64,000 nucleotides of DNA, taken from a virus. Positions 1 to 64,000 of the stretch are shown here, piece after piece. Position 1 is the first letter of the stretch. The number at the start of each line of letters is the position of its first letter. Both the position numbers and the translations under genes were made by a program. The DNA lies in the IMG/VR virus record IMGVR_UViG_3300032331_003094, positions 1-64,000 of that record. One strand, given 5' to 3'. The notes beneath the pieces were generated by a model. The model had not been told where the DNA came from and searched no databases. It was given only the letters and a program-made list of their open reading frames with translations.

Positions 1-523
1 CAACGTTGCCAGTGCCTTGGGAAAAGTAACCAATGCCACCAGCGCCAGCGGCATTAGTGGTGCCATTCCACCGAGCAATACCGACGTTAAATGCGGTGCT
101 AGCTCCATCCCCTAAAACAATGCTTCCTTGGGATTGAGCTGAGTTGCTTACTTTTATTTGATCAAGAACTTGCAACTGCGATTGAGGCCCAGTAGTTCCT
201 ATGCCTACACGGCCGGAGCTGTCGATGCGGAGGCGTTCTGTTCCACTGGTTGAAACAGCTAATACGTCTGTGCCCGGGGAATAAATACCTGGTGCGTAAG
301 TAGTACCTGTACCAATAGAAACACTAGGTGAAGTAACAGTACCCGAACCAAAAATACTAGTAGTACCGGAGATTGTTGCGCCTTGAATTGTATTACCGGA
401 AATTGTACCCGAAACAGTTACGCCAGAAGTAATAGCACGATAAATACCGGAAACCGTGGTGAATGCATCTGCACCAGCAGTGGTAAACGTAATATTATCA
501 ACTTTAATTGTACCGTAAGCCAT
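1..523 (-). CDS. Tail fibre protein, N-terminal part (runs off the window edge)
   Basis: ATG at 523, MAYGTIKVDNITF...; contains ERLRIDSSGRVGIGT, a repeat typical of cyanophage tail fibres; not in the ORF track. Confidence 0.75.
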   Translation of the reverse strand, partial: MAYGTIKVDNITFTTAGADAFTTVSGIYRAITSGVTVSGTISGNTIQGATISGTTSIFGSGTVTSPSVSIGTGTTYAPGIYSPGTDVLAVSTSGTERLRIDSSGRVGIGTTGPQSQLQVLDQIKVSNSAQSQGSIVLGDGASTAFNVGIARWNGTTNAAGAGGIGYFSQGTGNV

Positions 524-571
524 AGCAGCACTTGTTCTTTATACTAATAATAACAGGAAAATAATTACGCC

Positions 572-2395
572 TTAAGGAAGAATAGTAATTGTGCCGCGAA
601 TAATTAACCCAGCATCACCTGAAATAACACCAGATGAAATTAAGGCGGGTGTTGCACCAGAGGGAGCAGTAAATACACCAGACACACCAGTGATGTTACT
701 AAAGCGACCCGTATTACCAGTAATTACAGCACCCGAGATTTGAGTTGTATAAACGCCAGAGGCAAAGTTGGCAGTAGTGCCGGTGACCGTAACACCTGTA
801 ATTGTCGTGAATGCACCAGAAACGCCTGTGATTGTCGTGAATTGTGCTGTTGTACCAGTAACAGTTTGACCACTGATAGTCCCAGTAACTGAAACACCTG
901 AGCCAAAGAAACCAGAACCGCTAACCGTTAAATTACCCGAGACAGTTGTATTGGTAAAAACAATATTAGTAAAATTACCACTGGTTGCATTAACTGTCGT
1001 TACGTTAACGGTTGTGCCTGTAATTGTTGTACCAGTAACCGTAGTGAATCCAGCTGTTCCACCAGTAAGCGTCGTGAACTGACCCGCATTGCCGGTGATG
1101 GTTGCGCCAGAAATACTGGTGGTAAAAACACCAGCAATACCTGTGAGGTTTGTAAATTGTCCCGTATTACCGGTAACGGTCAAACCTGAAACAAGAGCAG
1201 TAAAGACACCTGTTGCACCTGTAATTGTGGTTGCAAGAACCGTATTACCAGTAATAGTTGCACCGCTAATACTGGTTGTAAATACGCCAGTTACACCAGT
1301 AAGAGATGTGTACTTTCCGGTGTCACCTGTAATGACAAGACCAGAAATATTACTGGTAAATACTCCGGATACACCAGTGATGGTGGAGACCTTTACCGTA
1401 TCACCACTGATGGTGGCACCTGATAAATAGGTGTAAACTCCGGTAGCGCCCGTGATATTTGTAAATTGTCCCGTATTACCGGTAACAATTGTGCCCGAAA
1501 CATATTGAGCAAACGTACCGGAAACTGCGGTAATACCGCCAAAAGATCCGGCATCACCAGTGATCGTTGCGCCAGAAATCCTAGTTGTGAATGTGCCTGA
1601 AACACCGGTAATTGTAGAAACATTAACGGTATTCCCAGTGATGGTTGCACCGCTAAGGTTGGTGGTAAATACACCAGAAACACCAGTGACACTAGTTGCA
1701 GCAACCGTTGTCCCGGTAATTGTGGTGCCAGATAATGTGCCACTGACATTGACGCCGGATGCAAACTGAGCAAGACCAGATGTAATCAGTCCGCTTTCAA
1801 CGGTCAGGTTTCCGCTAACAACAAGAAGTGGAGTGGCAAGTGTTCCGAAAACACCGGAGGTTGCTTGAACGGTTGTTCCAGTAATTGTGACACCACTTAA
1901 CGCATTAAAGACACCTGAAGTACCAGAGATGTTGTTACCTGTGATCGTTGCACCACTAAGTCGTGTTGAAAAATTACCGCTGATTGCATTGATGGTTGAA
2001 CCTGTAAAGGTTGTTGCCGTAACCGTTACACCATTAATGTTTGTTCCTTGAAGGTTGGTGCCGGTTAACGTAACACCACTGATCGTTCCACTGACGGTTG
2101 CGTTGTTTTGAACAATTAAACCGCTGACGGAAGCCTGGTTGCTAACCGCCAGGCCAGAAGTTGTGGTTAAACCGGTAACACTTAGGTCTCCACTGATGGC
2201 TGTGTTGCCACTAATGGTGCCACCCGTGCGCGGCAAGTAGTAAATATTAAGATATTGTTTAGTTCCAGAAATCGTAAGCTTCTTATTTTTTAACGCCGGG
2301 TCTACTTCATAAACGTGGACAACAGTAAATAGATCCTGCTCCGCAAGATCAACGCCCGCAAGTTCTTGTAAATCGCTAATGCGCCTGTTGGCCAT
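572..2395 (-). CDS. Thr/Gly-rich repetitive tail fibre or spike protein
   Basis: 607 aa with many ~26-aa repeats (SGATITGNTGQFTxITGxxGVFT). Confidence 0.7.
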   Translation of the reverse strand: MANRRISDLQELAGVDLAEQDLFTVVHVYEVDPALKNKKLTISGTKQYLNIYYLPRTGGTISGNTAISGDLSVTGLTTTSGLAVSNQASVSGLIVQNNATVSGTISGVTLTGTNLQGTNINGVTVTATTFTGSTINAISGNFSTRLSGATITGNNISGTSGVFNALSGVTITGTTVQATSGVFGTLATPLLVVSGNLTVESGLITSGLAQFASGVNVSGTLSGTTITGTTVAATSVTGVSGVFTTNLSGATITGNTVNVSTITGVSGTFTTRISGATITGDAGSFGGITAVSGTFAQYVSGTIVTGNTGQFTNITGATGVYTYLSGATISGDTVKVSTITGVSGVFTSNISGLVITGDTGKYTSLTGVTGVFTTSISGATITGNTVLATTITGATGVFTALVSGLTVTGNTGQFTNLTGIAGVFTTSISGATITGNAGQFTTLTGGTAGFTTVTGTTITGTTVNVTTVNATSGNFTNIVFTNTTVSGNLTVSGSGFFGSGVSVTGTISGQTVTGTTAQFTTITGVSGAFTTITGVTVTGTTANFASGVYTTQISGAVITGNTGRFSNITGVSGVFTAPSGATPALISSGVISGDAGLIIRGTITILP

Positions 2396-2449
2396 TTATT
2401 TATGCATAGATGCTCTTGATTCAATTATAGTTTCTCTGTGCCCAATACA

Positions 2450-2791
2450 CTACTTAACTTTAATTTCAATGCGCGGTAGCAGTTTGCTACCAAAATTCCA
2501 GCCAGCTTGCACGCCAAGGACAATGCCACAAGCCAAGAAGACGGTAAGGATTAGCTCAGCAACAGTCAGATTACGGCGCACATAAACAACTTGAGGTGCA
2601 CGCTGGAAGTCGGCAGATACCTGCAACTGCGGAGCCGGGTTTGCTTGACGCTGTTCCATGGTGATACGAATGGCCTCTTCCCTGGCACGTGCTTTCATTT
2701 GCTCTACCATCTCCGGCGTGATGGTCGGCATGCTGGGAGGGATTGATACGGGGGCCGGAGCACTGGGAGTAAGTTGCTCTTCCATTTTCAT
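2450..2791 (-). CDS. Hypothetical membrane protein
   Basis: One C-terminal hydrophobic segment LILTVFLACGIVLGV. Confidence 0.6.
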   Translation of the reverse strand: MKMEEQLTPSAPAPVSIPPSMPTITPEMVEQMKARAREEAIRITMEQRQANPAPQLQVSADFQRAPQVVYVRRNLTVAELILTVFLACGIVLGVQAGWNFGSKLLPRIEIKVK

Positions 2792-2840
2792 GACAAAACG
2801 TTTTCCAACACACTAACATATAAAAAAGTTTTATGAAGGT

Positions 2841-3263
2841 ATGGCAACGTTTGGCATTAGAAAAGGATTGGAGGATGTTGCCCACGAATTAAAGGGCATC
2901 AGAAATATCTTGGCTTCCATGTGGCATAGCCGTTATTCTTCTGGTGAAACGGACCGGTTGAATCCCGAAGCGTTTGCCGATGAATACATCCCTACCGAAG
3001 AATGTGCCAGGCGTCTAGGGGTATCAGATCAGACCCTTCGTAATTGGATTAGTCAAGGCAAGAAAAATAAAGGGAAAGGCTGGACGGAAGGTATTCATTA
3101 TGTCAATGTCTGTCCCGATAAAGGAAAAAAAGCTGTCATCCGTATTCCCTGGAACCAACTAGTTCAATCCTTTGCCAAGAATAAAGATGTGGAGTTGAAC
3201 GACTTTAATACGCCCGTCATGTACAAATCGGTCAATACCAAGATCATGGACGAAGGGTTGTGA
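2841..3263 (+). CDS. Helix-turn-helix (Xis/MerR-like) DNA-binding protein
   Basis: TEECARRLGVSDQTLRNWI HTH and W.EGIHY motif. Confidence 0.7.
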   Translation: MATFGIRKGLEDVAHELKGIRNILASMWHSRYSSGETDRLNPEAFADEYIPTEECARRLGVSDQTLRNWISQGKKNKGKGWTEGIHYVNVCPDKGKKAVIRIPWNQLVQSFAKNKDVELNDFNTPVMYKSVNTKIMDEGL

Positions 3264-3264
3264 T

Positions 3265-3723
3265 ATGACAAATCGTTTTGCTGGCATAGATTTATCTGCC
3301 ATCACAATTGAGAATCATTCTCAACTATTACCGGAATCTTTGGTGCTGCAGCTGGAGGATTTCCTTCCTCCCTTCGGTTCTTTTGATGATGGTTGCGTGC
3401 GACGGTATTTGGAAAATTTGTGTGCTTATGAGGAGGAAGACGCCAATTCCAACATGACTTTGGCCAATCGTTTACGGCTGGCATTCAAAGATTTACAACC
3501 TGACACAATCTGTGGTAAGTTCCCCCAGGCTGAATTGCCTCTTAAGCGAAGATTGCGTTGCGTGGCAGAGTACCTAATTCGATCTGGCGAATTTGACAAG
3601 CTACGAGATGACAAAGGAAAGCTCGTCAAAAAGCGTGGTAACCTTGGGAAACTCGTAGTCATCTATCAGCCACTACCAAAACTGTTAGATTCACTATCCA
3701 AGCAGGGATTATTGGAATCATGA
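3265..3723 (+). CDS. Hypothetical protein
   Basis: 152-aa ORF closely coupled within the plus-strand operon. Confidence 0.6.
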   Translation: MTNRFAGIDLSAITIENHSQLLPESLVLQLEDFLPPFGSFDDGCVRRYLENLCAYEEEDANSNMTLANRLRLAFKDLQPDTICGKFPQAELPLKRRLRCVAEYLIRSGEFDKLRDDKGKLVKKRGNLGKLVVIYQPLPKLLDSLSKQGLLES

Positions 3724-4106
3724 GCCGCCGCGAAAAACTGATCACTGCCGCACTCAATGGAAAGACTGGGGACAAAGAGGGTAAATACCTGGATGCTGTC
3801 GTCAAGTTAATCCTTGGCGACATGGGTAATCTTTATATTCAATTCTGGGAGGCCGAGGGGCCTGGCGTTATTTGCTTTCAGCCCGAAAATGAAGAGCGCT
3901 CCATGTTTTACATGACACTTGAGGAACTGCACTCTGCCCAGGAGTCGTGTGAACGTGAAAATAACGGTGATCTAGCCGAAACATTCCGTCGCATCTTAAA
4001 TGCTGCGCAAAAGATTGATCCAACGGCATCTGCAGGTTACATCATTAATGATGCAGAAGGTATTCGTTATTTTGCTATTGATTACAACCAAGCTGTTGAT
4101 GTGTAA
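3720..4106 (+). CDS. Hypothetical protein
   Basis: 128-aa ORF with ATGA overlap. Confidence 0.6.
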   Translation: MSRREKLITAALNGKTGDKEGKYLDAVVKLILGDMGNLYIQFWEAEGPGVICFQPENEERSMFYMTLEELHSAQESCERENNGDLAETFRRILNAAQKIDPTASAGYIINDAEGIRYFAIDYNQAVDV

Positions 4107-4690
4107 TGACAAGAAAATTCCGCAATAAATGCGAAGATCTTGAGCTAATTACTAACAAGGATCTTATTGCTGCCGCCCATTCTCTTATGGATGGTATTGA
4201 TTTGGATCCCGCCAGCTCAAAGGTAGCTAATTCATTTGTGCAGGCAGATAAGTTTTATACACCACAGGATGATGGATTGAATGTCCAGGAGTGGGAGGGC
4301 AAGGTCTATGTATTCCCGCCAAGTGGTGCCTACTATTTTGATAAATATCTTGACAAATGGAAGATGACCAGGGCGTCATCTGGTTCTTTGACTTCTTCCC
4401 ATGCTCTTTGGTTTAGAAAGCTGTATCGTCTATGGTTGGCTGATGTTGTTACAGAAGGTTTGTACTTTACCAACTGTACGGACATGATTCGGTATGATCA
4501 ACGCATTTTTGATTTTCCAGTTTGCATATTAAGAACTGCCCCAACACTGATTAAGAACACCAGTGAGGGCATTGGGACCCATAAGACCAGCACTTCGCTT
4601 GTGGCTTATCTCCAACCAAAGCGTAATTCCAGTGCAGCCACTGAAAAGTTTATTGACATTTACAGCGAAAAGGGCCGCATCCTTTACTGA
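4106..4690 (+). CDS. Phage DNA N6-adenine methyltransferase-like protein with degenerate motif IV
   Basis: IDLDPASS motif I and DDGLxxEW; VFPPSG where NPPY is expected. Confidence 0.65.
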   Translation: MTRKFRNKCEDLELITNKDLIAAAHSLMDGIDLDPASSKVANSFVQADKFYTPQDDGLNVQEWEGKVYVFPPSGAYYFDKYLDKWKMTRASSGSLTSSHALWFRKLYRLWLADVVTEGLYFTNCTDMIRYDQRIFDFPVCILRTAPTLIKNTSEGIGTHKTSTSLVAYLQPKRNSSAATEKFIDIYSEKGRILY

Positions 4691-4723
4691 GTTCGGTATA
4701 CTAAAAGACGATTGAAAAGGCTT

Positions 4724-5311
4724 ATGTCAATCTTGAGTGACGCGGAAATCAAGCAGCTTGCCCTTGAAGAGGGTATGATTTCCCCCTTCCAGGATCATTT
4801 GGTTAGCGAGGAAAATGGAAGGAAAATCCTCAGTTATGGCTTAAGTTCTTATGGGTACGATATTCGCCTATCCCCCAAGCAATGCTTGGTTTTTAGTCGT
4901 ATTCAATCCGGTGAATGTGACACCAAGAATTTTGATGAGCAGATCCTGGCTCCATCTGAACTTTTAGAAGATGAGAAAGGGTCTTATTTCATGTTGCCGC
5001 CCTACGGTTATTGCTTGGGTGTGGCAGAAGAACGCCTTAAGCTGCCAAGGGATGTAACCGTCGTTGCGGTCGGCAAGAGTACTTATGCCCGTTCTGGAAT
5101 CATGGTAAATATTACTCCGGCAGAGGCAATGTGGGAAGGTTATTTAACATTAGAAATCAGCAATTGTACCGGTTTGTTTAACCGTATTTATGCCAATGAG
5201 GGTGTAACGCAGTTATTGTTTTTCCGTGGTAATCCCTGCGAGGTTAGCTACCAAGATCGCAAAGGTAAGTATCAAAATCAACTTCAAGAAGTTGTTTACA
5301 GCAAGGCGTAA
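4724..5311 (+). CDS. dcd: dCTP deaminase
   Basis: MSILSD..., SYGLSSYGYDIRL, GKSTYARSG, WEGYLTLEISN, YQDRKGKYQNQ; TATACT upstream. Confidence 0.93.
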   Translation: MSILSDAEIKQLALEEGMISPFQDHLVSEENGRKILSYGLSSYGYDIRLSPKQCLVFSRIQSGECDTKNFDEQILAPSELLEDEKGSYFMLPPYGYCLGVAEERLKLPRDVTVVAVGKSTYARSGIMVNITPAEAMWEGYLTLEISNCTGLFNRIYANEGVTQLLFFRGNPCEVSYQDRKGKYQNQLQEVVYSKA

Positions 5312-5313
5312 AT

Positions 5314-5523
5314 ATGACGGACCCACATGACATCGAACAACGTTTAAATATTGTCGATATTTTGTATCGATCTGTGATGTTACTGGAAAACGAAGAGCTG
5401 GCTACGCAGCTGGGAGGTTACAGCTCTGACAATATCCAATGGGTTCTTAATGTTCTCCAGGGGATTTTTGATGAGCTTGATCATGTATTGGATTTAGAAG
5501 AATCCAATTACATTGATTATTAG
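5314..5523 (+). CDS. Hypothetical protein
   Basis: 69-aa acidic ORF directly after dcd. Confidence 0.5.
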   Translation: MTDPHDIEQRLNIVDILYRSVMLLENEELATQLGGYSSDNIQWVLNVLQGIFDELDHVLDLEESNYIDY

Positions 5524-5942
5524 AAACCTACAAACCTACCAGCCATGCGCCCTGGTTTTGTGGCGTAGTTCGTGCTGCCGCCAGTTCCAATCCTGTCACC
5601 AAGGGTAGGAACGTTGGTTCCTTTGATATTTGCTTCAGTTCTTGGAGTACGACCACGAATTTGTGGTTCGTCAATCATTGTTTGTTGTTTGAACTTTCCG
5701 GCGCTCCTGGCCGCTGCCAAATACTTATTAATGTTTGATCCTTCCTTAGTGTTGCCGGTATTTGCTTTGTCGGCAATGGACCTTTCTTCTGAATCAAAAT
5801 GCCTAGTATCTGTGGTATACGCCCGCCCAGGGTTTAAATCACTTGTGTCGCCACCAGATGACCCGGCATCTACAGTCGGGTCATAATTAGATGGGATTGG
5901 AGATGACTCCTGTCCCTTCCTGGGGTCGTAAAATCTTTCCAT
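5520..5942 (-). CDS. Hypothetical protein
   Basis: Probable start MERFYDPR. Confidence 0.55.
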   Translation of the reverse strand: MERFYDPRKGQESSPIPSNYDPTVDAGSSGGDTSDLNPGRAYTTDTRHFDSEERSIADKANTGNTKEGSNINKYLAAARSAGKFKQQTMIDEPQIRGRTPRTEANIKGTNVPTLGDRIGTGGSTNYATKPGRMAGRFVGF

Positions 5943-5982
5943 GATAATATTGTAATCGAGGGAATTTAGTGGCACTGCTACT

Positions 5983-6315
5983 ATGTATGCTTATAAAAAT
6001 GACGCAGAACAATTAGAGGGTCGTCAAGATCCTGATGATTTTCTGCAAAAATTCATTACTTCAGATGATGAATTATTAAAGCGGATGGCCTGCTGCTGTG
6101 ATTTCGGCACACCGCTCGCAACTCATAATCATGATGTAGCATTGTACGACCAATATAATCGTGGTCTTACGTTATGTCAGGACGACAAGCCAAGGGTGAA
6201 TCTGGCACTGGAGGGGAATCGCCCCGGGGTGACTGGTTTCATCCCGTCAGTGGAGGAAGCGTACAAGTATCCGGGGACGTTACCAATGGGTCAAAAACTC
6301 TTGGTATCACTGTAG
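5983..6315 (+). CDS. Hypothetical protein
   Basis: 110-aa ORF. Confidence 0.55.
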   Translation: MYAYKNDAEQLEGRQDPDDFLQKFITSDDELLKRMACCCDFGTPLATHNHDVALYDQYNRGLTLCQDDKPRVNLALEGNRPGVTGFIPSVEEAYKYPGTLPMGQKLLVSL

Positions 6316-6638
6316 ATAGCAACCAGGACGGAGATTTATATTCCTTTACAGAATGTAAAGATGGTGTTTGCCCTGTCCCATGGGCAACAACACCAACACG
6401 ACCTGAATTGCAGCCAGAGACAATTAACCATCCATCTCATTATGTGGATGGCGCAATTGAATGCATTGAAGCAATTGAAGCGCAGCTAACCGCAGAAGAA
6501 TATCGTGGGTATCTAAAAGGAAACTGCGTCAAATATTTGTGGCGTGAGCGCCATAAGGGCGGTCTTGAATCATTAAAAAAATGCGGTTGGTACTTAGACC
6601 GTCTTATTCAGTTTGATGAAGCTAATCAAAACGGTTGA
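6174..6638 (+). CDS. DUF3310 / T7 gp1.7-like nucleotide kinase domain protein (start uncertain)
   Basis: INHPSHY...IECIEAI...GYLKGNCVKYLWR...KGGLESLKKCGWYLDRLI. Confidence 0.8.
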   Translation: MSGRQAKGESGTGGESPRGDWFHPVSGGSVQVSGDVTNGSKTLGITVDSNQDGDLYSFTECKDGVCPVPWATTPTRPELQPETINHPSHYVDGAIECIEAIEAQLTAEEYRGYLKGNCVKYLWRERHKGGLESLKKCGWYLDRLIQFDEANQNG

Positions 6639-6931
6639 AGCTCATCGTCATCATCGCCGTCGTCTTCGTCATAAATACAGGCGGCGGCAAGCTCTTCTAA
6701 TTCCAAATCTGTTGGAATGTCAAAAGATAACTCAATATTTTCACCCGCAAGAATTTCCTTGACTGCTTGCCATTCCATCAAGCGTTGATGGTACAAATTC
6801 AAAAGTGCTGCTTGCAGTTCATCCCAAGTCATTTCTTGGGCAGCAAGCTCAGCCTTGCGCATGGAGAACTGCAGTTCTAACGGAAGTTCAAATTCCCGTG
6901 GCTCAACTGACCTATCCATTGCATTCTTCAT
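6626..6931 (-). CDS. nblA: NblA-like phycobilisome degradation protein with acidic tail
   Basis: ELPLELQFSMRKAELAAQEMTWDELQAALLNLYHQRL matches the NblA pattern LsLEQqF...v..Ms.eq....L..ly.q. Confidence 0.7.
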   Translation of the reverse strand: MKNAMDRSVEPREFELPLELQFSMRKAELAAQEMTWDELQAALLNLYHQRLMEWQAVKEILAGENIELSFDIPTDLELEELAAACIYDEDDGDDDDELQPF

Positions 6932-7608
6932 GGCTTTGCTGACAATATTCTAAGACTATAGTCCAAATCGAATTCATCTTCGTCGTGATCAATCCAATCG
7001 GCTTGTTTAATTTTGAAGGCGTTTGCAAATTCTGCCAGTAAATATGGGTTTATTCCTTCTTCCAGCTTCTTGATTGCCTGGATTTCGTGAGGGGCGGCAG
7101 AATAATTTCTGAATGCAGCAAGAAGAATCTCACCTGCTTTGCCAAGTCCAACGTCAATATGACTTAGGAATAGACGAGCTTCTTCCCTGCGGCGTTCCAA
7201 AAGGTTGCCAACAACGATGCGATCTTGGTCAAAGATCCAGCATTTGATTTCTTCTGTGACGCCTACCCAGTTTTCTTGTTCAATCTGATCAATGATTGAA
7301 CTGTATAGAAAAGGTTTCCAGCCAATAGAATGAATAAAAGAAACCAACGCTTGACGCATTGAATTATCAATGTGTAAGTGAAGATCGTCTAGATCATCTT
7401 CAATGCAATTGATCTCATGCTTTAAGTATTCCAAGGCTTTTTCCTTGGTGCAATACTGGCCCGACTTTACGGGTGAACCATCTGGATAAAACTGTGTCCC
7501 ATATCCAAGGGTAAAAGGCATTCCTCCTGTGGATGGATCTGGGTATGCGCTTTCATTAAAACCTTCATATTTACGGATAATGTCTATCGCAGATATAAAG
7601 TAAAACAT
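6928..7608 (-). CDS. Phage lysozyme (GH24) / endolysin
   Basis: IRKYEG..AYPD...TLGYG (E-D-T catalytic pattern), ALVSF, LLERRREEARLF. Confidence 0.85.
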   Translation of the reverse strand: MFYFISAIDIIRKYEGFNESAYPDPSTGGMPFTLGYGTQFYPDGSPVKSGQYCTKEKALEYLKHEINCIEDDLDDLHLHIDNSMRQALVSFIHSIGWKPFLYSSIIDQIEQENWVGVTEEIKCWIFDQDRIVVGNLLERRREEARLFLSHIDVGLGKAGEILLAAFRNYSAAPHEIQAIKKLEEGINPYLLAEFANAFKIKQADWIDHDEDEFDLDYSLRILSAKP

Positions 7609-7656
7609 GGGAGCACAATAAGTACTCCCATTGTATACATAAATTTAAATTAATTG

Positions 7657-7779
7657 TTAGCCTTGACCACGGCTAAGCTTGCGGCCATGGTTGGGCTTGG
7701 AATGTTTACCATCCCCTTGTTTGGTGCGCTTGGGCTTGGACTCAATTTTAATGGATGTAGTTGACTTGGGTTTTGCCAT
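7657..7779 (-). CDS. Small basic protein (40 aa)
   Basis: MAKPKSTTSIKIESKPKRTKQGDGKHSKPNHGRKLSRGQG; below the ORF-track cutoff. Confidence 0.6.
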   Translation of the reverse strand: MAKPKSTTSIKIESKPKRTKQGDGKHSKPNHGRKLSRGQG

Positions 7780-7785
7780 TGAAAA

Positions 7786-8073
7786 TCACCAGTTGTAGTG
7801 GCACGCCCACCAGCCGGGAGTCAGTTTGTCCTTCTTCTCGGCGCAGTTGTGGCGTGCCTTGAAGTTAGCACGTCTGCCCTCGTCATGGTGCGAAAGATAG
7901 TCATCATATCCTCGCAAACCAAAACGAACAATTCCTTCGCGCCCTTTGTCACAAGCCTTGACTACATACTTATGTTTATCTCCCTTGGGAGCCCGCTGAG
8001 GTTTATTACACGCCATCTTATCCTTCTGGTAGCGATGCGCCGCACTAGCTGCTTTTTTATGTTGTTCTGCCAT
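7786..8073 (-). CDS. Small basic phage protein
   Basis: KYVVKAC...VRFG...RRANFKARHNC...WWAC. Confidence 0.65.
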   Translation of the reverse strand: MAEQHKKAASAAHRYQKDKMACNKPQRAPKGDKHKYVVKACDKGREGIVRFGLRGYDDYLSHHDEGRRANFKARHNCAEKKDKLTPGWWACHYNW

Positions 8074-11000
8074 TAGAAACCAAATGAACCGCCAAAGCTA
8101 TCAAATAAAGACCCAATGGAACTATTCTTGCGTGAAGAGAATCCCTGGGTAAAAACATTTACGTTTGTTTTTATTTTAGGAGTACCTACACTTGAGCTAG
8201 ATCCAATACTTGAGAACGGATTACTACTCGCAAAGGGATCTGACTCGTCAGCAAATGGATCAGTAATGCCAACGGTATCAAACGGATTGCTAATACCGAT
8301 TTTATTATCTGCTTTAGAAGTTCCACTAACAGTTGCAAATGGTGTTGATGTATCTGCAAAAGGATCACCAATGCCAACATCTTCGCCTGATGCAGACAAC
8401 AATCCACCTAATAAACTTGGCTTGCCTGATGGTACGGCAACGCCTGCGGTGCCAAGTACTTCTTGAATACTTGTATCACCAAAAAGCTGTGCCATAGTAG
8501 CAATCTGCTCCATGCCACCGCCGGTAATTGTTGGTAACAGTGGCGTTGCCTTACCTGCTGGAGTATATGCTGCGTTTAAAACGCTTAAATCTTCTTGTGA
8601 AGCATCTGGTAAAAATGTAGAATAAAAGTCACTTTCCGTACCGTTAAACCCGGCATTTTTAAAAACTGCATAAATACCGCTAGCAGGTGTTACTGTGCCA
8701 CTTGCCGGAGTTGCTCTTTGGATATATTCAACGCCTAACTCGGCTTGTGTTGGTGTTTTACCAGTGGTTATTAAATCACCAATTCGTTTTTTAATATCTG
8801 TTGTTGAATCTTGGCTTAATGCAGTTGTTAACGTATTTTTAATTTCAGACAAAGATTCATTTGGATCGATTCCATAATTTTTTATAAGTGCATTCCATTG
8901 GTCTTTATTTTCGGGGAGACTAACAGTTTTTAATATTTCGTCTACATAGTCAGAAGGCTTAACAAATTGTCCAAAAACAGTGCCAATCTTGTTGGATTGA
9001 TCTAAAAGGTAGGGTGTTAAAACATGGTTAATATAAGTCTTAGCAATTTCGGGGGCGTAAACATTTGGTGCCGCATCATAAGCACTTGTTTTAGGTGTTC
9101 CGTCTTCATTCCTGACAATATTTCCATTTGCGTCTTTTTGTGGGGCATTTACTCCAACTAAGTTGTAATGTAATTTTGCAAATGCTTCTTTATCGTTAAC
9201 ATCTAAACCGTAATCATATGCTTCTTTAAGCCAATTAATTGTTTTGCCGTAATCATCCGTGGTACTTTGACCCTGCTTTGCGGCTTCCCAATCGGCACTT
9301 GCTTTTGCGCTTTGTTGAGCGGCTTTAATACCTGCAACTGTATTTGCATACCAATTGGGCTTGTCTCCTGTTCCTGTTCCAGTAAAGGCAGCAGCAGGCA
9401 ATAACGGATTATCTGGATCGCCAACCCCCTTAGTCGTTAGATACCCAACAGGATCAAAATAATAATCTGCATTAAATTTACTGTCCCCTGCTTTTTGTAA
9501 GTTTGTAAACCACTGTGAAACGCTGGATTGAGCGGCTAGTTTTAAAGCATCCGTTCGATCTTGTGTTTGAAATGGGTTTTGTGTTTTTTCGGAAACGTTA
9601 ATATAATCTTGGAATTCGGAAATGGATTGAGACGCATCAAATCGTGGTTTTAAATACGTACTAAAAAAATCTTTTGCAAATTGGACATCTTTGTCCATCC
9701 GGTTATCCGGAAGAATATAATCAGCAGGACGTGAGTTCCAAGTATCTTGAGCAGCTTTATCACTAGGATTTGCTTGCAACGTTTTATAAGCTTGATCGTA
9801 TTGTCCCCAACTCGCAAGCGTTTTTGGATCTACATATCCGGCAGCTTTAAGCTGGCTTTCGTAGTTACTCCATTCTGGTTTAACAGCTTTTCTATTATCT
9901 ACGGATACATAATCAATGGGAGCACCAGCAACTATAGCTTTAGACCATGAATCATTTGGATTTGTTTTTAAAGCTGCATAAGCATCATCATATTTTTTCC
10001 AGGATGTTAATTTTTTATCGTCTACAAAACCGTTGGACAGCGTTCTTAATGCTGGCGGCACGTAATCGTTGGGTACATCAATATTGCCCGCATATTTTTT
10101 TTCAATTTGATTATTAAACCAATCTTCCCAGTTGTAAAGCAATCCGTTTTGGGTGCCAAAAACATTTCCAAGACCTAAATCTAATTTTTTTTGTAAGGTT
10201 TGTTGTGATTGTCCAAATGGATTTAGTCCCCCAACGCTTAAATCTCCTAGTAAAGAATTGCTAAATTCTTGTTGTAATGCTGATAAATCTTTTCCTACAT
10301 CTGTTGATTTAAAAAAATCAAAATTTAATTCTTTTTGTTTTGCAAGTTTTAATTCGTTAATTGCGTCTTGAAGCACACTTTGGCGTAACTCTCCAAACTT
10401 TTTGCTTTGTTCTTTTTCTGCCTCCGTAATAACAGCTTTAAATGCTGAATTAACTTCTGGTACAGATGACAGTAAATTCTGAAAAGTTTCATTGCTTTTT
10501 AAACCGACAACTGTATCAACTAATTGGGAATTATTATCAATAATGTTTTTATCTGTTGCCTTGTTAGCGTCTAGCGTTGCAATACGCCCTAATAAACTTC
10601 CAAATGAAGCTTGATCTGTGAGCATTGACGGGCCAATGCCAAAGCTTTTGATTAGTTTTGTCCAGGGGCCTGGCGTAGATGTATTTATTAATTTTGCTAA
10701 TTGTGCTTCGTTTTTTGCATCTGTCCAAAGTTTATTAAACCTTGAATCTTTTGAAACTAAATCTGAAAACTTTTTATTCAGGTCTCTAAACTGATAGCTG
10801 ATTGTACCTTCTGGTGTTTGTACTTCTTCTAGGCCCAAGAGTTGATTTTGAACGTCATCCCTTACTTCTTGAGGGGTCCTTGGATCCCCAGGGAGATGAA
10901 GAACTTCTTCTTTGTAGCCGGTGATTCCCTCCGGTAGCGGTGTTGCTTCACTACCGCGAATAGCTAGAATATCTTTAGATAGCTTAGTCGGATCCGTAAT

Positions 11001-11990
11001 TTGATTAAGATAATCTGCATAGGCAAAATTTTCTAAAGAACCATATCTTTGAATTGTGTCTAAATCATCATTGGCTTGGGCTGTAGCCCAAGCGATCTTG
11101 GCTGCTTTTCCTTGTGGAGTTTCGTTTATATAATAACCGGGTCTATTGTCTTTGTATTTATTAAATTTATTTTGATCTATATCCCCACGATTGTTTAGGT
11201 TTCCAGAAAGGACAGCCGGATCCCATCTAGGTGGTTGCCTTTCAGTTAAATAGAAATTTCTAAATTGTCCAGTTTGTGGGCCAATTAAATTATCTAGAAC
11301 GGTATTAACGCGATCAGCTGGACGAACATAATCAGATGGACGTGAATCCCAAACGTCTTTAGCCGTTTTATTTGTGGGGTCTTTATAAAGAGTACGAAAT
11401 GCTTGATCGTATTTCTCCCAATCTTTTAGTGTTTCGCCACTTGCATCCGGCAATCCTCCATCAATTAACGTTTGTTTTAAATTTGAAATTGCCTGTTTTG
11501 CTTGTAAATAATTATAAGAACCTTGCTTGGCTCCATTGATTACATTAACAACCTGGTCGTAAAATTTATTTTTAGCAGCATTTAATTTGTTACTATTAGC
11601 GTCGTCTGCATTTGATTGCGCATTGTAACTCCAGGTGGGTTGCTCATTTCCAACTAGGTTGTCCCACCAGGTGTTACCTCGCACTCCTTGTGGCGCCGCT
11701 AAATCGTCCTTCTGAGTGTTTCCATCTATCCATATTGTATTGACACCAGTAACCCCTGAAAACGTTTTATTGTCGTCAGTTAAGGCAATAACGCCTCCAC
11801 GACTCCCGGGGACTATTTTTGTGGGACTGGTTGAATAAGCAATAACTTGCCTAATAACCGTTCCTCCCCTAGCTTGTATATCATTAACTATTTGATATAC
11901 GTATTTCCCAGTGGGGCGGTCAGCTTGGAAATCAATTTTTTCTGGATTGGATATCCATTGCTTATTTGCTGCGTCGTAAATTAAAGCCAC
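8073..11990 (-). CDS. Large virion protein (internal/ejection or tail)
   Basis: 1305 aa in the structural module with three internal repeats. Confidence 0.6.
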   Translation of the reverse strand: MALIYDAANKQWISNPEKIDFQADRPTGKYVYQIVNDIQARGGTVIRQVIAYSTSPTKIVPGSRGGVIALTDDNKTFSGVTGVNTIWIDGNTQKDDLAAPQGVRGNTWWDNLVGNEQPTWSYNAQSNADDANSNKLNAAKNKFYDQVVNVINGAKQGSYNYLQAKQAISNLKQTLIDGGLPDASGETLKDWEKYDQAFRTLYKDPTNKTAKDVWDSRPSDYVRPADRVNTVLDNLIGPQTGQFRNFYLTERQPPRWDPAVLSGNLNNRGDIDQNKFNKYKDNRPGYYINETPQGKAAKIAWATAQANDDLDTIQRYGSLENFAYADYLNQITDPTKLSKDILAIRGSEATPLPEGITGYKEEVLHLPGDPRTPQEVRDDVQNQLLGLEEVQTPEGTISYQFRDLNKKFSDLVSKDSRFNKLWTDAKNEAQLAKLINTSTPGPWTKLIKSFGIGPSMLTDQASFGSLLGRIATLDANKATDKNIIDNNSQLVDTVVGLKSNETFQNLLSSVPEVNSAFKAVITEAEKEQSKKFGELRQSVLQDAINELKLAKQKELNFDFFKSTDVGKDLSALQQEFSNSLLGDLSVGGLNPFGQSQQTLQKKLDLGLGNVFGTQNGLLYNWEDWFNNQIEKKYAGNIDVPNDYVPPALRTLSNGFVDDKKLTSWKKYDDAYAALKTNPNDSWSKAIVAGAPIDYVSVDNRKAVKPEWSNYESQLKAAGYVDPKTLASWGQYDQAYKTLQANPSDKAAQDTWNSRPADYILPDNRMDKDVQFAKDFFSTYLKPRFDASQSISEFQDYINVSEKTQNPFQTQDRTDALKLAAQSSVSQWFTNLQKAGDSKFNADYYFDPVGYLTTKGVGDPDNPLLPAAAFTGTGTGDKPNWYANTVAGIKAAQQSAKASADWEAAKQGQSTTDDYGKTINWLKEAYDYGLDVNDKEAFAKLHYNLVGVNAPQKDANGNIVRNEDGTPKTSAYDAAPNVYAPEIAKTYINHVLTPYLLDQSNKIGTVFGQFVKPSDYVDEILKTVSLPENKDQWNALIKNYGIDPNESLSEIKNTLTTALSQDSTTDIKKRIGDLITTGKTPTQAELGVEYIQRATPASGTVTPASGIYAVFKNAGFNGTESDFYSTFLPDASQEDLSVLNAAYTPAGKATPLLPTITGGGMEQIATMAQLFGDTSIQEVLGTAGVAVPSGKPSLLGGLLSASGEDVGIGDPFADTSTPFATVSGTSKADNKIGISNPFDTVGITDPFADESDPFASSNPFSSIGSSSSVGTPKIKTNVNVFTQGFSSRKNSSIGSLFDSFGGSFGF

Positions 11991-11991
11991 T

Positions 11992-12360
11992 TTAGATTGC
12001 CAGCTGACAGGGTGTCGTCTCTACAGAATACACAAAAAGTTCAACAACTTCTTGGTTCATCCAGGATTTAATTGTATCCATCCTAGCTTGTGTAAAAAAA
12101 TCTTGTTGCTGATACCAGTCTTCCATTTTGGTGCTGGCCTTAGATGCATTACACCTGCGGCAAGCGGGCATGAGATTATTTCTATTACTGGATCCAGATT
12201 TAAATCTAGGGATGATGTGGTCCAGGCTAGTGGCTGCATCACCGCAATAACCACATTTGTGGTCCCAGGATTCGTAAATATGGTCTCGAAATCTTTTTTT
12301 TGCAAGTTTAGGAGTTAATTCAATAAGCAGTGCGAGCGGGTCATGTGCGCTGCTGAACAT
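11992..12360 (-). CDS. HNH endonuclease
   Basis: CGYCG...SLDHIIPRFKSG...NNLMPACRRCNASK. Confidence 0.88.
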   Translation of the reverse strand: MFSSAHDPLALLIELTPKLAKKRFRDHIYESWDHKCGYCGDAATSLDHIIPRFKSGSSNRNNLMPACRRCNASKASTKMEDWYQQQDFFTQARMDTIKSWMNQEVVELFVYSVETTPCQLAI

Positions 12361-12443
12361 ACTCTTCAATTGCTGTTATCTTATTTTAAATCTGCCTAGC
12401 TATTTGCTCCACAAAATATAAAGATAAAATTTTTATAAACCCC

Positions 12444-12472
12444 CTTGACAGCCTGTCAAGTCCCAGTACGCT
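12444..12472 (+). promoter_or_regulatory. Sigma70-like promoter with a palindromic operator over the -35 box
   Basis: TTGACA (12445) lies inside CTTGACAG-C-CTGTCAAG; TACGCT 16 nt downstream; precedes an HTH gene. Confidence 0.55.
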
Positions 12473-12495
12473 ACGTTAGTACACGACCTTGAGTC

Positions 12496-12705
12496 ATGAC
12501 TAAAGCAACCGGTTGGGTCTCTGTGACCCGTGCGGAGGAACTTCTCGGCATTGACCGTAAACAACTTTTCAAGATGCGCGATAATGGCACCCTGAAATTG
12601 GGACCCCATTACGCAGCATTCCCCGAGACTCGATCACGTGACACCTATCGTTGGAACGTAGAAAAAGTTCGCAAGCACCTAAGTAAAGTGGCGGTTGCTG
12701 TTTGA
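12496..12705 (+). CDS. Xis/AlpA-like HTH DNA-binding protein
   Basis: WVSVTRAEELLGIDRKQLFKMR...LKLGPHY...YRWNVE. Confidence 0.7.
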   Translation: MTKATGWVSVTRAEELLGIDRKQLFKMRDNGTLKLGPHYAAFPETRSRDTYRWNVEKVRKHLSKVAVAV

Positions 12706-12726
12706 TTTAGTCAAACAAATTTAAAT

Positions 12727-12749
12727 GGCCCCGTCAAGGGGCTATTTTT
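12727..12749 (+). terminator. Intrinsic terminator between convergent genes
   Basis: GCCCC-GTCAA-GGGGC followed by TATTTTT. Confidence 0.65.
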
Positions 12750-14358
12750 ATGGCTTTGTATAAATCAATAGATTTTGTACAAACCAACCCATGTGATAAT
12801 CTTTTTTCATTTCTTCAATGAGAATTAGCTCCATACCTTTACATCTCTGTAATGGCTGAGATTTAAACAGGTCAATCCAATATTCTTTAGTTTGGCAGTT
12901 AATGTGACCAACCCCGCCCTGTCCAGGTTTTGCTGCAGTCCATATCAGTGTTCCTTTAGAAGATAATGTATTTGTCATGGCTTCAACAATTTTTAAATTA
13001 TTGGAAGAGTCAATGTGTTCCGCTACTTCTAGGCAAAGAACTACATCACCTGTTTCGTCTACATCAAATAGGCTTTTACAAATTAAATTATCACTTCCTT
13101 CAACGCGAACATCCGTGTCATAACCAATGGCATTTACACCAAGTTCCTGGAAGCAATTGACATATGTTCCAGGACCACAGCCGAGATCTAAAACTTTCTG
13201 TGGGTTTAGATTATCAACAATCCATTGGGATAGACGCTGAGCAAAAGGTAGTTCTTCATTGTGAAGATGCGTATAGTTAATGACGGTTGTTTCACGTAAT
13301 TGATACCAACCCTTTCTGTTGAGGTTATTAATATCTTGAAATATCTTGTCATATTTCTTGCCGCAAGTTTCCAGGTTATACCTAGATCTTGCAACATTTG
13401 CCACCATCTGTCGAGAAAGATCTCCCGCATTGTCGATTGCATCAATCCAGTCCTGGAGTGTATGACAACGAAAACCGGTGACACCATCAATGATTGTTTC
13501 TGTAAATGCACCGTAATCAACAGCAATTAACGGCGTTCCACACAACATTGCTTCAACGCCACTGCCTGCAAACGGTTCAGTAAAGTTTGTTGGCATTAGT
13601 GCTGCACGTGCATTACGCAAGAACTCAGAACGTGCTTTGCCGGTAATGGGACCACGATACTCAATGTTCGGATGCTTCCAGGGTGTTGGATCACCTTGTC
13701 CGTGAAGAATAATTGGCCAGGGACTATAACTAGCAAGTTCTTTGATTGTGTCTAAACCTTTGGCGGAACAAATACGTCCAAGAAAAGCTAGGTATTGACC
13801 AGGTTCATAAGAAGGTTCCCAGTCGTCTAAATCAAAGTAATTAGGAACGACCCATTCATAGTTTTTACCTTGCCGATCTTCTTTACCTTGGTGGTAATGC
13901 ATCCAAGCGTAGCTTTCAAAAATACGGAAACTATTAGGCATTAAGGTTGGGTAACCGATGCCCGTTTCAACATGTTGGTGATTTGGAAATTCAGTTAATA
14001 AACGACTGTGTGCGTGGCCAAATGGATGACAGATAATATCTTCTTTTTCTAAATTTTGTTTTAAAGCCGATATTAGACGCTCTTCAAATAAAGTATGGCC
14101 CTCGCTGCCAACAGTGGCATCATCCCCATGAAAATCCACTTCTTTTCTTTTACCGTATAGTGAATTAAATTCACTATTTGTCAGCATTACAACATGTTTA
14201 TCTGCAGTTGATTCGCTGCCTTCGTTTGAGTATTCGATTACTTCATATCCGTAAGGCTGCATCATCTTGGGAAAACGCAGTACTTTACCTGTAAAAGCAC
14301 AATGCGAATATCCAATACTTGTTACGGTATGGAACAAGCCAATCAGGTGAAGGCGCAC
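12748..14358 (-). CDS. GT4-like glycosyltransferase fused to a class I SAM methyltransferase
   Basis: FLGRI..KG and EPFAGSGVEAMLCGTPLI (GT-B); VLDLGCGPG and CLEVAEHI (MTase). Confidence 0.85.
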   Translation of the reverse strand: MRLHLIGLFHTVTSIGYSHCAFTGKVLRFPKMMQPYGYEVIEYSNEGSESTADKHVVMLTNSEFNSLYGKRKEVDFHGDDATVGSEGHTLFEERLISALKQNLEKEDIICHPFGHAHSRLLTEFPNHQHVETGIGYPTLMPNSFRIFESYAWMHYHQGKEDRQGKNYEWVVPNYFDLDDWEPSYEPGQYLAFLGRICSAKGLDTIKELASYSPWPIILHGQGDPTPWKHPNIEYRGPITGKARSEFLRNARAALMPTNFTEPFAGSGVEAMLCGTPLIAVDYGAFTETIIDGVTGFRCHTLQDWIDAIDNAGDLSRQMVANVARSRYNLETCGKKYDKIFQDINNLNRKGWYQLRETTVINYTHLHNEELPFAQRLSQWIVDNLNPQKVLDLGCGPGTYVNCFQELGVNAIGYDTDVRVEGSDNLICKSLFDVDETGDVVLCLEVAEHIDSSNNLKIVEAMTNTLSSKGTLIWTAAKPGQGGVGHINCQTKEYWIDLFKSQPLQRCKGMELILIEEMKKDYHMGWFVQNLLIYTKP

Positions 14359-14401
14359 GGTCTGTTGTCAACTATTGCCTGACTATAGCAACTAAATCAC
14401 G

Positions 14402-16729
14402 TTATGCCCACGGTCCAACGGAGGTGTTGGCGCCAGCAGCTCCGATTGGCCAAATGGCGAAGTAAGAGCCTGCAAGTGTTGAGTAAGCGCCGCCAGGGGC
14501 GGCGCTCAACCGATACCTTGGGATAAAAGTACCACTATTTGCCACACTTAATGTTCCAAATAGTGAAACAAAAATTGTCCTTGTTGCACCAGCAATACCA
14601 GTAAGGTAATTAAGTTCGGCGGTAGAGTTTTGTCCACCATAAAAGATGGTTCCAGTAGCTAAGTTATTGTTAGTTGGCGGGGCTGCTTGAACAATAGGAG
14701 CAAAGACATTGGCAATAAAATTATTGAAAGTTGCTGTTCCACCGTCAAAAGCCAGAAAGAAATTATGACTAGTTGCGCCAGCTGTTTTGGCAAAGGTACA
14801 TATAATCTGAAATGCATAAACGGTACTAGCTTGTAGAGTTACGCCAACACCAAAAATGCTTTGAGCCGTATTTACGTTTGAACCAGCCAGATCTGAATTA
14901 AGCCTGTAATACATCATCGACGGCGACACGCCGCGACTAACGGGAGTTGAATAAAACAACTTGCCATCGTATTCAAAAGCTCCGGCAGTTGCTGTTGATA
15001 AGTTAGTACCTGATTGAAATGTTAATGGCGAAACACCTGTTGCACCTGCAGCTAAAGTTAAGTTACTGGTTAAAGTACCTCCGGTAAAAGAACTTACGCC
15101 CGTAGCGCCTTGGGGACCAGTCGGTCCAGTGGTTCCTTGAACACCTGTTGGTCCGGTAATGCCTTGAACACCAGTTGCACCTTGTACTCCAGTTGCACCC
15201 GTGATGCCGACACCTGTTGGCCCGGTAGTCCCTTGAACACCTGTTGGTCCAGTAATGCCCTGCACACCGGTTGCGCCAGTGGCACCAGTTGCTCCTTGAA
15301 TACCAGTTGCTCCTTGTACTCCGGTTACACCCGTAGGACCGTTAATACCGGTTGCACCCTGCACACCTGTAGCACCCGTAGCGCCTTGAATACCAGTAGC
15401 CCCCTGCACACCAGTAACACCTTGTACACCTGTTGCACCGGTAGCACCCTGAACACCTGTTACACCTTGGATACCAGTAGAACCCTGTACGCCTGTTGCA
15501 CCAGTGGGTCCTTGGCTACCAGTGGGGCCAGTGGGGCCAATAGCGCCGCCCGCACCTGTGGGACCAGTAGCTCCTTGCGCCCCGTTAACAAGTGCAAGAA
15601 AAACAGCTTGACTATTTGGAAAGTTAGTTGAACCAGTTCCACCCGAACCAGTTAATGTAACTGGATATGTCCAGTAGCTGTTTGACGCGCCTGGGTTGAC
15701 ATTTGTTGGCGTACCGTTAACCGTCCAGATTTGATAATTAGAACTATTACTTTGATCTTGAATGGTAATACTTTCAGTATTTTTTATTTGTGCAAGGAAA
15801 ATATCAATGTCAATATTGTCGCTTGTAAGATGATTAACATTAATTTGTGTTGAACTAATTTGTGTTGCGCTATTCCAGATTAGAAATCCTGTACCTGGAT
15901 CGCCACTTGTGGCTGTTGTTTTAGCAGTGTATTTAAATAAGCTAGAAGAATATCCCTGGGGGCCAGTAGCACCCGTAGGGCCTGCTACACCAGTCGCACC
16001 AGTAATTCCAACGCCTGTTGCGCCCGTGGGACCTGTGGTTCCCTGTGCACCTGTAGGGCCTTGGGTACCGGTAGCCCCAATCGGACCCGTTGCCCCAGAA
16101 ATGCCTTGAACGCCGGTAGCACCCTGAACACCTGTCGAACCTTGAGGGCCTGTTGCTCCAATAACACCCGTCACACCGGTAGCACCCTGAATACCAGTGG
16201 CACCTTGGGGGCCAGTTGCGCCTTGAACTCCCGTCACACCAGTGGGCCCTTGCACGCCGGTAGCACCTGTAATACCGATGCCAGTGGCACCAGTAACCCC
16301 GGTTGCGCCACCAGGTGTACCTTGTGCCCCCGTGGCCCCCGTGGCGCCAACCATTGTGTAAACTTTAGCTAGCCCACTTGAGTCGTAGACATTCCAATCG
16401 CCATTTTGATTAAGAGCTAATTCTTCTGCGGGAGCTAAGGTGCCCTTCCATAAAGTTGAAATTATTGTTCCATCTGTGTGTTCAATTGTTACCGTATTGT
16501 TGCCAGAGGTAACATCATTTTTCAAATAAAAGGTTCTTACATTACGTTGAATAGTATTTGCCGGGCCTGCAACAATTGTAGTTGTTGTGGCAGTCGTAAT
16601 TGTTGTATTTGTTCGCCCAGCACTTACAACACCGTTATCGTTATCCGCATACGACGCATGCACTTCGATATTACCAGCTGATGCTGTGATTACATTAAGA
16701 GCATCAAATGGAGAAGCTAGTAATAACAT
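14402..16729 (-). CDS. Collagen-like tail fibre protein
   Basis: Two long Gly-X-Y blocks (GAT/GPT/GVQ) separated and capped by globular domains. Confidence 0.88.
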
Positions 16730-16772
16730 TTAATCCTACGTACCTTGCTTAATGTATTTTAAAACGAAAAGT

Positions 16773-18410
16773 TCACATGCCTGGCTTCTGTCCATCAGCT
16801 GGAACATAAGCCACGCCGTTTTTATCATACATAGTAAAGCCTTCAATTTTTATGTATGTTAACGGAATATTAAATAATCGTTGAAGCATTGGCTGCATGT
16901 TTTGAGCCTGACAGTTATATGGCGGCACATCCATTAAGGATAAAGAACGCCTTACTACTGCCGCATTAGCCTCCCGTTGATCATCATCGTTTTGCCTGAC
17001 TAATTTCTGTTCCCATGCTGGCATGCTTTCGATCTCAACTGGGAAATCAGATGGCTCTGGCGGTGCTGCACCCTCTTGAAAGCGCATGGAATAAATATGT
17101 TTGCAATAGCGCATCTCGTCTAGTACCGGAGTCCAGATATCAGTAAATGATTGAATTACATTGTCTTTTGCCGCGTAATCTTGATAAATAGGCATACCTT
17201 CTGATTTGGAACCTGTCAAGCCAGGATTTGGACTTGTCCTTGTGTATAGCGAACCAAATTCTCTGTAAACACCTGCGTAGTCTCTTGTTGCTTTGCGGTC
17301 GACAGCAGTTTCAGTTGTGAGAGTACCTGAAACTTGGAACTGTGCCCCAGGGGCAACAATTTCAAGGATACGGTTGACATCTGCATCCGTCATTGAAGCA
17401 TTATCAACAATACCAAGACTTTTTAAAATTTCATAACGACCTGGCTTGATGCTGGCAATACTGGTACGTGGGAATGCACGTTTATTTGTATCGCCTAATT
17501 TAATCATGTAACTATATTCGCGTCGACTAAAGTCTTGGCATGTGCAGCAGTACCTAGCACCAGTAATGAAATAGCGTCCAATGTTTGGTGGGCGGGTCGC
17601 AGGTGTAACTAAAACACGATCAGGAGTTGCCTCAACTGATCCGTCTTTTCGTAATTTCAAAATACCTGTATTTTCATCAGTATCTACCAATACAGCCTGG
17701 ACATATCCATATCGTTTCTGAGTGGTGGGGTCGATTGTATCCCTGTCGATTATTGGACCATTTTTAGTTATGATGCGATCTTCTAATACTTCACCATTTA
17801 AAGCTTTTAAGCCTTCAATGGTATCGCTGAGTTTTACATATAAAGGCGCTGGAAGTTTATTGCCTGGACTCCAGGGTCCGTTAAGTTTTACATACCAATA
17901 TTCTGCGTCTTCTGTAATGGATTCAATATACGCATCAATAGCTTCTGATTTAGTTTCTTCGTCTAGCCACTGACCAACGTTTTCGTAATCTTCAATTTGA
18001 GCATCAAACCAGTACTTATCTACCAGGAGAAACTGTGCTTCTAGTTGATCAAACCTAACGGTACCCGCATTTTTAACCCCTGCCCAATGCATCCCAAATT
18101 CTTTATTGGTTGTTGGGAATCCCCTAAACATACCGTTAATATTTGGGTATGTTGTACCAGCAGGCAAGAAGCCATCTGGGAAAGGAACTTTGTATGTGAA
18201 GTTATAGGCGTAGTCATTATCATGTAATGAGGCGCAGGCAATCTCATATCCACGACGCCAACGTGTCCAAGCTGATTCACGATCTAGTACTGAAATTGAT
18301 CCTGGGACACCGCCCTTGGAAAACTCAGTGCTAATTGTTTGTACACGAAAAGGATTTGGGTCTTGTGTTCGACCAAAAGATCCAAATACATCGCCTCCTC
18401 TGGGCGTCAT
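16773..18410 (-). CDS. Virion-module protein with a split SWIM-like zinc finger
   Basis: CTCQDF ... YCKHIY. Confidence 0.55.
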   Translation of the reverse strand: MTPRGGDVFGSFGRTQDPNPFRVQTISTEFSKGGVPGSISVLDRESAWTRWRRGYEIACASLHDNDYAYNFTYKVPFPDGFLPAGTTYPNINGMFRGFPTTNKEFGMHWAGVKNAGTVRFDQLEAQFLLVDKYWFDAQIEDYENVGQWLDEETKSEAIDAYIESITEDAEYWYVKLNGPWSPGNKLPAPLYVKLSDTIEGLKALNGEVLEDRIITKNGPIIDRDTIDPTTQKRYGYVQAVLVDTDENTGILKLRKDGSVEATPDRVLVTPATRPPNIGRYFITGARYCCTCQDFSRREYSYMIKLGDTNKRAFPRTSIASIKPGRYEILKSLGIVDNASMTDADVNRILEIVAPGAQFQVSGTLTTETAVDRKATRDYAGVYREFGSLYTRTSPNPGLTGSKSEGMPIYQDYAAKDNVIQSFTDIWTPVLDEMRYCKHIYSMRFQEGAAPPEPSDFPVEIESMPAWEQKLVRQNDDDQREANAAVVRRSLSLMDVPPYNCQAQNMQPMLQRLFNIPLTYIKIEGFTMYDKNGVAYVPADGQKPGM

Positions 18411-18413
18411 TTT

Positions 18414-19193
18414 TTAGTAGAAACCGCCTTGTGCATATACATGTACACCTGGGATGTAACCAGAGGAGTTGGGACCATCAGGGAATACACCAACGTAAAT
18501 GCGGTCGCCACGCTCCAGGTAAATACCTTTATTGCGTAGTGGTGCGGTAGTACCCAAGCCACTGGTGTTACCTGCAGCAGGCATTGGCACAGAAACGACG
18601 GGCATTACGTCAGAGCAATCAACACTCTGAGTATTAGCTGGGACTGTTTTAGCGAACAGTAAACGATAGTCGCCACTGCCGGGGATGGGTGTGGTGGTAT
18701 TACGTGTTTGGTAGAAGGCAAATGTTACGGGTTGTTGATAGCCGTAACCAACACCAAGAAAATTAAAGCCACTAGAGAGGCCGCCGGAATAATTAAGTGC
18801 GCCAAGTTTACCCGTAATGGTTGCCGAACCAGTGTAAGTATAATAACCAACGCCACTTGCAGTGCCGGTATTCATGGCGCCCGTAGTAGTAATCGAAACA
18901 ATCTGTCCGCTTACCAGGGATACCGCATTGCCTGACGTGGTGGTGTCAAGGGTGTAGTCCGCTGCACGGTAAGCATCATTACGGACAATAGTAATTGAAT
19001 CAACCACGCCGCCACTATTATTATCTTCGCTTAATGCAGCGTCCATATCCACCAGGATGGAAGGAGCTTGTCCACCTTGTACAAATAAAGTATTGACGGA
19101 TGCGCTGCCGACAGTTTGGGTTGTAACTCGGACCGAATCAAATAATGGCCGATCAGTTAACAAGGGTTGCTTGTTTGTACTAGTTGACGACAA
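18414..19193 (-). CDS. Putative tail or structural protein
   Basis: 259-aa beta-rich ORF in the structural operon. Confidence 0.55.
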   Translation of the reverse strand: MSSTSTNKQPLLTDRPLFDSVRVTTQTVGSASVNTLFVQGGQAPSILVDMDAALSEDNNSGGVVDSITIVRNDAYRAADYTLDTTTSGNAVSLVSGQIVSITTTGAMNTGTASGVGYYTYTGSATITGKLGALNYSGGLSSGFNFLGVGYGYQQPVTFAFYQTRNTTTPIPGSGDYRLLFAKTVPANTQSVDCSDVMPVVSVPMPAAGNTSGLGTTAPLRNKGIYLERGDRIYVGVFPDGPNSSGYIPGVHVYAQGGFY

Positions 19194-19235
19194 TGTCTTT
19201 ACGCGGTTTTTTTCATTATAGCGGAATTATTATTT

Positions 19236-19502
19236 TTACTGAGCAAAGCTTGCTAGGTTGCCAAATGGCGTATTTGGTAAATTCACTTCTGCTTGAAATA
19301 ATGCTTCAGGATTGTTTTGCAGAGCTAAAAACCTCTGAAACATGTCAGATTGTGGTTCATTGGCTGAGTCGTCTTTCATCTTATTTAATAAAGCAATGCG
19401 TTTTTTAAGTGTATAAACAGGGTTCGGCACCACATTGCCATAGAGATATTGACTGGCTTCACTGGGTGAATAAGAGTCTAGATAATCGATACGTGAAGAC
19501 AT
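19236..19502 (-). CDS. Hypothetical protein
   Basis: 88-aa ORF. Confidence 0.55.
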   Translation of the reverse strand: MSSRIDYLDSYSPSEASQYLYGNVVPNPVYTLKKRIALLNKMKDDSANEPQSDMFQRFLALQNNPEALFQAEVNLPNTPFGNLASFAQ

Positions 19503-19513
19503 TATTAAATTCC

Positions 19514-20242
19514 TCAGGCAATAGGTGACGAGCCAAGTCCAGACAAAATCCCCTCAGGGAATAAACTTTCAATTGCGCTACGTTTGTATTCATCTAGTAA
19601 ACTTTGTGCAATTGTCTGAGACGTAGACGGCTGTGTAACATCTTGTCCCAGTGCAGCCGATAATGTTTCGCCTACACCTGGCTGCTGTTCACCAGGTAAG
19701 GCAGATTGTAGCTGACCGGGCATAAGCTGTTTCCACCATTGCTTAGTTGGTGGTCTCTTAGTTTCATTGAAGAAAGTGTTTTCACTAAGGTCGGGTTTCG
19801 CACCATACTGCCTTAGTTGTTGCGGCGTTAAAAACCGTCTTTCTCCTTGAACAACAGCAGGAATTAAATTTGTCCCGTACTTAAGCAAATTACCTGTATC
19901 TTGTAGATACTTTGTACTACGAAAATCGGTGACACCACCAAGTTGGCTGGCAACATTTGCTAATTCTTGTTGGCCTTCTGGCGTGCTGTAATAAGCTTGT
20001 GCCTTAGCAATACCAGGATTTTTGGGATTAAAACCGCCACCTTGAAGAACAGCATATTGACCAGGATTAAGCCAGCTGCCACTAGATCCAAATACTGGAT
20101 TATGAAAACGATTAATTAAAGACGCCAGGGTTCCTGGCTTGACGCCACGTTGCGGATCATATGCTTCCCGCGAGCCCACATCAAATAGTTTGGGGAGAAG
20201 CGTAGAGGTTACGCCAAACATTGATGGGAGTTGTGGTGCCAT
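19514..20242 (-). CDS. Virion protein with a SleB/Hydrolase_2-like cell wall hydrolase domain
   Basis: REA...LASLINRF...PGQYA...GGVTDFRS; AAGGAG SD. Confidence 0.5.
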   Translation of the reverse strand: MAPQLPSMFGVTSTLLPKLFDVGSREAYDPQRGVKPGTLASLINRFHNPVFGSSGSWLNPGQYAVLQGGGFNPKNPGIAKAQAYYSTPEGQQELANVASQLGGVTDFRSTKYLQDTGNLLKYGTNLIPAVVQGERRFLTPQQLRQYGAKPDLSENTFFNETKRPPTKQWWKQLMPGQLQSALPGEQQPGVGETLSAALGQDVTQPSTSQTIAQSLLDEYKRSAIESLFPEGILSGLGSSPIA

Positions 20243-20255
20243 ACTGATGGTCTCC

Positions 20256-20372
20256 TTATGCTCCTACCCAGTTTGAATCAGCTTTGAGACCAGGGACAAA
20301 AACGGTTTGGCATGCAAGCACAAGCGTTAATTTGGTCAGGATGCTTTTAACAAACTTAGGGCAAAGAATCAT
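20256..20372 (-). CDS. 38-aa signal-peptide-like small ORF
   Basis: MILCPKFVKSILTKLTLVLACQTVFVPGLKADSNWVGA; its stop overlaps the SD of the next gene. Confidence 0.55.
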   Translation of the reverse strand: MILCPKFVKSILTKLTLVLACQTVFVPGLKADSNWVGA

Positions 20373-20390
20373 TGGTTTAATGCGGGAACA

Positions 20391-20457
20391 CTGGCCTCCA
20401 TGAATACAGAAGTATTCGTTATCCAGTAGGTGGACTTACCCACTGATGTGGTGCCAA
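20391..20457 (-). ncRNA. Three-way-junction structured leader RNA
   Basis: TGGCACCA/TGGAGGCCA closes hairpins CAGTGGGT/ACCTACTG and GAATAC/GTATTC; TAAAGT -10 just upstream. Confidence 0.45.
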
Positions 20458-20479
20458 GTAACTTTAGTTTACCAAAGGT

Positions 20480-21487
20480 TTATTTGAGGCCTTGTTGCAT
20501 GTATGCTTGCCGCAGGAATGCACTATCTTTGGCTACCTTGGCAAAGTCTGGTGCCGAGAAAAGCTGTTGGCCATACGATGCTTTGATCATACCTTCAGAT
20601 AAAGGTTGTTGTACGGCACCAGGATTGAAGACTTGGGGTGTTGTGGACACCATGCCAACACCTGGGATGGGAGTACCAAATGTCTGTTGGTAGTCCATGG
20701 TCATCGGTGTTGAGACCGCGCTAGTGGCATCAAATTGATTTGTGGGCATTGGTAAACCACCTAAGGGAGAACCGCCTGCATTAGACATGCCAGGAGCGGT
20801 GCGTGATTCTGCGTACCCCATTTGACCGGACTTAAGTTTAGCGGCCAGTAACGGATTAGTTTGCGCCCAGATTTCTAAACCAATGCGTTGTTTTTCAGCA
20901 GGGCTAGCGGCAGTGTTGTACTGCTTGGTTAAGTCAGCAACTTGATATTTTTGAAATAAAGGATTTTGTGCGGTTTGTTGAGCAATACGAGCTTTTTCTA
21001 CTTCGTAATTACGATCTAAAACTGCATTATCTCTTGTATTTTTTTGTGGAAAATATTTACTAACTGCTTGAGCACTTTGCACTAAATCTGCGCCCGTAAC
21101 AGGTTGGTTTGGATTAAATCCAGGGGGGTTGTATTGCTCCAGCCTTGTGCCACCTGCTGCTGTTGGTAAAGGGTTATGTCCACCTAAAAGCGAATTCATA
21201 AAACGCCCTGGAGCCGAAAGTGTTTCACCAACACGATCAGTAAAGAGTTGCCCTTGAGGAGTTTTGCGGAATCCGGTCCAGGCTTCGGCACCAGCTTGAA
21301 TTACAGGTGCTAAGACACTTGCGGTACCAAGACTGCCCAGAATACTACCAACTCCTCCAATACGGCTTACTGGTCTATTTGGAATTGCCCTTCCTGCAGG
21401 GCCAGACTGTGCTCTTAGTTGTTCCATGCGAATATCGTATGGCGTGGGAGCATTTCGACCGAATGTTACATTAGCCATTACCGCCAA
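20480..21487 (-). CDS. Virion (internal) protein
   Basis: 335-aa Q/G/P-rich ORF in the structural module. Confidence 0.55.
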   Translation of the reverse strand: MAVMANVTFGRNAPTPYDIRMEQLRAQSGPAGRAIPNRPVSRIGGVGSILGSLGTASVLAPVIQAGAEAWTGFRKTPQGQLFTDRVGETLSAPGRFMNSLLGGHNPLPTAAGGTRLEQYNPPGFNPNQPVTGADLVQSAQAVSKYFPQKNTRDNAVLDRNYEVEKARIAQQTAQNPLFQKYQVADLTKQYNTAASPAEKQRIGLEIWAQTNPLLAAKLKSGQMGYAESRTAPGMSNAGGSPLGGLPMPTNQFDATSAVSTPMTMDYQQTFGTPIPGVGMVSTTPQVFNPGAVQQPLSEGMIKASYGQQLFSAPDFAKVAKDSAFLRQAYMQQGLK

Positions 21488-21939
21488 ACCTCATGAAGAT
21501 AGATACGTGATCCGACTGCTGTGTCGGCTGGCCCAGGTAAGGCCTGGATAAATTCAGCACCAGAGCGTTCATACCGATAACGCGCCTGGTATTCGTCTTT
21601 GTAGTTAGGTACAAACAAGATACTGGCCAGACGATTGGTTTCGTACAAATAAATTTGATTCCAAACCTTTAATGCTTCTGCAGCATTGCTGGAACGGATT
21701 GTGCGATCAACGTCACCAATGATGCTTTCCAACCTGGTATTAGGGTTAGAAGCAACCTCTGTTTTCTTTTCGGCCGTATCACAACGACCGATTTGAATAA
21801 CAATCTTGTCGTAGAAGTACGAATCTGGGACGGTGTTTAATGCTTCTTCGAGCCGACTGTAATCGCCAGCTGGCACAGAAACAGTAAAGTACCCCAGGTG
21901 GTACCTGACCCTGCTTTTATCGAAGTCAGATAACTGCAC
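21478..21939 (-). CDS. Putative head completion/adaptor protein
   Basis: MQLSDFDKSRVRYHLGY helical N-terminus; lies downstream of the capsid genes. Confidence 0.5.
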   Translation of the reverse strand: MQLSDFDKSRVRYHLGYFTVSVPAGDYSRLEEALNTVPDSYFYDKIVIQIGRCDTAEKKTEVASNPNTRLESIIGDVDRTIRSSNAAEALKVWNQIYLYETNRLASILFVPNYKDEYQARYRYERSGAEFIQALPGPADTAVGSRIYLHEVWR

Positions 21940-21978
21940 TAACTTAAGACATTATTTTCAATTATAAGAGTTAGAAAC

Positions 21979-22686
21979 TCAACCCCAGATAGCCTTTGTA
22001 TATTCTTCCGGCAAACCTGTTGGTGTTTGTAATCCGGCACCTGGATTTAAAGCTTGGTTCAATAAAGAAGCAGTGACTTGCTCCTTCATTGCATCCAAGA
22101 AAGATTGAGGTTTTTTTGCTCGCTCTCTTGATTCCGCATTGTATTGTGTGCCATATAAAAATGCTTCAAGTAAATCTTGGGTTCTTTGATTTGCTTGATC
22201 GTAATTTTGTGGTGCATTAATTGGGGGTGTTTGACTTGCAGTGGCGCCCCCCAAAGATGCTAGGTGGCCAAGACCAATTTCATATTTGTTATCACCGGTT
22301 TTAAATGTACCAAGATTTCCGAATCCTCCTTGATTGGCAAGGGGTGTATAAGCCCCCTCTCCCACATATTTCAACTGTGTGCCAGCTGGCAATGCAAGAT
22401 CTTCTCCTTGGTGAAAAGTACTCGCACCAGCAGTTGGCGCAGAACGTCCACCAAATCCAGACGTGACTTGAATACCAGACTGTGGGTTGACTACAATTTT
22501 TCCAGATGCGTCTTTGATGAATGCAGGAATTTCCCCTTCACCAACACGTAATCCCATAAGGGGACTACGAATTGTACTTGGATTAATGTATTGATTTGTT
22601 GCTAAATCTTTAACGTACAAATGTGCATGGGGACCAGTAGCTGTCCCTGTTTGACCAACTGTACCTAAGAATGTTTTTGTTGCCAT
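21979..22686 (-). CDS. M23 family peptidase, circularly permuted
   Basis: GTVGQTGTATGPHAH at the N-terminus precedes VTSGFGGR...FHQGEDLA...GGFGN...GHL. Confidence 0.75.
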   Translation of the reverse strand: MATKTFLGTVGQTGTATGPHAHLYVKDLATNQYINPSTIRSPLMGLRVGEGEIPAFIKDASGKIVVNPQSGIQVTSGFGGRSAPTAGASTFHQGEDLALPAGTQLKYVGEGAYTPLANQGGFGNLGTFKTGDNKYEIGLGHLASLGGATASQTPPINAPQNYDQANQRTQDLLEAFLYGTQYNAESRERAKKPQSFLDAMKEQVTASLLNQALNPGAGLQTPTGLPEEYTKAIWG

Positions 22687-22716
22687 GTTCCTTTACCCTT
22701 ATCTGTATTTTAAAAT

Positions 22717-22740
22717 AAAAAACCCCGCATTTCTGCGGGG
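22717..22740 (-). terminator. Intrinsic terminator of the capsid operon
   Basis: CCCCGCA-GAAA-TGCGGGG-TTTTTT on the minus strand. Confidence 0.85.
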
Positions 22741-22763
22741 CAATAAAGGAGATGAGTTGGTAA

Positions 22764-23174
22764 CTAAACCCTGATCAAGTTAGCTGCCATAACGGCATCC
22801 CAATCAACACGTTTAATCCTTTTAAGCTGCTCAAGATTGTTAAACCTTTCACCCGATAATGACATCTGGAGATCTTTAATCTCACGGGCAGTCTTAAGAC
22901 CAATTCCCTTAATATGATCTGCGATCATCTGCGGAGTGGCACTATTGATATTTAAACGAGTATCGGGCGGAAAAACACGAGGTTCTTCTTTTGATGCTTT
23001 GTCCTTTACTTGAAGTGTTTGGACTTTTTTAGTCGCTACTTCATCAGGATTTAATTCAGATTTGTAAGCGGTAAAAAGGCGACCATCTTGGTCTTCGACC
23101 ATGAACCAGTCGCCATTATCAAACTCGCTAACAATTTTGACGCGTGCGCCAGTTTTTTTGTGCTGATAAAGCAT
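22764..23174 (-). CDS. Helix-hairpin-helix (ComEA-like) DNA-binding protein
   Basis: RLNINSAT...IKGIGLKTAREI...FNNLEQLKRIK. Confidence 0.8.
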   Translation of the reverse strand: MLYQHKKTGARVKIVSEFDNGDWFMVEDQDGRLFTAYKSELNPDEVATKKVQTLQVKDKASKEEPRVFPPDTRLNINSATPQMIADHIKGIGLKTAREIKDLQMSLSGERFNNLEQLKRIKRVDWDAVMAANLIRV

Positions 23175-23211
23175 AGGTACCAGGAGTTATCTGGTACCTA
23201 CTTTAGCCTAA

Positions 23212-24042
23212 TCAGCCGCTAGTGACGGTACGACCGGTCAGATATCCATCGATATCTTCATAGCCAGGAGCATCATCCGGACGGATGTAGCACACTTCGA
23301 CAACCAGGTAGCCAGTGCGGCCAGCAGCCACGTCAGCATCCGAGATGTACACACCACCAGAGGCAGTGGTGGCGTTAGCGGAACCCTTGGCAAACACGCC
23401 GAGAAGGGTGGAAGCAGTGGCTTGGTAATAAACGTTGGTATTGGTAACGCCAGTAGCGCCGGTAGCGGTAAGGAAAGGATCAGTACCGAAGGCTTGGCTA
23501 CCACCAGAGAAGTAAATCTTGGTGGATGCATCACCAGAGACCGTGGAGGTCAGGTTGGCCTGAATCACGTTTTCGCCAACGCCAGAAGCAGCAGTACCGG
23601 TGGCGGCAACAGCAGTACCGGTGTTGCGACCGAAGGAGATCACGTTACCAGTAGAAGCATAAACACCAGAGGCGGCACGGCCATCCCAACCAGAAGCCAC
23701 GGAAATCGCAGCGCGATACACGTAGGCAGCTTGGGTGGAGTTACCAGAGATCACCATACCGGTGATATCGGTGCGGGTGTCGTCATTCCGATAGGGGGAA
23801 GGAACGATCACGCTCATGTACTGACCGCTGGCGGTAGCGGAGCCAGATGCCCAGGTGATGGGCACATAACCACGTTGTTGGAAATAACGATAGCCAGGAA
23901 CAGCCAACACAGAAGTGGGGCCTGCTTTGGAGGCGTTATAGCTGGTACCACCTTGAGCAGTGGTATCAATATTTTTGTACCAACCGTTCAGGGGCTCTGC
24001 CCAGTTACCTGGGTAGATTTTTTTAGCAGACAAGTAAGTCAT
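23212..24042 (-). CDS. Minor capsid/decoration or other abundant structural protein
   Basis: Follows the capsid gene, strong GGAG SD, same C-ending codon bias as the capsid gene. Confidence 0.6.
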   Translation of the reverse strand: MTYLSAKKIYPGNWAEPLNGWYKNIDTTAQGGTSYNASKAGPTSVLAVPGYRYFQQRGYVPITWASGSATASGQYMSVIVPSPYRNDDTRTDITGMVISGNSTQAAYVYRAAISVASGWDGRAASGVYASTGNVISFGRNTGTAVAATGTAASGVGENVIQANLTSTVSGDASTKIYFSGGSQAFGTDPFLTATGATGVTNTNVYYQATASTLLGVFAKGSANATTASGGVYISDADVAAGRTGYLVVEVCYIRPDDAPGYEDIDGYLTGRTVTSG

Positions 24043-24073
24043 CTATTTCTCCTTGAGATTTTATTTATGGTTA

Positions 24074-26954
24074 TCAAACGATGCCGTCATCTTGGATGAA
24101 GCTAAAGCCGGTGGTAACGAAATCTTTGTTCAGGATTTCAAAACCAGCGTACAATTGCCAAATCAGGATGATGAAGCGGCTGAAGTCATCGTTGTTGTTG
24201 ATCAACACCTGGGCGTTAGGACCGCCGATGCCGACGCCGATGGCTTGGGGACCGAAGAAGTAACCTTGAGCAACTTCTTGGGTGGAGTAGTTGGAACCAC
24301 CGTCAAAAGATGCACTCAGGGTCTTGGTGGGGAAGTTGGTCGATTCGAAGAACTTCACACCTTCAAACTGCACGCCGGTAGGCATAACAGGTTCACCAGC
24401 CAGGAAATAACCTTGGCCAGCTTGGGGACCCATGTAGAAGCTGGAGTTGTTGGGCATCGCAGGGTTGCCCATGTACATCCCCTGACCGGGATTACCAGCG
24501 TAACGAGCGATCTCACGGAAGTCAGGATCACGCCGCAGGTGCAGCATGAAAGTAGGATCGCAGATGCAACGATACAGACCATCGGAATAGGTCGGCACGT
24601 TACGCTTGCGCAAGTCTTTAACAACGTTCAGTAAGTCAGTACGGACTTGGAACTGTTGAACTTGAGCACCATATTCAGTGGAAGTGTAGGAAACACGACC
24701 GGAAGAATCTTTAGCTTTGTTACCAGCGAAGTAGTAACCACCTTGGGTGGTAGAAGCTTGGCCATTGGCTTCAGCTTTGGACAGTTCGTCAATGAAGACG
24801 CGGTCACGCCACCGACGATAGTCATCCAGCAGGGTGAGGCTACCGATGGACTGGTGGAACATATTCAGGTTACCGGTATCCAGCAGCAGACGCTGGGCGG
24901 TAATCAGGGTTTCACGAGCAATCTTGAAGGTCGAAGGCTGGGTCGGATCGCCCGGGTCCGCAGGACCGGTGTATTCCTTAAGCACCACCAGGACTTTCTC
25001 CTTGGTGATGTTACGGCTATTGGCGGTACCGATGGTTTGGTCGGCAATACGCTCGCGGCTATCCTTCGTACCAGGGGTTCCCCAGAACTTGTACAGGTGT
25101 TATCCCAAAGGCTCTTTATCCTTTGGTTCTTACGGTTTATCATCCCGTAAGTTCAGACTATATCATCAAACAATTACTGATTGTTTGTCCTGCGCTCGTG
25201 CCCTCTTATCGTCTTCATCTGCAAAAGCAATGTTAAGACTCGCTGCGTATGTTTCAGAATTTTTAGTTCTGTTTTTATAACGCAGGGTCACTTTATTTTG
25301 TAACGTTGAGTGCATGTGGGGCTTTAGTAACGTTACAAAATCAGGCATCTCTCCACTTAATATTCTTAAACGATAGTGCGCTCTATCTAAATAGAGTTTT
25401 GGATTTACGTTGGCAATATCATGAATCCAAGAGGCAATTATTTTTGCTTCTTGTTCCATGCAGTAAGTAGCAAGTAGGCCAACATTGTTGGAACTAACCA
25501 CGCAACCGTCATCCATCCAAAAAACAGCTAACGCTTCCAGTCCTAAATCACATAAGTAATCTTTGGAAAAAAGTTTTTTACCTTTTGGATAAAACTGTTC
25601 CCTCAATGGAACCAGTAATTTACTGGTAACCATAGACTGGCAAGAATAATAAGTTTTCAAGGTGCGCTTATCGTAAACCTCTCTTGAATTTACTTTTCCG
25701 TTTGTACCAAGTTCTTGATTAATTTTGGTCATTTTCCACTCTAAAAACTGTTTTTGTTTTTGAGAGTGTGTAAAAGATAAGTAACAAGTGTTCTTACCTT
25801 TTGGATAACCTAAACACCCGTCGCCAAGAGTACAGGCTTTGGAAAAGGAGAGGCTCACTGTGTGACCAAGGGTAGTCGTTGGACCTTCCGACCATTTCTG
25901 GGCGGCTTGGCTGCTGATTGCCCAATGCTAACGCATCGAAGGGTTTCCAGCAATTCACAGGATTTAAAGACCGCTACAAACTCAACGGTCTAATTGAACG
26001 GTTTGACCAGGCTGGCGGGTGAAGTCGTGGACAACCACGGGCTCTACTGCCATTTCGGCAATGTAGGCGGGGTGGGGACGATAGAGTTCCGCACCCAAGA
26101 TTTTTGGAAAATCGTTCTCCTGGTCTCTAGTTTCTTAGAGGGGTGGACTATCTCTTCATCCCTGTGGGATGCCGGACGCTAAATCTGGTATTACGTAACA
26201 AGTGCGTGTTACACCCAGTAGTCTCTGCACGTTCCAATCACGGTCTTGATTGGCTTCGCTCAGGATTACCCTCGGCTTTACGTTAGGGCTTCCCTGAATT
26301 CATCCGGTTTGCACTCATCAATTGCTCGATGAGGTGACAACGTTGAGCGTTCAGTTGAGGCATGCTATGCTTTGGAAAAATGTTGATAAACAACATGGAA
26401 CCAAAACTTGTACCTGGGTTTGGTAACCTTTACTTAACGGAAGACGGTCGAGCTTTCAAGAAGAAACTTAATGAACAGGATCAAGAAGAACTTGAAGAAC
26501 TTCCTATTAGTTCGACCAGTGTTTATGACAGGGTTTCAGTTCTTGTAGATGGAAGAAAGAAACGCTTTCACTTACACGTGTTAATGGCAATTGCTTTTCT
26601 TGGGTTAGACCTAAGAGCCCATGGCAATCATAATTTTTCTCTTCAGGTAAATCATTTAGATAACAACAAGCGAAATAATCGACTTGATAATCTGGAAATC
26701 GTTACCAAACAAGAGAACTTAACGAAGGCTTGGGAATCTGGTTGTTACCAAAATAATGGTTTTGCCAGTAAAGGGAAACCGAAGAAGTCTTTAAGAAAGT
26801 TTTCTTCGGAAGACGTGATGCAAATTAAAGCTTTGAAGGAGGCTGGGCTTTCATATCGAAAGATTGCCGAAAAGTTCAACTGCAATCACGGAGCTATTTA
26901 CCAAATCCTAAAAGGGCATACCTACCAGGATCTGAACTAGCTATCAATAAACAC
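24074..26954 (-). CDS. Major capsid protein, three exons: 26954-26943, 26116-25985, 25093-24074 (387 aa)
   Basis: GGAGG SD plus GTG; splicing gives in-frame MFID|NDFPKILGAELYRPHPAY...GQTVQLDR|YKFWGTPG...; follows the scaffold gene. Confidence 0.9.
25094..25984 (-). mobile_element. Group I intron 2 in the capsid gene (891 nt)
   Basis: 5' exon ends in U (GACCGU) pairing with IGS GCGGUC; UUGUA pairs with 3' exon UACAA (P10); core AAUUGCUGGAAA, AAUCAGCAG, AACGACUA, GAUAUAGUC; ends in G. Confidence 0.92.
25166..25858 (-). CDS. Intron-encoded two-motif LAGLIDADG homing endonuclease
   Basis: ACTLGDGCL and LAVFWMDDG; lies between the two P7 strands (L8). Confidence 0.88.
   Translation of the reverse strand: MSLSFSKACTLGDGCLGYPKGKNTCYLSFTHSQKQKQFLEWKMTKINQELGTNGKVNSREVYDKRTLKTYYSCQSMVTSKLLVPLREQFYPKGKKLFSKDYLCDLGLEALAVFWMDDGCVVSSNNVGLLATYCMEQEAKIIASWIHDIANVNPKLYLDRAHYRLRILSGEMPDFVTLLKPHMHSTLQNKVTLRYKNRTKNSETYAASLNIAFADEDDKRARAQDKQSVIV
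26343..26371 (+). promoter_or_regulatory. Promoter for the antisense HNH gene inside intron 1
   Basis: TTGAGC-17 nt-TATGCT with an extended -10 TG; ATG 23 nt downstream. Confidence 0.55.
26395..26940 (+). CDS. HNH homing endonuclease with C-terminal HTH, antisense within intron 1
   Basis: HLHVLMAIAF...VNHLDNNKRNNRLDNLEIVT..EN; GLSYRKIAEKFNCNHGAIYQI. Confidence 0.88.
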   Translation: MEPKLVPGFGNLYLTEDGRAFKKKLNEQDQEELEELPISSTSVYDRVSVLVDGRKKRFHLHVLMAIAFLGLDLRAHGNHNFSLQVNHLDNNKRNNRLDNLEIVTKQENLTKAWESGCYQNNGFASKGKPKKSLRKFSSEDVMQIKALKEAGLSYRKIAEKFNCNHGAIYQILKGHTYQDLN

Positions 26955-27061
26955 TTTGGTTTATCCTCCAGTGTCTTGTTTTTATTCGGGTGAAAGAACG
27001 GACCGAAGTCCTTTCTTATCTAAAATTTTAGCAGTTGATAATTTATGTGTGAATACATACT

Positions 27062-27094
27062 AAAAACCAGGCAGTAAATAAATACCACCTGGTT
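27062..27094 (-). terminator. Probable terminator after the scaffold gene
   Basis: AAACCAGGTGGTA...TACTGCCTGGTTTTT. Confidence 0.55.
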
Positions 27095-27107
27095 TAAAGT
27101 TTGAATA

Positions 27108-28130
27108 TCACTCCATTACAAACAGTTTGTTTGCAACGGTTCCGGGTTGAGCTTGATTCAGAACACGCCAGGCGTTCTGGGGATCACGGTTCATCACTTC
27201 ACTGAAACTACCCCAGAAGTTTTCGGGTTGCTGGGGGCCAGCAGCGTTGGGGGGAGCCGGAAGATTGGCAATACCACCATTGATGGGCTGAGTGCGATAA
27301 CCACGGGATTCGAGGTCGGCTTCGCTTTCGTACACGGGGTACGGACCTTCAGGACCAAAGAAACGCAGCGTGTAATCGCTGAGAACATCAGGATTGGTCA
27401 GGATTTCGTTATAAGCCAGATTCTCTTGGTGCTCATTGACCGAGAAGCTGGCAAAACGTGCCATCACATCATTGGCTTGGGTGCCCCAGGCCACTGCGCT
27501 ATCCAGCATCCCTTCAAGTTGAAGGGCGTAATTATTTAGAATTGCCGGAGCTTCTACCCCGAACGCGTCGAACACCTGACGGCTTTCGTTGCTCAGGTTG
27601 TAGTAATCCGCGATTGCCCGGTCCGTTGCCAGGGCTTGCTCCTCCGACGAAAGCGTCGAAGAGGTTTGGGAATAGCTGGGAGAGTATGCCGGGTTGAGAT
27701 ATGAGGTCGGCATCCCCGATTGTTGCGTAGCTGGGGCGCTTGGAGTCCCAAAGTTGGCCGGGGCGTACTGAGGAGTCGTCGTCGACGGTTGACCCTGGAA
27801 GGGGGATTGGACTGGTGAGCTCAGCAGGCCCACTACCTTGTTGAACGCCGATTCCCAAGGGTTGCTCACTGGTGCTTCCGCTGGCGCCGCCACCGAATAG
27901 TTCGGTTGGGATTGGGGGGCGTACTGAATAGGGGCGGATTGGTAGCTGGTAGTCGCTTGAGGTATCGCTTGGGGGTAGCTGGTACCCACCTGATACGCCA
28001 CCGGAGCCGCCTGCTGGTAGCTCGGGGCTGGTGCTGCCACTGGTGCCGGAGCTGCCATCACGTAGCTGCTGGGTGCTACTGACGGTGCTTGGCTCGTCTG
28101 TGGGGTCGATTGGACGGTAGCGTCCTGCAT
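27108..28130 (-). CDS. Putative capsid scaffolding protein
   Basis: P/Q/A-rich N-terminus, position between portal and capsid, AAGGAG SD. Confidence 0.7.
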   Translation of the reverse strand: MQDATVQSTPQTSQAPSVAPSSYVMAAPAPVAAPAPSYQQAAPVAYQVGTSYPQAIPQATTSYQSAPIQYAPQSQPNYSVAAPAEAPVSNPWESAFNKVVGLLSSPVQSPFQGQPSTTTPQYAPANFGTPSAPATQQSGMPTSYLNPAYSPSYSQTSSTLSSEEQALATDRAIADYYNLSNESRQVFDAFGVEAPAILNNYALQLEGMLDSAVAWGTQANDVMARFASFSVNEHQENLAYNEILTNPDVLSDYTLRFFGPEGPYPVYESEADLESRGYRTQPINGGIANLPAPPNAAGPQQPENFWGSFSEVMNRDPQNAWRVLNQAQPGTVANKLFVME

Positions 28131-29880
28131 AACTCATCTCCTTTTGTAATGCTTCTAAGGTTCGATACAGATAGGGTGTAAGGTCCAGCCTTGGATCTGC
28201 AGCCATCGGAAGATCCGGTGACTCTGGGTGGGGGGTCTGCATCATTCCACCCACCAGGCGAGCAAACTGCGAGAACGCATTCTGCAATTCGCCTACCATC
28301 CTGAACGGGAAACCGCTTAACATAGCGGCTCGTTCTTCATCCGTCTTAGACGGAAATAAGAACTTCAGTGCTTCAATGCTATCAACACCTAATTCTTGTA
28401 GGTTTCTTACAACGATAGAGTTGTTTAAAACGTCTTGAGTTGACTCTTCATAAACAGGTCCAGTCCAACGCCACAAGACGGTTAAGTCCCCATCGGGAAT
28501 AAGGCCTGTTACTCCGGGGGGAATAATTTTTGTCTGCATGCAGGCCATCATGATTTGCTTGACCCTTTCGTCAAAACCAATCATTGCTTGCTTGTACAAA
28601 TCATTTTCTTCTGGCGGTGCATCTTCTGGCGGTTCAATTGGTTCTTCCAGGCCGGATGCTTTGGCTAAGGTTGCGCGGAACAAACGTTCCTCTTGGAAAA
28701 TAATTAACTCAAGACAACGTGCAATACCGTAAGAATAAATGGCAGTTGCTTTTTTCTTTGCTGTGGCTGATACACGACCAAATAATGATTTGTATTCAGT
28801 TGCAGTTACGCCAGCTGAAATGGATAGTTCATCGACACCACCAAGAGCTGTACGAATCTCTTCTCGAAATTGGCGAGCAAATGCGTTTTGATCACCAGTG
28901 ATAGCATCTGGAACAATGTAACCAACACGGTCGTTTGGCTCCAGGTTTGCAATAACGCGTGGTACACGAATCTGACCATCGATTCCGCGACCGATTGGAT
29001 CTTGTTTAAATGTTGACCTACTTAAAGAAGACAAGCTGCCAAACCCTGAGTTGGCTGCAATCGATGGACGTTGAACTGTAGTGTCTGCCCCGGACTCCAT
29101 AAGGTCTGTTTTGGGACGAGATGAAAGAAGGGTTGGATTACCAAAGAACTGAACGTTTTTGCGCATGGTGCGAACCAATTCGTCGTGCACGACGATGTGG
29201 CTGGCCATGGCGTCAAATTCGCCAGTACCTTCAGTTGAAAACCCTTTGGGGTTGTTAAAGATTTCAACGCAAGGAATAAAGCCCAAGCTGTTTTTAAATG
29301 TTTTGGTTTTACCAAGGGCTGTATAGTTTGGTAAATCAAACGACATCTCACTTTCCGAGTGAGTTTCTTCAATGGTACGTCGTTTAATTGAAAGCCTAAT
29401 AAAACGTTTGGCGCCTTGGCTGCCAAGTGTTGCAGTCCCGGTAAGATTGGAAACATTTACATTGTCACCAAAGCCATTACCTTGTTTGACTTTATAGCTG
29501 TAGATGATTACAACTTCATCTAACTCACCATCTACGTTGTAGTAGCTGCGATATTCGTGACTACGGAAGTAATACAGGCGGTAATTTGATTTGGTTGGAC
29601 GAATATAAAAAATGCCTTTGCCGTCACATAGGAAATAATCCCAGATTGAATCCAGGCGCACATCAAGTTGGTTATATTTGATTACACGGTCGAGAAAGTC
29701 TTTGCGCTGGTTGCCAAAGTTATCTTGAGTTGGAAAAAATTCCACACCTTGACGAATCCCAAACATTTTCATTTGGGAAAGATGTGACCCCACAATCATG
29801 GTGTCAACATGAGAACTAGGATCTTTCTCGACTGCCGCGTCGATAATTTCTTTTAAACGCGCCTTGGTATCAACAGCCAT
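27532..29880 (-). CDS. Portal protein (frame extends 599 nt into the scaffold gene)
   Basis: Size, position between terminase and scaffold, LGFIPCVEIFNNP..G.GEF motif. Confidence 0.75.
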   Translation of the reverse strand: MAVDTKARLKEIIDAAVEKDPSSHVDTMIVGSHLSQMKMFGIRQGVEFFPTQDNFGNQRKDFLDRVIKYNQLDVRLDSIWDYFLCDGKGIFYIRPTKSNYRLYYFRSHEYRSYYNVDGELDEVVIIYSYKVKQGNGFGDNVNVSNLTGTATLGSQGAKRFIRLSIKRRTIEETHSESEMSFDLPNYTALGKTKTFKNSLGFIPCVEIFNNPKGFSTEGTGEFDAMASHIVVHDELVRTMRKNVQFFGNPTLLSSRPKTDLMESGADTTVQRPSIAANSGFGSLSSLSRSTFKQDPIGRGIDGQIRVPRVIANLEPNDRVGYIVPDAITGDQNAFARQFREEIRTALGGVDELSISAGVTATEYKSLFGRVSATAKKKATAIYSYGIARCLELIIFQEERLFRATLAKASGLEEPIEPPEDAPPEENDLYKQAMIGFDERVKQIMMACMQTKIIPPGVTGLIPDGDLTVLWRWTGPVYEESTQDVLNNSIVVRNLQELGVDSIEALKFLFPSKTDEERAAMLSGFPFRMVGELQNAFSQFARLVGGMMQTPHPESPDLPMAADPRLDLTPYLYRTLEALQKEMSYAGRYRPIDPTDEPSTVSSTQQLRDGSSGTSGSTSPELPAGGSGGVSGGYQLPPSDTSSDYQLPIRPYSVRPPIPTELFGGGASGSTSEQPLGIGVQQGSGPAELTSPIPLPGSTVDDDSSVRPGQLWDSKRPSYATIGDADLISQPGILSQLFPNLFDAFVGGASPGNGPGNRGLLQPEQRKPSGVRRVRGRSSGNSK

Positions 29881-30022
29881 TAATCTTTAACCTGTTCTTT
29901 TTGAATCTTAGCAGCTTTGCGTTCCTTTCTATGTTTTAACCAGGTGCGAAAAAAAGCCAATTCACCAAACGTATACAGCCAGGGCTTCTTTAGTGCTTCT
30001 TTAACTAATTTTCTTTTTTTGG

Positions 30023-30382
30023 TCATGACACAATTTTATTTTGGAAACCAGCAGGAACAGCTTGACCTAATTGTGGTCCAGCATAAAAACCAGCGTTACC
30101 CATAGGCGCCATACCTGGAAGCCCCTGAACCAAGGGAAGTTGGGGACCTGCACCAGGCATCAAGCCGCGTTTGATAAGCTCTTCGTTGAGTTGCTGGTTT
30201 TGTTGCGTACCACCTTGGTACAAACGCTGAAGTTGTTCGCCCGAACGCTTGCCCAATGGACCTTGTCCTTGTGGAATATCAAAACTAGGGCCACCAGCAA
30301 TTAAAGGACTGTAGCCAACAGAAGGAAAAAAGCCAGGGTTACCAGGGGCGCCTGGTACGTTTGCTGCTCCGCCGTAATACAT
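30023..30382 (-). CDS. Gly/Pro/Gln-rich hypothetical protein
   Basis: 119-aa ORF. Confidence 0.55.
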   Translation of the reverse strand: MYYGGAANVPGAPGNPGFFPSVGYSPLIAGGPSFDIPQGQGPLGKRSGEQLQRLYQGGTQQNQQLNEELIKRGLMPGAGPQLPLVQGLPGMAPMGNAGFYAGPQLGQAVPAGFQNKIVS

Positions 30383-30406
30383 TTTATTATTTCCGTTCTT
30401 TTTATT

Positions 30407-30589
30407 TTACTCCTCTAATACCACATACCCAGCAGGATCATTTAATTTGCTGAGAATAAATCCTTCGCCTTTTACTTTCCAATCAAGGACATCACCTTCA
30501 TGCCAACCAAGATCTTCAAGTACTTCTTCGGGAAGAATGATAAACGATTCACCGTTTTCGTCTTCTTGGACTTCGAGAACGTAACTCAT
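30407..30589 (-). CDS. AbrB/MazE-like swapped-hairpin domain protein
   Basis: IILPEEVLEDLGWHEGDVLDW. Confidence 0.75.
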   Translation of the reverse strand: MSYVLEVQEDENGESFIILPEEVLEDLGWHEGDVLDWKVKGEGFILSKLNDPAGYVVLEE

Positions 30590-30594
30590 GAAAC

Positions 30595-30864
30595 TTAAAG
30601 TTTTTCAATAAGTTTATCAAGCTTTGCATTAATCTGCTTAAAGTTGTCGTGCATTTGTTGTAATTCCCTAAGGAAGTCAACTTTTAATACGTACTCCAAT
30701 GGCATTCGATTAATCTGCTCTTGGAGGTTGTCAACCTTTCTTTCGTTTTCTAGAATGCGGTCGTATAACGCATGCAGACGATCCTGATGACGACCCCAAA
30801 AGTTAGCCGAAAGTGGTGACACGGAAGTAGATGTATTTTCTTTTATTTTACGATTAGTAATCAA
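30595..30864 (-). CDS. Coiled-coil hypothetical protein (an internal GTG start is likely)
   Basis: MPLEYVLKVDFLRE...INAKLDKL. Confidence 0.55.
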   Translation of the reverse strand: MITNRKIKENTSTSVSPLSANFWGRHQDRLHALYDRILENERKVDNLQEQINRMPLEYVLKVDFLRELQQMHDNFKQINAKLDKLIEKL

Positions 30865-32380
30865 GATGTAAATTGCCTTTTCTCATAAGGCCTGTCACAA
30901 GCCATACTAATGCATCGACCGTATCGTCATGACCACTTACGCCGAAGTTTGTGAGTTCCTCGAAGAGATTTGTGAAGTTTCGGAAACGATTAAAGATAAT
31001 TTTTCGATCTTCAAACATACCAATGATACCCCGGAACCGTGCGAGCTTGTCAGCACGGAACCCTTTGACTGGGTGCCAAATCAAATTGTAGAGACCTTCG
31101 TCATTCAGGCAAACCCGCTTAAAGTCAGCTTCGAGGGAGGCTTGGTACTGGACGGCTTCTGACCAAACATCACATGTTGAGTAAGTAGGGAAATAATTTT
31201 TGTTTTCATCTTGTCCAATAATGGACCAATCATTAAGCAATTCTTTAAGAGCATCTAGTTTTTCCAGGTTCCCCATGACGCGAATACGTCGATAATCAAT
31301 AATATGGATACGATCTTCAATCCGACCACCCAGTACAAACACCGTGTAATCATTCTTTTCTTTAATGCCAGCAGACAGGTCAACACCAATCCCCAAGGCA
31401 TCAAATTCTGTTGCAATTTCTGCCTTGACAATAAGTTCTGGCGCCAATGAAAGTTCATTTTGCCTGACAATTTGATTCATGTACTGAAAGGAAAAAGCAA
31501 TGGGTGCTTGCCTTTTCTTTTCTTTCAGGTACTCTAGCGACCACATATCGGGCCAGTACGATTCCTCCTCACCGGTCTTCGGATCGTTTTGAATTGCTGA
31601 CAAAACAATTTGAGTCCAGTTGTTCTGTTCGTTGAATGTGGTGGCGTGAATGTCATCGTGCCTGAATCGGGTACCAAGACAAATCGCCCTGGCACCCTCA
31701 AACATCGTTGGTGCAATCACCGCATTCCAGTTATCCTGCATTGTCTTACGAATGTCAGGATTGCCAATATCAGCAGCAGACTTAATAGCGTCATCGATCA
31801 TTACCAGGTGCGAACGTTTAGAGGTCACTGAACCTTTAAGGCCAGCGGCGCAGAGGGTAAATTGTTCATCACCTGTTACATCAATACCAGCAAATTTATG
31901 ATCAATAGACCAATACTCATTACTGGTAACGTTTTTAAGAAGACGTACTTTGGGAAATACTTCTTGATATCGCTTGCTTTCAATAATGCGTTTAATGGTT
32001 GCTGATTTAGAACGTGCAATATCAACCGTATAGGAAAGATAAAGAATCTGCAGTGGAAGCTTGGCTTCAGTGTGAATGCCAATTGCCCATGCCGTCAGCA
32101 AACCCAAGACTGTTGATTTGGCCGACCCACGAGGGGCAAGTAAGTCTACGTTGGGACCTGCAATTTTAATTAGACATTGACTATCTTCACCCGTTACAAA
32201 GTGACGATGCCATTGTTTATGGTGTTCAGCAGGAGGTTTATCCGCTACATAATCACAAAAATATCCAAAGTCTTCACGTGCAAGTTTTGCTTGCTCGTAA
32301 TTTTTAACCTCTTTGACTTGATGATTTTTTGCCGCCGCACGTGCATTACGCCGATACGCGAGATGAACGTAAGAAGGCAT
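30854..32380 (-). CDS. terL: Terminase large subunit
   Basis: APRGSAKST Walker A, VMIDD Walker B, GTR coupling motif, GVDLS and HDDTVDAL nuclease motifs. Confidence 0.93.
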   Translation of the reverse strand: MPSYVHLAYRRNARAAAKNHQVKEVKNYEQAKLAREDFGYFCDYVADKPPAEHHKQWHRHFVTGEDSQCLIKIAGPNVDLLAPRGSAKSTVLGLLTAWAIGIHTEAKLPLQILYLSYTVDIARSKSATIKRIIESKRYQEVFPKVRLLKNVTSNEYWSIDHKFAGIDVTGDEQFTLCAAGLKGSVTSKRSHLVMIDDAIKSAADIGNPDIRKTMQDNWNAVIAPTMFEGARAICLGTRFRHDDIHATTFNEQNNWTQIVLSAIQNDPKTGEEESYWPDMWSLEYLKEKKRQAPIAFSFQYMNQIVRQNELSLAPELIVKAEIATEFDALGIGVDLSAGIKEKNDYTVFVLGGRIEDRIHIIDYRRIRVMGNLEKLDALKELLNDWSIIGQDENKNYFPTYSTCDVWSEAVQYQASLEADFKRVCLNDEGLYNLIWHPVKGFRADKLARFRGIIGMFEDRKIIFNRFRNFTNLFEELTNFGVSGHDDTVDALVWLVTGLMRKGNLHLDY

Positions 32381-32411
32381 GAGTTAGTACCAGGTATTAC
32401 TGAATACTAAC

Positions 32412-32570
32412 TCATTTCTTTTTCTTTTGTTTTTGTTGTTGATATTGACGTGCTTTATCCAAGGCAGCTTTCCGCTTGTCTTGATCAGACATCTCGGTAC
32501 CATCTTCGTTTGTTGCCTCTTTCTTTTTGAAATGAGCAACGAGTGCCGGTGGCATTTTGGAATCAGACAT
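32412..32570 (-). CDS. Small basic protein (52 aa)
   Basis: MSDSKMPPALVAHFKKK...QKQKKKK; coupled by TGATG to the upstream ORF. Confidence 0.55.
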   Translation of the reverse strand: MSDSKMPPALVAHFKKKEATNEDGTEMSDQDKRKAALDKARQYQQQKQKKKK

Positions 32571-33052
32571 CAATCAAATTCGCGGCTTGCGTATCCACCA
32601 CCCATGGTAATTCCTTTGCGGCGTGGTCGACCTTGTTGATTCCCTTGGGCAGCACCAGTGGATGCCATGCGTTGTTGATCTGTCGGTGCACCGCGTCCAC
32701 CAAATTGTTGTGCCATTTCACCAGGGGTTTCCGATTGTTGCGGACGTGCACCAGGGATGCCTACCCCACCGGAACGCTGCATATAAGTTTCATATGCCTG
32801 AGAATATTGATCGTCTGGTGAAGTACCCGCTGCCTGTAAGTTAGGGGCCGGGCTGCCAGTGGAAGTTTGTGCTGGTTGATTAAGAAAAGATGGTTCTGGA
32901 CGATTGGGGGTCGTTCCAGGTTGTGCTTGCGCTGCTTGTGTTGCAGGCACATTAGCAACTGCTTGCTTTTGTTGATTTAATGCATTTTGATAAAAACCAG
33001 ATCCACCTGCGCCAGGTGCACCGGATGTTGGTCGTTGAGCAGTAGCACCCAT
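32570..33052 (-). CDS. Low-complexity hypothetical protein
   Basis: 160-aa Q/G/A/P-rich ORF. Confidence 0.55.
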   Translation of the reverse strand: MGATAQRPTSGAPGAGGSGFYQNALNQQKQAVANVPATQAAQAQPGTTPNRPEPSFLNQPAQTSTGSPAPNLQAAGTSPDDQYSQAYETYMQRSGGVGIPGARPQQSETPGEMAQQFGGRGAPTDQQRMASTGAAQGNQQGRPRRKGITMGGGYASREFD

Positions 33053-33065
33053 GGTGAATACCTAA

Positions 33066-33222
33066 TTACTTTTTCTTTTTATTTTGCATTTCCCGCAGAC
33101 GAGCCATTTTGTCTTTGGGGCTCTCCTTGGGGGGAACTGCTTTGCCAGCAGCTGGCTTACCTTTGGGGGGCACAGCTTTACCGGCAGCGGGCTTGCCTTT
33201 GGGGGGAACTGGAGCGGGCATG
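33066..33222 (-). CDS. Small Lys/Pro/Ala repeat protein
   Basis: MPAPVPPKGKPAAGKAVPPKGKPAAGKAVPPKESPK; TATAAT upstream; start approximate. Confidence 0.6.
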
Positions 33223-33268
33223 ATATTTATGCTGTTGTTCTTATTATACGAGAAGTGCTGCTTTATTT

Positions 33269-33853
33269 TTATTCTTCTAATTGCATACGAGACCAAACGC
33301 TCATCGATGCTTCTTGTAAAGGTGATTCAATTGGATCATCTTTAAAAATAAACATTAACTCACGAATGGCGCGATCAGCACCAGCCATTAAAAGACCTTT
33401 GCGATCTTTGTTGGAAGTAAACTGTTCAACCTGTGCAATTGTGCCACGCAATTCTTTTTGCATGCTGGCAATACGAGCAACGCCTGCGTCTCGCTTGACG
33501 GAACAGTTTTCAATATCTTCACGCAATTTTCGAATATCTTCTTGCATTTCTGCAATTTCAAGAAGAAGAATCTTGCGGTGATCTGGTTTTTTGTAATTGG
33601 CTTTAATCCATTCTTCACACGAAACAATGCTCCCTGTATAACCAAGAAACTTGGCATACAGAAAACATTCAATTATGGAGTAATTATCTTCGGAAAATGA
33701 ACAAAAAGACTCTTGGGTAGCGGAGTCAAGATTATCGATCCAGGTATCAAACAGCTCAATACTTATAAGCTTGTTGTGCCTGTCGATAGTCTCGGGCTTC
33801 GTCGCTTTCGCTGTATTTTTGCTTTTGGGCGGCAAGAGCTTCTTGTTGAGCAC
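33269..33853 (-). CDS. Putative terminase small subunit or hypothetical helical protein
   Basis: Helical coiled-coil ORF upstream of terL; true start probably downstream of the ORF-track start. Confidence 0.4.
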   Translation of the reverse strand: MLNKKLLPPKSKNTAKATKPETIDRHNKLISIELFDTWIDNLDSATQESFCSFSEDNYSIIECFLYAKFLGYTGSIVSCEEWIKANYKKPDHRKILLLEIAEMQEDIRKLREDIENCSVKRDAGVARIASMQKELRGTIAQVEQFTSNKDRKGLLMAGADRAIRELMFIFKDDPIESPLQEASMSVWSRMQLEE

Positions 33854-34019
33854 GGGTGTCCTCTAGTTTTTTCTTGGAATATTCGTAGGCAACACCTGCG
33901 GCTTTTTTATACGTTTCTAAAGGAAACGCAGCTGCTGCGTCAGCGGAAGAAGTATCTCCAAACGGATCAGCTTCTTGCCAAGCCCCAGAATCGTCTTTAT
34001 AGCCCCAGGTAGTTGCCAC
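33756..34019 (-). CDS. Hypothetical virion protein
   Basis: 87-aa ORF. Confidence 0.55.
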   Translation of the reverse strand: MATTWGYKDDSGAWQEADPFGDTSSADAAAAFPLETYKKAAGVAYEYSKKKLEDTRAQQEALAAQKQKYSESDEARDYRQAQQAYKY

Positions 34020-34034
34020 GGTTATTACCTAATT

Positions 34035-34271
34035 CTAGAAGTTGCTCATCATTTGAGCAAGGCCTTGTGCATAGATGTTGGGACGAGCCGAAACATCCTT
34101 GGCTTGCTGTTGACGAATTTTAGATTGTTCTAAACGGCCCAGGAGAGTTTGGAAATCGCCCAGTGAAGCGGCACCCATGCCACCATACTGTTGCTGGAAC
34201 TGTTGTTTATCAATAATGGCCTTATCTTCGGCAGACATGCCTTGATAAATGGGATCGTCTCTGTAAGCCAT
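34035..34271 (-). CDS. Hypothetical virion protein
   Basis: 78-aa ORF with TATAAT upstream. Confidence 0.55.
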   Translation of the reverse strand: MAYRDDPIYQGMSAEDKAIIDKQQFQQQYGGMGAASLGDFQTLLGRLEQSKIRQQQAKDVSARPNIYAQGLAQMMSNF

Positions 34272-34315
34272 GTTAATTCTTTAAACGAACTTTTTAAATT
34301 ATAGCAAGGTTAGTT

Positions 34316-35212
34316 TTAGGACCAGAACCCTGCTGTCAAGTTGGATAACAATTGTCCTTGTGTGCCAATACGTGCGACTTCTTTGCTGCCTTCATTTTTA
34401 ATTTTTTGGGTATCTTTATCAATTTGACCTTGAAGATTTGTCAAGCCAGCATTAAACATAAAGTCGCGGTTCTGACGCATCCTTGCTTGAAAGTCTTCAA
34501 TTTCTTTAGTTGTACCAGTAAATGAACTGGGACCTTTTGCTAATTCAATATTGGTTGCATTTTTAAGATCACCAGCATATGTCGGATCATACTCTGAGCC
34601 GTACTTGAATGTACGAACATCTCTTGCTAATCCTTTTTCGTCCGTTTCAGTTGTTTTTGCCCCATACATTGTGTCAAGATAATTATCTAAGTAACTTTTA
34701 TTAAATTTTTTATTGTATTCATCACTGCCTTTAAGCGAACTAGCAAGATCAGATAACTTATATCCGGCATCTTTTTGTAAGTTGGTAAATTTAGTCAGTT
34801 CTTCTGCGGTTGCTTCACGTCCCAAAACATCTTTATAAGCCTGTCCAGCAAGAAGTAAGTTTCTTTGTGGGGCCTTAGTAGTTTCTTCACCCTCTAAAGT
34901 ATTGAGATCGGTTTGAATTTTGGTATTTTGCGTTTCATCTTTATCTAAGCTATACTGTGTTCGATAATCTTCAAGTCCTTTTTTAGCTGTATTGTAATCA
35001 ATAAGGCCGGAAGTGTATTGATTTAAGATATTTTGCTTGTGTCCTTCATAGCCAGAAATACCAGTATTTCTAAGGCCAGTCATCCTGGTTTGCTCTGCTG
35101 TACGCTCTGCCTCCTCTTGCGCTTGAACTTTTTGCGCATGTGATGTCATGAACGCAAAATATGCCTTCTCTTCTGCACTGGGTTCAGGAAATTTAATACT
35201 ACCTTTTCCCAT
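34316..35212 (-). CDS. Virion/internal protein
   Basis: 298 aa, AGGAG SD, YKDVLGREA...SLKGSDEY helical motif. Confidence 0.55.
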   Translation of the reverse strand: MGKGSIKFPEPSAEEKAYFAFMTSHAQKVQAQEEAERTAEQTRMTGLRNTGISGYEGHKQNILNQYTSGLIDYNTAKKGLEDYRTQYSLDKDETQNTKIQTDLNTLEGEETTKAPQRNLLLAGQAYKDVLGREATAEELTKFTNLQKDAGYKLSDLASSLKGSDEYNKKFNKSYLDNYLDTMYGAKTTETDEKGLARDVRTFKYGSEYDPTYAGDLKNATNIELAKGPSSFTGTTKEIEDFQARMRQNRDFMFNAGLTNLQGQIDKDTQKIKNEGSKEVARIGTQGQLLSNLTAGFWS

Positions 35213-35260
35213 GATTATTCTCCTAGTTGTTTACAAATTTGAACATTTATTTCTTTTATT

Positions 35261-35842
35261 TTAACCGAATGAAGTTGTTGCATAGCTTGGCATGCGTCCA
35301 TAAGAATATGGATTTTCTTGGATTGGGCCAAACATTGCATCTGTACGGGCTCTTTGTTCAGAAAGTGTTCTGTTTAATTGATCTGCATTTTGTTGCCAAC
35401 GAAGTTTTTGTGCGCCAGGGGACAATGCATCTGCAATACCCGTCTGCCGTTCTTGGGAAGCAAGTTGTATTTTCCGAGGTTCCAAGAAAGCAAGTTGGTA
35501 ATCAGCTGCTTTTTTTTGTAAATCTGCTTGGAATTGACTTCCGCCTGTTGCGGCCCACACACCACTGAAACCATTTAATGCTGCTGCTCTTCCTTGTTGT
35601 TGAGCATTAATAGCCGCAGCTTGAATCTGTGCATTGGCTTGTGAGTTAGCACCAAATGCAGAACCAATTCCACCAATAGCAGAAAGACCAGCTGACAGTA
35701 GTATGTCGTCAATCCCAAAAGCCATATTTTTTTTACCGCTATTAGAAGTATTAGAACTATTATACTGTGTAGTTTGATTCCAATCATATGGATTGGCATA
35801 AACATTACCAAAACCAAAAGTTGGCAGGTTAGAGCCAGCCAT
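35261..35842 (-). CDS. Putative internal virion/ejection protein
   Basis: Gly/Ala-rich hydrophobic segment followed by a Q-rich coil. Confidence 0.55.
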   Translation of the reverse strand: MAGSNLPTFGFGNVYANPYDWNQTTQYNSSNTSNSGKKNMAFGIDDILLSAGLSAIGGIGSAFGANSQANAQIQAAAINAQQQGRAAALNGFSGVWAATGGSQFQADLQKKAADYQLAFLEPRKIQLASQERQTGIADALSPGAQKLRWQQNADQLNRTLSEQRARTDAMFGPIQENPYSYGRMPSYATTSFG

Positions 35843-35844
35843 TA

Positions 35845-36363
35845 TTAAATGTTGTAATACTGCCTACTTGGAATAGTTGAAGCAATTTGTGATAAACCAG
35901 CACTAGACCTGGCACCCTCTGCAAATCCACCAGCGAGCATATTGGCAATGACAGTGGGATCTTGATATTTAGTTAAGCCCCGTTCAATGCCTGTTTGAAG
36001 GGCAGTCAAGCCACGATTAATTAAGTTATATTTCATTTGTTGATCGCCTTGCGTTTTGTAAAACGCGGCGGCATCTTCTAAGTTTTGCTTACGTTCGGCT
36101 GCTCTGGCTTCTGGTGTATTTTGTTCATATTGATTTAATGCAATTTGTAAAAAGGCTGCTCCTGAGGGATCTCTCTTGGCAATTTCTTCAAAAGCTTGAG
36201 GACTTAATAAGCCTGAAAACTTACCAGCAATAGGAGTGCTTTGAATGCCACCCCCCAAAATATTAGAGGATCCTTCGGCAGGTACATAACTGTATGCGCC
36301 CCTAGTGTTAAAGCTTGTTCCAGCTCCTGGGGTAAAGTTTTTATTTAAATCAGAAATCGGCAT
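35845..36363 (-). CDS. Putative internal virion protein
   Basis: 172-aa ORF in a tightly packed operon. Confidence 0.5.
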   Translation of the reverse strand: MPISDLNKNFTPGAGTSFNTRGAYSYVPAEGSSNILGGGIQSTPIAGKFSGLLSPQAFEEIAKRDPSGAAFLQIALNQYEQNTPEARAAERKQNLEDAAAFYKTQGDQQMKYNLINRGLTALQTGIERGLTKYQDPTVIANMLAGGFAEGARSSAGLSQIASTIPSRQYYNI

Positions 36364-36365
36364 GA

Positions 36366-37235
36366 TCAGATACCGCGAACGCCACCGGTTTGTAATACGG
36401 AAGCAGCATAAGGATTAGAAGTCAAGATGTCACGGGTAGTAGCACCAGCTTGTTGTTGGGCGCCCGACGCTAATTGACCAGCAATGATCTGTTGGTTTAA
36501 TTGACCCATTAACTGAGCATTTTGTTGATTCAGTTGCATTTGACGAGTCTTATCTGCGTCTTTATATTTTTGTAAAATTTGATAATTTTGAGTTAGATAC
36601 TGACCAGGGATGTTAACTCCCATTTCCCTAGCCATTTGTAAATATTGTGCTTGTGCTTTGTCAGAAACCGTGCCGGGTTCAGCCCCTGTACCAGCAGCTT
36701 GTCCTGATTCACGTTGTGCACCCGCTACGGCACTCACGACACCTTGCGTAGCAGCTTGAGCACCACCAATAAGTTGATTACCCAATGCAGAAACACCTTT
36801 ACCTAACTGACTGGCGATTGGAGCGGCAAGTAAACCACCTGCGAGTTGTACGGCGCCACGTACCAAGGGTCCACCAGGGACCATTGCACTTAAGTTTTGA
36901 ATTCCTTTACCACCTAAAGCAGTAAGGCCAAGGGTTGCTAACCCGGCCATAGGATCTGTTGGAAATTGTTGAAGGGCGGCTGCAGCGCCAGGACCATAGC
37001 GAGCGGTTCTAGATGCTAAGGTACGTGCGCCACCAGGGATTCCTTCAGCTGTTTGAGTTAGGTTTGAAACATTTTGAAGCAGCCCATCAAACGGACCAGC
37101 AGGATTAACAGGCGAAACAATATCAGCTACTGTACGATTTCTAGGATCAAGAACAGTATTTTTTGCACTAATACGATCAATAGGAGATGATGGTCCCATC
37201 ATCGGATCTACTGGAAAAGCGTAAGAACCTGCCAT
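36366..37235 (-). CDS. Putative internal virion/ejection protein
   Basis: 289 aa, G/A/Q-rich. Confidence 0.55.
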   Translation of the reverse strand: MAGSYAFPVDPMMGPSSPIDRISAKNTVLDPRNRTVADIVSPVNPAGPFDGLLQNVSNLTQTAEGIPGGARTLASRTARYGPGAAAALQQFPTDPMAGLATLGLTALGGKGIQNLSAMVPGGPLVRGAVQLAGGLLAAPIASQLGKGVSALGNQLIGGAQAATQGVVSAVAGAQRESGQAAGTGAEPGTVSDKAQAQYLQMAREMGVNIPGQYLTQNYQILQKYKDADKTRQMQLNQQNAQLMGQLNQQIIAGQLASGAQQQAGATTRDILTSNPYAASVLQTGGVRGI

Positions 37236-37265
37236 GTTTTTGGTCTTCTATATGATTTAATTTTA

Positions 37266-38285
37266 TCAGCCTATATTTTGTTGTGTTGGATCCAAGGGAA
37301 CTGTACTGTATTGTTCTTGATAGTCATGTAGATCAGGAAGCCTAGGGCGGTTAGCCATCGCAATAACTTCGTTCACCACATTACCAATTGCAGCGCCGCC
37401 AACAGAACCTGCAAGCCCTGCCAAGATAGTGCGATTAGGGCTAACGCCACGCCTGCCTGCCATGGCAAGTCCAGTCGCTGCACCAGCTGTTGCAGCAGCC
37501 GATGGGATGGTAATAGGAAAACCAAGGAGACGTGCTTCCGGCACACCTTGAAGATTTTCTGTGGTTGCTTTTAAAACACCAAGATTTAATAAACCTTTAT
37601 CTTGGTAATAAGTTCGCATAAAATTACCGTACCTTTGAGGTGTTAAATCAGGAATATCTTGTTTTGCTGTCTCGTATTTAAGTGGTTGTCCTTGACGTTG
37701 TAAAAAGAAACGCTCAAACAATTCTTCCGCAGGTTGGGTAGTTTCACGACGATCTTCTGAACCAGGTTCTGCATACTGTTGAGCAAAACCCTTTGGCCTA
37801 AACAACTCACCTGGATTGGTAATATCATAAATACCCATTGATGCAGCAACAGGTGTCATCGTTGCAAGACCTAACAAACCCTTCTGGGTTGGTGTCATTT
37901 GTGAAACCTGTTCACCAACTTTGCCTGCTTTAGCAATTAATTGTTGAGAAATAGCTAGTGGGTTATTGTATTTCCACCAATAACGACGAGATTGATCAGT
38001 ACCAAGATCAGTGATTACCCTGGCGGCATAAGCTCCAGCAAACTCTGCGGGATTGGCTTTAGCCGTAATTGGCTCGCGCCCAGGTTGTTGAACGGGTCTG
38101 GGAACACCATCTACATCTTGAATGACTTTTTTACCAGAAGCTCCTGCTGTCAATGCTTTATTAAATGCTGGATTAAAAATACTATGTACAGCGGTATCAC
38201 CCGCTTCTTGCATAATTTGTTCACCAGTTTTATAACCTCTTTTTAAAGCTTGGCCAAACTCAATAATGCTTTGTGGTAATTGCAT
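37266..38285 (-). CDS. Putative internal virion protein with a C-terminal glycine zipper
   Basis: AGLAGSVGGAAIG. Confidence 0.55.
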   Translation of the reverse strand: MQLPQSIIEFGQALKRGYKTGEQIMQEAGDTAVHSIFNPAFNKALTAGASGKKVIQDVDGVPRPVQQPGREPITAKANPAEFAGAYAARVITDLGTDQSRRYWWKYNNPLAISQQLIAKAGKVGEQVSQMTPTQKGLLGLATMTPVAASMGIYDITNPGELFRPKGFAQQYAEPGSEDRRETTQPAEELFERFFLQRQGQPLKYETAKQDIPDLTPQRYGNFMRTYYQDKGLLNLGVLKATTENLQGVPEARLLGFPITIPSAAATAGAATGLAMAGRRGVSPNRTILAGLAGSVGGAAIGNVVNEVIAMANRPRLPDLHDYQEQYSTVPLDPTQQNIG

Positions 38286-38905
38286 TAGATCACACCCCGT
38301 CCATAACCATAGGGATCAGCCATATTTGCCATTAACGTGCTTGGATCAATCGTTTGTTCTAATCCTTGCATTTGGAATTGAGTACCAGGGGACAAGGCTT
38401 GTGCTTGCAAACCATTAACCAGTTCCCGTTGCAATGCTTGTTGTTGCATTGAAACAGTTTGATCTATGTCTTCTTGTTGTTTTTGAATTAAAGAATTTTG
38501 AATCATTGGCATTGCTGCCAGGCTGGAAATAATGGGCGAGACGCCTTGAACAAGTCCTTGAGCCCTTGATGGCATAAATTCTGGCCTGGTAACTGTCTTT
38601 CCATCTTGTTGATATGACAGTGTCCCCATCCTTCCAGGGGAAAGCCTACCTGCAAGCTTCATGCCACCGTAATTGATGCCAAGATCCATTGCACCAGCGG
38701 CAAGGGAGGTCATTGGATCGACACCACCAAGCATGTTAAACCCAGCTACCATAATGGCACCAGGTACTGAACTGCCCAAAAGAGATTTATTAATGGCTTG
38801 TTTTTCTGCTTGCTGGGCAGCAGAAAGCATACCGGTTTGGCCCAAGCGTCCTGCAAGGTTTCTAAGACTACTTCCTAATCCTTTTGTAGCAGCGTTGGGT
38901 GCCAT
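38285..38905 (-). CDS. Putative internal virion protein
   Basis: 206 aa, TATAAT upstream. Confidence 0.5.
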   Translation of the reverse strand: MAPNAATKGLGSSLRNLAGRLGQTGMLSAAQQAEKQAINKSLLGSSVPGAIMVAGFNMLGGVDPMTSLAAGAMDLGINYGGMKLAGRLSPGRMGTLSYQQDGKTVTRPEFMPSRAQGLVQGVSPIISSLAAMPMIQNSLIQKQQEDIDQTVSMQQQALQRELVNGLQAQALSPGTQFQMQGLEQTIDPSTLMANMADPYGYGRGVI

Positions 38906-38941
38906 ATATCAACACTTTTCTTTAATTATATTTCAGATAAC

Positions 38942-39544
38942 CTAAGCATTTTGTGATTTAAACACTTCTTTTGGGTCTTCGGTATTAAGTTCTTTTTCGA
39001 GTATTGGTTTTTTAGATTTAGAAAGAAGACCGGCGACAGAAGGTTGTGGATCAACTGTATCTTCTGCTTGCGATTGTGCCATTTGCATGATGTATCCATG
39101 TGGATCGGGGTTGGATGCTTTGGGCATAGGACTTTTTGCTCTTTTACCAGGGGGTATGGTAGGGCTGATTTTGTACGCATCCAACCAAATAGGATTGAAA
39201 TCTGGGTTTTCCTGTGGTTTATGTTCAGTGTTTGGCTGTCCTGTTTTAAAGTCATAATCGGTATGACGCACAAAACGACCAAGGCCAATAAATAACTGTG
39301 CTTCTAAAGGCGCATCTGGATCTACTGAACCTAGATGAGCATTCAACGTGCGCTTACGGGCTTGAACGCGATTAAGAATGTCAGACGTATTAAAACGTCC
39401 TGGGTCCCAAGGATACTGACCTCCTATGCCAGAATTTGCATCAACTCTAAATTGATCAGAAAATGTTGTTTTTGTTTTGTTTTTGGGATCTTTAACAGCG
39501 CCAATATATTTGTTTAAATCAAGACGATCATCTGTGCCTTGCAT
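38942..39544 (-). CDS. Hypothetical protein
   Basis: 200-aa ORF. Confidence 0.55.
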   Translation of the reverse strand: MQGTDDRLDLNKYIGAVKDPKNKTKTTFSDQFRVDANSGIGGQYPWDPGRFNTSDILNRVQARKRTLNAHLGSVDPDAPLEAQLFIGLGRFVRHTDYDFKTGQPNTEHKPQENPDFNPIWLDAYKISPTIPPGKRAKSPMPKASNPDPHGYIMQMAQSQAEDTVDPQPSVAGLLSKSKKPILEKELNTEDPKEVFKSQNA

Positions 39545-39763
39545 TTAGCTTTCACCTTTTTTCTTCTTATGTAATCCTACAAGTGTTTGACGCAAGCGTG
39601 CTTGTTTAACAGTTTTATCATCATATTTTTCTGGATCAGCAAGAACATTTTCTTGTAATTGAGCAGAAGTAATACCTTTCTTTTTAGCTTTAGCCGTAAA
39701 GGCACCTTCTTTCATATCCATGTCTTGGATCCATTTCTTATCTTTTTTCTTATCGTTTGCCAT
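39545..39763 (-). CDS. Small basic protein
   Basis: KKWIQ...KEGAFTAKAKK...KQARLRQTL. Confidence 0.6.
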   Translation of the reverse strand: MANDKKKDKKWIQDMDMKEGAFTAKAKKKGITSAQLQENVLADPEKYDDKTVKQARLRQTLVGLHKKKKGES

Positions 39764-39765
39764 GA

Positions 39766-42735
39766 TTAAAACAACGTCGGTTGAATTCGCACTTGAGAAG
39801 TTAACGGTGTTGTTCGCCCTCTTTGAAGTTTACTCATGTAAGCTTCAAGTTGTTGAGCGGCTACATCTGCTGGAGTAGTGCGAACCCTAGCAGCAGCTGT
39901 AGTTGAAGGAACAATATCAGAAGGAAGATTTAACTGGATAGACGGTTGAGGACTAGCTTCTTTTGGAAAGTTAATACGCACCGGCCTAGCCAAAACACTA
40001 GATGGATATGGTCCCATATTAGCTTGTGGATATTTTACACGGCCCAGACGTATGTCTTCAGTGAGGCGTGAAGGTGTGGTTTGTACACGAGGCGTAAAGA
40101 ATGCAACGCCAGTGCCTTCAGCAACGGCTTGGCTGGCGTCTTCGAACTGCATTGGGTCTGCACCACTCAAACCAAGTTGACGATGCAAGCCTGGCAGCTG
40201 TTGCGTTGGATAACCTGCACCTTCTACCCAGTTACGCCCATAGCGTCCATAGTTAAGTGGATCTTGAGTTTTCTTTTGAATTTCCCCAGTATATGGTGAA
40301 CCATAAATTTTGCGTTCAGCAGTGACATTAGTTACATCACCAACAAATTGATGTTTAGCTGAAGGATCTTGGAGAACAGGTAAATCAATTTTTTGTGTAT
40401 CTAATAAGTGTTGATGTAGTTGATCAGCAACGTAACCAGTATGGTGATATGCCTCACCAAGTTTGTTGGGATCTGTTGCATCACGACGAACGGCAACAGC
40501 TTTATTTACAGTTTGTCCATTTGAATAACGTTGTTCAATAACTTCATAACCATGGTCTGCCAGATAATTTAAGTCTCCTTCATTACCGGTATTAGCCAAA
40601 TAATCCAACTTGGTTTGACCCAGGTTGTTCCATTTGGATGAAGCTACTTCTGCAGCGTTTTGAATCGCAGCAATGTCAACCGTTGTTGGTTTTAAACCTT
40701 CAGAGGTACGCTCCATAAGCGGACCATAAACTGGTTTTGATACAACAAAATCCTGGCCTTGGTGTGTGACCAAGTCACCAACCATGTAAGGTTGAATGCT
40801 TAAAGTCTGACTACCAGGCTGATGTGCGCCTTCTGCTGGTAAATATTTAATTTGATCTAAACGATTAACAGGAAAGTTTTCAGTTTGTGTTTTAACAACC
40901 GGCACCATTTGGCCGTTTTCTTTAATGTGAATTTGAATATCGGGACGTTTGCCAGCAACGGCAGGACCTGTTAAGAAATGTGGAGTTGCTTCTGGAAGCT
41001 CATAGCCACCAATAAGTTTTGTACTCGTAACTGGCTCGGTAACTAAAGTAAATGGATTTTCAGGATCAGTAGTGCCCTCAACTCCGGTGCTTTGTTCACC
41101 AAGTAGATTAGAACGTGGAAATAAAACACCTTCTTTAGTGCGTTCTTGACGAACAGAAGCAGCAGGAATACCTTTAGCTTCTTGTACCTCACCAGGCATA
41201 AACGTTGTGCCGGTATTAGTTTGTTCTTTAAATCCTAAAGTTTCAACAAGCGGTTGGCCAAGGTTTTCTTGTAAGATAGTTGGCGAAACATCTTGCATGC
41301 CAAGCGCTTTTCCATGTTTGTAAAGATAAAGTCCAGTTCCAGCTTTATCCCAGTCTTCATCAATTTGTTGTTCTAAACCTTTACGTTCCATAAAGGTCAT
41401 ATTTGAATGCATACGCTCTGGATCTAATCCATAACGTTTAACATCTTCTGCCGTAACGGTTGTATTGCGTGGATGTAAAAATCCAGATTCAGGATTTGTT
41501 TTAATTAACTGCCCTTCTGAATAATAACCTTCTGCTGAATTTGCATCCCAATGAGGAATAAAATGATTAAAAAGTAAATTTTCATATTCTGGATTATTTA
41601 CTTCACGAATACCAGTAACAGTACCGGCAGTGCCAAGACGTTGTTCTAAAAACTTTTGCGCGACCTCAGGACCTGCTTGTTCTTGTAAACGACGTGCAGC
41701 AAAATTTTCAAAGTCAGTTGGACCCATTTGACCATAGGTCCGCATCTCCATAGTTGGATTAACTCCTGCAGTGGTACCTAATAAATGCCGTACTTTTTCA
41801 GTTGGAACATTAGGGTTTAATAGCAATTGAGCTTCACCAGGAGAAGCACTGCCTGCTGCCATGATGCGATCACGCACTTCAGTATTGGTTAAGCCGTAAC
41901 TAGAAGGAAGGGCACTTTCTGCATATGAAATTCCCCTTGTTCTACCAGGGACTTGAATAAGTCCTGTAAGATCTTCTGCGGTATAAACTTTGGCTGGATT
42001 TCTAACAGCTTGTAATGCTTGTGAACGTTGGCCTAATTGCTCCAACATTTCTTCATGTGCCCACATCATATGTGCGGCATCTTGAAGATTTTTATTGCGT
42101 GCAGTAATAACTGATGCATCTTTACTAAATGCACCAAAACCACTCAAGTCAACTTGTGGGTTACGACGCAATTGTTGCACTGTATGTTGTGTAACTTGAT
42201 CTTCTGCCGCACCAAGAGCATTTAATGTTTGGCTTGTATGTAATGATTGTTGTGCATTGTGAAAATCAACTAATGTTGTTGTTTGCTTACTTAAATCAAC
42301 AGTTGAAGGTTTAACAGCTGCTTCTGTAAACCAAGGAGCACTTGGGATATAACGTGAACTTGGCGGTTGGGGAACACTGCTTTGTCCCAAAGGATCCGCC
42401 ATGGGTGCAGCAGCTGCCACACGACGTGCGTTTTGTACAGCTTGCTGTGGAATTTCTTCTGCTGCTACCTTTGCTGCGGCTTGACCTGCGCCACGCCCAC
42501 GCATGGCACGCACTAGAGCTGGAGCACCAAAATATGTACCAGTACCTATGCCTGCAAGTAGAGCTGCACCACCCAAGAAATCGAGTAACCCAGGTCCCTG
42601 CTTAGGTGCTTGTAAGCGATTTTGTTGAAATGCCAGGACTTCCGGGGCTTGTTTAGCGCGATCTTCTGGTGTATCCGCAACCGGTGCCCCTGTTGCACGG
42701 CTATAAGCGTAAAAATCAGCAGGTGACAGGGGCAT
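39766..42735 (-). CDS. Large virion protein
   Basis: 989 aa with an N-terminal hydrophobic Gly-rich segment; first gene of the minus-strand module. Confidence 0.6.
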   Translation of the reverse strand: MPLSPADFYAYSRATGAPVADTPEDRAKQAPEVLAFQQNRLQAPKQGPGLLDFLGGAALLAGIGTGTYFGAPALVRAMRGRGAGQAAAKVAAEEIPQQAVQNARRVAAAAPMADPLGQSSVPQPPSSRYIPSAPWFTEAAVKPSTVDLSKQTTTLVDFHNAQQSLHTSQTLNALGAAEDQVTQHTVQQLRRNPQVDLSGFGAFSKDASVITARNKNLQDAAHMMWAHEEMLEQLGQRSQALQAVRNPAKVYTAEDLTGLIQVPGRTRGISYAESALPSSYGLTNTEVRDRIMAAGSASPGEAQLLLNPNVPTEKVRHLLGTTAGVNPTMEMRTYGQMGPTDFENFAARRLQEQAGPEVAQKFLEQRLGTAGTVTGIREVNNPEYENLLFNHFIPHWDANSAEGYYSEGQLIKTNPESGFLHPRNTTVTAEDVKRYGLDPERMHSNMTFMERKGLEQQIDEDWDKAGTGLYLYKHGKALGMQDVSPTILQENLGQPLVETLGFKEQTNTGTTFMPGEVQEAKGIPAASVRQERTKEGVLFPRSNLLGEQSTGVEGTTDPENPFTLVTEPVTSTKLIGGYELPEATPHFLTGPAVAGKRPDIQIHIKENGQMVPVVKTQTENFPVNRLDQIKYLPAEGAHQPGSQTLSIQPYMVGDLVTHQGQDFVVSKPVYGPLMERTSEGLKPTTVDIAAIQNAAEVASSKWNNLGQTKLDYLANTGNEGDLNYLADHGYEVIEQRYSNGQTVNKAVAVRRDATDPNKLGEAYHHTGYVADQLHQHLLDTQKIDLPVLQDPSAKHQFVGDVTNVTAERKIYGSPYTGEIQKKTQDPLNYGRYGRNWVEGAGYPTQQLPGLHRQLGLSGADPMQFEDASQAVAEGTGVAFFTPRVQTTPSRLTEDIRLGRVKYPQANMGPYPSSVLARPVRINFPKEASPQPSIQLNLPSDIVPSTTAAARVRTTPADVAAQQLEAYMSKLQRGRTTPLTSQVRIQPTLF

Positions 42736-42845
42736 TGGACTTTATTGTAACTATTTAGCTCTTCATTACATTTTATACGGGATAATTTTTAAAAATACGG
42801 GTTGTATAGTAGGTAAATGCCCGATGTTTAGTAAAACATCAAGAA

Positions 42846-43070
42846 ATGGACGTACAACAACGCATTAATAAAGTTCAAGGCCTCCAGGCTGTCAAAGATC
42901 AAGCCATGAAGATGGCTGATGAAGGAGCTGGCGCCCTTGAAGTGCGGCACTTTGTGAATGAAGGGGCCAAACGTGTGGCGTATGAACACCCAGACGAGGA
43001 AGCATTCCACAAAGCAGCCAGGGCAACACTGGCTTACAAGCAACAAAAAGAACAAGGATTAACTTTTTGA
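42846..43070 (+). CDS. Hypothetical protein
   Basis: 74-aa ORF with its own -10 box and terminator. Confidence 0.6.
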   Translation: MDVQQRINKVQGLQAVKDQAMKMADEGAGALEVRHFVNEGAKRVAYEHPDEEAFHKAARATLAYKQQKEQGLTF

Positions 43071-43096
43071 CCGTAATTAGGAAATATTGGTAAATT

Positions 43097-43122
43097 ACCG
43101 GGGATTACACCCCGGTTTTTTT
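43097..43122 (+). terminator. Intrinsic terminator
   Basis: ACCGGGG-ATTACA-CCCCGGT-TTTTTT. Confidence 0.85.
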
Positions 43123-43584
43123 GTGTAAATTCTTGGGCTAAGTGGGGTAAATACGTACAAAAATTAACTTTTACTTGAAAGTAAGGTTTTTGTACTTATA
43201 AAAGGGGTCAATATATCCCCAAATGGGGTAGAAAATTACCTGACGCTTCTCCACACACCCACCCGACATTAAATGTGGGGAGAAAAAAAGAAAGGTGTAA
43301 GGGGTTGAATTTTTGAGGGTCTGGGTGTTGGCGGCGAACACCCCTGCGGTGTGAGCCGAACCCCTAAGTTACGGGCGATACGGATTCGTATCACGCCGTA
43401 GCCTAAGCCCCGGTCCACCTAACATACCCTAATGTCAGCAAACGCTAACAATTGGGTAGCAATTGGTGCTCCGCCCGTCACAGCGGCGCGGTACAGAACG
43501 GTGGCTTTTATAGCACAGGGAGTTTACGGGGGATGCGCATCCGTTATCACGCATACATTCCACACTAACCGAAGGTTACTTTCA

Positions 43585-43893
43585 ATGGCTATGCGTAAGT
43601 TCCTGGCTGACAAACTCCTGTCATTAGCTACAGCTATTGAACAGGACACAAGCAAGGAGAAGGTTCAGGCTGCAGTGATAGTTGGCCGACGCAAGTTGGC
43701 TGACTGGATCCAGCCTGAGACAAGAACAGTTACTGGTGAACAACTCTTTAAGTTCATGGGTACCTTTAGCAACAAGGACTTAGCTGATGCACAAACTATT
43801 GCTGAGCACGCTCACAAAGACTTAGGCAGAAGCTACAACCAGACATTGGTTGACGTGTTGCTTGAGATGCGTAAAGCAGAACTTGCAAGTTGA
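43585..43893 (+). CDS. Early hypothetical protein, paralog A
   Basis: Probable start MAMRKF; C-terminal domain shared with the next gene. Confidence 0.65.
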   Translation: MAMRKFLADKLLSLATAIEQDTSKEKVQAAVIVGRRKLADWIQPETRTVTGEQLFKFMGTFSNKDLADAQTIAEHAHKDLGRSYNQTLVDVLLEMRKAELAS

Positions 43894-43934
43894 TCCGTAC
43901 AAGCGGGTGACCAGGTGCAAACCCTGGTCCAACT
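43888..43934 (+). ncRNA. tRNA-like element 1 (no anticodon arm)
   Basis: AGTTG/CAACT; CCG-TACAAG-CGG; GACCAGG-TGCAAAC-CCTGGTC. Confidence 0.6.
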
Positions 43935-43975
43935 ATTGCCTACAGCGGAGATGGGCACCGCACAGCTCAAGTTCA

Positions 43976-44191
43976 ATGCAGCTTACGTACGATCAACTCT
44001 TTAAGTTTATGGGAACATTCAGTAACCAAGATTTAAATGATGCACAGACTATTGCTGAACATGTTTACCAAAGGTTAGGCAAAAGTTATAACCAATGTTT
44101 GGTTAACGTTTTGGTTGAGATGCGTATGCATCAAGATTCAGAAACGTATGATTCAGCGCCTGAATTAACTTGGCCTGAACTTTACAACTGA
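43976..44191 (+). CDS. Early hypothetical protein, paralog B
   Basis: QLFKFMGTFSNxDLxDAQTIAEH...LGxSYNQxLVxVLxEMR shared with paralog A. Confidence 0.65.
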   Translation: MQLTYDQLFKFMGTFSNQDLNDAQTIAEHVYQRLGKSYNQCLVNVLVEMRMHQDSETYDSAPELTWPELYN

Positions 44192-44234
44192 GTCCGTTAA
44201 AGCGGCATGCCTGGGTGCAAACCCCAGGCTCAGT
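44187..44234 (+). ncRNA. tRNA-like element 2 (no anticodon arm)
   Basis: ACTGA/TCAGT; CCG-TTAAAG-CGG; GCCTGGG-TGCAAAC-CCCAGGC. Confidence 0.6.
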
Positions 44235-44268
44235 ATTGCCACACGCTGAGTGTGGCTTAATTCAAATC

Positions 44269-44469
44269 ATGTCACTTATTAAGAACGCATACGTATGTGT
44301 TGTGAATGGTGAACCAGAACTATTCGAGACGCAGGCAGAAGCTATAGAACATGCTGCGGAACTTAGTTTCCAATGGCATAATTCAACAGCTGATGTACCT
44401 GCTCCACGACTGGCAGTCATGTCAGTTAATGGCTGGTTACAATTACAATCACAACTAGCACTCGTCTGA
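44269..44469 (+). CDS. Early hypothetical protein
   Basis: Probable start MSLIKNAYV. Confidence 0.55.
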   Translation: MSLIKNAYVCVVNGEPELFETQAEAIEHAAELSFQWHNSTADVPAPRLAVMSVNGWLQLQSQLALV

Positions 44470-44516
44470 TGTTTGCCCGGAGGACTTCGGTCCTCCCTGC
44501 AGACTTCACTGTCTGC
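44468..44516 (+). repeat. 49-bp double-hairpin direct repeat, copy 1
   Basis: GATGTTTGCCCGGAGGACTTCGGTCCTCCCTGCAGACTTCACTGTCTGC. Confidence 0.95.
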
Positions 44517-44540
44517 GCTCAACTCAACTCAGTTCTAATC

Positions 44541-44798
44541 ATGAACGTTGCACAAGTTGAACATCTGTTAACCCACGATGCCAGACTGTTGGCTCGCAGG
44601 GATTCCAGTGCCGAGCTGCCTTGTATTGATTGGAACATCGAAGAGCGGCGTCAAGCTGCTCTCGAATTGTTCTATCAGTTTCAAGACGGCATGGCCAAGT
44701 TTGAAGACCTGTTGCCAATCTGTGGACTGCTTCAGAAGAAGGTTGACATCAACCGGATTGCTCTGAAGTGGGAACAGGAATATGGCATCGATGAGTGA
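44541..44798 (+). CDS. Early hypothetical protein
   Basis: Probable start MNVAQVEH. Confidence 0.6.
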   Translation: MNVAQVEHLLTHDARLLARRDSSAELPCIDWNIEERRQAALELFYQFQDGMAKFEDLLPICGLLQKKVDINRIALKWEQEYGIDE

Positions 44799-44950
44799 TG
44801 GATAACGCATACACTGTTTGGCGCGTGTGGCATGACCAGTCAGTGATTGAGCTAATAGCTCGAACACGGACTGAAGCATTAGTCGCAGGCGCCGAACTAC
44901 TCAACAAGAAGATTGTTGATTTAAACGTGGTGCGAATCTACGACTGGTAG
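44798..44950 (+). CDS. Small hypothetical protein (50 aa)
   Basis: MDNAYTVWRVW...RIYDW; TGATG coupling to the upstream gene. Confidence 0.5.
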   Translation: MDNAYTVWRVWHDQSVIELIARTRTEALVAGAELLNKKIVDLNVVRIYDW

Positions 44951-44998
44951 ATGTTTGCCCGGAGGACTTCGGTCCTCCCTGCAGACTTCACTGTCTGC
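44950..44998 (+). repeat. 49-bp double-hairpin direct repeat, copy 2
   Basis: Identical to 44468-44516. Confidence 0.95.
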
Positions 44999-45043
44999 CG
45001 TGGTACGTATGTACTACGCCATTAACTCAACTCAGTACTAACC

Positions 45044-45433
45044 ATGACTGATCTTAAGAAGCTCCCTGACTTTCAGCATGTCACCTTCCATGGACGCATT
45101 GCTTACATGGAGAAAGCCGTGCATGAAGGCCAAGAATTCTTGGCAGTAACACTCATGCATACCATTAGTGAGAACACGGATGTCCGTGTGAAGTTCACTA
45201 ATAGCAACGGTTTGCTGACTGCATTTATCAATGGCAACCTTGTCATTGGTCAGGAGCTGACCATTGGCGGAACTATCAAAGGCATTCGTTCTTTCTACAT
45301 GAAAGACGATGTCCTCACTCCGCTCAAGAATCCAGAGTTCAATGTGCGTGTCATCAATTATGCCTTTGGTGCCAAGCCAAAGGCTGAACCTAAGATGGCA
45401 CAAGTCACATTAGAAGAAGCTCTGGTTGCCTGA
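45044..45433 (+). CDS. OB-fold / SSB-like protein
   Basis: HVTFHGRIA...GQELTIGGTI pattern of SSB strands. Confidence 0.5.
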   Translation: MTDLKKLPDFQHVTFHGRIAYMEKAVHEGQEFLAVTLMHTISENTDVRVKFTNSNGLLTAFINGNLVIGQELTIGGTIKGIRSFYMKDDVLTPLKNPEFNVRVINYAFGAKPKAEPKMAQVTLEEALVA

Positions 45434-45544
45434 CGCCTGCACTTAACCCTGCCGTGTGATACGAATTCGTATTGCGCGGTGGGTTTTCTGCAGGCCTCAA
45501 CACTGAGGTCTGTAACATAACTTAACATCACTCAGGAGGATTCA

Positions 45545-45754
45545 ATGAAACGCATCGTGTCACTTGGCAACAACCGTTACATCCACATGGATTCCTACCG
45601 TGGGACCACAGGGCCTTATCCGTTGGAACCATTCATTGTTGGATTCATTGTTGTTGCCATCAGTGCTATCACGGTTGGTGCATTACTTGGTACTGACATT
45701 ACCAAAGCACCAACTGTGCACATTCCATTCACTAAACCTGTTGCTGGTCACTAA
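45545..45754 (+). CDS. Small membrane protein
   Basis: AGGAGG SD; one TM segment. Confidence 0.6.
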   Translation: MKRIVSLGNNRYIHMDSYRGTTGPYPLEPFIVGFIVVAISAITVGALLGTDITKAPTVHIPFTKPVAGH

Positions 45755-45758
45755 TCAC

Positions 45759-45989
45759 ATGAATCAATTCGTTGCACTAATCACTGATGCAACCGGGTCT
45801 TATGCCACGGTTGTAGTCTCAGCTAATACCTGGAGTAATGCCGTCAACCAACTCGAAGATGTTGGTTGTGAGGTGATTGAAAATCAATCAGAAGATTATG
45901 AAGGGTATTGGGATGAGGATTTGAAAGACGATGGTGTCCTTACGATTAATGAATTGTTAAGCAATTCAGACTTCGTGGCACACCCTTGA
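45759..45989 (+). CDS. Acidic hypothetical protein
   Basis: Probable start MNQFVALI. Confidence 0.5.
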   Translation: MNQFVALITDATGSYATVVVSANTWSNAVNQLEDVGCEVIENQSEDYEGYWDEDLKDDGVLTINELLSNSDFVAHP

Positions 45990-46260
45990 CATCGCTTGTA
46001 TACTGATCACGCAACCACAACTTAACTCACATGCTAGTCACTGATCAACTTGATTTCAGCAGCCCTGATCATGTAACGATATGTTCTAAGCATGATCGGT
46101 TGACTATCTACATCCATGGCAACACTTCATCTGTGCGATTGACTTATCAATTGCAACAGGAAGACAATGGATGTACTCCCCCATTCCCCTTGCAGCAAAC
46201 GTAGCTGAAGCTAGTAGGGGTATGGGGTACCAAGGTGTAAGTAATTCTTACACGTTGAAT

Positions 46261-46288
46261 GGACCTGAGCATGTCCTTAAACTGCTCA
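46261..46288 (+). ncRNA. Pseudoknot motif A, copy 1
   Basis: GGAC-CTGAGCAT-GTCC-TTAAAC-TGCTCA. Confidence 0.7.
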
Positions 46289-46582
46289 ACACATAACCTA
46301 TGTGTTATCAACAATCTTAATAAGTGACAGTTATTGAGATTACAACTATCCCATTGCAATTCAACCATGACTTACTCACAGCCAGAACTTGATCGCATCG
46401 AAAGTCAAGCCACTGCTGATTACTTGGATGTAATGGCAGACTTGGCCTATGAGATGGCTAATGCATTACGTGAAGAATACGAGGATGATCACTATGAAGA
46501 AGCAGCAGGTTAACTACGATACCGTCACAGTTATTGTGGCGGTTGTTTACATACTATTCACACTACTCATCCAGGCAATCCA

Positions 46583-46939
46583 ATGGCTCTCTCAACTGAA
46601 CAACAACTCATTGCTCAAGCAATCGGCTACGAACCAATCACTGGTGAAGAAGCTGAACAACAGTTCGAACCAGAAGTTAACTACGATCCAAAAGACGGAG
46701 GTGTCCCAAAGCCTGGTAGCATCTACCAGAACAAGCGTGGGACCTACCGTTATTACTGGAAGCCAAGCGGCGGTAACTACACCGCCAAAGACAAAGTTGA
46801 ACTCGAAGGTTGGTACGACATCCCGTGCCTCGAAGACCTCGAAGAGTGGAGCTTCGACTCGTACGCGTTCACGCCAGGTGAAGACGAAGTCGAACCAGAC
46901 CATCCCGACTCTTGGCTTCGGTTGCTCTACTTGATTTGA
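46583..46939 (+). CDS. Hypothetical phage protein
   Basis: LEEWSFDS....PGEDEVEPDHPDSWLRLLYLI C-terminus. Confidence 0.65.
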   Translation: MALSTEQQLIAQAIGYEPITGEEAEQQFEPEVNYDPKDGGVPKPGSIYQNKRGTYRYYWKPSGGNYTAKDKVELEGWYDIPCLEDLEEWSFDSYAFTPGEDEVEPDHPDSWLRLLYLI

Positions 46940-47105
46940 TTAAATATCGGGGGAAGATCGGATAACTTCCGATTATGTACCAGGGATCTGACAAATAAGT
47001 ATTGTCCATCCCCCCAAACCCCCGCAACAGCCACTACCAGGAATAATCTTCTATATATAGAAGTTATTTCTTTAATTACACTTCAATCATTCACCAACTA
47101 ATCAC

Positions 47106-47357
47106 ATGACTACTGCTGAATTACCTGATGATCTTAATGACTATTACAAGGATAAAGCTAGAGATTTACCAACACGTAAACGTAATAGTGTTGATGACTT
47201 GATGCATGTATTGGACTGTGCAGTCATCGATGCCTTAAACCATGGTGGTTCTAATGAAGCAATCCATGAGGCATTCGAAGCTGTGATCAATCATCCAGAC
47301 AGCACCTGGTCAAGGGATGTCCTTAGCTATCGCATACGTCAAGTCCACTATCACTAA
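47106..47357 (+). CDS. Hypothetical protein
   Basis: 83-aa ORF after a C/A-rich leader. Confidence 0.55.
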   Translation: MTTAELPDDLNDYYKDKARDLPTRKRNSVDDLMHVLDCAVIDALNHGGSNEAIHEAFEAVINHPDSTWSRDVLSYRIRQVHYH

Positions 47358-47613
47358 CGTATACGGCAAGGTTAAGAACAGGTTGAGCATGGGATTGGTT
47401 CACATTAGAACCTTGGTCTGGTGCGGCCAGACATCCCATGCTTGATCCATCAACCTGAATGATGGAACCCAAAGTAAACGCAATCATTGACGAGGATGAT
47501 TGCACCAGTGGCCACTGGGTCTTGCAAGACTCGGTCATCGTAACATTTGTTACATGCTCATGGCCACTGCTTGACAACACTGTTAAACTAACCACGCACT
47601 CACATTCAAATCA

Positions 47614-47832
47614 ATGTCCAAACTTAATGACGCACCTAAGCCACGCATCCCTGATGCCGTGGATCAACGCAGGCTTGAAGCTATGCAATTAGTTGCAAAG
47701 ATGAAAGAGTCTGCCGATAAGCACGGCATTGGATTTGTTGGTGGATTTATTACACCAGACGGAGAGAAGTTTGTTATGACCAATATGGATGACACTGATA
47801 CCAAAGCACTCATGCCGGAGGATCTTAAATGA
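47614..47832 (+). CDS. Hypothetical protein
   Basis: 72-aa ORF. Confidence 0.55.
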   Translation: MSKLNDAPKPRIPDAVDQRRLEAMQLVAKMKESADKHGIGFVGGFITPDGEKFVMTNMDDTDTKALMPEDLK

Positions 47833-48026
47833 CTAAGAAATCTATTGTTAACTTTGATAAAACAATCTGTGGTATCAACATCACAGAACGTGGTATCAAA
47901 TCGTTTACCAAATCAATCAAGCTTGGACCGTTTCAACTAACGTTGAACGCCCGTGACTCCGGTATCCGTGGATCGATTTCGATCCCGGGCACTGGGTTGT
48001 CCAAGCGCAACATTCGACTATTCTGA
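47829..48026 (+). CDS. DUF4236-like small protein
   Basis: KSIKLGPFQLTLN..G..GSISIPGTGLS. Confidence 0.55.
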   Translation: MTKKSIVNFDKTICGINITERGIKSFTKSIKLGPFQLTLNARDSGIRGSISIPGTGLSKRNIRLF

Positions 48027-48036
48027 ACTAACTCAC

Positions 48037-48234
48037 ATGAACTCAACTGAATTCCGCAACATGATCATGGTCATGGACCAGTATGGTGGCTCGTTTGTGT
48101 CATCAATTGCACAAGCTTTGCGCTTTGCAGATCCGGTCAATCGTCAACGGTTGATCGATGCATTCCCAGATCTTGTTGCAAAGTATGGTCCTAATACCAA
48201 GTTCACACAAATCAAACAACCTGTGGAGGTTTAA
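48037..48234 (+). CDS. Hypothetical phage protein
   Basis: YGGSFVSSIAQALRFADPVNRQRLIDAFP. Confidence 0.6.
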   Translation: MNSTEFRNMIMVMDQYGGSFVSSIAQALRFADPVNRQRLIDAFPDLVAKYGPNTKFTQIKQPVEV

Positions 48235-48237
48235 CTT

Positions 48238-48498
48238 ATGTCCGTACTAGCCGTTCACGACTTTCGTATAGCAGATGACTATTGCACAGTTGAAGCAGTG
48301 GTTGAAGATGCAGTTCTACTCCATCTCCCAATGGACTATGAACCTGCTGAATTTGGCCCTGGACTTTGTACAGCAAAGTTTAGTGTGGATCCAAAAGAAT
48401 CAATCCCTGTTAATGAAGCTGACTTCTGTAGCTATCTTGATTCACTCAATCTCGATTGGCGACTGGTCGAAGCTGATAACTCCGATCTAGACAATTGA
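48238..48498 (+). CDS. Hypothetical protein
   Basis: GGAGG SD; 86 aa. Confidence 0.6.
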   Translation: MSVLAVHDFRIADDYCTVEAVVEDAVLLHLPMDYEPAEFGPGLCTAKFSVDPKESIPVNEADFCSYLDSLNLDWRLVEADNSDLDN

Positions 48499-48503
48499 TT
48501 AAC

Positions 48504-48531
48504 CGTCCTGAGCATGACGTTAAACTGCTCA
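48504..48531 (+). ncRNA. Pseudoknot motif A, copy 2
   Basis: CGTC-CTGAGCAT-GACG-TTAAAC-TGCTCA. Confidence 0.7.
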
Positions 48532-48558
48532 ACACTACTAACTCACTACGAATTTACT

Positions 48559-50385
48559 ATGCAGTTTCAGCTACCTACTAACTTGCAGATTGAGTTACTA
48601 GCTTACGATCCAACGCTGAAGAAGTTGGCTCGCACTAATAACTCAAAGACCAAATCAACTAAGTCTAAGTTTCCACTGGGTCAACCTATTGACATCATCC
48701 CACAAGATGTGTTGCGCACATCGTTAGTGCAAGATGCCATTGATGCAATCAACAGTTGCCCAGTGCCACAACGTGTACATGAATTCAAACGCATGAATGG
48801 TTTTGCAAAGACCATGACATGCGCTGTGTTGTATCACTATGAATCTTGTTGGTATGCCGCATGGCTGCCACCCAAGGGACAGGAACAGGATTATGTTTAT
48901 GGTTATAGCTTTGCATACAAAGATAACAAGACTTCAAGGAACATGGTTCCATTCAAAGTTACAACTACGGAAGATACACAGATTGTTAAGTATGGTAGAT
49001 CTGATTTTATTACATACTCACGACTTGTAACCAAGCAAAATATCATTGATGGGAACAGCGGTCACAATTGGGTTTTGCCAAGTATTACTTGGGGCAAAGG
49101 TCAAGGCATTCGTGAAGTTATTCGACGCTTTGAAGAATCACTAAAGGAAACCATCCCTGTATGGGATGATGCCCGTGGTGGTATGTTTGCCAGGCTTAAG
49201 AATTCAAACTTTGTTTCATTACTTGAACTGGAAAACATCATTGATAAAGAGTTGAAGGATACATGGAAGCCATCAGTTGATAATTTGTTTCACATCATTG
49301 ATGAGTCTGTATTGTTTCCTAGTGATTATCATTATGGTGTTTATAGAAGCTACAAATGTATTCGTCACATCATTGACAAACCATTTTTTCGTAGATGGAT
49401 TCAAACAAAGTGTGATGAAACCATAGAACGCTTGAGTGATAATGACAATCGCTCAGAGCGTTACGTTAAACAACCATGGAATCAAATTAAGCATTTGTTT
49501 CGCATGATGTTGTACATAAATAATATCTGGCCTGATTGTCCTATTGATTATTATCAAACACACATTGACAATCTATTGGCTATATATAATTTGCATTCCA
49601 ATACAGATAACACGCGTGTATCTACGTGGTTAAACAAGCATATGCCTGTTGCATCTTTCTTTACGATTGTAGAAAAAGTTGTAACAAATCCAGATAAAAG
49701 ACTTGGTACTTGTACCACAGATTCTATGACTGGACTTAATCAATACTATATTTCAGATTGGGTTGATACTGTAAACATGCTTTGTGATATATTGGCTGAC
49801 AAAGAATCTAAGAATGAAACGTTAGCGCCACCAAAACGGTGGAGACTAACTGAGTTTCATGATTACATCCAAGGTGAAGCTTGGAAGGTTAAACATGTCA
49901 ACAATGCATTACCTCAGGATTTGTTCCCTGAACCTATCAAGGTACAAGTTGAACATACAGAAAAAGTAAATGCAACGTCAACATCTGACAAAATGATTTA
50001 CAACATTAACGACAATTTAAATTATGGTAGACCAATCCTTGATCTTATAGATGGTCATTATAAAACAACACCAGTTAACTATACATTTTTCCAACCTATT
50101 GATACCCATCAACTGGCGGCATGGGGCCAGGCTGTACGCAACTGCGTTGGTAATGCATCCAACTATGCAGATGGTGTACGCAAGAAGAAACATTTCATTG
50201 TCTTAGCAATGCTTGACAACAAGCCAACGTTTACTATCCAATTGGAAGTCGACATGGGCATGATGTCCGTCAAACAGATTGTTGGCATATCAAATGCCAG
50301 GCTTACCAGTGACCAAAAAGATTCCTACACCAAAGCTTTTTCGCAAGCGTTGAAGCTTCAAGAATCTAAGCTACAATCTGCGTAG
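48559..50385 (+). CDS. PcfJ-domain protein
   Basis: C-terminal FHD...QLAAWGQAVRNCVG..Y...TIQL...KQIVG..N. Confidence 0.7.
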   Translation: MQFQLPTNLQIELLAYDPTLKKLARTNNSKTKSTKSKFPLGQPIDIIPQDVLRTSLVQDAIDAINSCPVPQRVHEFKRMNGFAKTMTCAVLYHYESCWYAAWLPPKGQEQDYVYGYSFAYKDNKTSRNMVPFKVTTTEDTQIVKYGRSDFITYSRLVTKQNIIDGNSGHNWVLPSITWGKGQGIREVIRRFEESLKETIPVWDDARGGMFARLKNSNFVSLLELENIIDKELKDTWKPSVDNLFHIIDESVLFPSDYHYGVYRSYKCIRHIIDKPFFRRWIQTKCDETIERLSDNDNRSERYVKQPWNQIKHLFRMMLYINNIWPDCPIDYYQTHIDNLLAIYNLHSNTDNTRVSTWLNKHMPVASFFTIVEKVVTNPDKRLGTCTTDSMTGLNQYYISDWVDTVNMLCDILADKESKNETLAPPKRWRLTEFHDYIQGEAWKVKHVNNALPQDLFPEPIKVQVEHTEKVNATSTSDKMIYNINDNLNYGRPILDLIDGHYKTTPVNYTFFQPIDTHQLAAWGQAVRNCVGNASNYADGVRKKKHFIVLAMLDNKPTFTIQLEVDMGMMSVKQIVGISNARLTSDQKDSYTKAFSQALKLQESKLQSA

Positions 50386-50435
50386 TCCCCACAGACTTGC
50401 CAGCCTTAGCCTCGTAACTAGGGCTGGCACCAATC

Positions 50436-50654
50436 ATGACTGACTACACTGATGAGCAACTACTTGCTATGGCCATGGCCAATCTTGGTGAGTACATTCA
50501 TGACAACTCACCGCATTACGTTTTAATGCAAAATGATCCTCGCAACGAGGATGACTACGATAGTTGGCAGTACGGAATGGAAGTATTGCCTCATGATCAC
50601 ACTTGGCAACACACATCTATTGATGTGAGTGTAAGTCCAAGTGAGCCCGAGTAG
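50436..50654 (+). CDS. Hypothetical protein
   Basis: 72-aa ORF; its stop lies inside the tRNA. Confidence 0.5.
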   Translation: MTDYTDEQLLAMAMANLGEYIHDNSPHYVLMQNDPRNEDDYDSWQYGMEVLPHDHTWQHTSIDVSVSPSEPE

Positions 50655-50720
50655 CCCAGCGGAAGAGGCAAACGACTTAAAATCGTTCCAGCGTGAGTTC
50701 GAATCTCACCTCGGGTACCA
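50645..50720 (+). tRNA. trnL: tRNA-Leu (anticodon UAA) with a short variable loop
   Basis: GCCCGAG/CTCGGGT acceptor, AACGA-CTTAAAA-TCGTT, GTGAG-TTCGAAT-CTCAC, A73, encoded CCA; 76 nt. Confidence 0.9.
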
Positions 50721-50742
50721 ATTTTAAAACACAAATCAAATC

Positions 50743-51045
50743 ATGTATTACGCTTTGCCAACCTATTGTCCAGAACATCCCGCAGATCCATTTACTCCTA
50801 AAGCAAGTGGTGCTGTAAAAACAACAAGAGAACAAAGAATGTATGTATATCGACAACGTAAGAAAGGTAAAACATACAAAGAATTAGCTAGCAAGGTTAG
50901 CCTTACTACTCAAGGAGCAATTAATGTATGTAAAAGAATAGATCGAAAAATTGAATGGTTAAAACATGCAATAAGAAATGAATACAAAGCAGCTAAAAGA
51001 TTGAACCTTAGTATATGGGAATATAGAAAAGCTTATACACAATAA
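50743..51045 (+). CDS. HTH DNA-binding protein
   Basis: GKTYKELASKVSLTTQGAINVC; AT-rich. Confidence 0.55.
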   Translation: MYYALPTYCPEHPADPFTPKASGAVKTTREQRMYVYRQRKKGKTYKELASKVSLTTQGAINVCKRIDRKIEWLKHAIRNEYKAAKRLNLSIWEYRKAYTQ

Positions 51046-51049
51046 ATAA

Positions 51050-51086
51050 CTGGGCATTGTTTACATGTAAGTCCCAGCTTTAACAA
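51050..51086 (+). ncRNA. Pseudoknot motif B
   Basis: CTGGG/CCCAG stem; loop TTGTT pairs with downstream AACAA. Confidence 0.45.
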
Positions 51087-51108
51087 CAACTAACACACAT
51101 TTAATTCA

Positions 51109-51471
51109 ATGGAAATTCTTGCTTGTTTCAAACATCTAATTCCAACTGTACATGCTTATCAAGATGATGAGCAACGTTACAACCTGGGTGCTACATGGAC
51201 TGCTGCCGATGGCTTGCAGGATTACCACAACATCGAACTTAAGTACGTTCGTAACTCAGAACGTCTTGCTCTCCAAGGTGATCCACAACCTGATGGCAGC
51301 TGGAAGTATGTAGAAGCTAATGGCACCGTTCATACCATCACGGCTGAACGCGCCAATAACTTCATGAAGACAACCAGTGACCATGCTACGCTGATGTGTC
51401 AGATGCTGGACCGCCTGCAACAAGCAGGAATCACCGGTCCAACAGTTGACACCCAAGCGTCGGCTGCTTAA
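51109..51471 (+). CDS. Hypothetical protein
   Basis: 120-aa ORF. Confidence 0.6.
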   Translation: MEILACFKHLIPTVHAYQDDEQRYNLGATWTAADGLQDYHNIELKYVRNSERLALQGDPQPDGSWKYVEANGTVHTITAERANNFMKTTSDHATLMCQMLDRLQQAGITGPTVDTQASAA

Positions 51472-51492
51472 ACTACCAACGGAATGTCTGCG

Positions 51493-51521
51493 GAGCCTGG
51501 CGCAAGCTGGGCTCTTTTCTT
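51493..51521 (+). terminator. Intrinsic terminator
   Basis: GAGCCTGGC-GCAA-GCTGGGCTC-TTTTCTT. Confidence 0.75.
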
Positions 51522-51860
51522 ATGACTAACACTGATCAAACCAATCAAGTTGACCAAGCTGTTGTGGATGAAGTTGTAAGACGGATTCCAGAACATACTT
51601 GGGATGATGTTAAAGCAACATTGATTACACACATTGTGGATTCAATGCCAAGTGACGTTATGCTTCGGCTGACTAATGATCCGGAAGGATTTGAAGAAGC
51701 TGAAAACATTTTGTATAACTACTATGAAGATCCTAAGCGTCATTGGAATTTAATCAATGATGCATTCCAATTGTTTGGTGATGAATATGTCTTAGTGCTA
51801 CTTGATTCAATGCAACTTGACAAAATTCAAAATGCAAACACTGACTCTCAATTGCCCTGA
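51522..51860 (+). CDS. Hypothetical protein
   Basis: 112-aa acidic ORF. Confidence 0.55.
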   Translation: MTNTDQTNQVDQAVVDEVVRRIPEHTWDDVKATLITHIVDSMPSDVMLRLTNDPEGFEEAENILYNYYEDPKRHWNLINDAFQLFGDEYVLVLLDSMQLDKIQNANTDSQLP

Positions 51861-52314
51861 CTGTAACAAAATCAATCCATTACTTCTTGAATCACGAATG
51901 ACAGTTCGTGGTGTAAGACGTAGGCGTTATGAATGTAAAGGGTGTCGTCATCGTTGGACTTTGTTTACCAAAGAAAACGAGGGGCGCCCTTACAAACCAA
52001 ATGGATGGGATGTCTACAAGGGAAGGATGGATGAATGGCGTTCATTATCAAGAACGCAAGCTAAAGCAATAATATTATCTAATAAACCACAACGTGAACT
52101 TGCTGAAGATTATGGTATCTCACGTCAAGCAATTTCATTAATTCAAACCGGTAGGATCTATAAAGATATTTATGAAGAAATACATCCACCGCGCACAGGT
52201 CCAATGATTTATTGTGCCAGTTGTACACACTGGAGTCGTGATCGTTGTGGTTTTGAATTTCCAGATGCTGGTGATACCTTTGCCACTGAGTGTTCTGTTT
52301 ACCAATCTAAATAA
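51832..52314 (+). CDS. NrdR-like zinc ribbon plus HTH protein
   Basis: CPDC...ESR....RRRRYECKGCRHRW; QRELAEDYGISRQAIS; C-terminal Cys cluster. Confidence 0.7.
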   Translation: MQTLTLNCPDCNKINPLLLESRMTVRGVRRRRYECKGCRHRWTLFTKENEGRPYKPNGWDVYKGRMDEWRSLSRTQAKAIILSNKPQRELAEDYGISRQAISLIQTGRIYKDIYEEIHPPRTGPMIYCASCTHWSRDRCGFEFPDAGDTFATECSVYQSK

Positions 52315-52316
52315 CA

Positions 52317-52619
52317 ATGAATTATGAACGGCTTGCTGTGATGAAACGCGTTAACAAAACGTTTCGTGAAACGGAACTATTGAATGAACCACCTGTCGTT
52401 CATCCCTTAATTGAAAAAGTTGCACGCGCTATTAGCGATTGGCAATCTGAACGAGACTGGTTGTTTCATACCGACCAGGCTATTCGTGTTATCGAAACCA
52501 TTGCCGAACAACTTGGCAAAGAAGGTTATGATATGCCACAAGATTATTTGCGTCGTGCAATTTGGAAAGAAGAACCCAAGCCCAGGCAATCAGGCATAAA
52601 GGGTGGGGCCACACCGTGA
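52317..52619 (+). CDS. Hypothetical protein
   Basis: 100-aa ORF. Confidence 0.5.
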   Translation: MNYERLAVMKRVNKTFRETELLNEPPVVHPLIEKVARAISDWQSERDWLFHTDQAIRVIETIAEQLGKEGYDMPQDYLRRAIWKEEPKPRQSGIKGGATP

Positions 52620-52754
52620 TCAGTGGCATGGCCCTTCAGTTACCAATCAGAGGAGACAGCAAAAACTCTGATTCCCTTGGATAATGAGGCTGACGCTGTC
52701 CTTCTTCGCCTCATTAATACTGTAATACAAATAGCTATTCCCGTACGGGATTAT

Positions 52755-52778
52755 GGACCTGAGATGTCCTAAAACTCA
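52755..52778 (+). ncRNA. Pseudoknot motif A, copy 3
   Basis: GGAC-CTGAGAT-GTCC-TAAAA-CTCA. Confidence 0.65.
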
Positions 52779-52808
52779 TTCATTAATTTAACTTATCATT
52801 CAACTCAA

Positions 52809-53591
52809 ATGAAATTACTCAAGTTTTCAACTGGCAATGCCAAGCTTGTTAAACGTTTAATCTTTTCGTTGCCAGCTGGATATTCATGTCCACATGCTGG
52901 CGTTTGTAAAACATTTGCAGATCGAACCACTGGTGAAATTACTGATCTACCTCAACGCAATGGGACTATTGCTCCTGAGTTTCGTTGTTTTGCAGCCATG
53001 TCAGAAGTTAGACCTAATGTGCGGGAAGCTCGTTGGCATAACTGGGACTTGCTGCGTGAAGTAATCTACTCAACTGATTCCGATACCAAAAAACAATTAC
53101 AAGCTTTAACAGAACTTATTGAACTATCCATTGCTGTACAACCTGCCAGGGACTTGGTTCGTATTCATGAATCAGGTGATTACTGGACTGAGTTGTACAT
53201 GCATGCATGGGCCAATGCTGCCAGAAACTACAGCCGTATGACGTTTTACAGTTTCACCAAATCTTTAGGTATGTGGTACAACTTGCGCAAGGTTCTGCCA
53301 AAGAACATGTATCTAACTGCATCATATGGCGGTGTGCTTGACGCAATGATTACCAAATATCCCAGGACATTCAAACGTTCTGCTCGTGTTGTGTACACAG
53401 AACAAGAAGCAGCTGACCTTGGTCTTGAGATTGATCACGATGACAGTCACTGCTTGGGTGACAAGCCATTTGCACTATTGGTGCATGGCAGCCAACGTGC
53501 TGATTCTGCTGCATCCAAGGCGTTGTCTCAACGCAAGAAGGAAGGTGGATTTGTTGGATACAACAAAGCAAACCAAAAGGTTGCGTTGTGA
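52809..53591 (+). CDS. Phage gp88-like protein (radical-SAM-like Cys pattern)
   Basis: GNAKL...FSLPAGYSCP.AG.C...CFA...RIHESGDY...FYSFTK. Confidence 0.7.
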   Translation: MKLLKFSTGNAKLVKRLIFSLPAGYSCPHAGVCKTFADRTTGEITDLPQRNGTIAPEFRCFAAMSEVRPNVREARWHNWDLLREVIYSTDSDTKKQLQALTELIELSIAVQPARDLVRIHESGDYWTELYMHAWANAARNYSRMTFYSFTKSLGMWYNLRKVLPKNMYLTASYGGVLDAMITKYPRTFKRSARVVYTEQEAADLGLEIDHDDSHCLGDKPFALLVHGSQRADSAASKALSQRKKEGGFVGYNKANQKVAL

Positions 53592-53629
53592 ATTAAATGC
53601 AGTAGCATTTGACCGTCTTCCACAAGATT

Positions 53630-53863
53630 ATGTCTTACGTTATTGCAACCTATAAAGATGGTCGGCCATATGCTGTTCAAGCATGTGGCCAAACCAATTC
53701 ATTCCAGCTTGTTGCGTTAGACTCTGACGTAGCATTAAACAAGATTTTTTCACATCCCTACAGGGCTGGTGCATTTCAAATCTTGTCATGGATTGAAAAG
53801 AATGACCACGAACTTGCTAGTGAAGAACTCGATGTTTACGATGAAGCCAAATTCCGCAAATGA
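53630..53863 (+). CDS. Hypothetical protein
   Basis: Probable start MSYVIAT. Confidence 0.5.
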   Translation: MSYVIATYKDGRPYAVQACGQTNSFQLVALDSDVALNKIFSHPYRAGAFQILSWIEKNDHELASEELDVYDEAKFRK

Positions 53864-55664
53864 ATCTTGGCTTACATTCGACATCGAGACCGATGGACTG
53901 TATGATCAAGCCACCAAAATTCATTGCATTGTTATTTATGATGTCAACCGCCAACTCACTTCTAGCTACGGGCCTGATCGCATTGGGGATGCTATTGAGC
54001 ATCTGCGTAGTGCTGATGTTCTTATTGGCCACAACATTCTCTTTTACGACATCCCTGTAATTCAAAAATTAACGCAAGCAATTTTTAATGCACGTGTTAT
54101 TGACACGCTCATTTGTACCAGATTGATCTGGCCCAAAGAATTACTCTATGAACTTGACACTGAACAATATCCGCAGGTTCCATCGAAGCTACGTGGTTCT
54201 GCCGGACTCAAAGCATGGGGCTATCGACTGGCTGACAACAAAATTGAATTCAAAGACTTCTCAGAATATTCCCAAGAAATGTTGGACTACTGCATCCAAG
54301 ATGTGGAAGTCACCAAAAAATTATGGGAACACATTGTTAAACAAAACTATGCACAGCCGTCGCTTAAGCTGGAGCATGACTTTGCTTTTGCAATTAATCG
54401 GCAAATTAGATCAGGTGTTCCTTTTGATTTGGATGCAGCTCTTGATCTGGTGGATGATCTCCGAGCAAAACAAACAGAACTTGAAACACAATTAAAAGAA
54501 TTGTTCCCACCAATTAAACAAGAGGAATGGTTTACACCCAAAGTAAATAATACTAAGCGTGGCTATGTCAAGGGTGTGCCATTTCGCAAGGTAATTGTCG
54601 AAGAGTTTAATCCTGGATCCAGGCAACAAATTGCTGATCGTTTACGCAACAAGTATGGATGGACTCCAGAAAAAACAACTGAAAAAGGCAATCCAGTTCT
54701 TGATGATGATGTACTTGAAAAGTTACCGTATCCCGAAGCCAAAACGTTAGCAGAGTATATGCTAATTAAGAAACGTCTTGGACAAATTGCTGAAGGAAAC
54801 AATGCTTGGACAAAGCTTGTTAATAATAATGATCTCCGTATGCACGGTGACGTTGTTACAAATGGTTGCATTACAGGCCGTTGCGCACATCGAAACCCCA
54901 ACATGGGTCAAGTGCCCGCAGGATACTCGCCCTATGGAAAAGAATGCCGCTCGTTGTTCCATGCTCCTAACGGCTGGGACCTTATTGGTATTGACGCTAA
55001 AGCATTGGAGCTTCGTTGCCTCGCTGGATATCTTGCTTACTGGGATAATGGGGAATATGCTTCTCTTGTTATTAATCCTGAAGTAGATATTCATACCTAT
55101 AACCAACAACAGTTTGGTGTGGAAACCAGGGACATCAGCAAACGTTTGTTGTATGGAATGTTGTATGGCTGTGGTGCAGTTAAGGCTGGAACAATTATTG
55201 ATCCTAATGAAAAGGATGAATATAAACTTAAAACCTTGGGGCGTAATGCTATTGATGGTTTTATGAAAGGTGTGCCAGCACTTAAGAAATTAAAACAACA
55301 AATTGATGAAGCAATTAGTGAACGCAATTACCTCATTGGTTTAGATCGACGTGCATTGCATTGCCGTTCTGCATTTAAAGGATTGAATGTTTTGTTGCAA
55401 TCAGCTGGTGCCATCATCATGAAGCAAGTCGTTGTAACCATTCATAACAACATTGAACAAAACCTTGGTTTGGTTTACGGCAAGGATTGGGAACAGCTTT
55501 TGATGGTTCATGATGAAATAGAAATTGCATGTTATCCCGCATACACTGAGGCGGTTAAAGAACAAGCTATTATGGCTTTCCCCCAAGCTCAACAAGCTTT
55601 TAACTTCCGTTGTGAAATTGAAGGTGATGCAAAAGTTGGTTTTAATTGGTATGAGGTACACTAA
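53832..55664 (+). CDS. polA: Family A (T7-like) DNA polymerase with 3'-5' exonuclease
   Basis: FDIETDG, GHNILFYD, YCIQDV; DAKALELR (motif A), KRLLYGMLYG (B), VHDE (C); start approximate. Confidence 0.95.
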   Translation: MFTMKPNSANESWLTFDIETDGLYDQATKIHCIVIYDVNRQLTSSYGPDRIGDAIEHLRSADVLIGHNILFYDIPVIQKLTQAIFNARVIDTLICTRLIWPKELLYELDTEQYPQVPSKLRGSAGLKAWGYRLADNKIEFKDFSEYSQEMLDYCIQDVEVTKKLWEHIVKQNYAQPSLKLEHDFAFAINRQIRSGVPFDLDAALDLVDDLRAKQTELETQLKELFPPIKQEEWFTPKVNNTKRGYVKGVPFRKVIVEEFNPGSRQQIADRLRNKYGWTPEKTTEKGNPVLDDDVLEKLPYPEAKTLAEYMLIKKRLGQIAEGNNAWTKLVNNNDLRMHGDVVTNGCITGRCAHRNPNMGQVPAGYSPYGKECRSLFHAPNGWDLIGIDAKALELRCLAGYLAYWDNGEYASLVINPEVDIHTYNQQQFGVETRDISKRLLYGMLYGCGAVKAGTIIDPNEKDEYKLKTLGRNAIDGFMKGVPALKKLKQQIDEAISERNYLIGLDRRALHCRSAFKGLNVLLQSAGAIIMKQVVVTIHNNIEQNLGLVYGKDWEQLLMVHDEIEIACYPAYTEAVKEQAIMAFPQAQQAFNFRCEIEGDAKVGFNWYEVH

Positions 55665-56171
55665 ATGGATTTTTTAAAATTAAAACCAATACCAAGCAAA
55701 AATGAATTGCAAGTTTTATTAAGATATGAAACAGAAACCGGGTTTTTATTTTGGAAAAAAACTAATAAAAGAGCCGGCAGTATGCCTAAATGTACTGATC
55801 TTAAACATTGTCAATACAGAAGAATAACGGTGTCTCGCGTTGGATATGTAGAACACAGAATTATTTATCAATTGCATTATGGTGACTTAACAACGCAAGA
55901 TGCAATTGATCATATTGATAGAGATAAAACAAATAACAAAATTGAAAACCTTAGAAAAGCTGATGTTTATTTAAACAATCAAAATCAAGGAGATAGAAAA
56001 AACAATACATCTGGATACAAAGGTGTTTCATGGTCAAAACAACGTCAACAATGGCGTGCCACAATAACCGTAAAGAATAAACATAAACACATTGGATTTT
56101 TTATTTGTAAAGAAAAAGCTTATGCGGCGTACTTGGATGCTCGCGTCAAGTACTATGGATTTGCTTGTTGA
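55665..56171 (+). CDS. Free-standing HNH-AP2 homing endonuclease
   Basis: HRII...IDHIDRDKTNNKIENLR; NTSGYKGVSW....WRATI...HIG. Confidence 0.9.
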   Translation: MDFLKLKPIPSKNELQVLLRYETETGFLFWKKTNKRAGSMPKCTDLKHCQYRRITVSRVGYVEHRIIYQLHYGDLTTQDAIDHIDRDKTNNKIENLRKADVYLNNQNQGDRKNNTSGYKGVSWSKQRQQWRATITVKNKHKHIGFFICKEKAYAAYLDARVKYYGFAC

Positions 56172-56173
56172 CT

Positions 56174-56200
56174 CGTCCCAAGTAAGACGTTAAACTGCTT
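56174..56200 (+). ncRNA. Pseudoknot motif A, copy 4
   Basis: CGTC-CCAAGTAA-GACG-TTAAAC-TGCTT. Confidence 0.65.
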
Positions 56201-56220
56201 TCCACCAACCATCGGAACCA

Positions 56221-57027
56221 ATGAACTTTGTGACGGTGTGTGCCCAGGCGACTGAGGTACCACGTGAGGTTTATACCTCAGCTACTTCCACGGCATTACG
56301 CTGTAATCTTTTGTTACCTCCTGTAGGTAATAAAGCACCAACCCCAATTGAAATCAATGTGTATGGCAAAAGTACAGAACGTTTTCAACGCACCACTAAA
56401 GGAGAACTTCTGTACATTCACGGCGCCAAGCTACGTTACGACCTGGAATCCAGGACGCATTCGTTACATGGAGGAATTATTACTCCGGTTACGGAAGCAT
56501 TCCCAATCTTTAATACAGTCATCCTTGCAGGACGTTGCGTTAAAGACATCGACAAAGATGATGCTCGCGCCTTTAAAACCATGGCGAATGGGTTGATGAG
56601 TTGCAGCCAAACACTCTCAGTTAATACTGGGCGTAATCAAGCTGACTTGTTTAACTTCTACGCACTTAATTCCGTAGAAGATAAATTAAATAATGCCGAA
56701 CTTTTGGTTAACTTTACCAGGAAGGGTACTGGCCTTACCTTGCAAGGTCGGTTAATTACTGATGCCTGGGTTGATAAGGAGACCAAGGAAAAACGGACAT
56801 CAACCAAGATTCAGTTGACATCTATGACCTTGGCACCCAAGGCATCAACCCCTGCAGCACCAGAGATCAAGCCACACACAACTGTTGCAAATCATGAAGT
56901 TGCTGGGTTGTGGGGCGGTAAGACCGCCGATGATGTAGCAGAACCCTGGGGGTTAAACGTAGGTAGCAACCTGCCTGAACTCCCAGGTCAATTTGATCAC
57001 AACGATTTAACCAACGCACCTTTTTAA
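56221..57027 (+). CDS. ssb: Single-stranded DNA-binding protein with tandem OB folds
   Basis: NTVILAGR...RKGTGLTLQGRLITDAWVDKET; C-terminal PF. Confidence 0.8.
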   Translation: MNFVTVCAQATEVPREVYTSATSTALRCNLLLPPVGNKAPTPIEINVYGKSTERFQRTTKGELLYIHGAKLRYDLESRTHSLHGGIITPVTEAFPIFNTVILAGRCVKDIDKDDARAFKTMANGLMSCSQTLSVNTGRNQADLFNFYALNSVEDKLNNAELLVNFTRKGTGLTLQGRLITDAWVDKETKEKRTSTKIQLTSMTLAPKASTPAAPEIKPHTTVANHEVAGLWGGKTADDVAEPWGLNVGSNLPELPGQFDHNDLTNAPF

Positions 57028-57031
57028 AATC

Positions 57032-57274
57032 ATGACACTCACAACAAAAATTATTGATCCAACGCTTACGTTGGAGGATGCAATTGCCTATGAGTTTTTC
57101 ATGGACAATTTGCCAAACATAATAGGTGATTCACTGGGGAATCTTGAAGCTACGGAGGAAGAAATTGATCAAATAGTTGATGGCATTAGTTTGTTGGCTT
57201 TAATGTCTTACAGGATTGCACAACGTTTTGAATGTGCACGCGAAGCAATGAAAATAGTTAATGAAAAAAATTAA
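57032..57274 (+). CDS. Hypothetical protein
   Basis: 80-aa ORF. Confidence 0.5.
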   Translation: MTLTTKIIDPTLTLEDAIAYEFFMDNLPNIIGDSLGNLEATEEEIDQIVDGISLLALMSYRIAQRFECAREAMKIVNEKN

Positions 57275-57280
57275 TTAGTA

Positions 57281-57306
57281 ATGGACCTGGGATGTCCATA
57301 AACTCA
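57281..57306 (+). ncRNA. Pseudoknot motif A, copy 5
   Basis: ATGGAC-CTGGGAT-GTCCAT-AAA-CTCA. Confidence 0.6.
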
Positions 57307-57322
57307 TCCGTACTTAACCTAA

Positions 57323-58396
57323 ATGATCATGAGCGACACACTCATCGACTCTGTTACTGACACCCCACCTTCTCTGAGCACCCTTAAGAAAATGACCGTT
57401 AAGAAAACCTCCGCACTTGCAACACGTGGACTTGATTCATTCCGGATGTTTCAATCCAAAGAATTCGTCTCTGGATACCAAAACCTTGTCACAATCCAAC
57501 CACTCAACAAATCAAAAACACGAGGTTGGTTCGTACGGAAGTCAGACCTGGATACTTGCGGATGGAGCGCAAGTGAAGATCAGTTTGCTAAAGGTTCAGT
57601 TATCTGGAACTACAAGCAGACTTTTGGTATGGCTCCCAACACTTCAATTGAAGAGGGGCTTAATTTCACTGAGCCTCGTTTGCAAATCCTTTTACGTTCT
57701 CCCCTCATGGTTGAGGAAACCACAGGGATGAGGCAGACGATTGGCACCTTTGAAAATCCCGATGTCAAAGAACTTTGGGAAGCTGACAAGATTGCATCTG
57801 ATCTTGCCAACAGCAAAGGTGAAATGTACAAACGCAAGTACAGCGTGCGTACCAAGTACCTGGTCTACATTTTGACCCAGGACAACAAACGTGCCCACAA
57901 GATCCCCATGGTTCTAACTTTGAAAGGATTGAACGGTACGGATGTTTCCGAAAAGGTTAAGATGTATGAAAAGGAAATGTCCAAGTGCTTGAGCAAAGCA
58001 CTGGATGCTGAAGTTCCTTTGTCCTTTAATGAAAAGTTCTACGCCACTACCGTTTTTGCTCCGATACTTGCCAATGAAATGCGCGGCGCCAACAACGTTG
58101 AGATCTGCGCAATTGAATCTTTTGACATCCCTGATTACAACGACCAAGAATCTGCGATTGAATCCCTGAGTCGCTTGTCGATTCCTGATGAAGATCGTGA
58201 ATCAACTTGGAAGTTCCAGGACTTGTTTGGAGATTACATCAACCAGCATGCTCGGCAAGATGCTGAGAAGCTTGGTGGTGCATACGGTATCAAGTCCGGT
58301 GTAGAAATTCTTCCTGCATCCAGGGGAGTTTCGGAACTTGAAGTGAAGGCATTGCCTGCACGCGATGAACTGACCGGAGAGGACACTTCGTTCTGA
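57323..58396 (+). CDS. DUF5895-like protein (possible ssDNA-binding or recombination factor)
   Basis: PRLQILLRSPL...KYLVYILTQDNKRAHKIPMVLTLKG; replication cluster. Confidence 0.55.
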   Translation: MIMSDTLIDSVTDTPPSLSTLKKMTVKKTSALATRGLDSFRMFQSKEFVSGYQNLVTIQPLNKSKTRGWFVRKSDLDTCGWSASEDQFAKGSVIWNYKQTFGMAPNTSIEEGLNFTEPRLQILLRSPLMVEETTGMRQTIGTFENPDVKELWEADKIASDLANSKGEMYKRKYSVRTKYLVYILTQDNKRAHKIPMVLTLKGLNGTDVSEKVKMYEKEMSKCLSKALDAEVPLSFNEKFYATTVFAPILANEMRGANNVEICAIESFDIPDYNDQESAIESLSRLSIPDEDRESTWKFQDLFGDYINQHARQDAEKLGGAYGIKSGVEILPASRGVSELEVKALPARDELTGEDTSF

Positions 58397-58417
58397 TCCG
58401 TTTAGTACGTTAAGATT

Positions 58418-58442
58418 AGGCCCTGCATCAGCGGGGCCTTTT
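58418..58442 (+). terminator. Intrinsic terminator
   Basis: AGGCCCTGC-ATCA-GCGGGGCCT-TTT. Confidence 0.75.
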
Positions 58443-58492
58443 GTTTGGCATCATCGTGTTTTATTGGATTGTCTTTATTCTCCAGGGTTTGC

Positions 58493-58753
58493 CTATTCTT
58501 TTTTTGGTAACTCTGGGTTTCCTAATTGCTCGCCTTCTACTACCACATTGTTAAAACAAAACATGTCTTGAACTAAACCACGAATGATTCCCTGACGTTG
58601 TGTTGCAATGGTCGCCAACAAAGTTGCCATCTCTTGCAACTGACTAACTGAATTACATTCTTTAATGGATCGATTTATTTTCTCTTGCCAAAACTTATCA
58701 TCGAGCGTTGGTTCGATTTGAAACTTGGTAAGTGGAACGTATTTGATTTCCAT
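58493..58753 (-). CDS. Possible second, divergent NblA-like protein
   Basis: PTLDDKFWQEKINRSIKECNSVSQLQEMATLL two-helix pattern; own TAAAAT. Confidence 0.4.
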   Translation of the reverse strand: MEIKYVPLTKFQIEPTLDDKFWQEKINRSIKECNSVSQLQEMATLLATIATQRQGIIRGLVQDMFCFNNVVVEGEQLGNPELPKKE

Positions 58754-58831
58754 TTGTTTAAAACCGTTAACTTATTTTACTGTTACAGTCAAATCTTAAC
58801 TTGAATTTCACATTGTATTCACAAACACACT

Positions 58832-59032
58832 ATGGACAATGCTGAGAAGTCTGCGCTAAAAACAGGTGGCATCTTTGGTGCCATCACCGCCCTTGCAGTT
58901 GCTCCCTTTGCTACGCCTGTCATTTGGGCAGCTGTGGCATATGGAACCTACAGGGTTGCACGCAACGCCTATCGCAATGCTAAACTCGATGAGGCCCCCA
59001 GGGGCAAGCCGGATGACAACCTCTTTATCTGA
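58832..59032 (+). CDS. Small membrane protein
   Basis: Hydrophobic hairpin. Confidence 0.55.
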   Translation: MDNAEKSALKTGGIFGAITALAVAPFATPVIWAAVAYGTYRVARNAYRNAKLDEAPRGKPDDNLFI

Positions 59033-59068
59033 GGTTAAACTTCCTCAACTCAACTTAAAACAAAATCA

Positions 59069-60016
59069 ATGTCGAACCAAACGCAAACCAGTCTCACTAC
59101 AACGCAAGCTTCTATTTATTCTCGGACTAACATCCGCCGCGCCTTCTCGGACTTTGACGACACTGATGTCGCCGGTATTTATCTCCGAGATGATTCTTGC
59201 GTCGTGGCTTACCATCATGGTGGTGAACTTAGTTACCCACGGGAAGTAATCAAGACTGCTTTCCAGAACTATACTTATCGTCTCAAAGATTTCTTTTCGT
59301 ATCTTGGTCCCAATTATCGTGGCCCTAGTGTATGGCATAACAATGCTTACATTATGTTTAAGGGCTGGCACTACAACCACCAACTCGGACACCTGACTTC
59401 CAATGCCGTACTCCAAAAAGAATGGGCAGACAAGTTTATCCACCTCACAGACGCCAACAAACTCACAGCTTTACTGCAATCGGATCAAACCGATATTGGG
59501 CATCTGGTGGCGCCGGACGGGATTCGGATTCCGAACGGGCCCGTTGACTTGGAGTCTGACTTGGGGGATGAGACCACAAGCGTATCGCCCGTCAATACTG
59601 AACCTTATTGCTCATGTGGGTCCTTTCAGCGTCAGCTTCTTAATGTTTCAAGTTTTCAGGAGGAGATCCAAGGATTCAAACCCTGGTGCATCCACCTGAC
59701 TTGGTTTCATAAGTATCGGGAACTACTGGTTAAACGCGCCCAGGTGCGTAATGAAGCGCGGGGTGGTGCACCTATGAACTGTGTGGCATGGTGGTATGCA
59801 CCGCCATCTGATCACAGCAGTGACGGACGGTTTGTTTTGTTGTATACCAAGTATGGATCCATGGCTCCTCTTAGCCATTGGCGTACGTACAAACCTCAAG
59901 AAACCTTTACCCAACACAATGCATGGGATTTGTTTTTCAATATGATGGAAGCTGGTTACGTTCCGTTTCCTGGTAGTTCACTTCCACAACTTGCTAATGC
60001 AACCAAAAAGAAATGA
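59069..60016 (+). CDS. SWIM zinc-finger protein
   Basis: CSCGSF...WCIH. Confidence 0.65.
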   Translation: MSNQTQTSLTTTQASIYSRTNIRRAFSDFDDTDVAGIYLRDDSCVVAYHHGGELSYPREVIKTAFQNYTYRLKDFFSYLGPNYRGPSVWHNNAYIMFKGWHYNHQLGHLTSNAVLQKEWADKFIHLTDANKLTALLQSDQTDIGHLVAPDGIRIPNGPVDLESDLGDETTSVSPVNTEPYCSCGSFQRQLLNVSSFQEEIQGFKPWCIHLTWFHKYRELLVKRAQVRNEARGGAPMNCVAWWYAPPSDHSSDGRFVLLYTKYGSMAPLSHWRTYKPQETFTQHNAWDLFFNMMEAGYVPFPGSSLPQLANATKKK

Positions 60017-60384
60017 CTAAGACACAACTATTTGTTATCGATCCTCACCCTGCCATTCCACCTTCTGATCAACTAAAAGAATGGGAAGACAAATGGTTTG
60101 ATGAGGCAGAACATCCTGATGTCCTGTTGATCCAAGCATTTCAAGCAGGCGCCGACCAGGAGCTGGAGGCGTGTTGTGAGTGGCTGGTTAGCGAAGGATG
60201 GTTCAAATACGAACACAAGGTTGTGGAAGATCTCCGCGCTGCCCGCCGCCCCACGCCGCCAAGTTTGAAGGAGCAGGCGCTGACTGCGCTTTACGCTATT
60301 GCAACAGGTGCTAATGACACTCGTGAGCAACACCAAGACTTCGACACCATCCGCCGCGCACTGGAGGCATTGCCCAATGACTGA
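60013..60384 (+). CDS. Hypothetical cyanophage protein
   Basis: GADQELEACCEWL...LRAARRP..PSLKEQAL...IRRALEALP. Confidence 0.7.
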   Translation: MTKTQLFVIDPHPAIPPSDQLKEWEDKWFDEAEHPDVLLIQAFQAGADQELEACCEWLVSEGWFKYEHKVVEDLRAARRPTPPSLKEQALTALYAIATGANDTREQHQDFDTIRRALEALPND

Positions 60385-60631
60385 CTTCCGCGCCCTGTGC
60401 GAAGAGCTTAACGGGCTACTGGAATACATTTCTGATATAAGTCCCCATCTTTGTGAAGACGAAATTAACAACCTGACAAACAGCGCACGCGCCGCCCTGG
60501 CTGAGCAGCCGGTAGGGCCCACGGATGAAGAGCTGTGGGAGGCATGGGGGTGTTTCGAGCACGAGCCTTTCAGCAAGGGGGACACCATTATGCAGTTGCG
60601 TGAGTTCCTTGCCCGCTGGGGGCAGTCATGA
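60377..60631 (+). CDS. Hypothetical cyanophage protein
   Basis: MTDFRALCEEL...ARAALAEQPVGPTDEEL...LARWG. Confidence 0.65.
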   Translation: MTDFRALCEELNGLLEYISDISPHLCEDEINNLTNSARAALAEQPVGPTDEELWEAWGCFEHEPFSKGDTIMQLREFLARWGQS

Positions 60632-60822
60632 CTGATCTCTCCCCCGCCGCGCAGGCAGTGTTGGATGCTGCTGCTGACGTTTATTGGGACTGGTCCGACA
60701 TGTCGCCTGCGTCTTCCTCGACAATTGCCGCCGCTGTTCTGCGAGCTGTTGTACACGGTGATTACATTACCTCCGAGGCAATCCTCGCCATCGCCGCCGA
60801 GCTGGAGGAACTCGATGACTGA
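60628..60822 (+). CDS. LSPAAQAV-family small protein, copy 1
   Basis: MTDLSPAAQAVLDA...LAIAAELE. Confidence 0.65.
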   Translation: MTDLSPAAQAVLDAAADVYWDWSDMSPASSSTIAAAVLRAVVHGDYITSEAILAIAAELEELDD

Positions 60823-60976
60823 CTCCCCCGCTTATGTAAATATACTTGTGCCTCCTGCCTACGCGGGGTGTTGGCAACTCACTGATACCTACCGCATTTC
60901 AGTAACTAAAAAACCCAACGCCTTTCACCGTTTTATGACAACTTTGTTACTTGGCTGGGAGTGGGTTGATGGCTGA
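60815..60976 (+). CDS. Small hypothetical protein
   Basis: MTDSPAY...KKPNAFHRFMTTLLLGWEW. Confidence 0.55.
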   Translation: MTDSPAYVNILVPPAYAGCWQLTDTYRISVTKKPNAFHRFMTTLLLGWEWVDG

Positions 60977-61169
60977 CCTAACTCCACGCCAGCAACTAAT
61001 TGAAGAACTCAACGAAAAACTTAGTGACGCTTTTCAGAGTGACTTTGAGCACGGTGTCAAAGCTCTTAACATTGCTGCTGCTGAAGAATTCCATCAAAAG
61101 TATCCAGCTTTAGTTGAAGTACTTGAGTGGATTGCATTTCTTTTTTACGAGGAACTTCCAATTGACTAA
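60969..61169 (+). CDS. Small hypothetical protein
   Basis: Probable start MADLTPRQ. Confidence 0.55.
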   Translation: MADLTPRQQLIEELNEKLSDAFQSDFEHGVKALNIAAAEEFHQKYPALVEVLEWIAFLFYEELPID

Positions 61170-61380
61170 CCTCTCCCCCGCCGCGCAGGCGGTGCGTGAC
61201 GCATTTGACATTGCCAGTATTGATACTGCGATCTTTGGTGACCCAGACCGGCGCCTTGCTGCCGCTCTGCGAGCTGCTGCGGATCAACTTAGTTTTCAAC
61301 TTCCATTTGAAGATTCACGCTGTGTAGCAGTTCTTGATCTTCTCGCCATCGCCGCTGAGCTAGAGGGTGCTAATGACTAA
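61162..61380 (+). CDS. LSPAAQAV-family small protein, copy 2
   Basis: TTG start, TNLSPAAQAVRDA...LAIAAELE. Confidence 0.6.
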   Translation: MTNLSPAAQAVRDAFDIASIDTAIFGDPDRRLAAALRAAADQLSFQLPFEDSRCVAVLDLLAIAAELEGAND

Positions 61381-61576
61381 AGTACTAATTCCATTTGACA
61401 AAATGACTATTACTTACACAGAAGAACAAGACGATGGTGCATGCATCACATTTAATTGGGATGAGACAGACCCTGATCTTGCTTATTGGACATCCATGTC
61501 AGAAGATGAACAGCGTAGTTTTGTGTTGACTTCTTTACGAGATAGTCTTAAAGAACAACTTGATGAAGCGTCCTAG
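61373..61576 (+). CDS. Hypothetical protein
   Basis: Probable start MTKVLIP. Confidence 0.55.
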   Translation: MTKVLIPFDKMTITYTEEQDDGACITFNWDETDPDLAYWTSMSEDEQRSFVLTSLRDSLKEQLDEAS

Positions 61577-61594
61577 GAACGACGTTAAACTTCC
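61569..61594 (+). ncRNA. Pseudoknot motif A, copy 6
   Basis: CGTC-CTAGGAAC-GACG-TTAAAC-TTCC. Confidence 0.65.
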
Positions 61595-61747
61595 CATCCA
61601 ACACAAAACAAACTCATGTTTCATTTCATTGCATCTGTCGTTGTTCCTCAACTTACCAACACATTAAGGGACCTTGCCCTGGCAGCATGCGCAGCATTGC
61701 TGACATGGGCTATCAACAAAGTTCAATCCCAATTCATCTGAACGCAA

Positions 61748-62460
61748 TGACTCAAATCACTCACGTCAAACTTCAAGACCTAAACGTCTTAAAGCTTTAC
61801 GAACACTATGGTGCCCTGGAACGCAGTCTTCCTCTTCTTACTCCTGAATCTCAAGAGCTGGCCAAAGCAGAACTTGAAACTTGCGCCAACATACGGTCTG
61901 AAAAAATTGATCGTATTTATTACGCCATGGCGTCACATGAAGATGCGTTGGCACGCATCAAACAAGAAGGGGAGCTGATCACCCAGGCTAAGCGGCACCA
62001 CGAATCTCAACTCAAGCAACTCAAAGGGTTGTTGAATTGGTTGCGGCGGTCTGCTCCGCTGCAAACCAACAAGATTACTGGCCGTAACTACGAGTTTGTT
62101 CTGGTCAAGAAGAAAGATCTTACTGTTGAGATCAGTTCCAATCTAGAAGATTGGGACGAGGGGGAACAAAACCAATTCTGCATCCAGCAGGAAACCACCA
62201 CCACAAAACAAACTGTGGTACGTTCTATGGATGGTACGGTTCTTGAAGAAAGGACTGAACCCAAAATTACAACCGAAACTCTTCCCTCTCTAAATGCCCT
62301 CCGCAATGCGTATCAAGCCGGTCAGCACCTCCCCAGCGGAGTCAAAATCTTCCAAGAGTACAGCATCCGTAGTAAACGTATCTACACCGACAAGCCATTG
62401 GATCTGGAAGCATCCGAATATTTCGGAAACGTTTTACCAGAAGTTGGAACCCCCGACTGA
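61748..62460 (+). CDS. Siphovirus Gp157-like protein
   Basis: EKIDRIYY...IKQEGELITQAKRHHESQLKQLKGLL; probable start MTQITH, coordinate approximate. Confidence 0.65.
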
Positions 62461-62701
62461 CCTGGAAGATGCACACATCCGCATGAGTTGTCATCAACAT
62501 TCAATTGATGACTTCCAGCTGCAAATTGAGATGTGTGAAATTGAAATGTCCATGCTGTGCGATGGGGAGGCAGTGCTTCCCTATCAATCAGAAAAGATGG
62601 ATGAGCTGGAGCAAAAGAAACTAAAGCTTTTTGCTGGCAAACGGTTCCATCAGAATGCACGTCATGCGTACTGGTATTACACCGTTAAAGCGGAAAAATA
62701 A
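62378..62701 (+). CDS. Hypothetical protein
   Basis: Coding-like C-terminal part of ORF 62294-62701; start uncertain. Confidence 0.4.
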   Translation, partial: VSTPTSHWIWKHPNISETFYQKLEPPTDLEDAHIRMSCHQHSIDDFQLQIEMCEIEMSMLCDGEAVLPYQSEKMDELEQKKLKLFAGKRFHQNARHAYWYYTVKAEK

Positions 62702-62739
62702 TTAACGTACAATAAAGAATAAGTACGTTAACGGGTGTC

Positions 62740-63009
62740 ATGTCTGCTAAAGAAGATAAGCTGGTTGAAATACTGGCTGGCTTCACAGCAGATGGGACAC
62801 CCCTTTCTGCTATTACCGGTAGTAAAAAAGAATGGCAGGTGACCATCCTTACGGCTGCCATGCTTGCTAATGAGAACTTGGCATCAAGCATGCATGCGGA
62901 AGAAATGGTAGACGCTGCAATCAACTACAGCAACATCATCGAAGAACGGCTTGGTTATTACCAGCAGAATCAAGTTCATAACCTGGAGAGGTTAATGAAC
63001 AATGGATGA
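62740..63009 (+). CDS. Hypothetical protein
   Basis: 89 aa; TACAAT upstream. Confidence 0.55.
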   Translation: MSAKEDKLVEILAGFTADGTPLSAITGSKKEWQVTILTAAMLANENLASSMHAEEMVDAAINYSNIIEERLGYYQQNQVHNLERLMNNG

Positions 63010-63391
63010 CATGAGCTTTGGGCAGCGCGTTGCGGATCGCGTTGCTAGTACCGTTGGCTCTTGGCCTTTTATTATTGGTCAGTCATTGCTTCTTTGCTTT
63101 TGGATTACATGGAATACCCATGCACCAAAGCGATATAAATTTGATCCGGCACCATTTATCCTAATGAATTTGGTGTTGTCGACCCAGGCTGCATTTGCAA
63201 CTCCGTTGATTCTGATGTCGCAAAAACGACAATCAGAAATTGATCGGCAACGTGATATTGAAACGCATGCTCACGCCAGAAATACACTGGTTGGTACTGT
63301 GCAAATCATTGAAGAGTTGGAAGCATTAGAAGAAAAACTTCACATGATGGAATCTGAAATCAATATGGTTGAAGAGTTGAGGGACAATTAA
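63002..63391 (+). CDS. DUF1003 membrane protein
   Basis: SFGQRVADRVASTVGSWPFI...FDPAPFILMNLVLSTQAAFATPLILMSQKRQ. Confidence 0.85.
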   Translation: MDDMSFGQRVADRVASTVGSWPFIIGQSLLLCFWITWNTHAPKRYKFDPAPFILMNLVLSTQAAFATPLILMSQKRQSEIDRQRDIETHAHARNTLVGTVQIIEELEALEEKLHMMESEINMVEELRDN

Positions 63392-63426
63392 AACCTGCTA
63401 AGGTACTGAGGTCCTTCTGTATAAAA

Positions 63427-63624
63427 ATGGATCCAGTCATTGTGCCTAAGTTGACCGTATCATTTGCAGTAGACCTTGATCTTGAATACGATTCATACCA
63501 AGGTCGCACACCTAGTGATGTTGCCCTTGCCTTGCAAGACACGTTGGATGATTTGTTGTTTGAGGCAAGTCCTAACGTAGTTGGCGTCTACACCAGCATT
63601 ACTGCAATCAATAACAATGACTGA
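63427..63624 (+). CDS. Hypothetical protein
   Basis: 65 aa. Confidence 0.5.
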   Translation: MDPVIVPKLTVSFAVDLDLEYDSYQGRTPSDVALALQDTLDDLLFEASPNVVGVYTSITAINNND

Positions 63625-63913
63625 TCTATCTACGGAAGAACTGATTAAAAAACTTAATACAACCGGAGCTTTTGATACCGATTGGCTCAAGGATCAGCTT
63701 CAGAATTGGGATGTTGTTGAGCAACAAAAACGTGCTGATTTTATGGAGCACATCTACCAGTGCTATCAACCTGGTAACAGTTGCTATACCGGGTTATGGG
63801 AGCGGTTCTGCTTGACGGAAGCGGGTCCTTACTGCAGAGAAAAATATTTTGATATGCAGAAAGCCGTTCGTATGTTTGAAGAAGGAAAACTTCAGGCTGA
63901 ACCAATGGTTTGA
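63617..63913 (+). CDS. Hypothetical protein
   Basis: Probable start MTDLSTEE. Confidence 0.55.
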   Translation: MTDLSTEELIKKLNTTGAFDTDWLKDQLQNWDVVEQQKRADFMEHIYQCYQPGNSCYTGLWERFCLTEAGPYCREKYFDMQKAVRMFEEGKLQAEPMV

Positions 63914-64000
63914 TTTTGACCTATACTTGGGGGCACACCACGCAAGTGGGGTCGCCCCTTTTTTAATGACTACTCAATTCCCAGAGGATCCCTTGACTCA

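Follow-up and report, generated by a model that had tools for sequence, protein, structure and literature searches.

The major capsid gene of an S-EIV1-like freshwater cyanophage very probably harbors two mobile group I introns, independent of each other and IA-like in architecture, which would splice and home as described below. The window analysed is a stretch of 64,000 nucleotides (positions 1 to 64,000 of IMG/VR record IMGVR_UViG_3300032331_003094), and the source genome is complete, at 82 kb with terminal repeats. The gene lies on the minus strand and is split into three exons, of 12, 132 and 1017 nt plus the stop codon, at coordinates that we confirm:

26964–26969, minus strand: Shine-Dalgarno sequence GGAGGA, 9 nt 5′ of the capsid GTG, matched base for base in S-EIV1 and other relatives.
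26943–26954, minus strand: exon 1, GTG TTT ATT GAT (MFID), ending with the U of the 5′ splice site.
25985–26116, minus strand: exon 2, 132 nt, residues 5–48, with 3′ end GAC CGU; 42/45 residues are those of S-EIV1.
24074–25093, minus strand: exon 3, 1017 nt plus stop, residues 49–387, with 85% identity to S-EIV1 over 339 aa.

The exons were mapped by tblastn using the uninterrupted S-EIV1 capsid ORF (L001, 3857–5008) as the query, which places S-EIV1 residues 49–383 at 25093–24077 and residues 4–48 at 26119–25985. The four codons of exon 1 are identical or near-identical in intronless genes and are kept in 15 alleles containing intron 1. When joined, the coding sequence of 1164 nt specifies 387 aa with no internal stops, and the spliced protein is 97% identical (374/386 residues) to that of the intronless relative L003, bearing out the in-frame product of the original prediction. 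Alignment to intronless capsid homologues, also proposed there, matches the junctions exactly; the joints in natural intronless alleles, including those in DNA metagenomes, coincide with both predicted ones.

The product is predicted to be an HK97-fold major capsid protein, and the assignment made earlier thus stands. It has no matches in Pfam but matches PHROG 1357 (major head protein) with an E value of 5e-16, and an alignment-based AF2 model (pLDDT 79.7, pTM 0.80), used for reading the fold as single-sequence AlphaFold reaches a pLDDT of only 31, has as its top Foldseek matches the capsids of the cyanophages P-SCSP1u and Pan3 and of Ralstonia phage GP4 (E about 1e-12), with HK97 itself also among the matches. 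A portal-like gene (27532–29880) and a low-complexity 340-aa gene (27108–28130) are both located just upstream, and a position after portal and scaffold genes fits the assignment, as does the modelled fold.

Intron 1 separates the four-codon exon from exon 2 and contains a gene on the opposite strand:

26117–26942, minus strand: intron 1, group I, 826 nt, last base 26117 = G, with boundaries taken from intronless alleles.
26932–26946, minus strand: P1 5′ strand (exon UGAU, intron AGC) and extension GUUCAG, with partners at 26341–26335 and 26354–26349.
26335–26354, minus strand: P1 extension 3′ strand CUGAAC and internal guide CGUU GUCA, read from the sequence and invariant in 13 relatives.
26117–26334, minus strand: core with P2 (GNRA loop), P3, P4, P5, P6/6a, P7, P7.1, P8, P9 and the terminal G, from RF00028.
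26395–26940, plus strand: predicted HNH homing endonuclease gene, 181 aa from a conserved ATG, antisense to intron 1 and within the terminal loop of the P1 extension.

The intron opens in frame with AGC TAG, a stop codon. Its match to Rfam RF00028 (26367–26124) covers the full model (1–253) at 88.2 bits (E 3.6e-21) and passes the gathering score of 50 bits. In the internal guide, CGUU pairs with AACG of exon 2 to form P10 and GUCA with UGAU of exon 1 to form P1, and the U•G at the splice site is invariant in the intron 1 alleles. Across 13 sequences and 60 pairs of the core, 98.6% of cells are paired, and there are 9 double-sided pair changes versus 4.5±1.2 in shuffles (0/500 as many). A weak point is that P1 draws on only four base pairs with the exon, which have to form over a gap of about 570 nt.

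The insert is 824–826 nt long in the 11 relatives in which both ends can be measured, and three others (L019, L034, L075) have an endonuclease-less intron 1 of 256–276 nt, in which the same P1 hairpin closes on a loop of 10–28 nt; in L075 the expected helices, including the P1 hairpin, are recovered in the minimum free energy fold (z = −3.5). These short alleles bear on a different reading of the 5′ end, in which the capsid gene starts at an ATG at 26396 and is followed by a short intron of ~270 nt, the HNH gene is free-standing and divergent, and 26954–26943 is the leftover of an old start. The minus-strand segment 26396–26370 is indeed loosely similar to the join between exons 1 and 2, and it lies next to the start of the Rfam match at 26367. 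However, in relatives lacking the HNH gene, GTG TTT ATT GAT is retained and abuts the P1 hairpin, and the 26396 ATG is missing. Most of the P1 that Rfam aligns locally consists of mismatches, and 8–201 of 300 shuffles resemble the junction equally well. The exon at the candidate splice site would moreover end in C, and the product would be without the conserved Asp4. We consider this reading extremely improbable, and the alternative start and 5′ splice site at 26396–26370 are ruled out by the endonuclease-less relatives.

With the start at the GTG of exon 1, the HNH gene lies wholly within intron 1. Its longest ORF begins at 26362, and the ORF is intact in 11/11 relatives examined, all beginning M(E/D/N)P(K/T)LV. 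The protein matches Pfam HNH_3 (31.7 bits against a cut-off of 24.8), PHROG 59 (E 7.5e-28) and, through residues 43–176, chain 1U3E of I-HmuI (E 1.8e-4); a C-terminal helix-turn-helix scores 26.2 bits with HTH_38, slightly below the Pfam cut-off of 27. It is thus a predicted I-HmuI-like homing endonuclease with an HNH domain and a C-terminal helix-turn-helix. A search of the plus strand before 26395 for a promoter, covering the sigma-70-like type only, gave no matches. The best local matches to an I-TevI-style operator mimicking the homing site upstream of the gene are equalled by 8–201 of 300 shuffles and shift between relatives, which leaves such an operator unsupported. No stop-free minus-strand frame crosses the gene, where the longest ORFs are 46 and 37 aa.

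Intron 2 separates exons 2 and 3 and has its ORF on its own strand:

25094–25984, minus strand: intron 2, group I, 891 nt, last base 25094 = G; intronless alleles join 25985 to 25093.
25873–25990, minus strand: 5′ half with P1, P10 guide UUUGUA, P3 5′, P4, P5, P6/6a (GAAA loop) and P7 5′, from a partial Rfam match and covariation.
25094–25194, minus strand: 3′ half with P3′ CGCAGGA, P8, P7 3′ UAGUC, P9, P9.1 and the terminal G, from covariation.
25166–25858, minus strand: predicted LAGLIDADG homing endonuclease ORF, 230 aa, GTG start, between P7 and P3′.

An insert of 890–891 nt is present at the same site in five relatives (L034, L075, L202, L275, L316). The P1 pairing is GACCGU/GCGGUC, with a U•G at the splice site that is invariant in 9/9 relatives. 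The RF00028 match (25994–25714; 39.4 bits, E 5e-8) is below the 50-bit gathering score because the 690-nt ORF between P7 and P3′ splits the core; the model is unable to span the ORF and misplaces P3′, and membership of intron 2 therefore rests on structural criteria. The Rfam placement of P3′ at about 25825 was replaced by CGCAGGA at 25194–25188 on the basis of covariation. Among nine sequences and 59 pairs, 97.2% of cells are paired and 16 double-sided pair changes are seen, compared with 5.4±1.7 in shuffles (0/500). Three compensatory pairs are in P3, spanning the 690-nt ORF, and in L087 and L110 the P10 guide co-varies with the exon that follows. In the analysis of both cores, P7 is uninformative because it never varies.

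The ORF of intron 2, the 3′ end of which overlaps P3′ and P8, is intact in eight relatives and is predicted to encode a double-motif LAGLIDADG homing endonuclease, with both motifs (LGDGCL and FWMDDGC) in one chain; residues 11–174 match Pfam LAGLIDADG_2 (78.7 bits against a cut-off of 25), and the protein also matches PHROG 11023. Both endonuclease genes, and the antisense orientation of that in intron 1, had been missed previously.

Taken together, the splice-site U•G, the terminal G, the P1 and P10 pairings, the covarying P3–P9 core and the restored reading frame identify both inserts as predicted group I introns, and the two introns originally proposed, with exons of 12 and 132 nt and P1, P10 and P7 elements, are supported by RF00028, covariation and intronless alleles. 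The same features bear on whether the gene is alive at all, as the genome is known as a metagenome assembly, from DNA alone, and could conceivably be defective or misassembled, with decaying inserts and no full-length capsid protein made. This has very little likelihood, for the assembly is a complete genome bearing terminal repeats, every core helix in the window is preserved and shows compensatory change in evolution, the exons are strongly conserved (93–97%), and the same gene architecture recurs across many independent samples. One RNA-library contig (X16) joins exon 1 to exon 2, although an intronless relative or library DNA are possible sources for this single contig. A backward joint in the same run (26378 to 26115), considered as an intron circle or tandem copy, is an alignment artefact because L048 and L054 have that exact variant sequence at its normal place. 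Differences in depth between RNA and DNA and uncovered stretches were not counted as evidence, the runs being contigs from different samples.

With a living gene containing two introns, a single pre-mRNA would be transcribed and each ribozyme would fold, with its internal guide pairing with the end of the upstream exon (P1) and the start of the downstream exon (P10). Two transesterifications would then ligate the 12-, 132- and 1017-nt exons into the mRNA for the 387-aa HK97-fold coat protein. Unless both introns leave, the message would yield MFIDS and a stop alone, and capsid production would therefore depend on splicing. From the behaviour of these endonuclease families, we infer that each intron spreads through its own enzyme, the antisense-encoded HNH protein for intron 1 and the sense-encoded LAGLIDADG protein for intron 2. 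In mixed infections, these enzymes would introduce a cut or nick into capsid alleles that lack the intron, and the intron with a little flanking exon would be copied in during repair. The last codon of exon 2 is CGC in 73/75 intronless alleles and CGT in every intron-2 allele examined; CGT supplies the splice-site U, and this split is consistent with co-conversion.

In a census of 78 informative related IMG/VR contigs, 58 have neither intron, intron 1 occurs in 20 (some of them lacking the HNH gene) and intron 2 in two, and every intermediate combination occurs among the relatives. Roughly three in four relatives produce this capsid protein from a gene without introns. The same intron 1 is present in about 90 further contigs, and the arrangement is therefore viable.

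These distributions bear on the timing checkpoint suggested in the original prediction, in which the introns would have acquired a regulatory role and the rate of splicing would time or throttle capsid synthesis. Several features are compatible with it: the 5′ splice site is 12 nt from the start codon and within the footprint of the initiating ribosome, the in-frame AGC TAG comes right after it, no late product is more abundant than the capsid protein, and translation and intron folding interfere mutually in T4 (reviewed in PMC2988022). Nonetheless, since intronless and intermediate relatives exist, the life cycle does not require either intron, the mobility genes in both introns alone explain their presence, and no regulatory elements were found. 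The checkpoint, which we regard as improbable, is thus unsupported, and we favor selfish mobile elements because both endonuclease genes are intact and the introns are present or absent among near-identical phages.

Some relatives have three to five introns, and a single capsid gene can show as many as five ribozyme matches. A broader and speculative proposal, rather unlikely at present, is that the capsid gene of S-EIV1-like freshwater cyanophages is a group I intron battleground, with at least eight insertion positions and up to five ribozyme matches per gene, in which introns and endonucleases compete in co-infections, or in which intron load tunes capsid timing and yield through the splice site in the ribosome initiation footprint.

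The mobile introns have consequences for annotation, as automatic calling gives a 304-aa fragment of the 387-aa capsid protein; an ORF of this size, anticipated in the original prediction, is in the ORF list with its start at GTG 24988. Many exon-sized pieces of this capsid protein are already present in protein libraries, and the capsid ORF of cultured S-EIV1 is annotated merely as a C-terminal fragment and a spurious opposite-strand gene. The relatives also provide a natural series from no intron, to intron 1 without its endonuclease gene, to intron 1 with it, to both introns, together with the relatives with three to five. Such a series lends itself to work on the invasion of introns by endonuclease genes and on the spread of introns in a late gene that is essential and strongly expressed. 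Knowledge of the working principles of group I introns is unchanged by this case. A literature search combining S-EIV1 and introns found no paper describing capsid-gene introns in the S-EIV1-like lineage. What is new here is a first exon of four codons and the recognition of this lineage as a hotspot for introns.

Among known systems, the DNA polymerase intron of the Bacillus phages SPO1 and SP82 is likewise a phage group I intron with an HNH endonuclease, I-HmuI, which shares the layout of HNH domain and C-terminal helix-turn-helix with the protein described here and is matched over nearly its full length (1U3E). I-HmuI is encoded on the sense strand, within the DNA polymerase gene. In contrast, the gene here is antisense, in a P1 loop and within a capsid gene, and nicking activity is a prediction only. 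The T4 introns are also mobile and have an endonuclease ORF in a peripheral loop with its end running into core helices, as the LAGLIDADG ORF does with P3′ and P8, but their ORFs are of the GIY-YIG or HNH types, are all on the sense strand, and are in genes of nucleotide metabolism. Nuclear rDNA group I introns of Didymium similarly have an endonuclease gene opposite to the ribozyme strand that needs its own transcription, although these introns are eukaryotic, their endonuclease genes encode His-Cys box enzymes and involve polyadenylation and spliceosomal introns, and the gene occupies P9.2, not P1 (PMC9548176).

Closest in host gene is the mycobacteriophage LittleE, which has a group I-type intron of ~820 bp in its major capsid gene with a bottom-strand endonuclease ORF, absent from sister phages as the introns are from relatives here; RT-PCR and N-terminal sequencing of the protein, both spanning the junction, demonstrated that this intron is spliced (Pope et al. 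2013, PMC3706429). Compared by description, LittleE differs in having one intron rather than two, inserted elsewhere than four codons from the start, with an endonuclease that is LAGLIDADG-like rather than HNH, and in a different host and phage lineage. In the Staphylococcus phage Twort, orf142 contains three group I introns, and exon skipping is reported for it (Landthaler and Shub 1999); this is a further instance of multiple self-splicing introns in a single phage protein gene, though in another gene and another phage. The rarity implied by the original prediction was therefore overstated, as LittleE and Twort already provide published cases of an intron in a capsid gene, of an endonuclease gene in antisense and of several introns in one gene.

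Only one cultured relative is represented in the phage collection, the arctic-lake Synechococcus phage S-EIVl, with 85% protein identity over exon 3; the virus record containing the window is complete (82,212 bp, with direct terminal repeats). The S-EIVl capsid ORF is uninterrupted (L001, the S-EIVl genome, 3857-5008), encoding 383 aa from a GTG start and beginning MFIDTDFPKILG…, and a tblastn search of the window with it gives two colinear minus-strand blocks.

Matches to the S-EIVl capsid ORF and the introns of the capsid gene
26942-26117, minus strand: intron 1, group I, 826 nt
26119-25985, minus strand: tblastn block, S-EIVl residues 4-48
25984-25094, minus strand: intron 2, group I, 891 nt
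25093-24077, minus strand: tblastn block, S-EIVl residues 49-383

The opening four codons of the gene, GTG TTT ATT GAT (26954-26943), and the upstream GGAGGA show DNA-level conservation in S-EIVl and many metagenomic relatives. Joining 26954-26943, 26116-25985, and 25093-24074 gives 1164 nt (387 codons) without an internal stop, and the product is identical at 374 of 386 positions to the uninterrupted protein of L003, a related sequence. The coordinates, exon sizes, and product length of the original prediction are all correct, by homologue alignment and by the joined open frame.

The S-EIVl record (KJ410740.1; L001 3782-5008) carries no annotation of the complete 383-aa capsid ORF; an opposite-strand CDS (AHV82227.1) covers its first two thirds, and AHV82228.1 represents just its last 156 codons. 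Public protein collections hold dozens of 30-200-aa 'proteins' that are fragments of this capsid protein, with ends near residues 31, 37-41, 48-54, and 88-93. These ends correspond to the intron sites, and fragmentation of this gene by gene callers is routine. The strongest promoter-like match in the region (27025-27053, minus strand; TTCACA, 17 nt, TG-TAAAAT; 10/12) is situated between a 340-aa gene and the capsid gene, ~70 nt ahead of the capsid start codon, and promoter-like sites in the region as a whole are no more numerous than in shuffled sequences. A tRNA gene is present at 50645-50717 on the plus strand (RF00005, 57.3 bits).

The assignment of the three-exon gene as the major capsid gene is upheld by PHROG and by an HK97-fold match of the modeled protein. 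The product matches PHROG 1357 'major head protein' (E 5e-16) and has no Pfam match, and the PDB hits of a profile built from 35 diverse homologues, all weak, are exclusively capsid proteins. An AlphaFold model on the 35-homologue alignment (pLDDT 79.7, pTM 0.80) resembles HK97-fold capsids, the best being those of cyanophages P-SCSP1u and Pan3 (E ~1e-12). Directly upstream are a portal-like gene and the 340-aa gene, which is of low complexity.

The Rfam group I intron model RF00028 matches intron 1 with 88.2 bits at 26367-26124, and the mostly mismatched local 'P1' of this match is explained by a 256-276-nt form of the intron, found at the same site in three IMG/VR contigs (L019, L034, and L075), that shows the true P1 arms. 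In these, the exon UGAU and intron AGC pair with GUU-GUCA, placing a U•G at the splice site, followed by an internal loop, a 6-bp extension (GUUCAG/CUGAAC), and a 10-28-nt closing loop; in the window the extension arms are at 26937-26932 and 26354-26349, 577 nt apart. For P10, the guide has a CGUU available to pair with the opening four bases of exon 2. Across 13 distinct copies the core helices P2, P3, P4, P5, P6/6a, P7, P7.1, P8, and P9 are 98.6% paired, with nine pairs changed on both sides compared to 4.5±1.2 in column shuffles (0/500) and no more than one in slid controls, and the same helices appear when the short L075 intron is folded by minimum free energy (z = -3.5). At the base of P5 (26289/26268) a G•U becomes A·C, not a standard pair, in some relatives. 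Group I introns of subgroup IA usually have a hairpin inserted between P7 and P3', and the layout of intron 1 appears to be of this type.

The 577 nt between the P1-extension arms contain a plus-strand ORF, antisense to both the capsid gene and the ribozyme, with HNH_3 and C-terminal helix-turn-helix domains and a PHROG match to HNH endonucleases (E 7.5e-28). Among solved proteins the closest by sequence, over nearly the full length, is I-HmuI (E 1.8e-4), a nicking endonuclease encoded by the SPO1 intron. The ORF is intact in all 11 relatives examined as full ORF sequences, and because M(E/D/N)P(K/T)LVPGFG supplies the only conserved start methionine, the gene probably begins at 26395 and encodes 181 aa. 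No sigma-70-like promoter was found ahead of it. Two minus-strand segments within intron 1 (26693-26708 and 26370-26396) bear a loose likeness to the exon 1/exon 2 junction, the homing site, and were rejected as mimics of it, since equal scores are reached by 8 to 201 of 300 shuffles and the resemblance is unstable among relatives. The HNH stop codon TAG (26938-26940) and a capsid-strand stop in the capsid frame (GAT|AGC TAG) have a CTAG palindrome in common, so that a ribosome starting on unspliced RNA would make MFIDS and then stop; an early in-frame stop is the usual means by which such introns exclude ribosomes from the ribozyme.

Rfam recognizes only the 5' half of intron 2 (39.4 bits). 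P1 is GACCGU/GCGGUC with a U•G at the splice site, and the guide UUUGUA pairs with UACAAG of exon 3 to form P10, which changes along with the exon in relatives L087 and L110. Rfam's placement of P3' was dropped in favor of CGCAGGA (25194-25188), whose pairs covary in L207 and L110, where three of the seven P3 pairs have changes on both sides. In nine copies from relatives, aligned over their whole length, 97.2% of cells are paired, with 16 both-side changes compared to 5.4±1.7 when shuffled (0/500). In P5a (25932/25919), a G•U is again replaced in some relatives by A·C, a non-standard pair. A sense-strand LAGLIDADG_2 ORF (230 aa, 78.7 bits), intact in 8/8 relatives, lies between P7 and P3', starting in the P7.1 hairpin and ending over P3' and P8. 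The P1, P10, and P7 elements first proposed for both introns are borne out by the pairings, and both introns follow the proposed U|...G| rule.

The exon 2 start is covered by 78 of the 80 IMG/VR contigs that are closest in exon 3, and 58 of the 78 are intronless. Intron 1 is present in 20 (13 with the HNH gene, three without, and four cut by the contig end) and intron 2 in two, both alongside a short intron 1; none of the 80 combines a long intron 1 with intron 2 as the window does. A motif scan located ~90 further contigs with intron 1 at the same site. Among contigs from public runs, those of DNA metagenomes include joints without an intron, located exactly where predicted. One metatranscriptome joint removes exactly 26117-26942, which fits splicing and could equally derive from an intronless relative. 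Exon 2 ends with the arginine codon CGC in 73 of 75 intronless alleles and with CGT in every intron-2 allele examined, and this T (25985) provides the U of the U•G pair at the splice site. Co-conversion during homing would account for the pattern, as would selection for splicing.

Both elements are group I introns of an ordinary kind, each mobile independently of the other, and they interrupt an essential late gene. No capsid protein can be made unless both are spliced out, a requirement that the original prediction proposed as a possible timing checkpoint. Nothing points to such a role, since most sister phages lack both introns and each of the two encodes the means of its own spread, and we regard a checkpoint as very improbable. 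The four-codon exon 1 places the splice site within the footprint of the initiating ribosome, a curiosity worth testing.

More distant capsid genes of the lineage appear far more broken up than that of the window, judging by RF00028 matches. Contig L135 (3446-6664) has five, three of them above gathering, each between successive capsid exon blocks; L134 (9480-12897) has four above gathering plus an extra 1.1-kb gap, L147 has three, and L316 has two and an intron 2 copy. At least eight insertion positions are seen, after approximately residues 4, 31, 41, 48, 54, 88-91, 108, 144, and 282. The candidate intron at the residue-88 site of L135 is 93% identical to intron 2 at its 3' end, which suggests movement between insertion sites.

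Literature searches found no published parallel for an I-HmuI-like gene reversed in a P1 loop or for a 12-nt first exon, and a search on S-EIV1 and introns returned no paper describing capsid-gene introns in the S-EIV1-like lineage. Multiple introns have precedents in Twort, known through citing papers to have one gene with three introns, and in jumbo gut phages, with a mean of 18.5 introns per genome, terL included. Nuclear rDNA introns offer well-studied cases of antisense endonuclease genes (PMC9548176). A capsid-gene intron in lactococcal phage Tuc2009 is cited by Pope et al. 2013 (PMC3706429), who demonstrated that the 819 bp intron interrupting the mycobacteriophage LittleE capsid gene is spliced. 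The endonuclease ORF of the LittleE intron is on the bottom strand (PMC3706429), and that of intron 1 is likewise antisense; a capsid-gene intron with an antisense endonuclease ORF is therefore a kind of arrangement already known.

Follow-up and report, generated by a model that had tools for sequence, protein, structure and literature searches.

Introduction

The coremin motif (xrRNA_C) of beny-, cucumo- and other eukaryotic RNA viruses, printed as GUCCGAAGACGUUAAACUAC, stalls Xrn1 and blocks scanning ribosomes, as do its Watson–Crick pseudoknot variants; both require the L1 nucleotide, Xrn1 resistance of coremin requires a second hairpin, hp2, and longer loops were tolerated in published tests (PMC6546385, PMC10520033, PMC10321173). 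The published model, in which the L1 base is essential, is an H-type pseudoknot of the BWYV kind, and coremin variants selected in the laboratory pair the loop with the bases that follow UUAAAC (PMC10321173). Among phage RNAs, GP20-b (RF03003), which lies upstream of phage GP20 genes, is a candidate cis-regulatory RNA, and the same source counts 8,495 unnamed candidates (PMC10690425).

Here we describe a pseudoknot of 26–28 bases in an S-EIVl-like cyanophage. The window that we analysed is 64,000 nucleotides long (positions 1 to 64,000 of IMG/VR record IMGVR_UViG_3300032331_003094), and a first-pass annotation had called in it six copies of the knot in front of early and replication genes. The likeness to coremin is close: a short hairpin with a GUC/GAC stem, a first loop base C, a penultimate loop base A and an identical GACGUUAAACU. 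Indeed, GUCC and GACGUUAAACU of the phage consensus, CGUCCUGAGCAUGACGUUAAACUGCUCA, are common to coremin; our literature search found no paper connecting coremin with phages.

Results

All six copies are present on the + strand where they had been called. A covariance model built from them returns 38.8–50.8 bits for the copies (E 3e-12 to 1e-8), the best other match in the window reaches 12.5 bits (E 0.57), and a covariance-model search of the rest of the 82-kb genome gave no further full copy. Copy 1 (46261–46288, +; 50.8 bits) combines S1 GGAC/GTCC (46261–64 with 46273–76), L1 C, S2 TGAGCA/TGCTCA (46266–71 with 46283–88) and L3 TTAAAC. It does not lie directly ahead of a gene and is abutted by a 7-bp hairpin, ACACATA-ACC-TATGTGT (46289–46305, +; RNAfold); no other window copy has a coremin-type hp2.

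The genes downstream of the other five copies are those named in the first-pass annotation, and all five copies match the model on the + strand. Copy 2 (48504–48531; S1 CGTC/GACG, S2 TGAGCA/TGCTCA) is separated by a 27-nt leader (48532–48558) from the ATG at 48559 of a PcfJ-like gene, and the orthologous site occurs in 17 loci. Copy 3 (52755–52781; S1 GGAC/GTCC), with a 7-nt loop, precedes the GP88 gene (leader 52782–52808, ATG 52809). Copy 4 (56174–56200; S1 CGTC/GACG, S2 AAGTA/TGCTT) begins 2 nt past the stop of an HNH gene and leads through a 20-nt leader (56201–56220) to the ssb ATG at 56221; its orthologous site is found in 72 loci, and also in phage S-EIVl itself. Copy 5 (57283–57309; S1 GGAC/GTCC), again with a 7-nt loop, stands before a DUF5895 gene (leader 57310–57322, ATG 57323). 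Copy 6 (61569–61594; S1 CGTC/GACG, S2 GGAA/TTCC) is followed by the leader 61595–61615 and the ATG at 61616 of a conserved 41-aa ORF, itself followed by a Gp157-like gene (61687–62460), and has orthologous sites in 74 loci. A degenerate seventh site (59020–59068, +; hairpin part 59020–59041; 10.2 bits) keeps CCTC/GAGG, TTAAAC and a 28-nt G-free leader to an ATG at 59069; stem 2 is not evident there, and in relatives the orthologues of this gene have the leader and no knot.

With the six-copy model, a further 254 copies were recovered from 80 related contigs of S-EIVl-like phages, all of them (254/254) on the gene (sense) strand. Across 120 distinct relatives S1 is paired in 100% and S2 in 85%, with double, compensatory changes in six of the ten pairs and covariation of S2 at four pairs. 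None of 500 shuffles reached the observed pairing values, and slid controls paired just 18–52% of cells. The loop also fits its own tail better than permuted tails, both in the S-EIVl-like family (5.14 vs 3.83 ± 0.07) and in an independent IMG/VR set (4.73 vs 3.97 ± 0.06); in bacterial-genome matches, 16 of 17 distinct stems, diverse in sequence, form the S1 pairs that the search left unconstrained. G-U pairs outnumber A-C (70 vs 17). Because compensatory change affects both stems, selection on a compact H-type pseudoknot as an RNA structure is well supported, which much strengthens what had been proposed from the window copies. We infer that the knot acts in RNA and that S1 and S2 form simultaneously.

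Conservation is focused on S1, L1 and the A-rich loop, while the inner pairs of S2 covary freely. Two features called invariant from the six copies, the C that follows stem 1 and the AAAC linker, are invariant in the 120 distinct relatives too. In the same set the 7–8-nt loop begins with C in 120/120, has a penultimate A in 120/120 and ends in U or A in 108/120; its second base is U or C and never G. The pairings first drawn for stem 2 of the copies with 7-nt loops, UGAG/CUCA in copy 3 and UGGG/CUCA in copy 5, gave way to another register: relatives support pairing of G-R-G in the loop with Y-Y-C at tail positions 4–6, plus an invariant A-U pair. By this register test, stem 2 of copy 3 consists of A52764–T52776 plus GAG (52761–63) with TTC (52779–81), and that of copy 5 of A57292–T57304 plus GGG (57289–91) with TCC (57307–09), all on the + strand. 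The folded element would comprise a 4-bp S1, one invariant C, a 4–6-bp S2 and a loop, invariantly (U/A)AAAC, whose likely course is along stem 1.

Set against coremin, this architecture agrees in some parts and departs in others. S1, at 4 bp, falls within the 3–5 bp of coremin hp1, and its commonest form, CGUC/GACG, contains the coremin GUC/GAC. The hp1 loop of coremin is YGAD (4 nt) or YGNNAD (6 nt), which the phage loops fit only in part, being 7–8 nt long with U or C instead of G at the second base. Of the 10-nt coremin spacer GUUAAACUAC the phages share G-UUAAAC-U, with AAACU invariant and the final bases variable because they are part of stem 2, which in the phage knot is made of 4–6 canonical pairs. 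The canonical pairing of loop with post-spacer bases and the fixed L1 of the Watson–Crick coremin variant (xrRNA_WCC, PMC10321173) are both found in the phage knot. As to setting, hp2 is missing from five of the six window copies, and the phage knot lies between genes of DNA phages, whereas coremin lies in 3′ UTRs of RNA viruses.

The knot motif is absent from Rfam. GP20-b apart, Rfam 15 families (preQ1, pistol and others) gave no match at the six sites at E<=10. The best Rfam match was GP20-b itself, to copy 1 only, its 11.5 bits falling short of the gathering score of 36.2; neither copy 2 nor the Staphylococcus and Lactobacillus loci matched it, a gathering-threshold search of the whole window gave no GP20-b match, and we rejected membership. 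There is nonetheless a likeness, in that both are phage intergenic elements, the knots of Firmicutes phages precede scaffold genes, and the 5′ half of the GP20-b consensus is knot-like (short stem, stem-2 arm, stem return, UAAAA, stem-2 return); GP20-b differs in its 62 positions and additional 3′ elements. The earlier view that the knot belongs to no named family thus holds for Rfam, but the literature contains a close named relative in the coremin of plant viruses.

Two further pseudoknots invite comparison. The luteoviral −1 frameshift knots (BWYV, PLRV; PMC10321173) are also compact and H-type with a one-base L1 C, and like the phage knot they have an A-rich loop able to occupy the minor groove of stem 1. 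A −1 programmed frameshift signal, in which a knot lies 5–9 nt past a slippery site that joins two overlapping ORFs in a fixed frame relation, was rejected for the phage knot on the layout of the ORFs: the upstream ORF stops 5 nt before it, the downstream gene has its own ATG, and the flanking ORFs bear no frame relation since the distance from knot to ATG varies between 24 and 29 nt among orthologues. The T4 gene 32 operator (PMC10690425), for which there is no Rfam model, was compared in architecture: it places a pseudoknot and an unstructured leader before ssb, as at copy 4; the phage knot differs in preceding many genes other than ssb, as well as tRNAs in unrelated phages.

Placement follows a fixed cassette of upstream stop, at least 5 nt, knot, a G-poor unstructured leader of about 20 nt, and ATG. 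The knot lies 24–29 nt from the start in 209 of 281 copies, a distance that stays fixed even where the upstream gap is at least 20 nt. On the other side, 5 nt or more separate the end of the upstream stop from S1. The spacing has a sharp mode of exactly 5 nt, which holds 37–82% of copies across four independent site classes and recurs among the bacterial-genome matches; GP88 sites have no upstream gene nearby. Ribosomes unwind mRNA at about +11, so a stop at this spacing would let a terminating ribosome just escape opening the knot. The spacers had been described as G-poor, C/A-rich and lacking a Shine–Dalgarno (SD) sequence. Their G content is indeed 7% vs 22% overall and the leaders after copies 2–6 fold to 0.0 kcal/mol (RNAfold), but the lack of an SD extends to four of the five gene-proximal copies, the leader of copy 4, otherwise a typical G-poor, C/A-rich and unstructured example, carrying a weak GGA at −8. 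A similar C/A-rich leader of about 25 nt serves many knot-less genes of the source phage, which indicates that the knot is not needed for initiation. No U-tract follows the knot at any of the six window copies.

The knot recurs in hundreds of other phages. Beyond the S-EIVl-like phages, its core stands ahead of scaffold genes in phages of Staphylococcus, Streptococcus, Lactobacillus and Geobacillus and ahead of tRNAs in those of Nostoc and Arthrobacter, and bacterial genomes from many phyla carry it as well. The core, often with an identical stem 2, recurs in phages that have no gene content in common. Knots lie 3–4 nt ahead of tRNAs, in Arthrobacter phage Molivia right after ssb; in phages outside the S-EIVl-like family the knot also lies 55–70 nt before genes with ordinary SDs, or directly before tRNAs. 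These contexts (scaffold or capsid genes, tRNAs) fit the start of an abundant RNA unit. U-rich tracts trail the knot in several Firmicutes and other genomes, an hp2-type second hairpin is present in some GP88-site relatives and some unrelated phages, and Vibrio phages have a well-formed copy. A BLAST match in Pseudomonas phage Psa21 was set aside as chance, being inside a CDS and without AAAC.

Discussion

We favour, at a little under an even chance, the reading that the knot is a self-contained barrier to 5′-to-3′ enzymes at the 5′ edge of the downstream message. A 5′-to-3′ exonuclease block was among the roles first proposed, and it is the one that has gained support, by analogy, from a motif near-identical to the Xrn1-resistant coremin RNA. 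The knot would be a cis-acting RNA, transcribed within early and replication mRNAs between the upstream stop and the short leader of the PcfJ-like, GP88, ssb and DUF5895 genes and of the small ORF with its Gp157-like partner. Enzymes travelling 5′ to 3′ along the RNA would halt there, candidates being RNase J or another 5′ exonuclease, RNase E that tracks from a 5′ end, or stray ribosomes. Such a halt would let the downstream cistron outlast the upstream RNA and retain a free leader for ribosome loading.

Several observations weigh against such a barrier. The hp2 on which coremin depends is replaced by the unstructured leader in five of six window copies; Xrn1 is, to our knowledge, absent from bacteria, in which RNase J and RNase E are candidates for the enzyme stopped; and the well-formed knot in Vibrio phages occurs in hosts that, as far as we know, lack RNase J. 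A knot 3 nt before a tRNA fits a 3′-protective role equally well, since cleavage by RNase P at the tRNA would leave the upstream RNA with the knot as its 3′ terminus.

Such 3′ roles, whether as a block to 3′ exonucleases or as part of a terminator of the upstream message, draw on the exact 5-nt stop spacing in the four site classes, on the Molivia knot and its like close before tRNAs, and on the trailing U-rich tracts; we nevertheless consider a 3′-end element improbable, as in the S-EIVl-like family a knot with a long spacer tracks the downstream start and not the upstream stop, GP88 sites have no nearby upstream gene and the window copies have no U-tract. That constant distance to the ATG, which is kept despite a long upstream gap, and the G-poor, unstructured and mostly SD-less leaders would be expected of an initiation element of the downstream cistron, be it an enhancer, the boundary of a standby site or an insulator that shields the SD-less leader from upstream sequence and ribosomes. 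We regard this as unlikely, if worth weighing: the same leader of about 25 nt drives knot-less genes, including the 59069 orthologues, which also took support from the SD-independent enhancer proposed earlier, and elsewhere the knot lies far upstream of SD genes or directly before tRNAs. An operator for a trans-acting protein, in the manner of the T4 gene 32 or RegA translational regulons and perhaps bound by the phage SSB, would account for a knot and unstructured leader before ssb in 72 of 81 loci and for other targets that are replication or recombination genes. It is distinctly improbable, and the protein regulon proposed earlier lost ground, because in unrelated phages the core stands before scaffold genes and before tRNAs, and it also occurs in bacterial genomes of many phyla; a core spread over phages without shared genes calls for a universal partner or for none. 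We rejected its narrower form, an ssb-specific operator, as only one of the six copies precedes ssb.

The remaining explanations are fainter. An intergenic position at the starts of RNA units, including just before tRNAs, and several invariant nucleotides would suit a processing signal, either a tiny self-cleaving ribozyme or a site for a host endonuclease (RNase P, E or III); this is very improbable, for we know of no natural self-cleaving class as small as 26–28 nt and no Rfam ribozyme matched. Little credence goes to a DNA-level signal, namely a recombination site or a promoter with TAAACT as its −10 box, despite the fit of TAAACT to TAnnnT and the TTGACT-17-TAAACT of copy 4. A duplex-DNA site has no need of two interleaved helices that covary, and the excess of G-U over A-C pairs, the single strand orientation and the sharp 5-nt stop limit all speak against it. 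A sigma-70 promoter was rejected: there is no conserved −35, and the weak upstream signal (<=0.48 bits per position) comes from the upstream stop codon. TAGACT, which stands upstream of some copies and was weighed as a −10 box, reads instead as conserved (L/V)-D-stop gene ends. A search for a T7-type RNA polymerase (PF00940) gave no match in the genome or in the control genomes and is therefore uninformative. Least probable of all is a small ligand-sensing riboswitch of the preQ1-I kind, which the compact H-type fold and A-rich loop recall: 91-base searches returned no riboswitch family even at E<=10, leaving the ligand-sensing role once proposed without support, several copies per genome precede unrelated genes and tRNAs, and an expression platform overlapping an SD or terminator is absent.

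A broader form of the barrier reading, to which we hold more tentatively, is that the knot is a prokaryotic counterpart of viral exoribonuclease-resistant RNAs, with which phages of many bacterial phyla may stop 5′-to-3′ decay enzymes or ribosomes and so set the relative abundance of messages and tRNAs in polycistronic transcripts. The core shared with coremin would then be either an ancient viral RNA module or one minimal physical solution that arose twice.

Because the element is tiny, modular and defined by its sequence, it could be put to use in engineered bacteria to stabilise or insulate mRNAs. The barrier hypothesis is directly testable because there are cultured carriers, namely Synechococcus phage S-EIVl, Staphylococcus phietaviruses and Arthrobacter phage Molivia. 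If true, it would make this the first RNA knot described in DNA phages and bacteria that resists exoribonucleases or helicases, would link phage biology to a well-studied plant-virus element via a 15-base core, and would account for the tuning of expression by phages within long operons, from ssb to scaffold and capsid genes and tRNAs.

Six pseudoknot copies in the early module

The record holding the window is 82,212 bp long with direct terminal repeats, and among cultured phages it is closest to Synechococcus phage S-EIVl, whose DUF5895 gene is 81% identical at the DNA level. Structural genes occupy the minus strand from about 5 to 43 kb; beyond about 43 kb the plus strand carries an early/replication module, which contains all six copies of the compact H-type pseudoknot (copies 1–6 at 46261-46288, 48504-48531, 52755-52781, 56174-56200, 57283-57309 and 61569-61594). 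The six sites described in the first-pass annotation all read so in the sequence: R1, a covariance model built from their alignment (A1) and encoding stem 1 only, recovered exactly these six in the window at 38.8–50.8 bits, with a runner-up at 12.5 bits (E 0.57), and gave zero matches on the other 18 kb of the genome. Pfam bore out the downstream genes named earlier, PcfJ, GP88, SSB, DUF5895 (copies 2–5 respectively) and Gp157 (beyond a small ORF after copy 6), and identified a family-A DNA polymerase and an HNH endonuclease shortly before copy 4.

This HNH-AP2 homing-type endonuclease gene (55665-56171, plus strand) lies between the DNA polymerase gene and copy 4, its stop only 2 nt from stem 1, the tightest gap seen; S-EIVl has a small ORF at that position instead. 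A 41-aa ORF beginning MF(E/H) (61616-61741, plus strand), directly after copy 6 and before the Gp157-like gene, is kept in 74 of 81 related loci and belongs to no known family. The structural module holds a group I intron (Rfam RF00028, 88 bits; 26124-26367, minus strand), and the early module a tRNA gene (57 bits; 50645-50717, plus strand) that lacks a preceding knot, whereas tRNAs in Nostoc phage NMeng1 and Arthrobacter phage Molivia have one.

Covariation supports an RNA structure

A DUF5895 protein search yielded 80 related IMG/VR loci (1.39 Mb), in which R1 found 254 matches at E<0.01, all on the gene-sense strand. We counted pairs in 120 distinct best R1 matches with the pseudoknot written out explicitly. 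All stem 1 cells were paired (100%), the outer pair occurring as CG, GC, UA and AU and the third as UA or AU; stem 2 was paired in 85%, and four of its pairs showed double changes. Overall pairing was 91.3% versus 80.3 ± 0.5 in shuffles, and double-change cells numbered 140 versus 51 ± 13; 0 of 500 shuffles reached the observed values of either, and sliding the 3′ partners lowered pairing to 18–52%. A separate pattern scan found 281 instances (166 distinct), and no instance with these stems on the opposite strand; the loop formed 5.14 contiguous pairs with its own tail versus 3.83 ± 0.07 with permuted tails. The excess of G-U pairs over A-C mismatches (70 versus 17) places the structure on the sense strand, and hence in RNA.

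Compensatory change, earlier claimed for both stems, was strong in both, but the stem-2 register given for copies 3 and 5 is not supported, breaking each time the loop changes among relatives. For this 7-nt-loop subtype, 17 distinct relatives favour pairing of loop G-R-G with Y-Y-C at tail positions 4–6, with GC-to-AU double changes at two pairs. Invariant features are the stem 1 G and C, the C after stem 1, the A-U pair closing stem 2 and AAAC-U, so that the C and AAAC singled out in the window hold in relatives too. These sequence comparisons support interpretation of the element as an RNA pseudoknot.

Placement between stop codon and leader

In 209 of 281 copies the AAAC lies 24–29 nt from the next ORF's ATG, and the intervening spacer is poor in G (7% versus 22% overall) and folds at about 0 kcal/mol, versus −2.1 for background 24-mers. 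Orthologous sites precede the 39-41-aa ORF before the Gp157-like gene (74 loci), ssb (72), GP88 (58), DUF5895 (44) and the PcfJ-like gene (17), and stem 1 sequence switches among orthologous copies of one site. Upstream, exactly 5 nt separate the end of the preceding ORF's stop from stem 1 in 37–82% of copies across four independent site classes, and hardly ever fewer; copies in unrelated bacterial genomes have an identical sharp lower bound of 5 nt. The ribosome unwinds mRNA at about +11 from the P site, so stem 1 would sit just beyond the helicase site of a terminating ribosome, and upstream translation would never have to open the knot. Where the upstream gap is ≥20 nt the knot remains beside the downstream start; it is part of the downstream unit. 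Its flanks are nearly devoid of sequence information; a conserved −35 box was rejected, the sole upstream signal, T-(G/A)-(A/G) at −8 to −6, being the stop codon.

Many early genes without a knot carry an equal leader (about 25 nt, C/A-rich, G-poor), as do the knotless orthologues of the 59069 gene in 50+ relatives. Knot or none, early genes in 43400-62000 (plus strand; for example 45014-45043, 47076-47105 and 59041-59068) generally have leaders that lack an SD, are poor in G and abound in CAACTCAA-like repeats. Since knotless genes share it, the initiation module is the leader rather than the knot; the SD-less, CAACTCAA-rich leader looks like the phage family's general initiation signal, and a standard leader length combined with tight packing accounts for the constant knot-to-ATG distance.

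In relatives, three different upstream genes ending 7–37 nt before knots finish in (L/V)-D-stop, written TAGACT(G/A)A; this common ending may be a coincidence, a C-terminal motif shared by the proteins, or a component of the cassette. At 52736-52747 and at relatives' GP88 sites, a small conserved hairpin, TCCC-G(A/T)(A/T)C-GGGA, stands 4-5 nt upstream of the knot.

Distribution in unrelated phages

An exact-pattern scan of IMG/VR, fixing only stem 1, CU and UUAAACU, found at least 114 stretches, many from unrelated contigs. All five stem-2 pairs, not demanded by the pattern, form in 51 of 64 distinct loop/tail combinations, and loops pair better with their own tails (4.73 versus 3.97 ± 0.06 when permuted). 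Among cultured phages, searched by BLAST and then inspected, knots precede scaffold genes in Staphylococcus phietaviruses (83 records), Streptococcus phage Javan271, Lactobacillus phage phiEF-1.1 and thermophilic phage D6E, and lie 3-4 nt before tRNAs in NMeng1 and in Molivia, there directly after ssb. Well-formed knots also occur in Mycobacterium phage Labelle, Paracoccus phage ParMal1, Bacillus phage Edson, Microcystis phage Mwe-JY13 and Vibrio phage D456; T4-like cyanophage S-H35 has one with a G-free leader, and S-EIVl one ahead of its ssDNA-binding protein gene. Bacterial genomes from many phyla yielded 30 stretches matching a 21-base pattern (chance expectation <1), with stem 1 in at least seven different complementary sequences.

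One of these bacterial stretches, in an Oscillatoriaceae MAG (DVDU01000262.1; locus L217, about 208-260), is a CRISPR spacer between GTTTCAATCCCTGAAAGGGATTCGGGTAAATTTC-type repeats, in which a GGCC-UUCG-GGCC hairpin comes after the knot sequence; it is a protospacer acquired from a knot-bearing cyanophage. IMG/VR GVMAG-S-1091232-186 (locus L150, 4619-4800) carries three tandem knots at about 75 nt spacing, two of them each followed by a terminator-like hairpin and U-run.

Resemblance to known RNAs and proposed function

The first-pass annotation could not assign the element to a named family, and for Rfam this holds: Rfam 15 gave nothing at gathering threshold at the six sites and nothing at E ≤10 over 16 kb. 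A 91-base search matched GP20-b (RF03003) weakly at copy 1 alone (11.5 bits versus a gathering score of 36.2), with no match at copy 2 and no GP20-b match at the Staphylococcus and Lactobacillus loci; even so, the GP20-b consensus resembles this small knot in its 5′ half. Javan271 and D6E (loci L235 and L236), although distant Firmicutes phages, have in common a GGGGCTTATGCAA stretch 30-60 nt after the knot and before the scaffold-gene SD, which may be a piece of a larger GP20-type leader.

Coremin, a plant-virus Xrn1-resistant RNA with the motif GUCCGAAGACGUUAAACUAC, stalls Xrn1 and scanning ribosomes (PMC10520033); by definition it has a 3-5-bp hairpin whose loop reads YGAD or YGNNAD, then a conserved spacer of 10 nt, and it requires a second hairpin (PMC6546385). 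Watson-Crick variants selected in the lab fold into a canonical BWYV-like pseudoknot in which the L1 base (after stem 1) is not changeable, and they stimulate −1 frameshifting even when the second hairpin is absent (PMC10321173). GUCC and GACGUUAAACU are common to coremin and the phage consensus, which agrees in hairpin, L1 C, spacer start and Watson-Crick stem 2 but lies outside the loop consensus, and five of the six window copies are missing the second hairpin, which copy 1 has (46289-46305). The GP88-site knot of many relatives has a covarying hairpin (ATAAGC/GCTTAT or ATTAGT/ACTAAT) on its 3′ side, for a coremin-like two-hairpin layout. Our literature search found no paper tying coremin to phages or printing the knot sequence in a phage context. 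By analogy, we regard the element as probably coremin-like in its action rather than as an established coremin.

The best-supported reading, which we consider plausible if slightly doubtful, is that the knot acts as a self-contained barrier marking the 5′ boundary of the downstream RNA unit, which would stop 5′-to-3′ exonucleolysis or end-tracking endonucleases and would never be traversed by upstream ribosomes. The coremin likeness, the 5-nt rule, anchoring to the downstream unit, the variety of contexts and conservation focused on stem 1, L1 and the A-rich loop are all consistent with such a barrier; the general absence of a second hairpin in the window and the copy in a Vibrio phage weaken the case, and the tRNA-adjacent copies fit a 3′-protection role equally well. 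Binding by a shared phage protein is unlikely because the carriers' gene contents are unrelated. The knot is missing from Rfam and, within the literature searched, from publications; as a barrier it would benefit products made in quantity, such as SSB, scaffold proteins and tRNAs.
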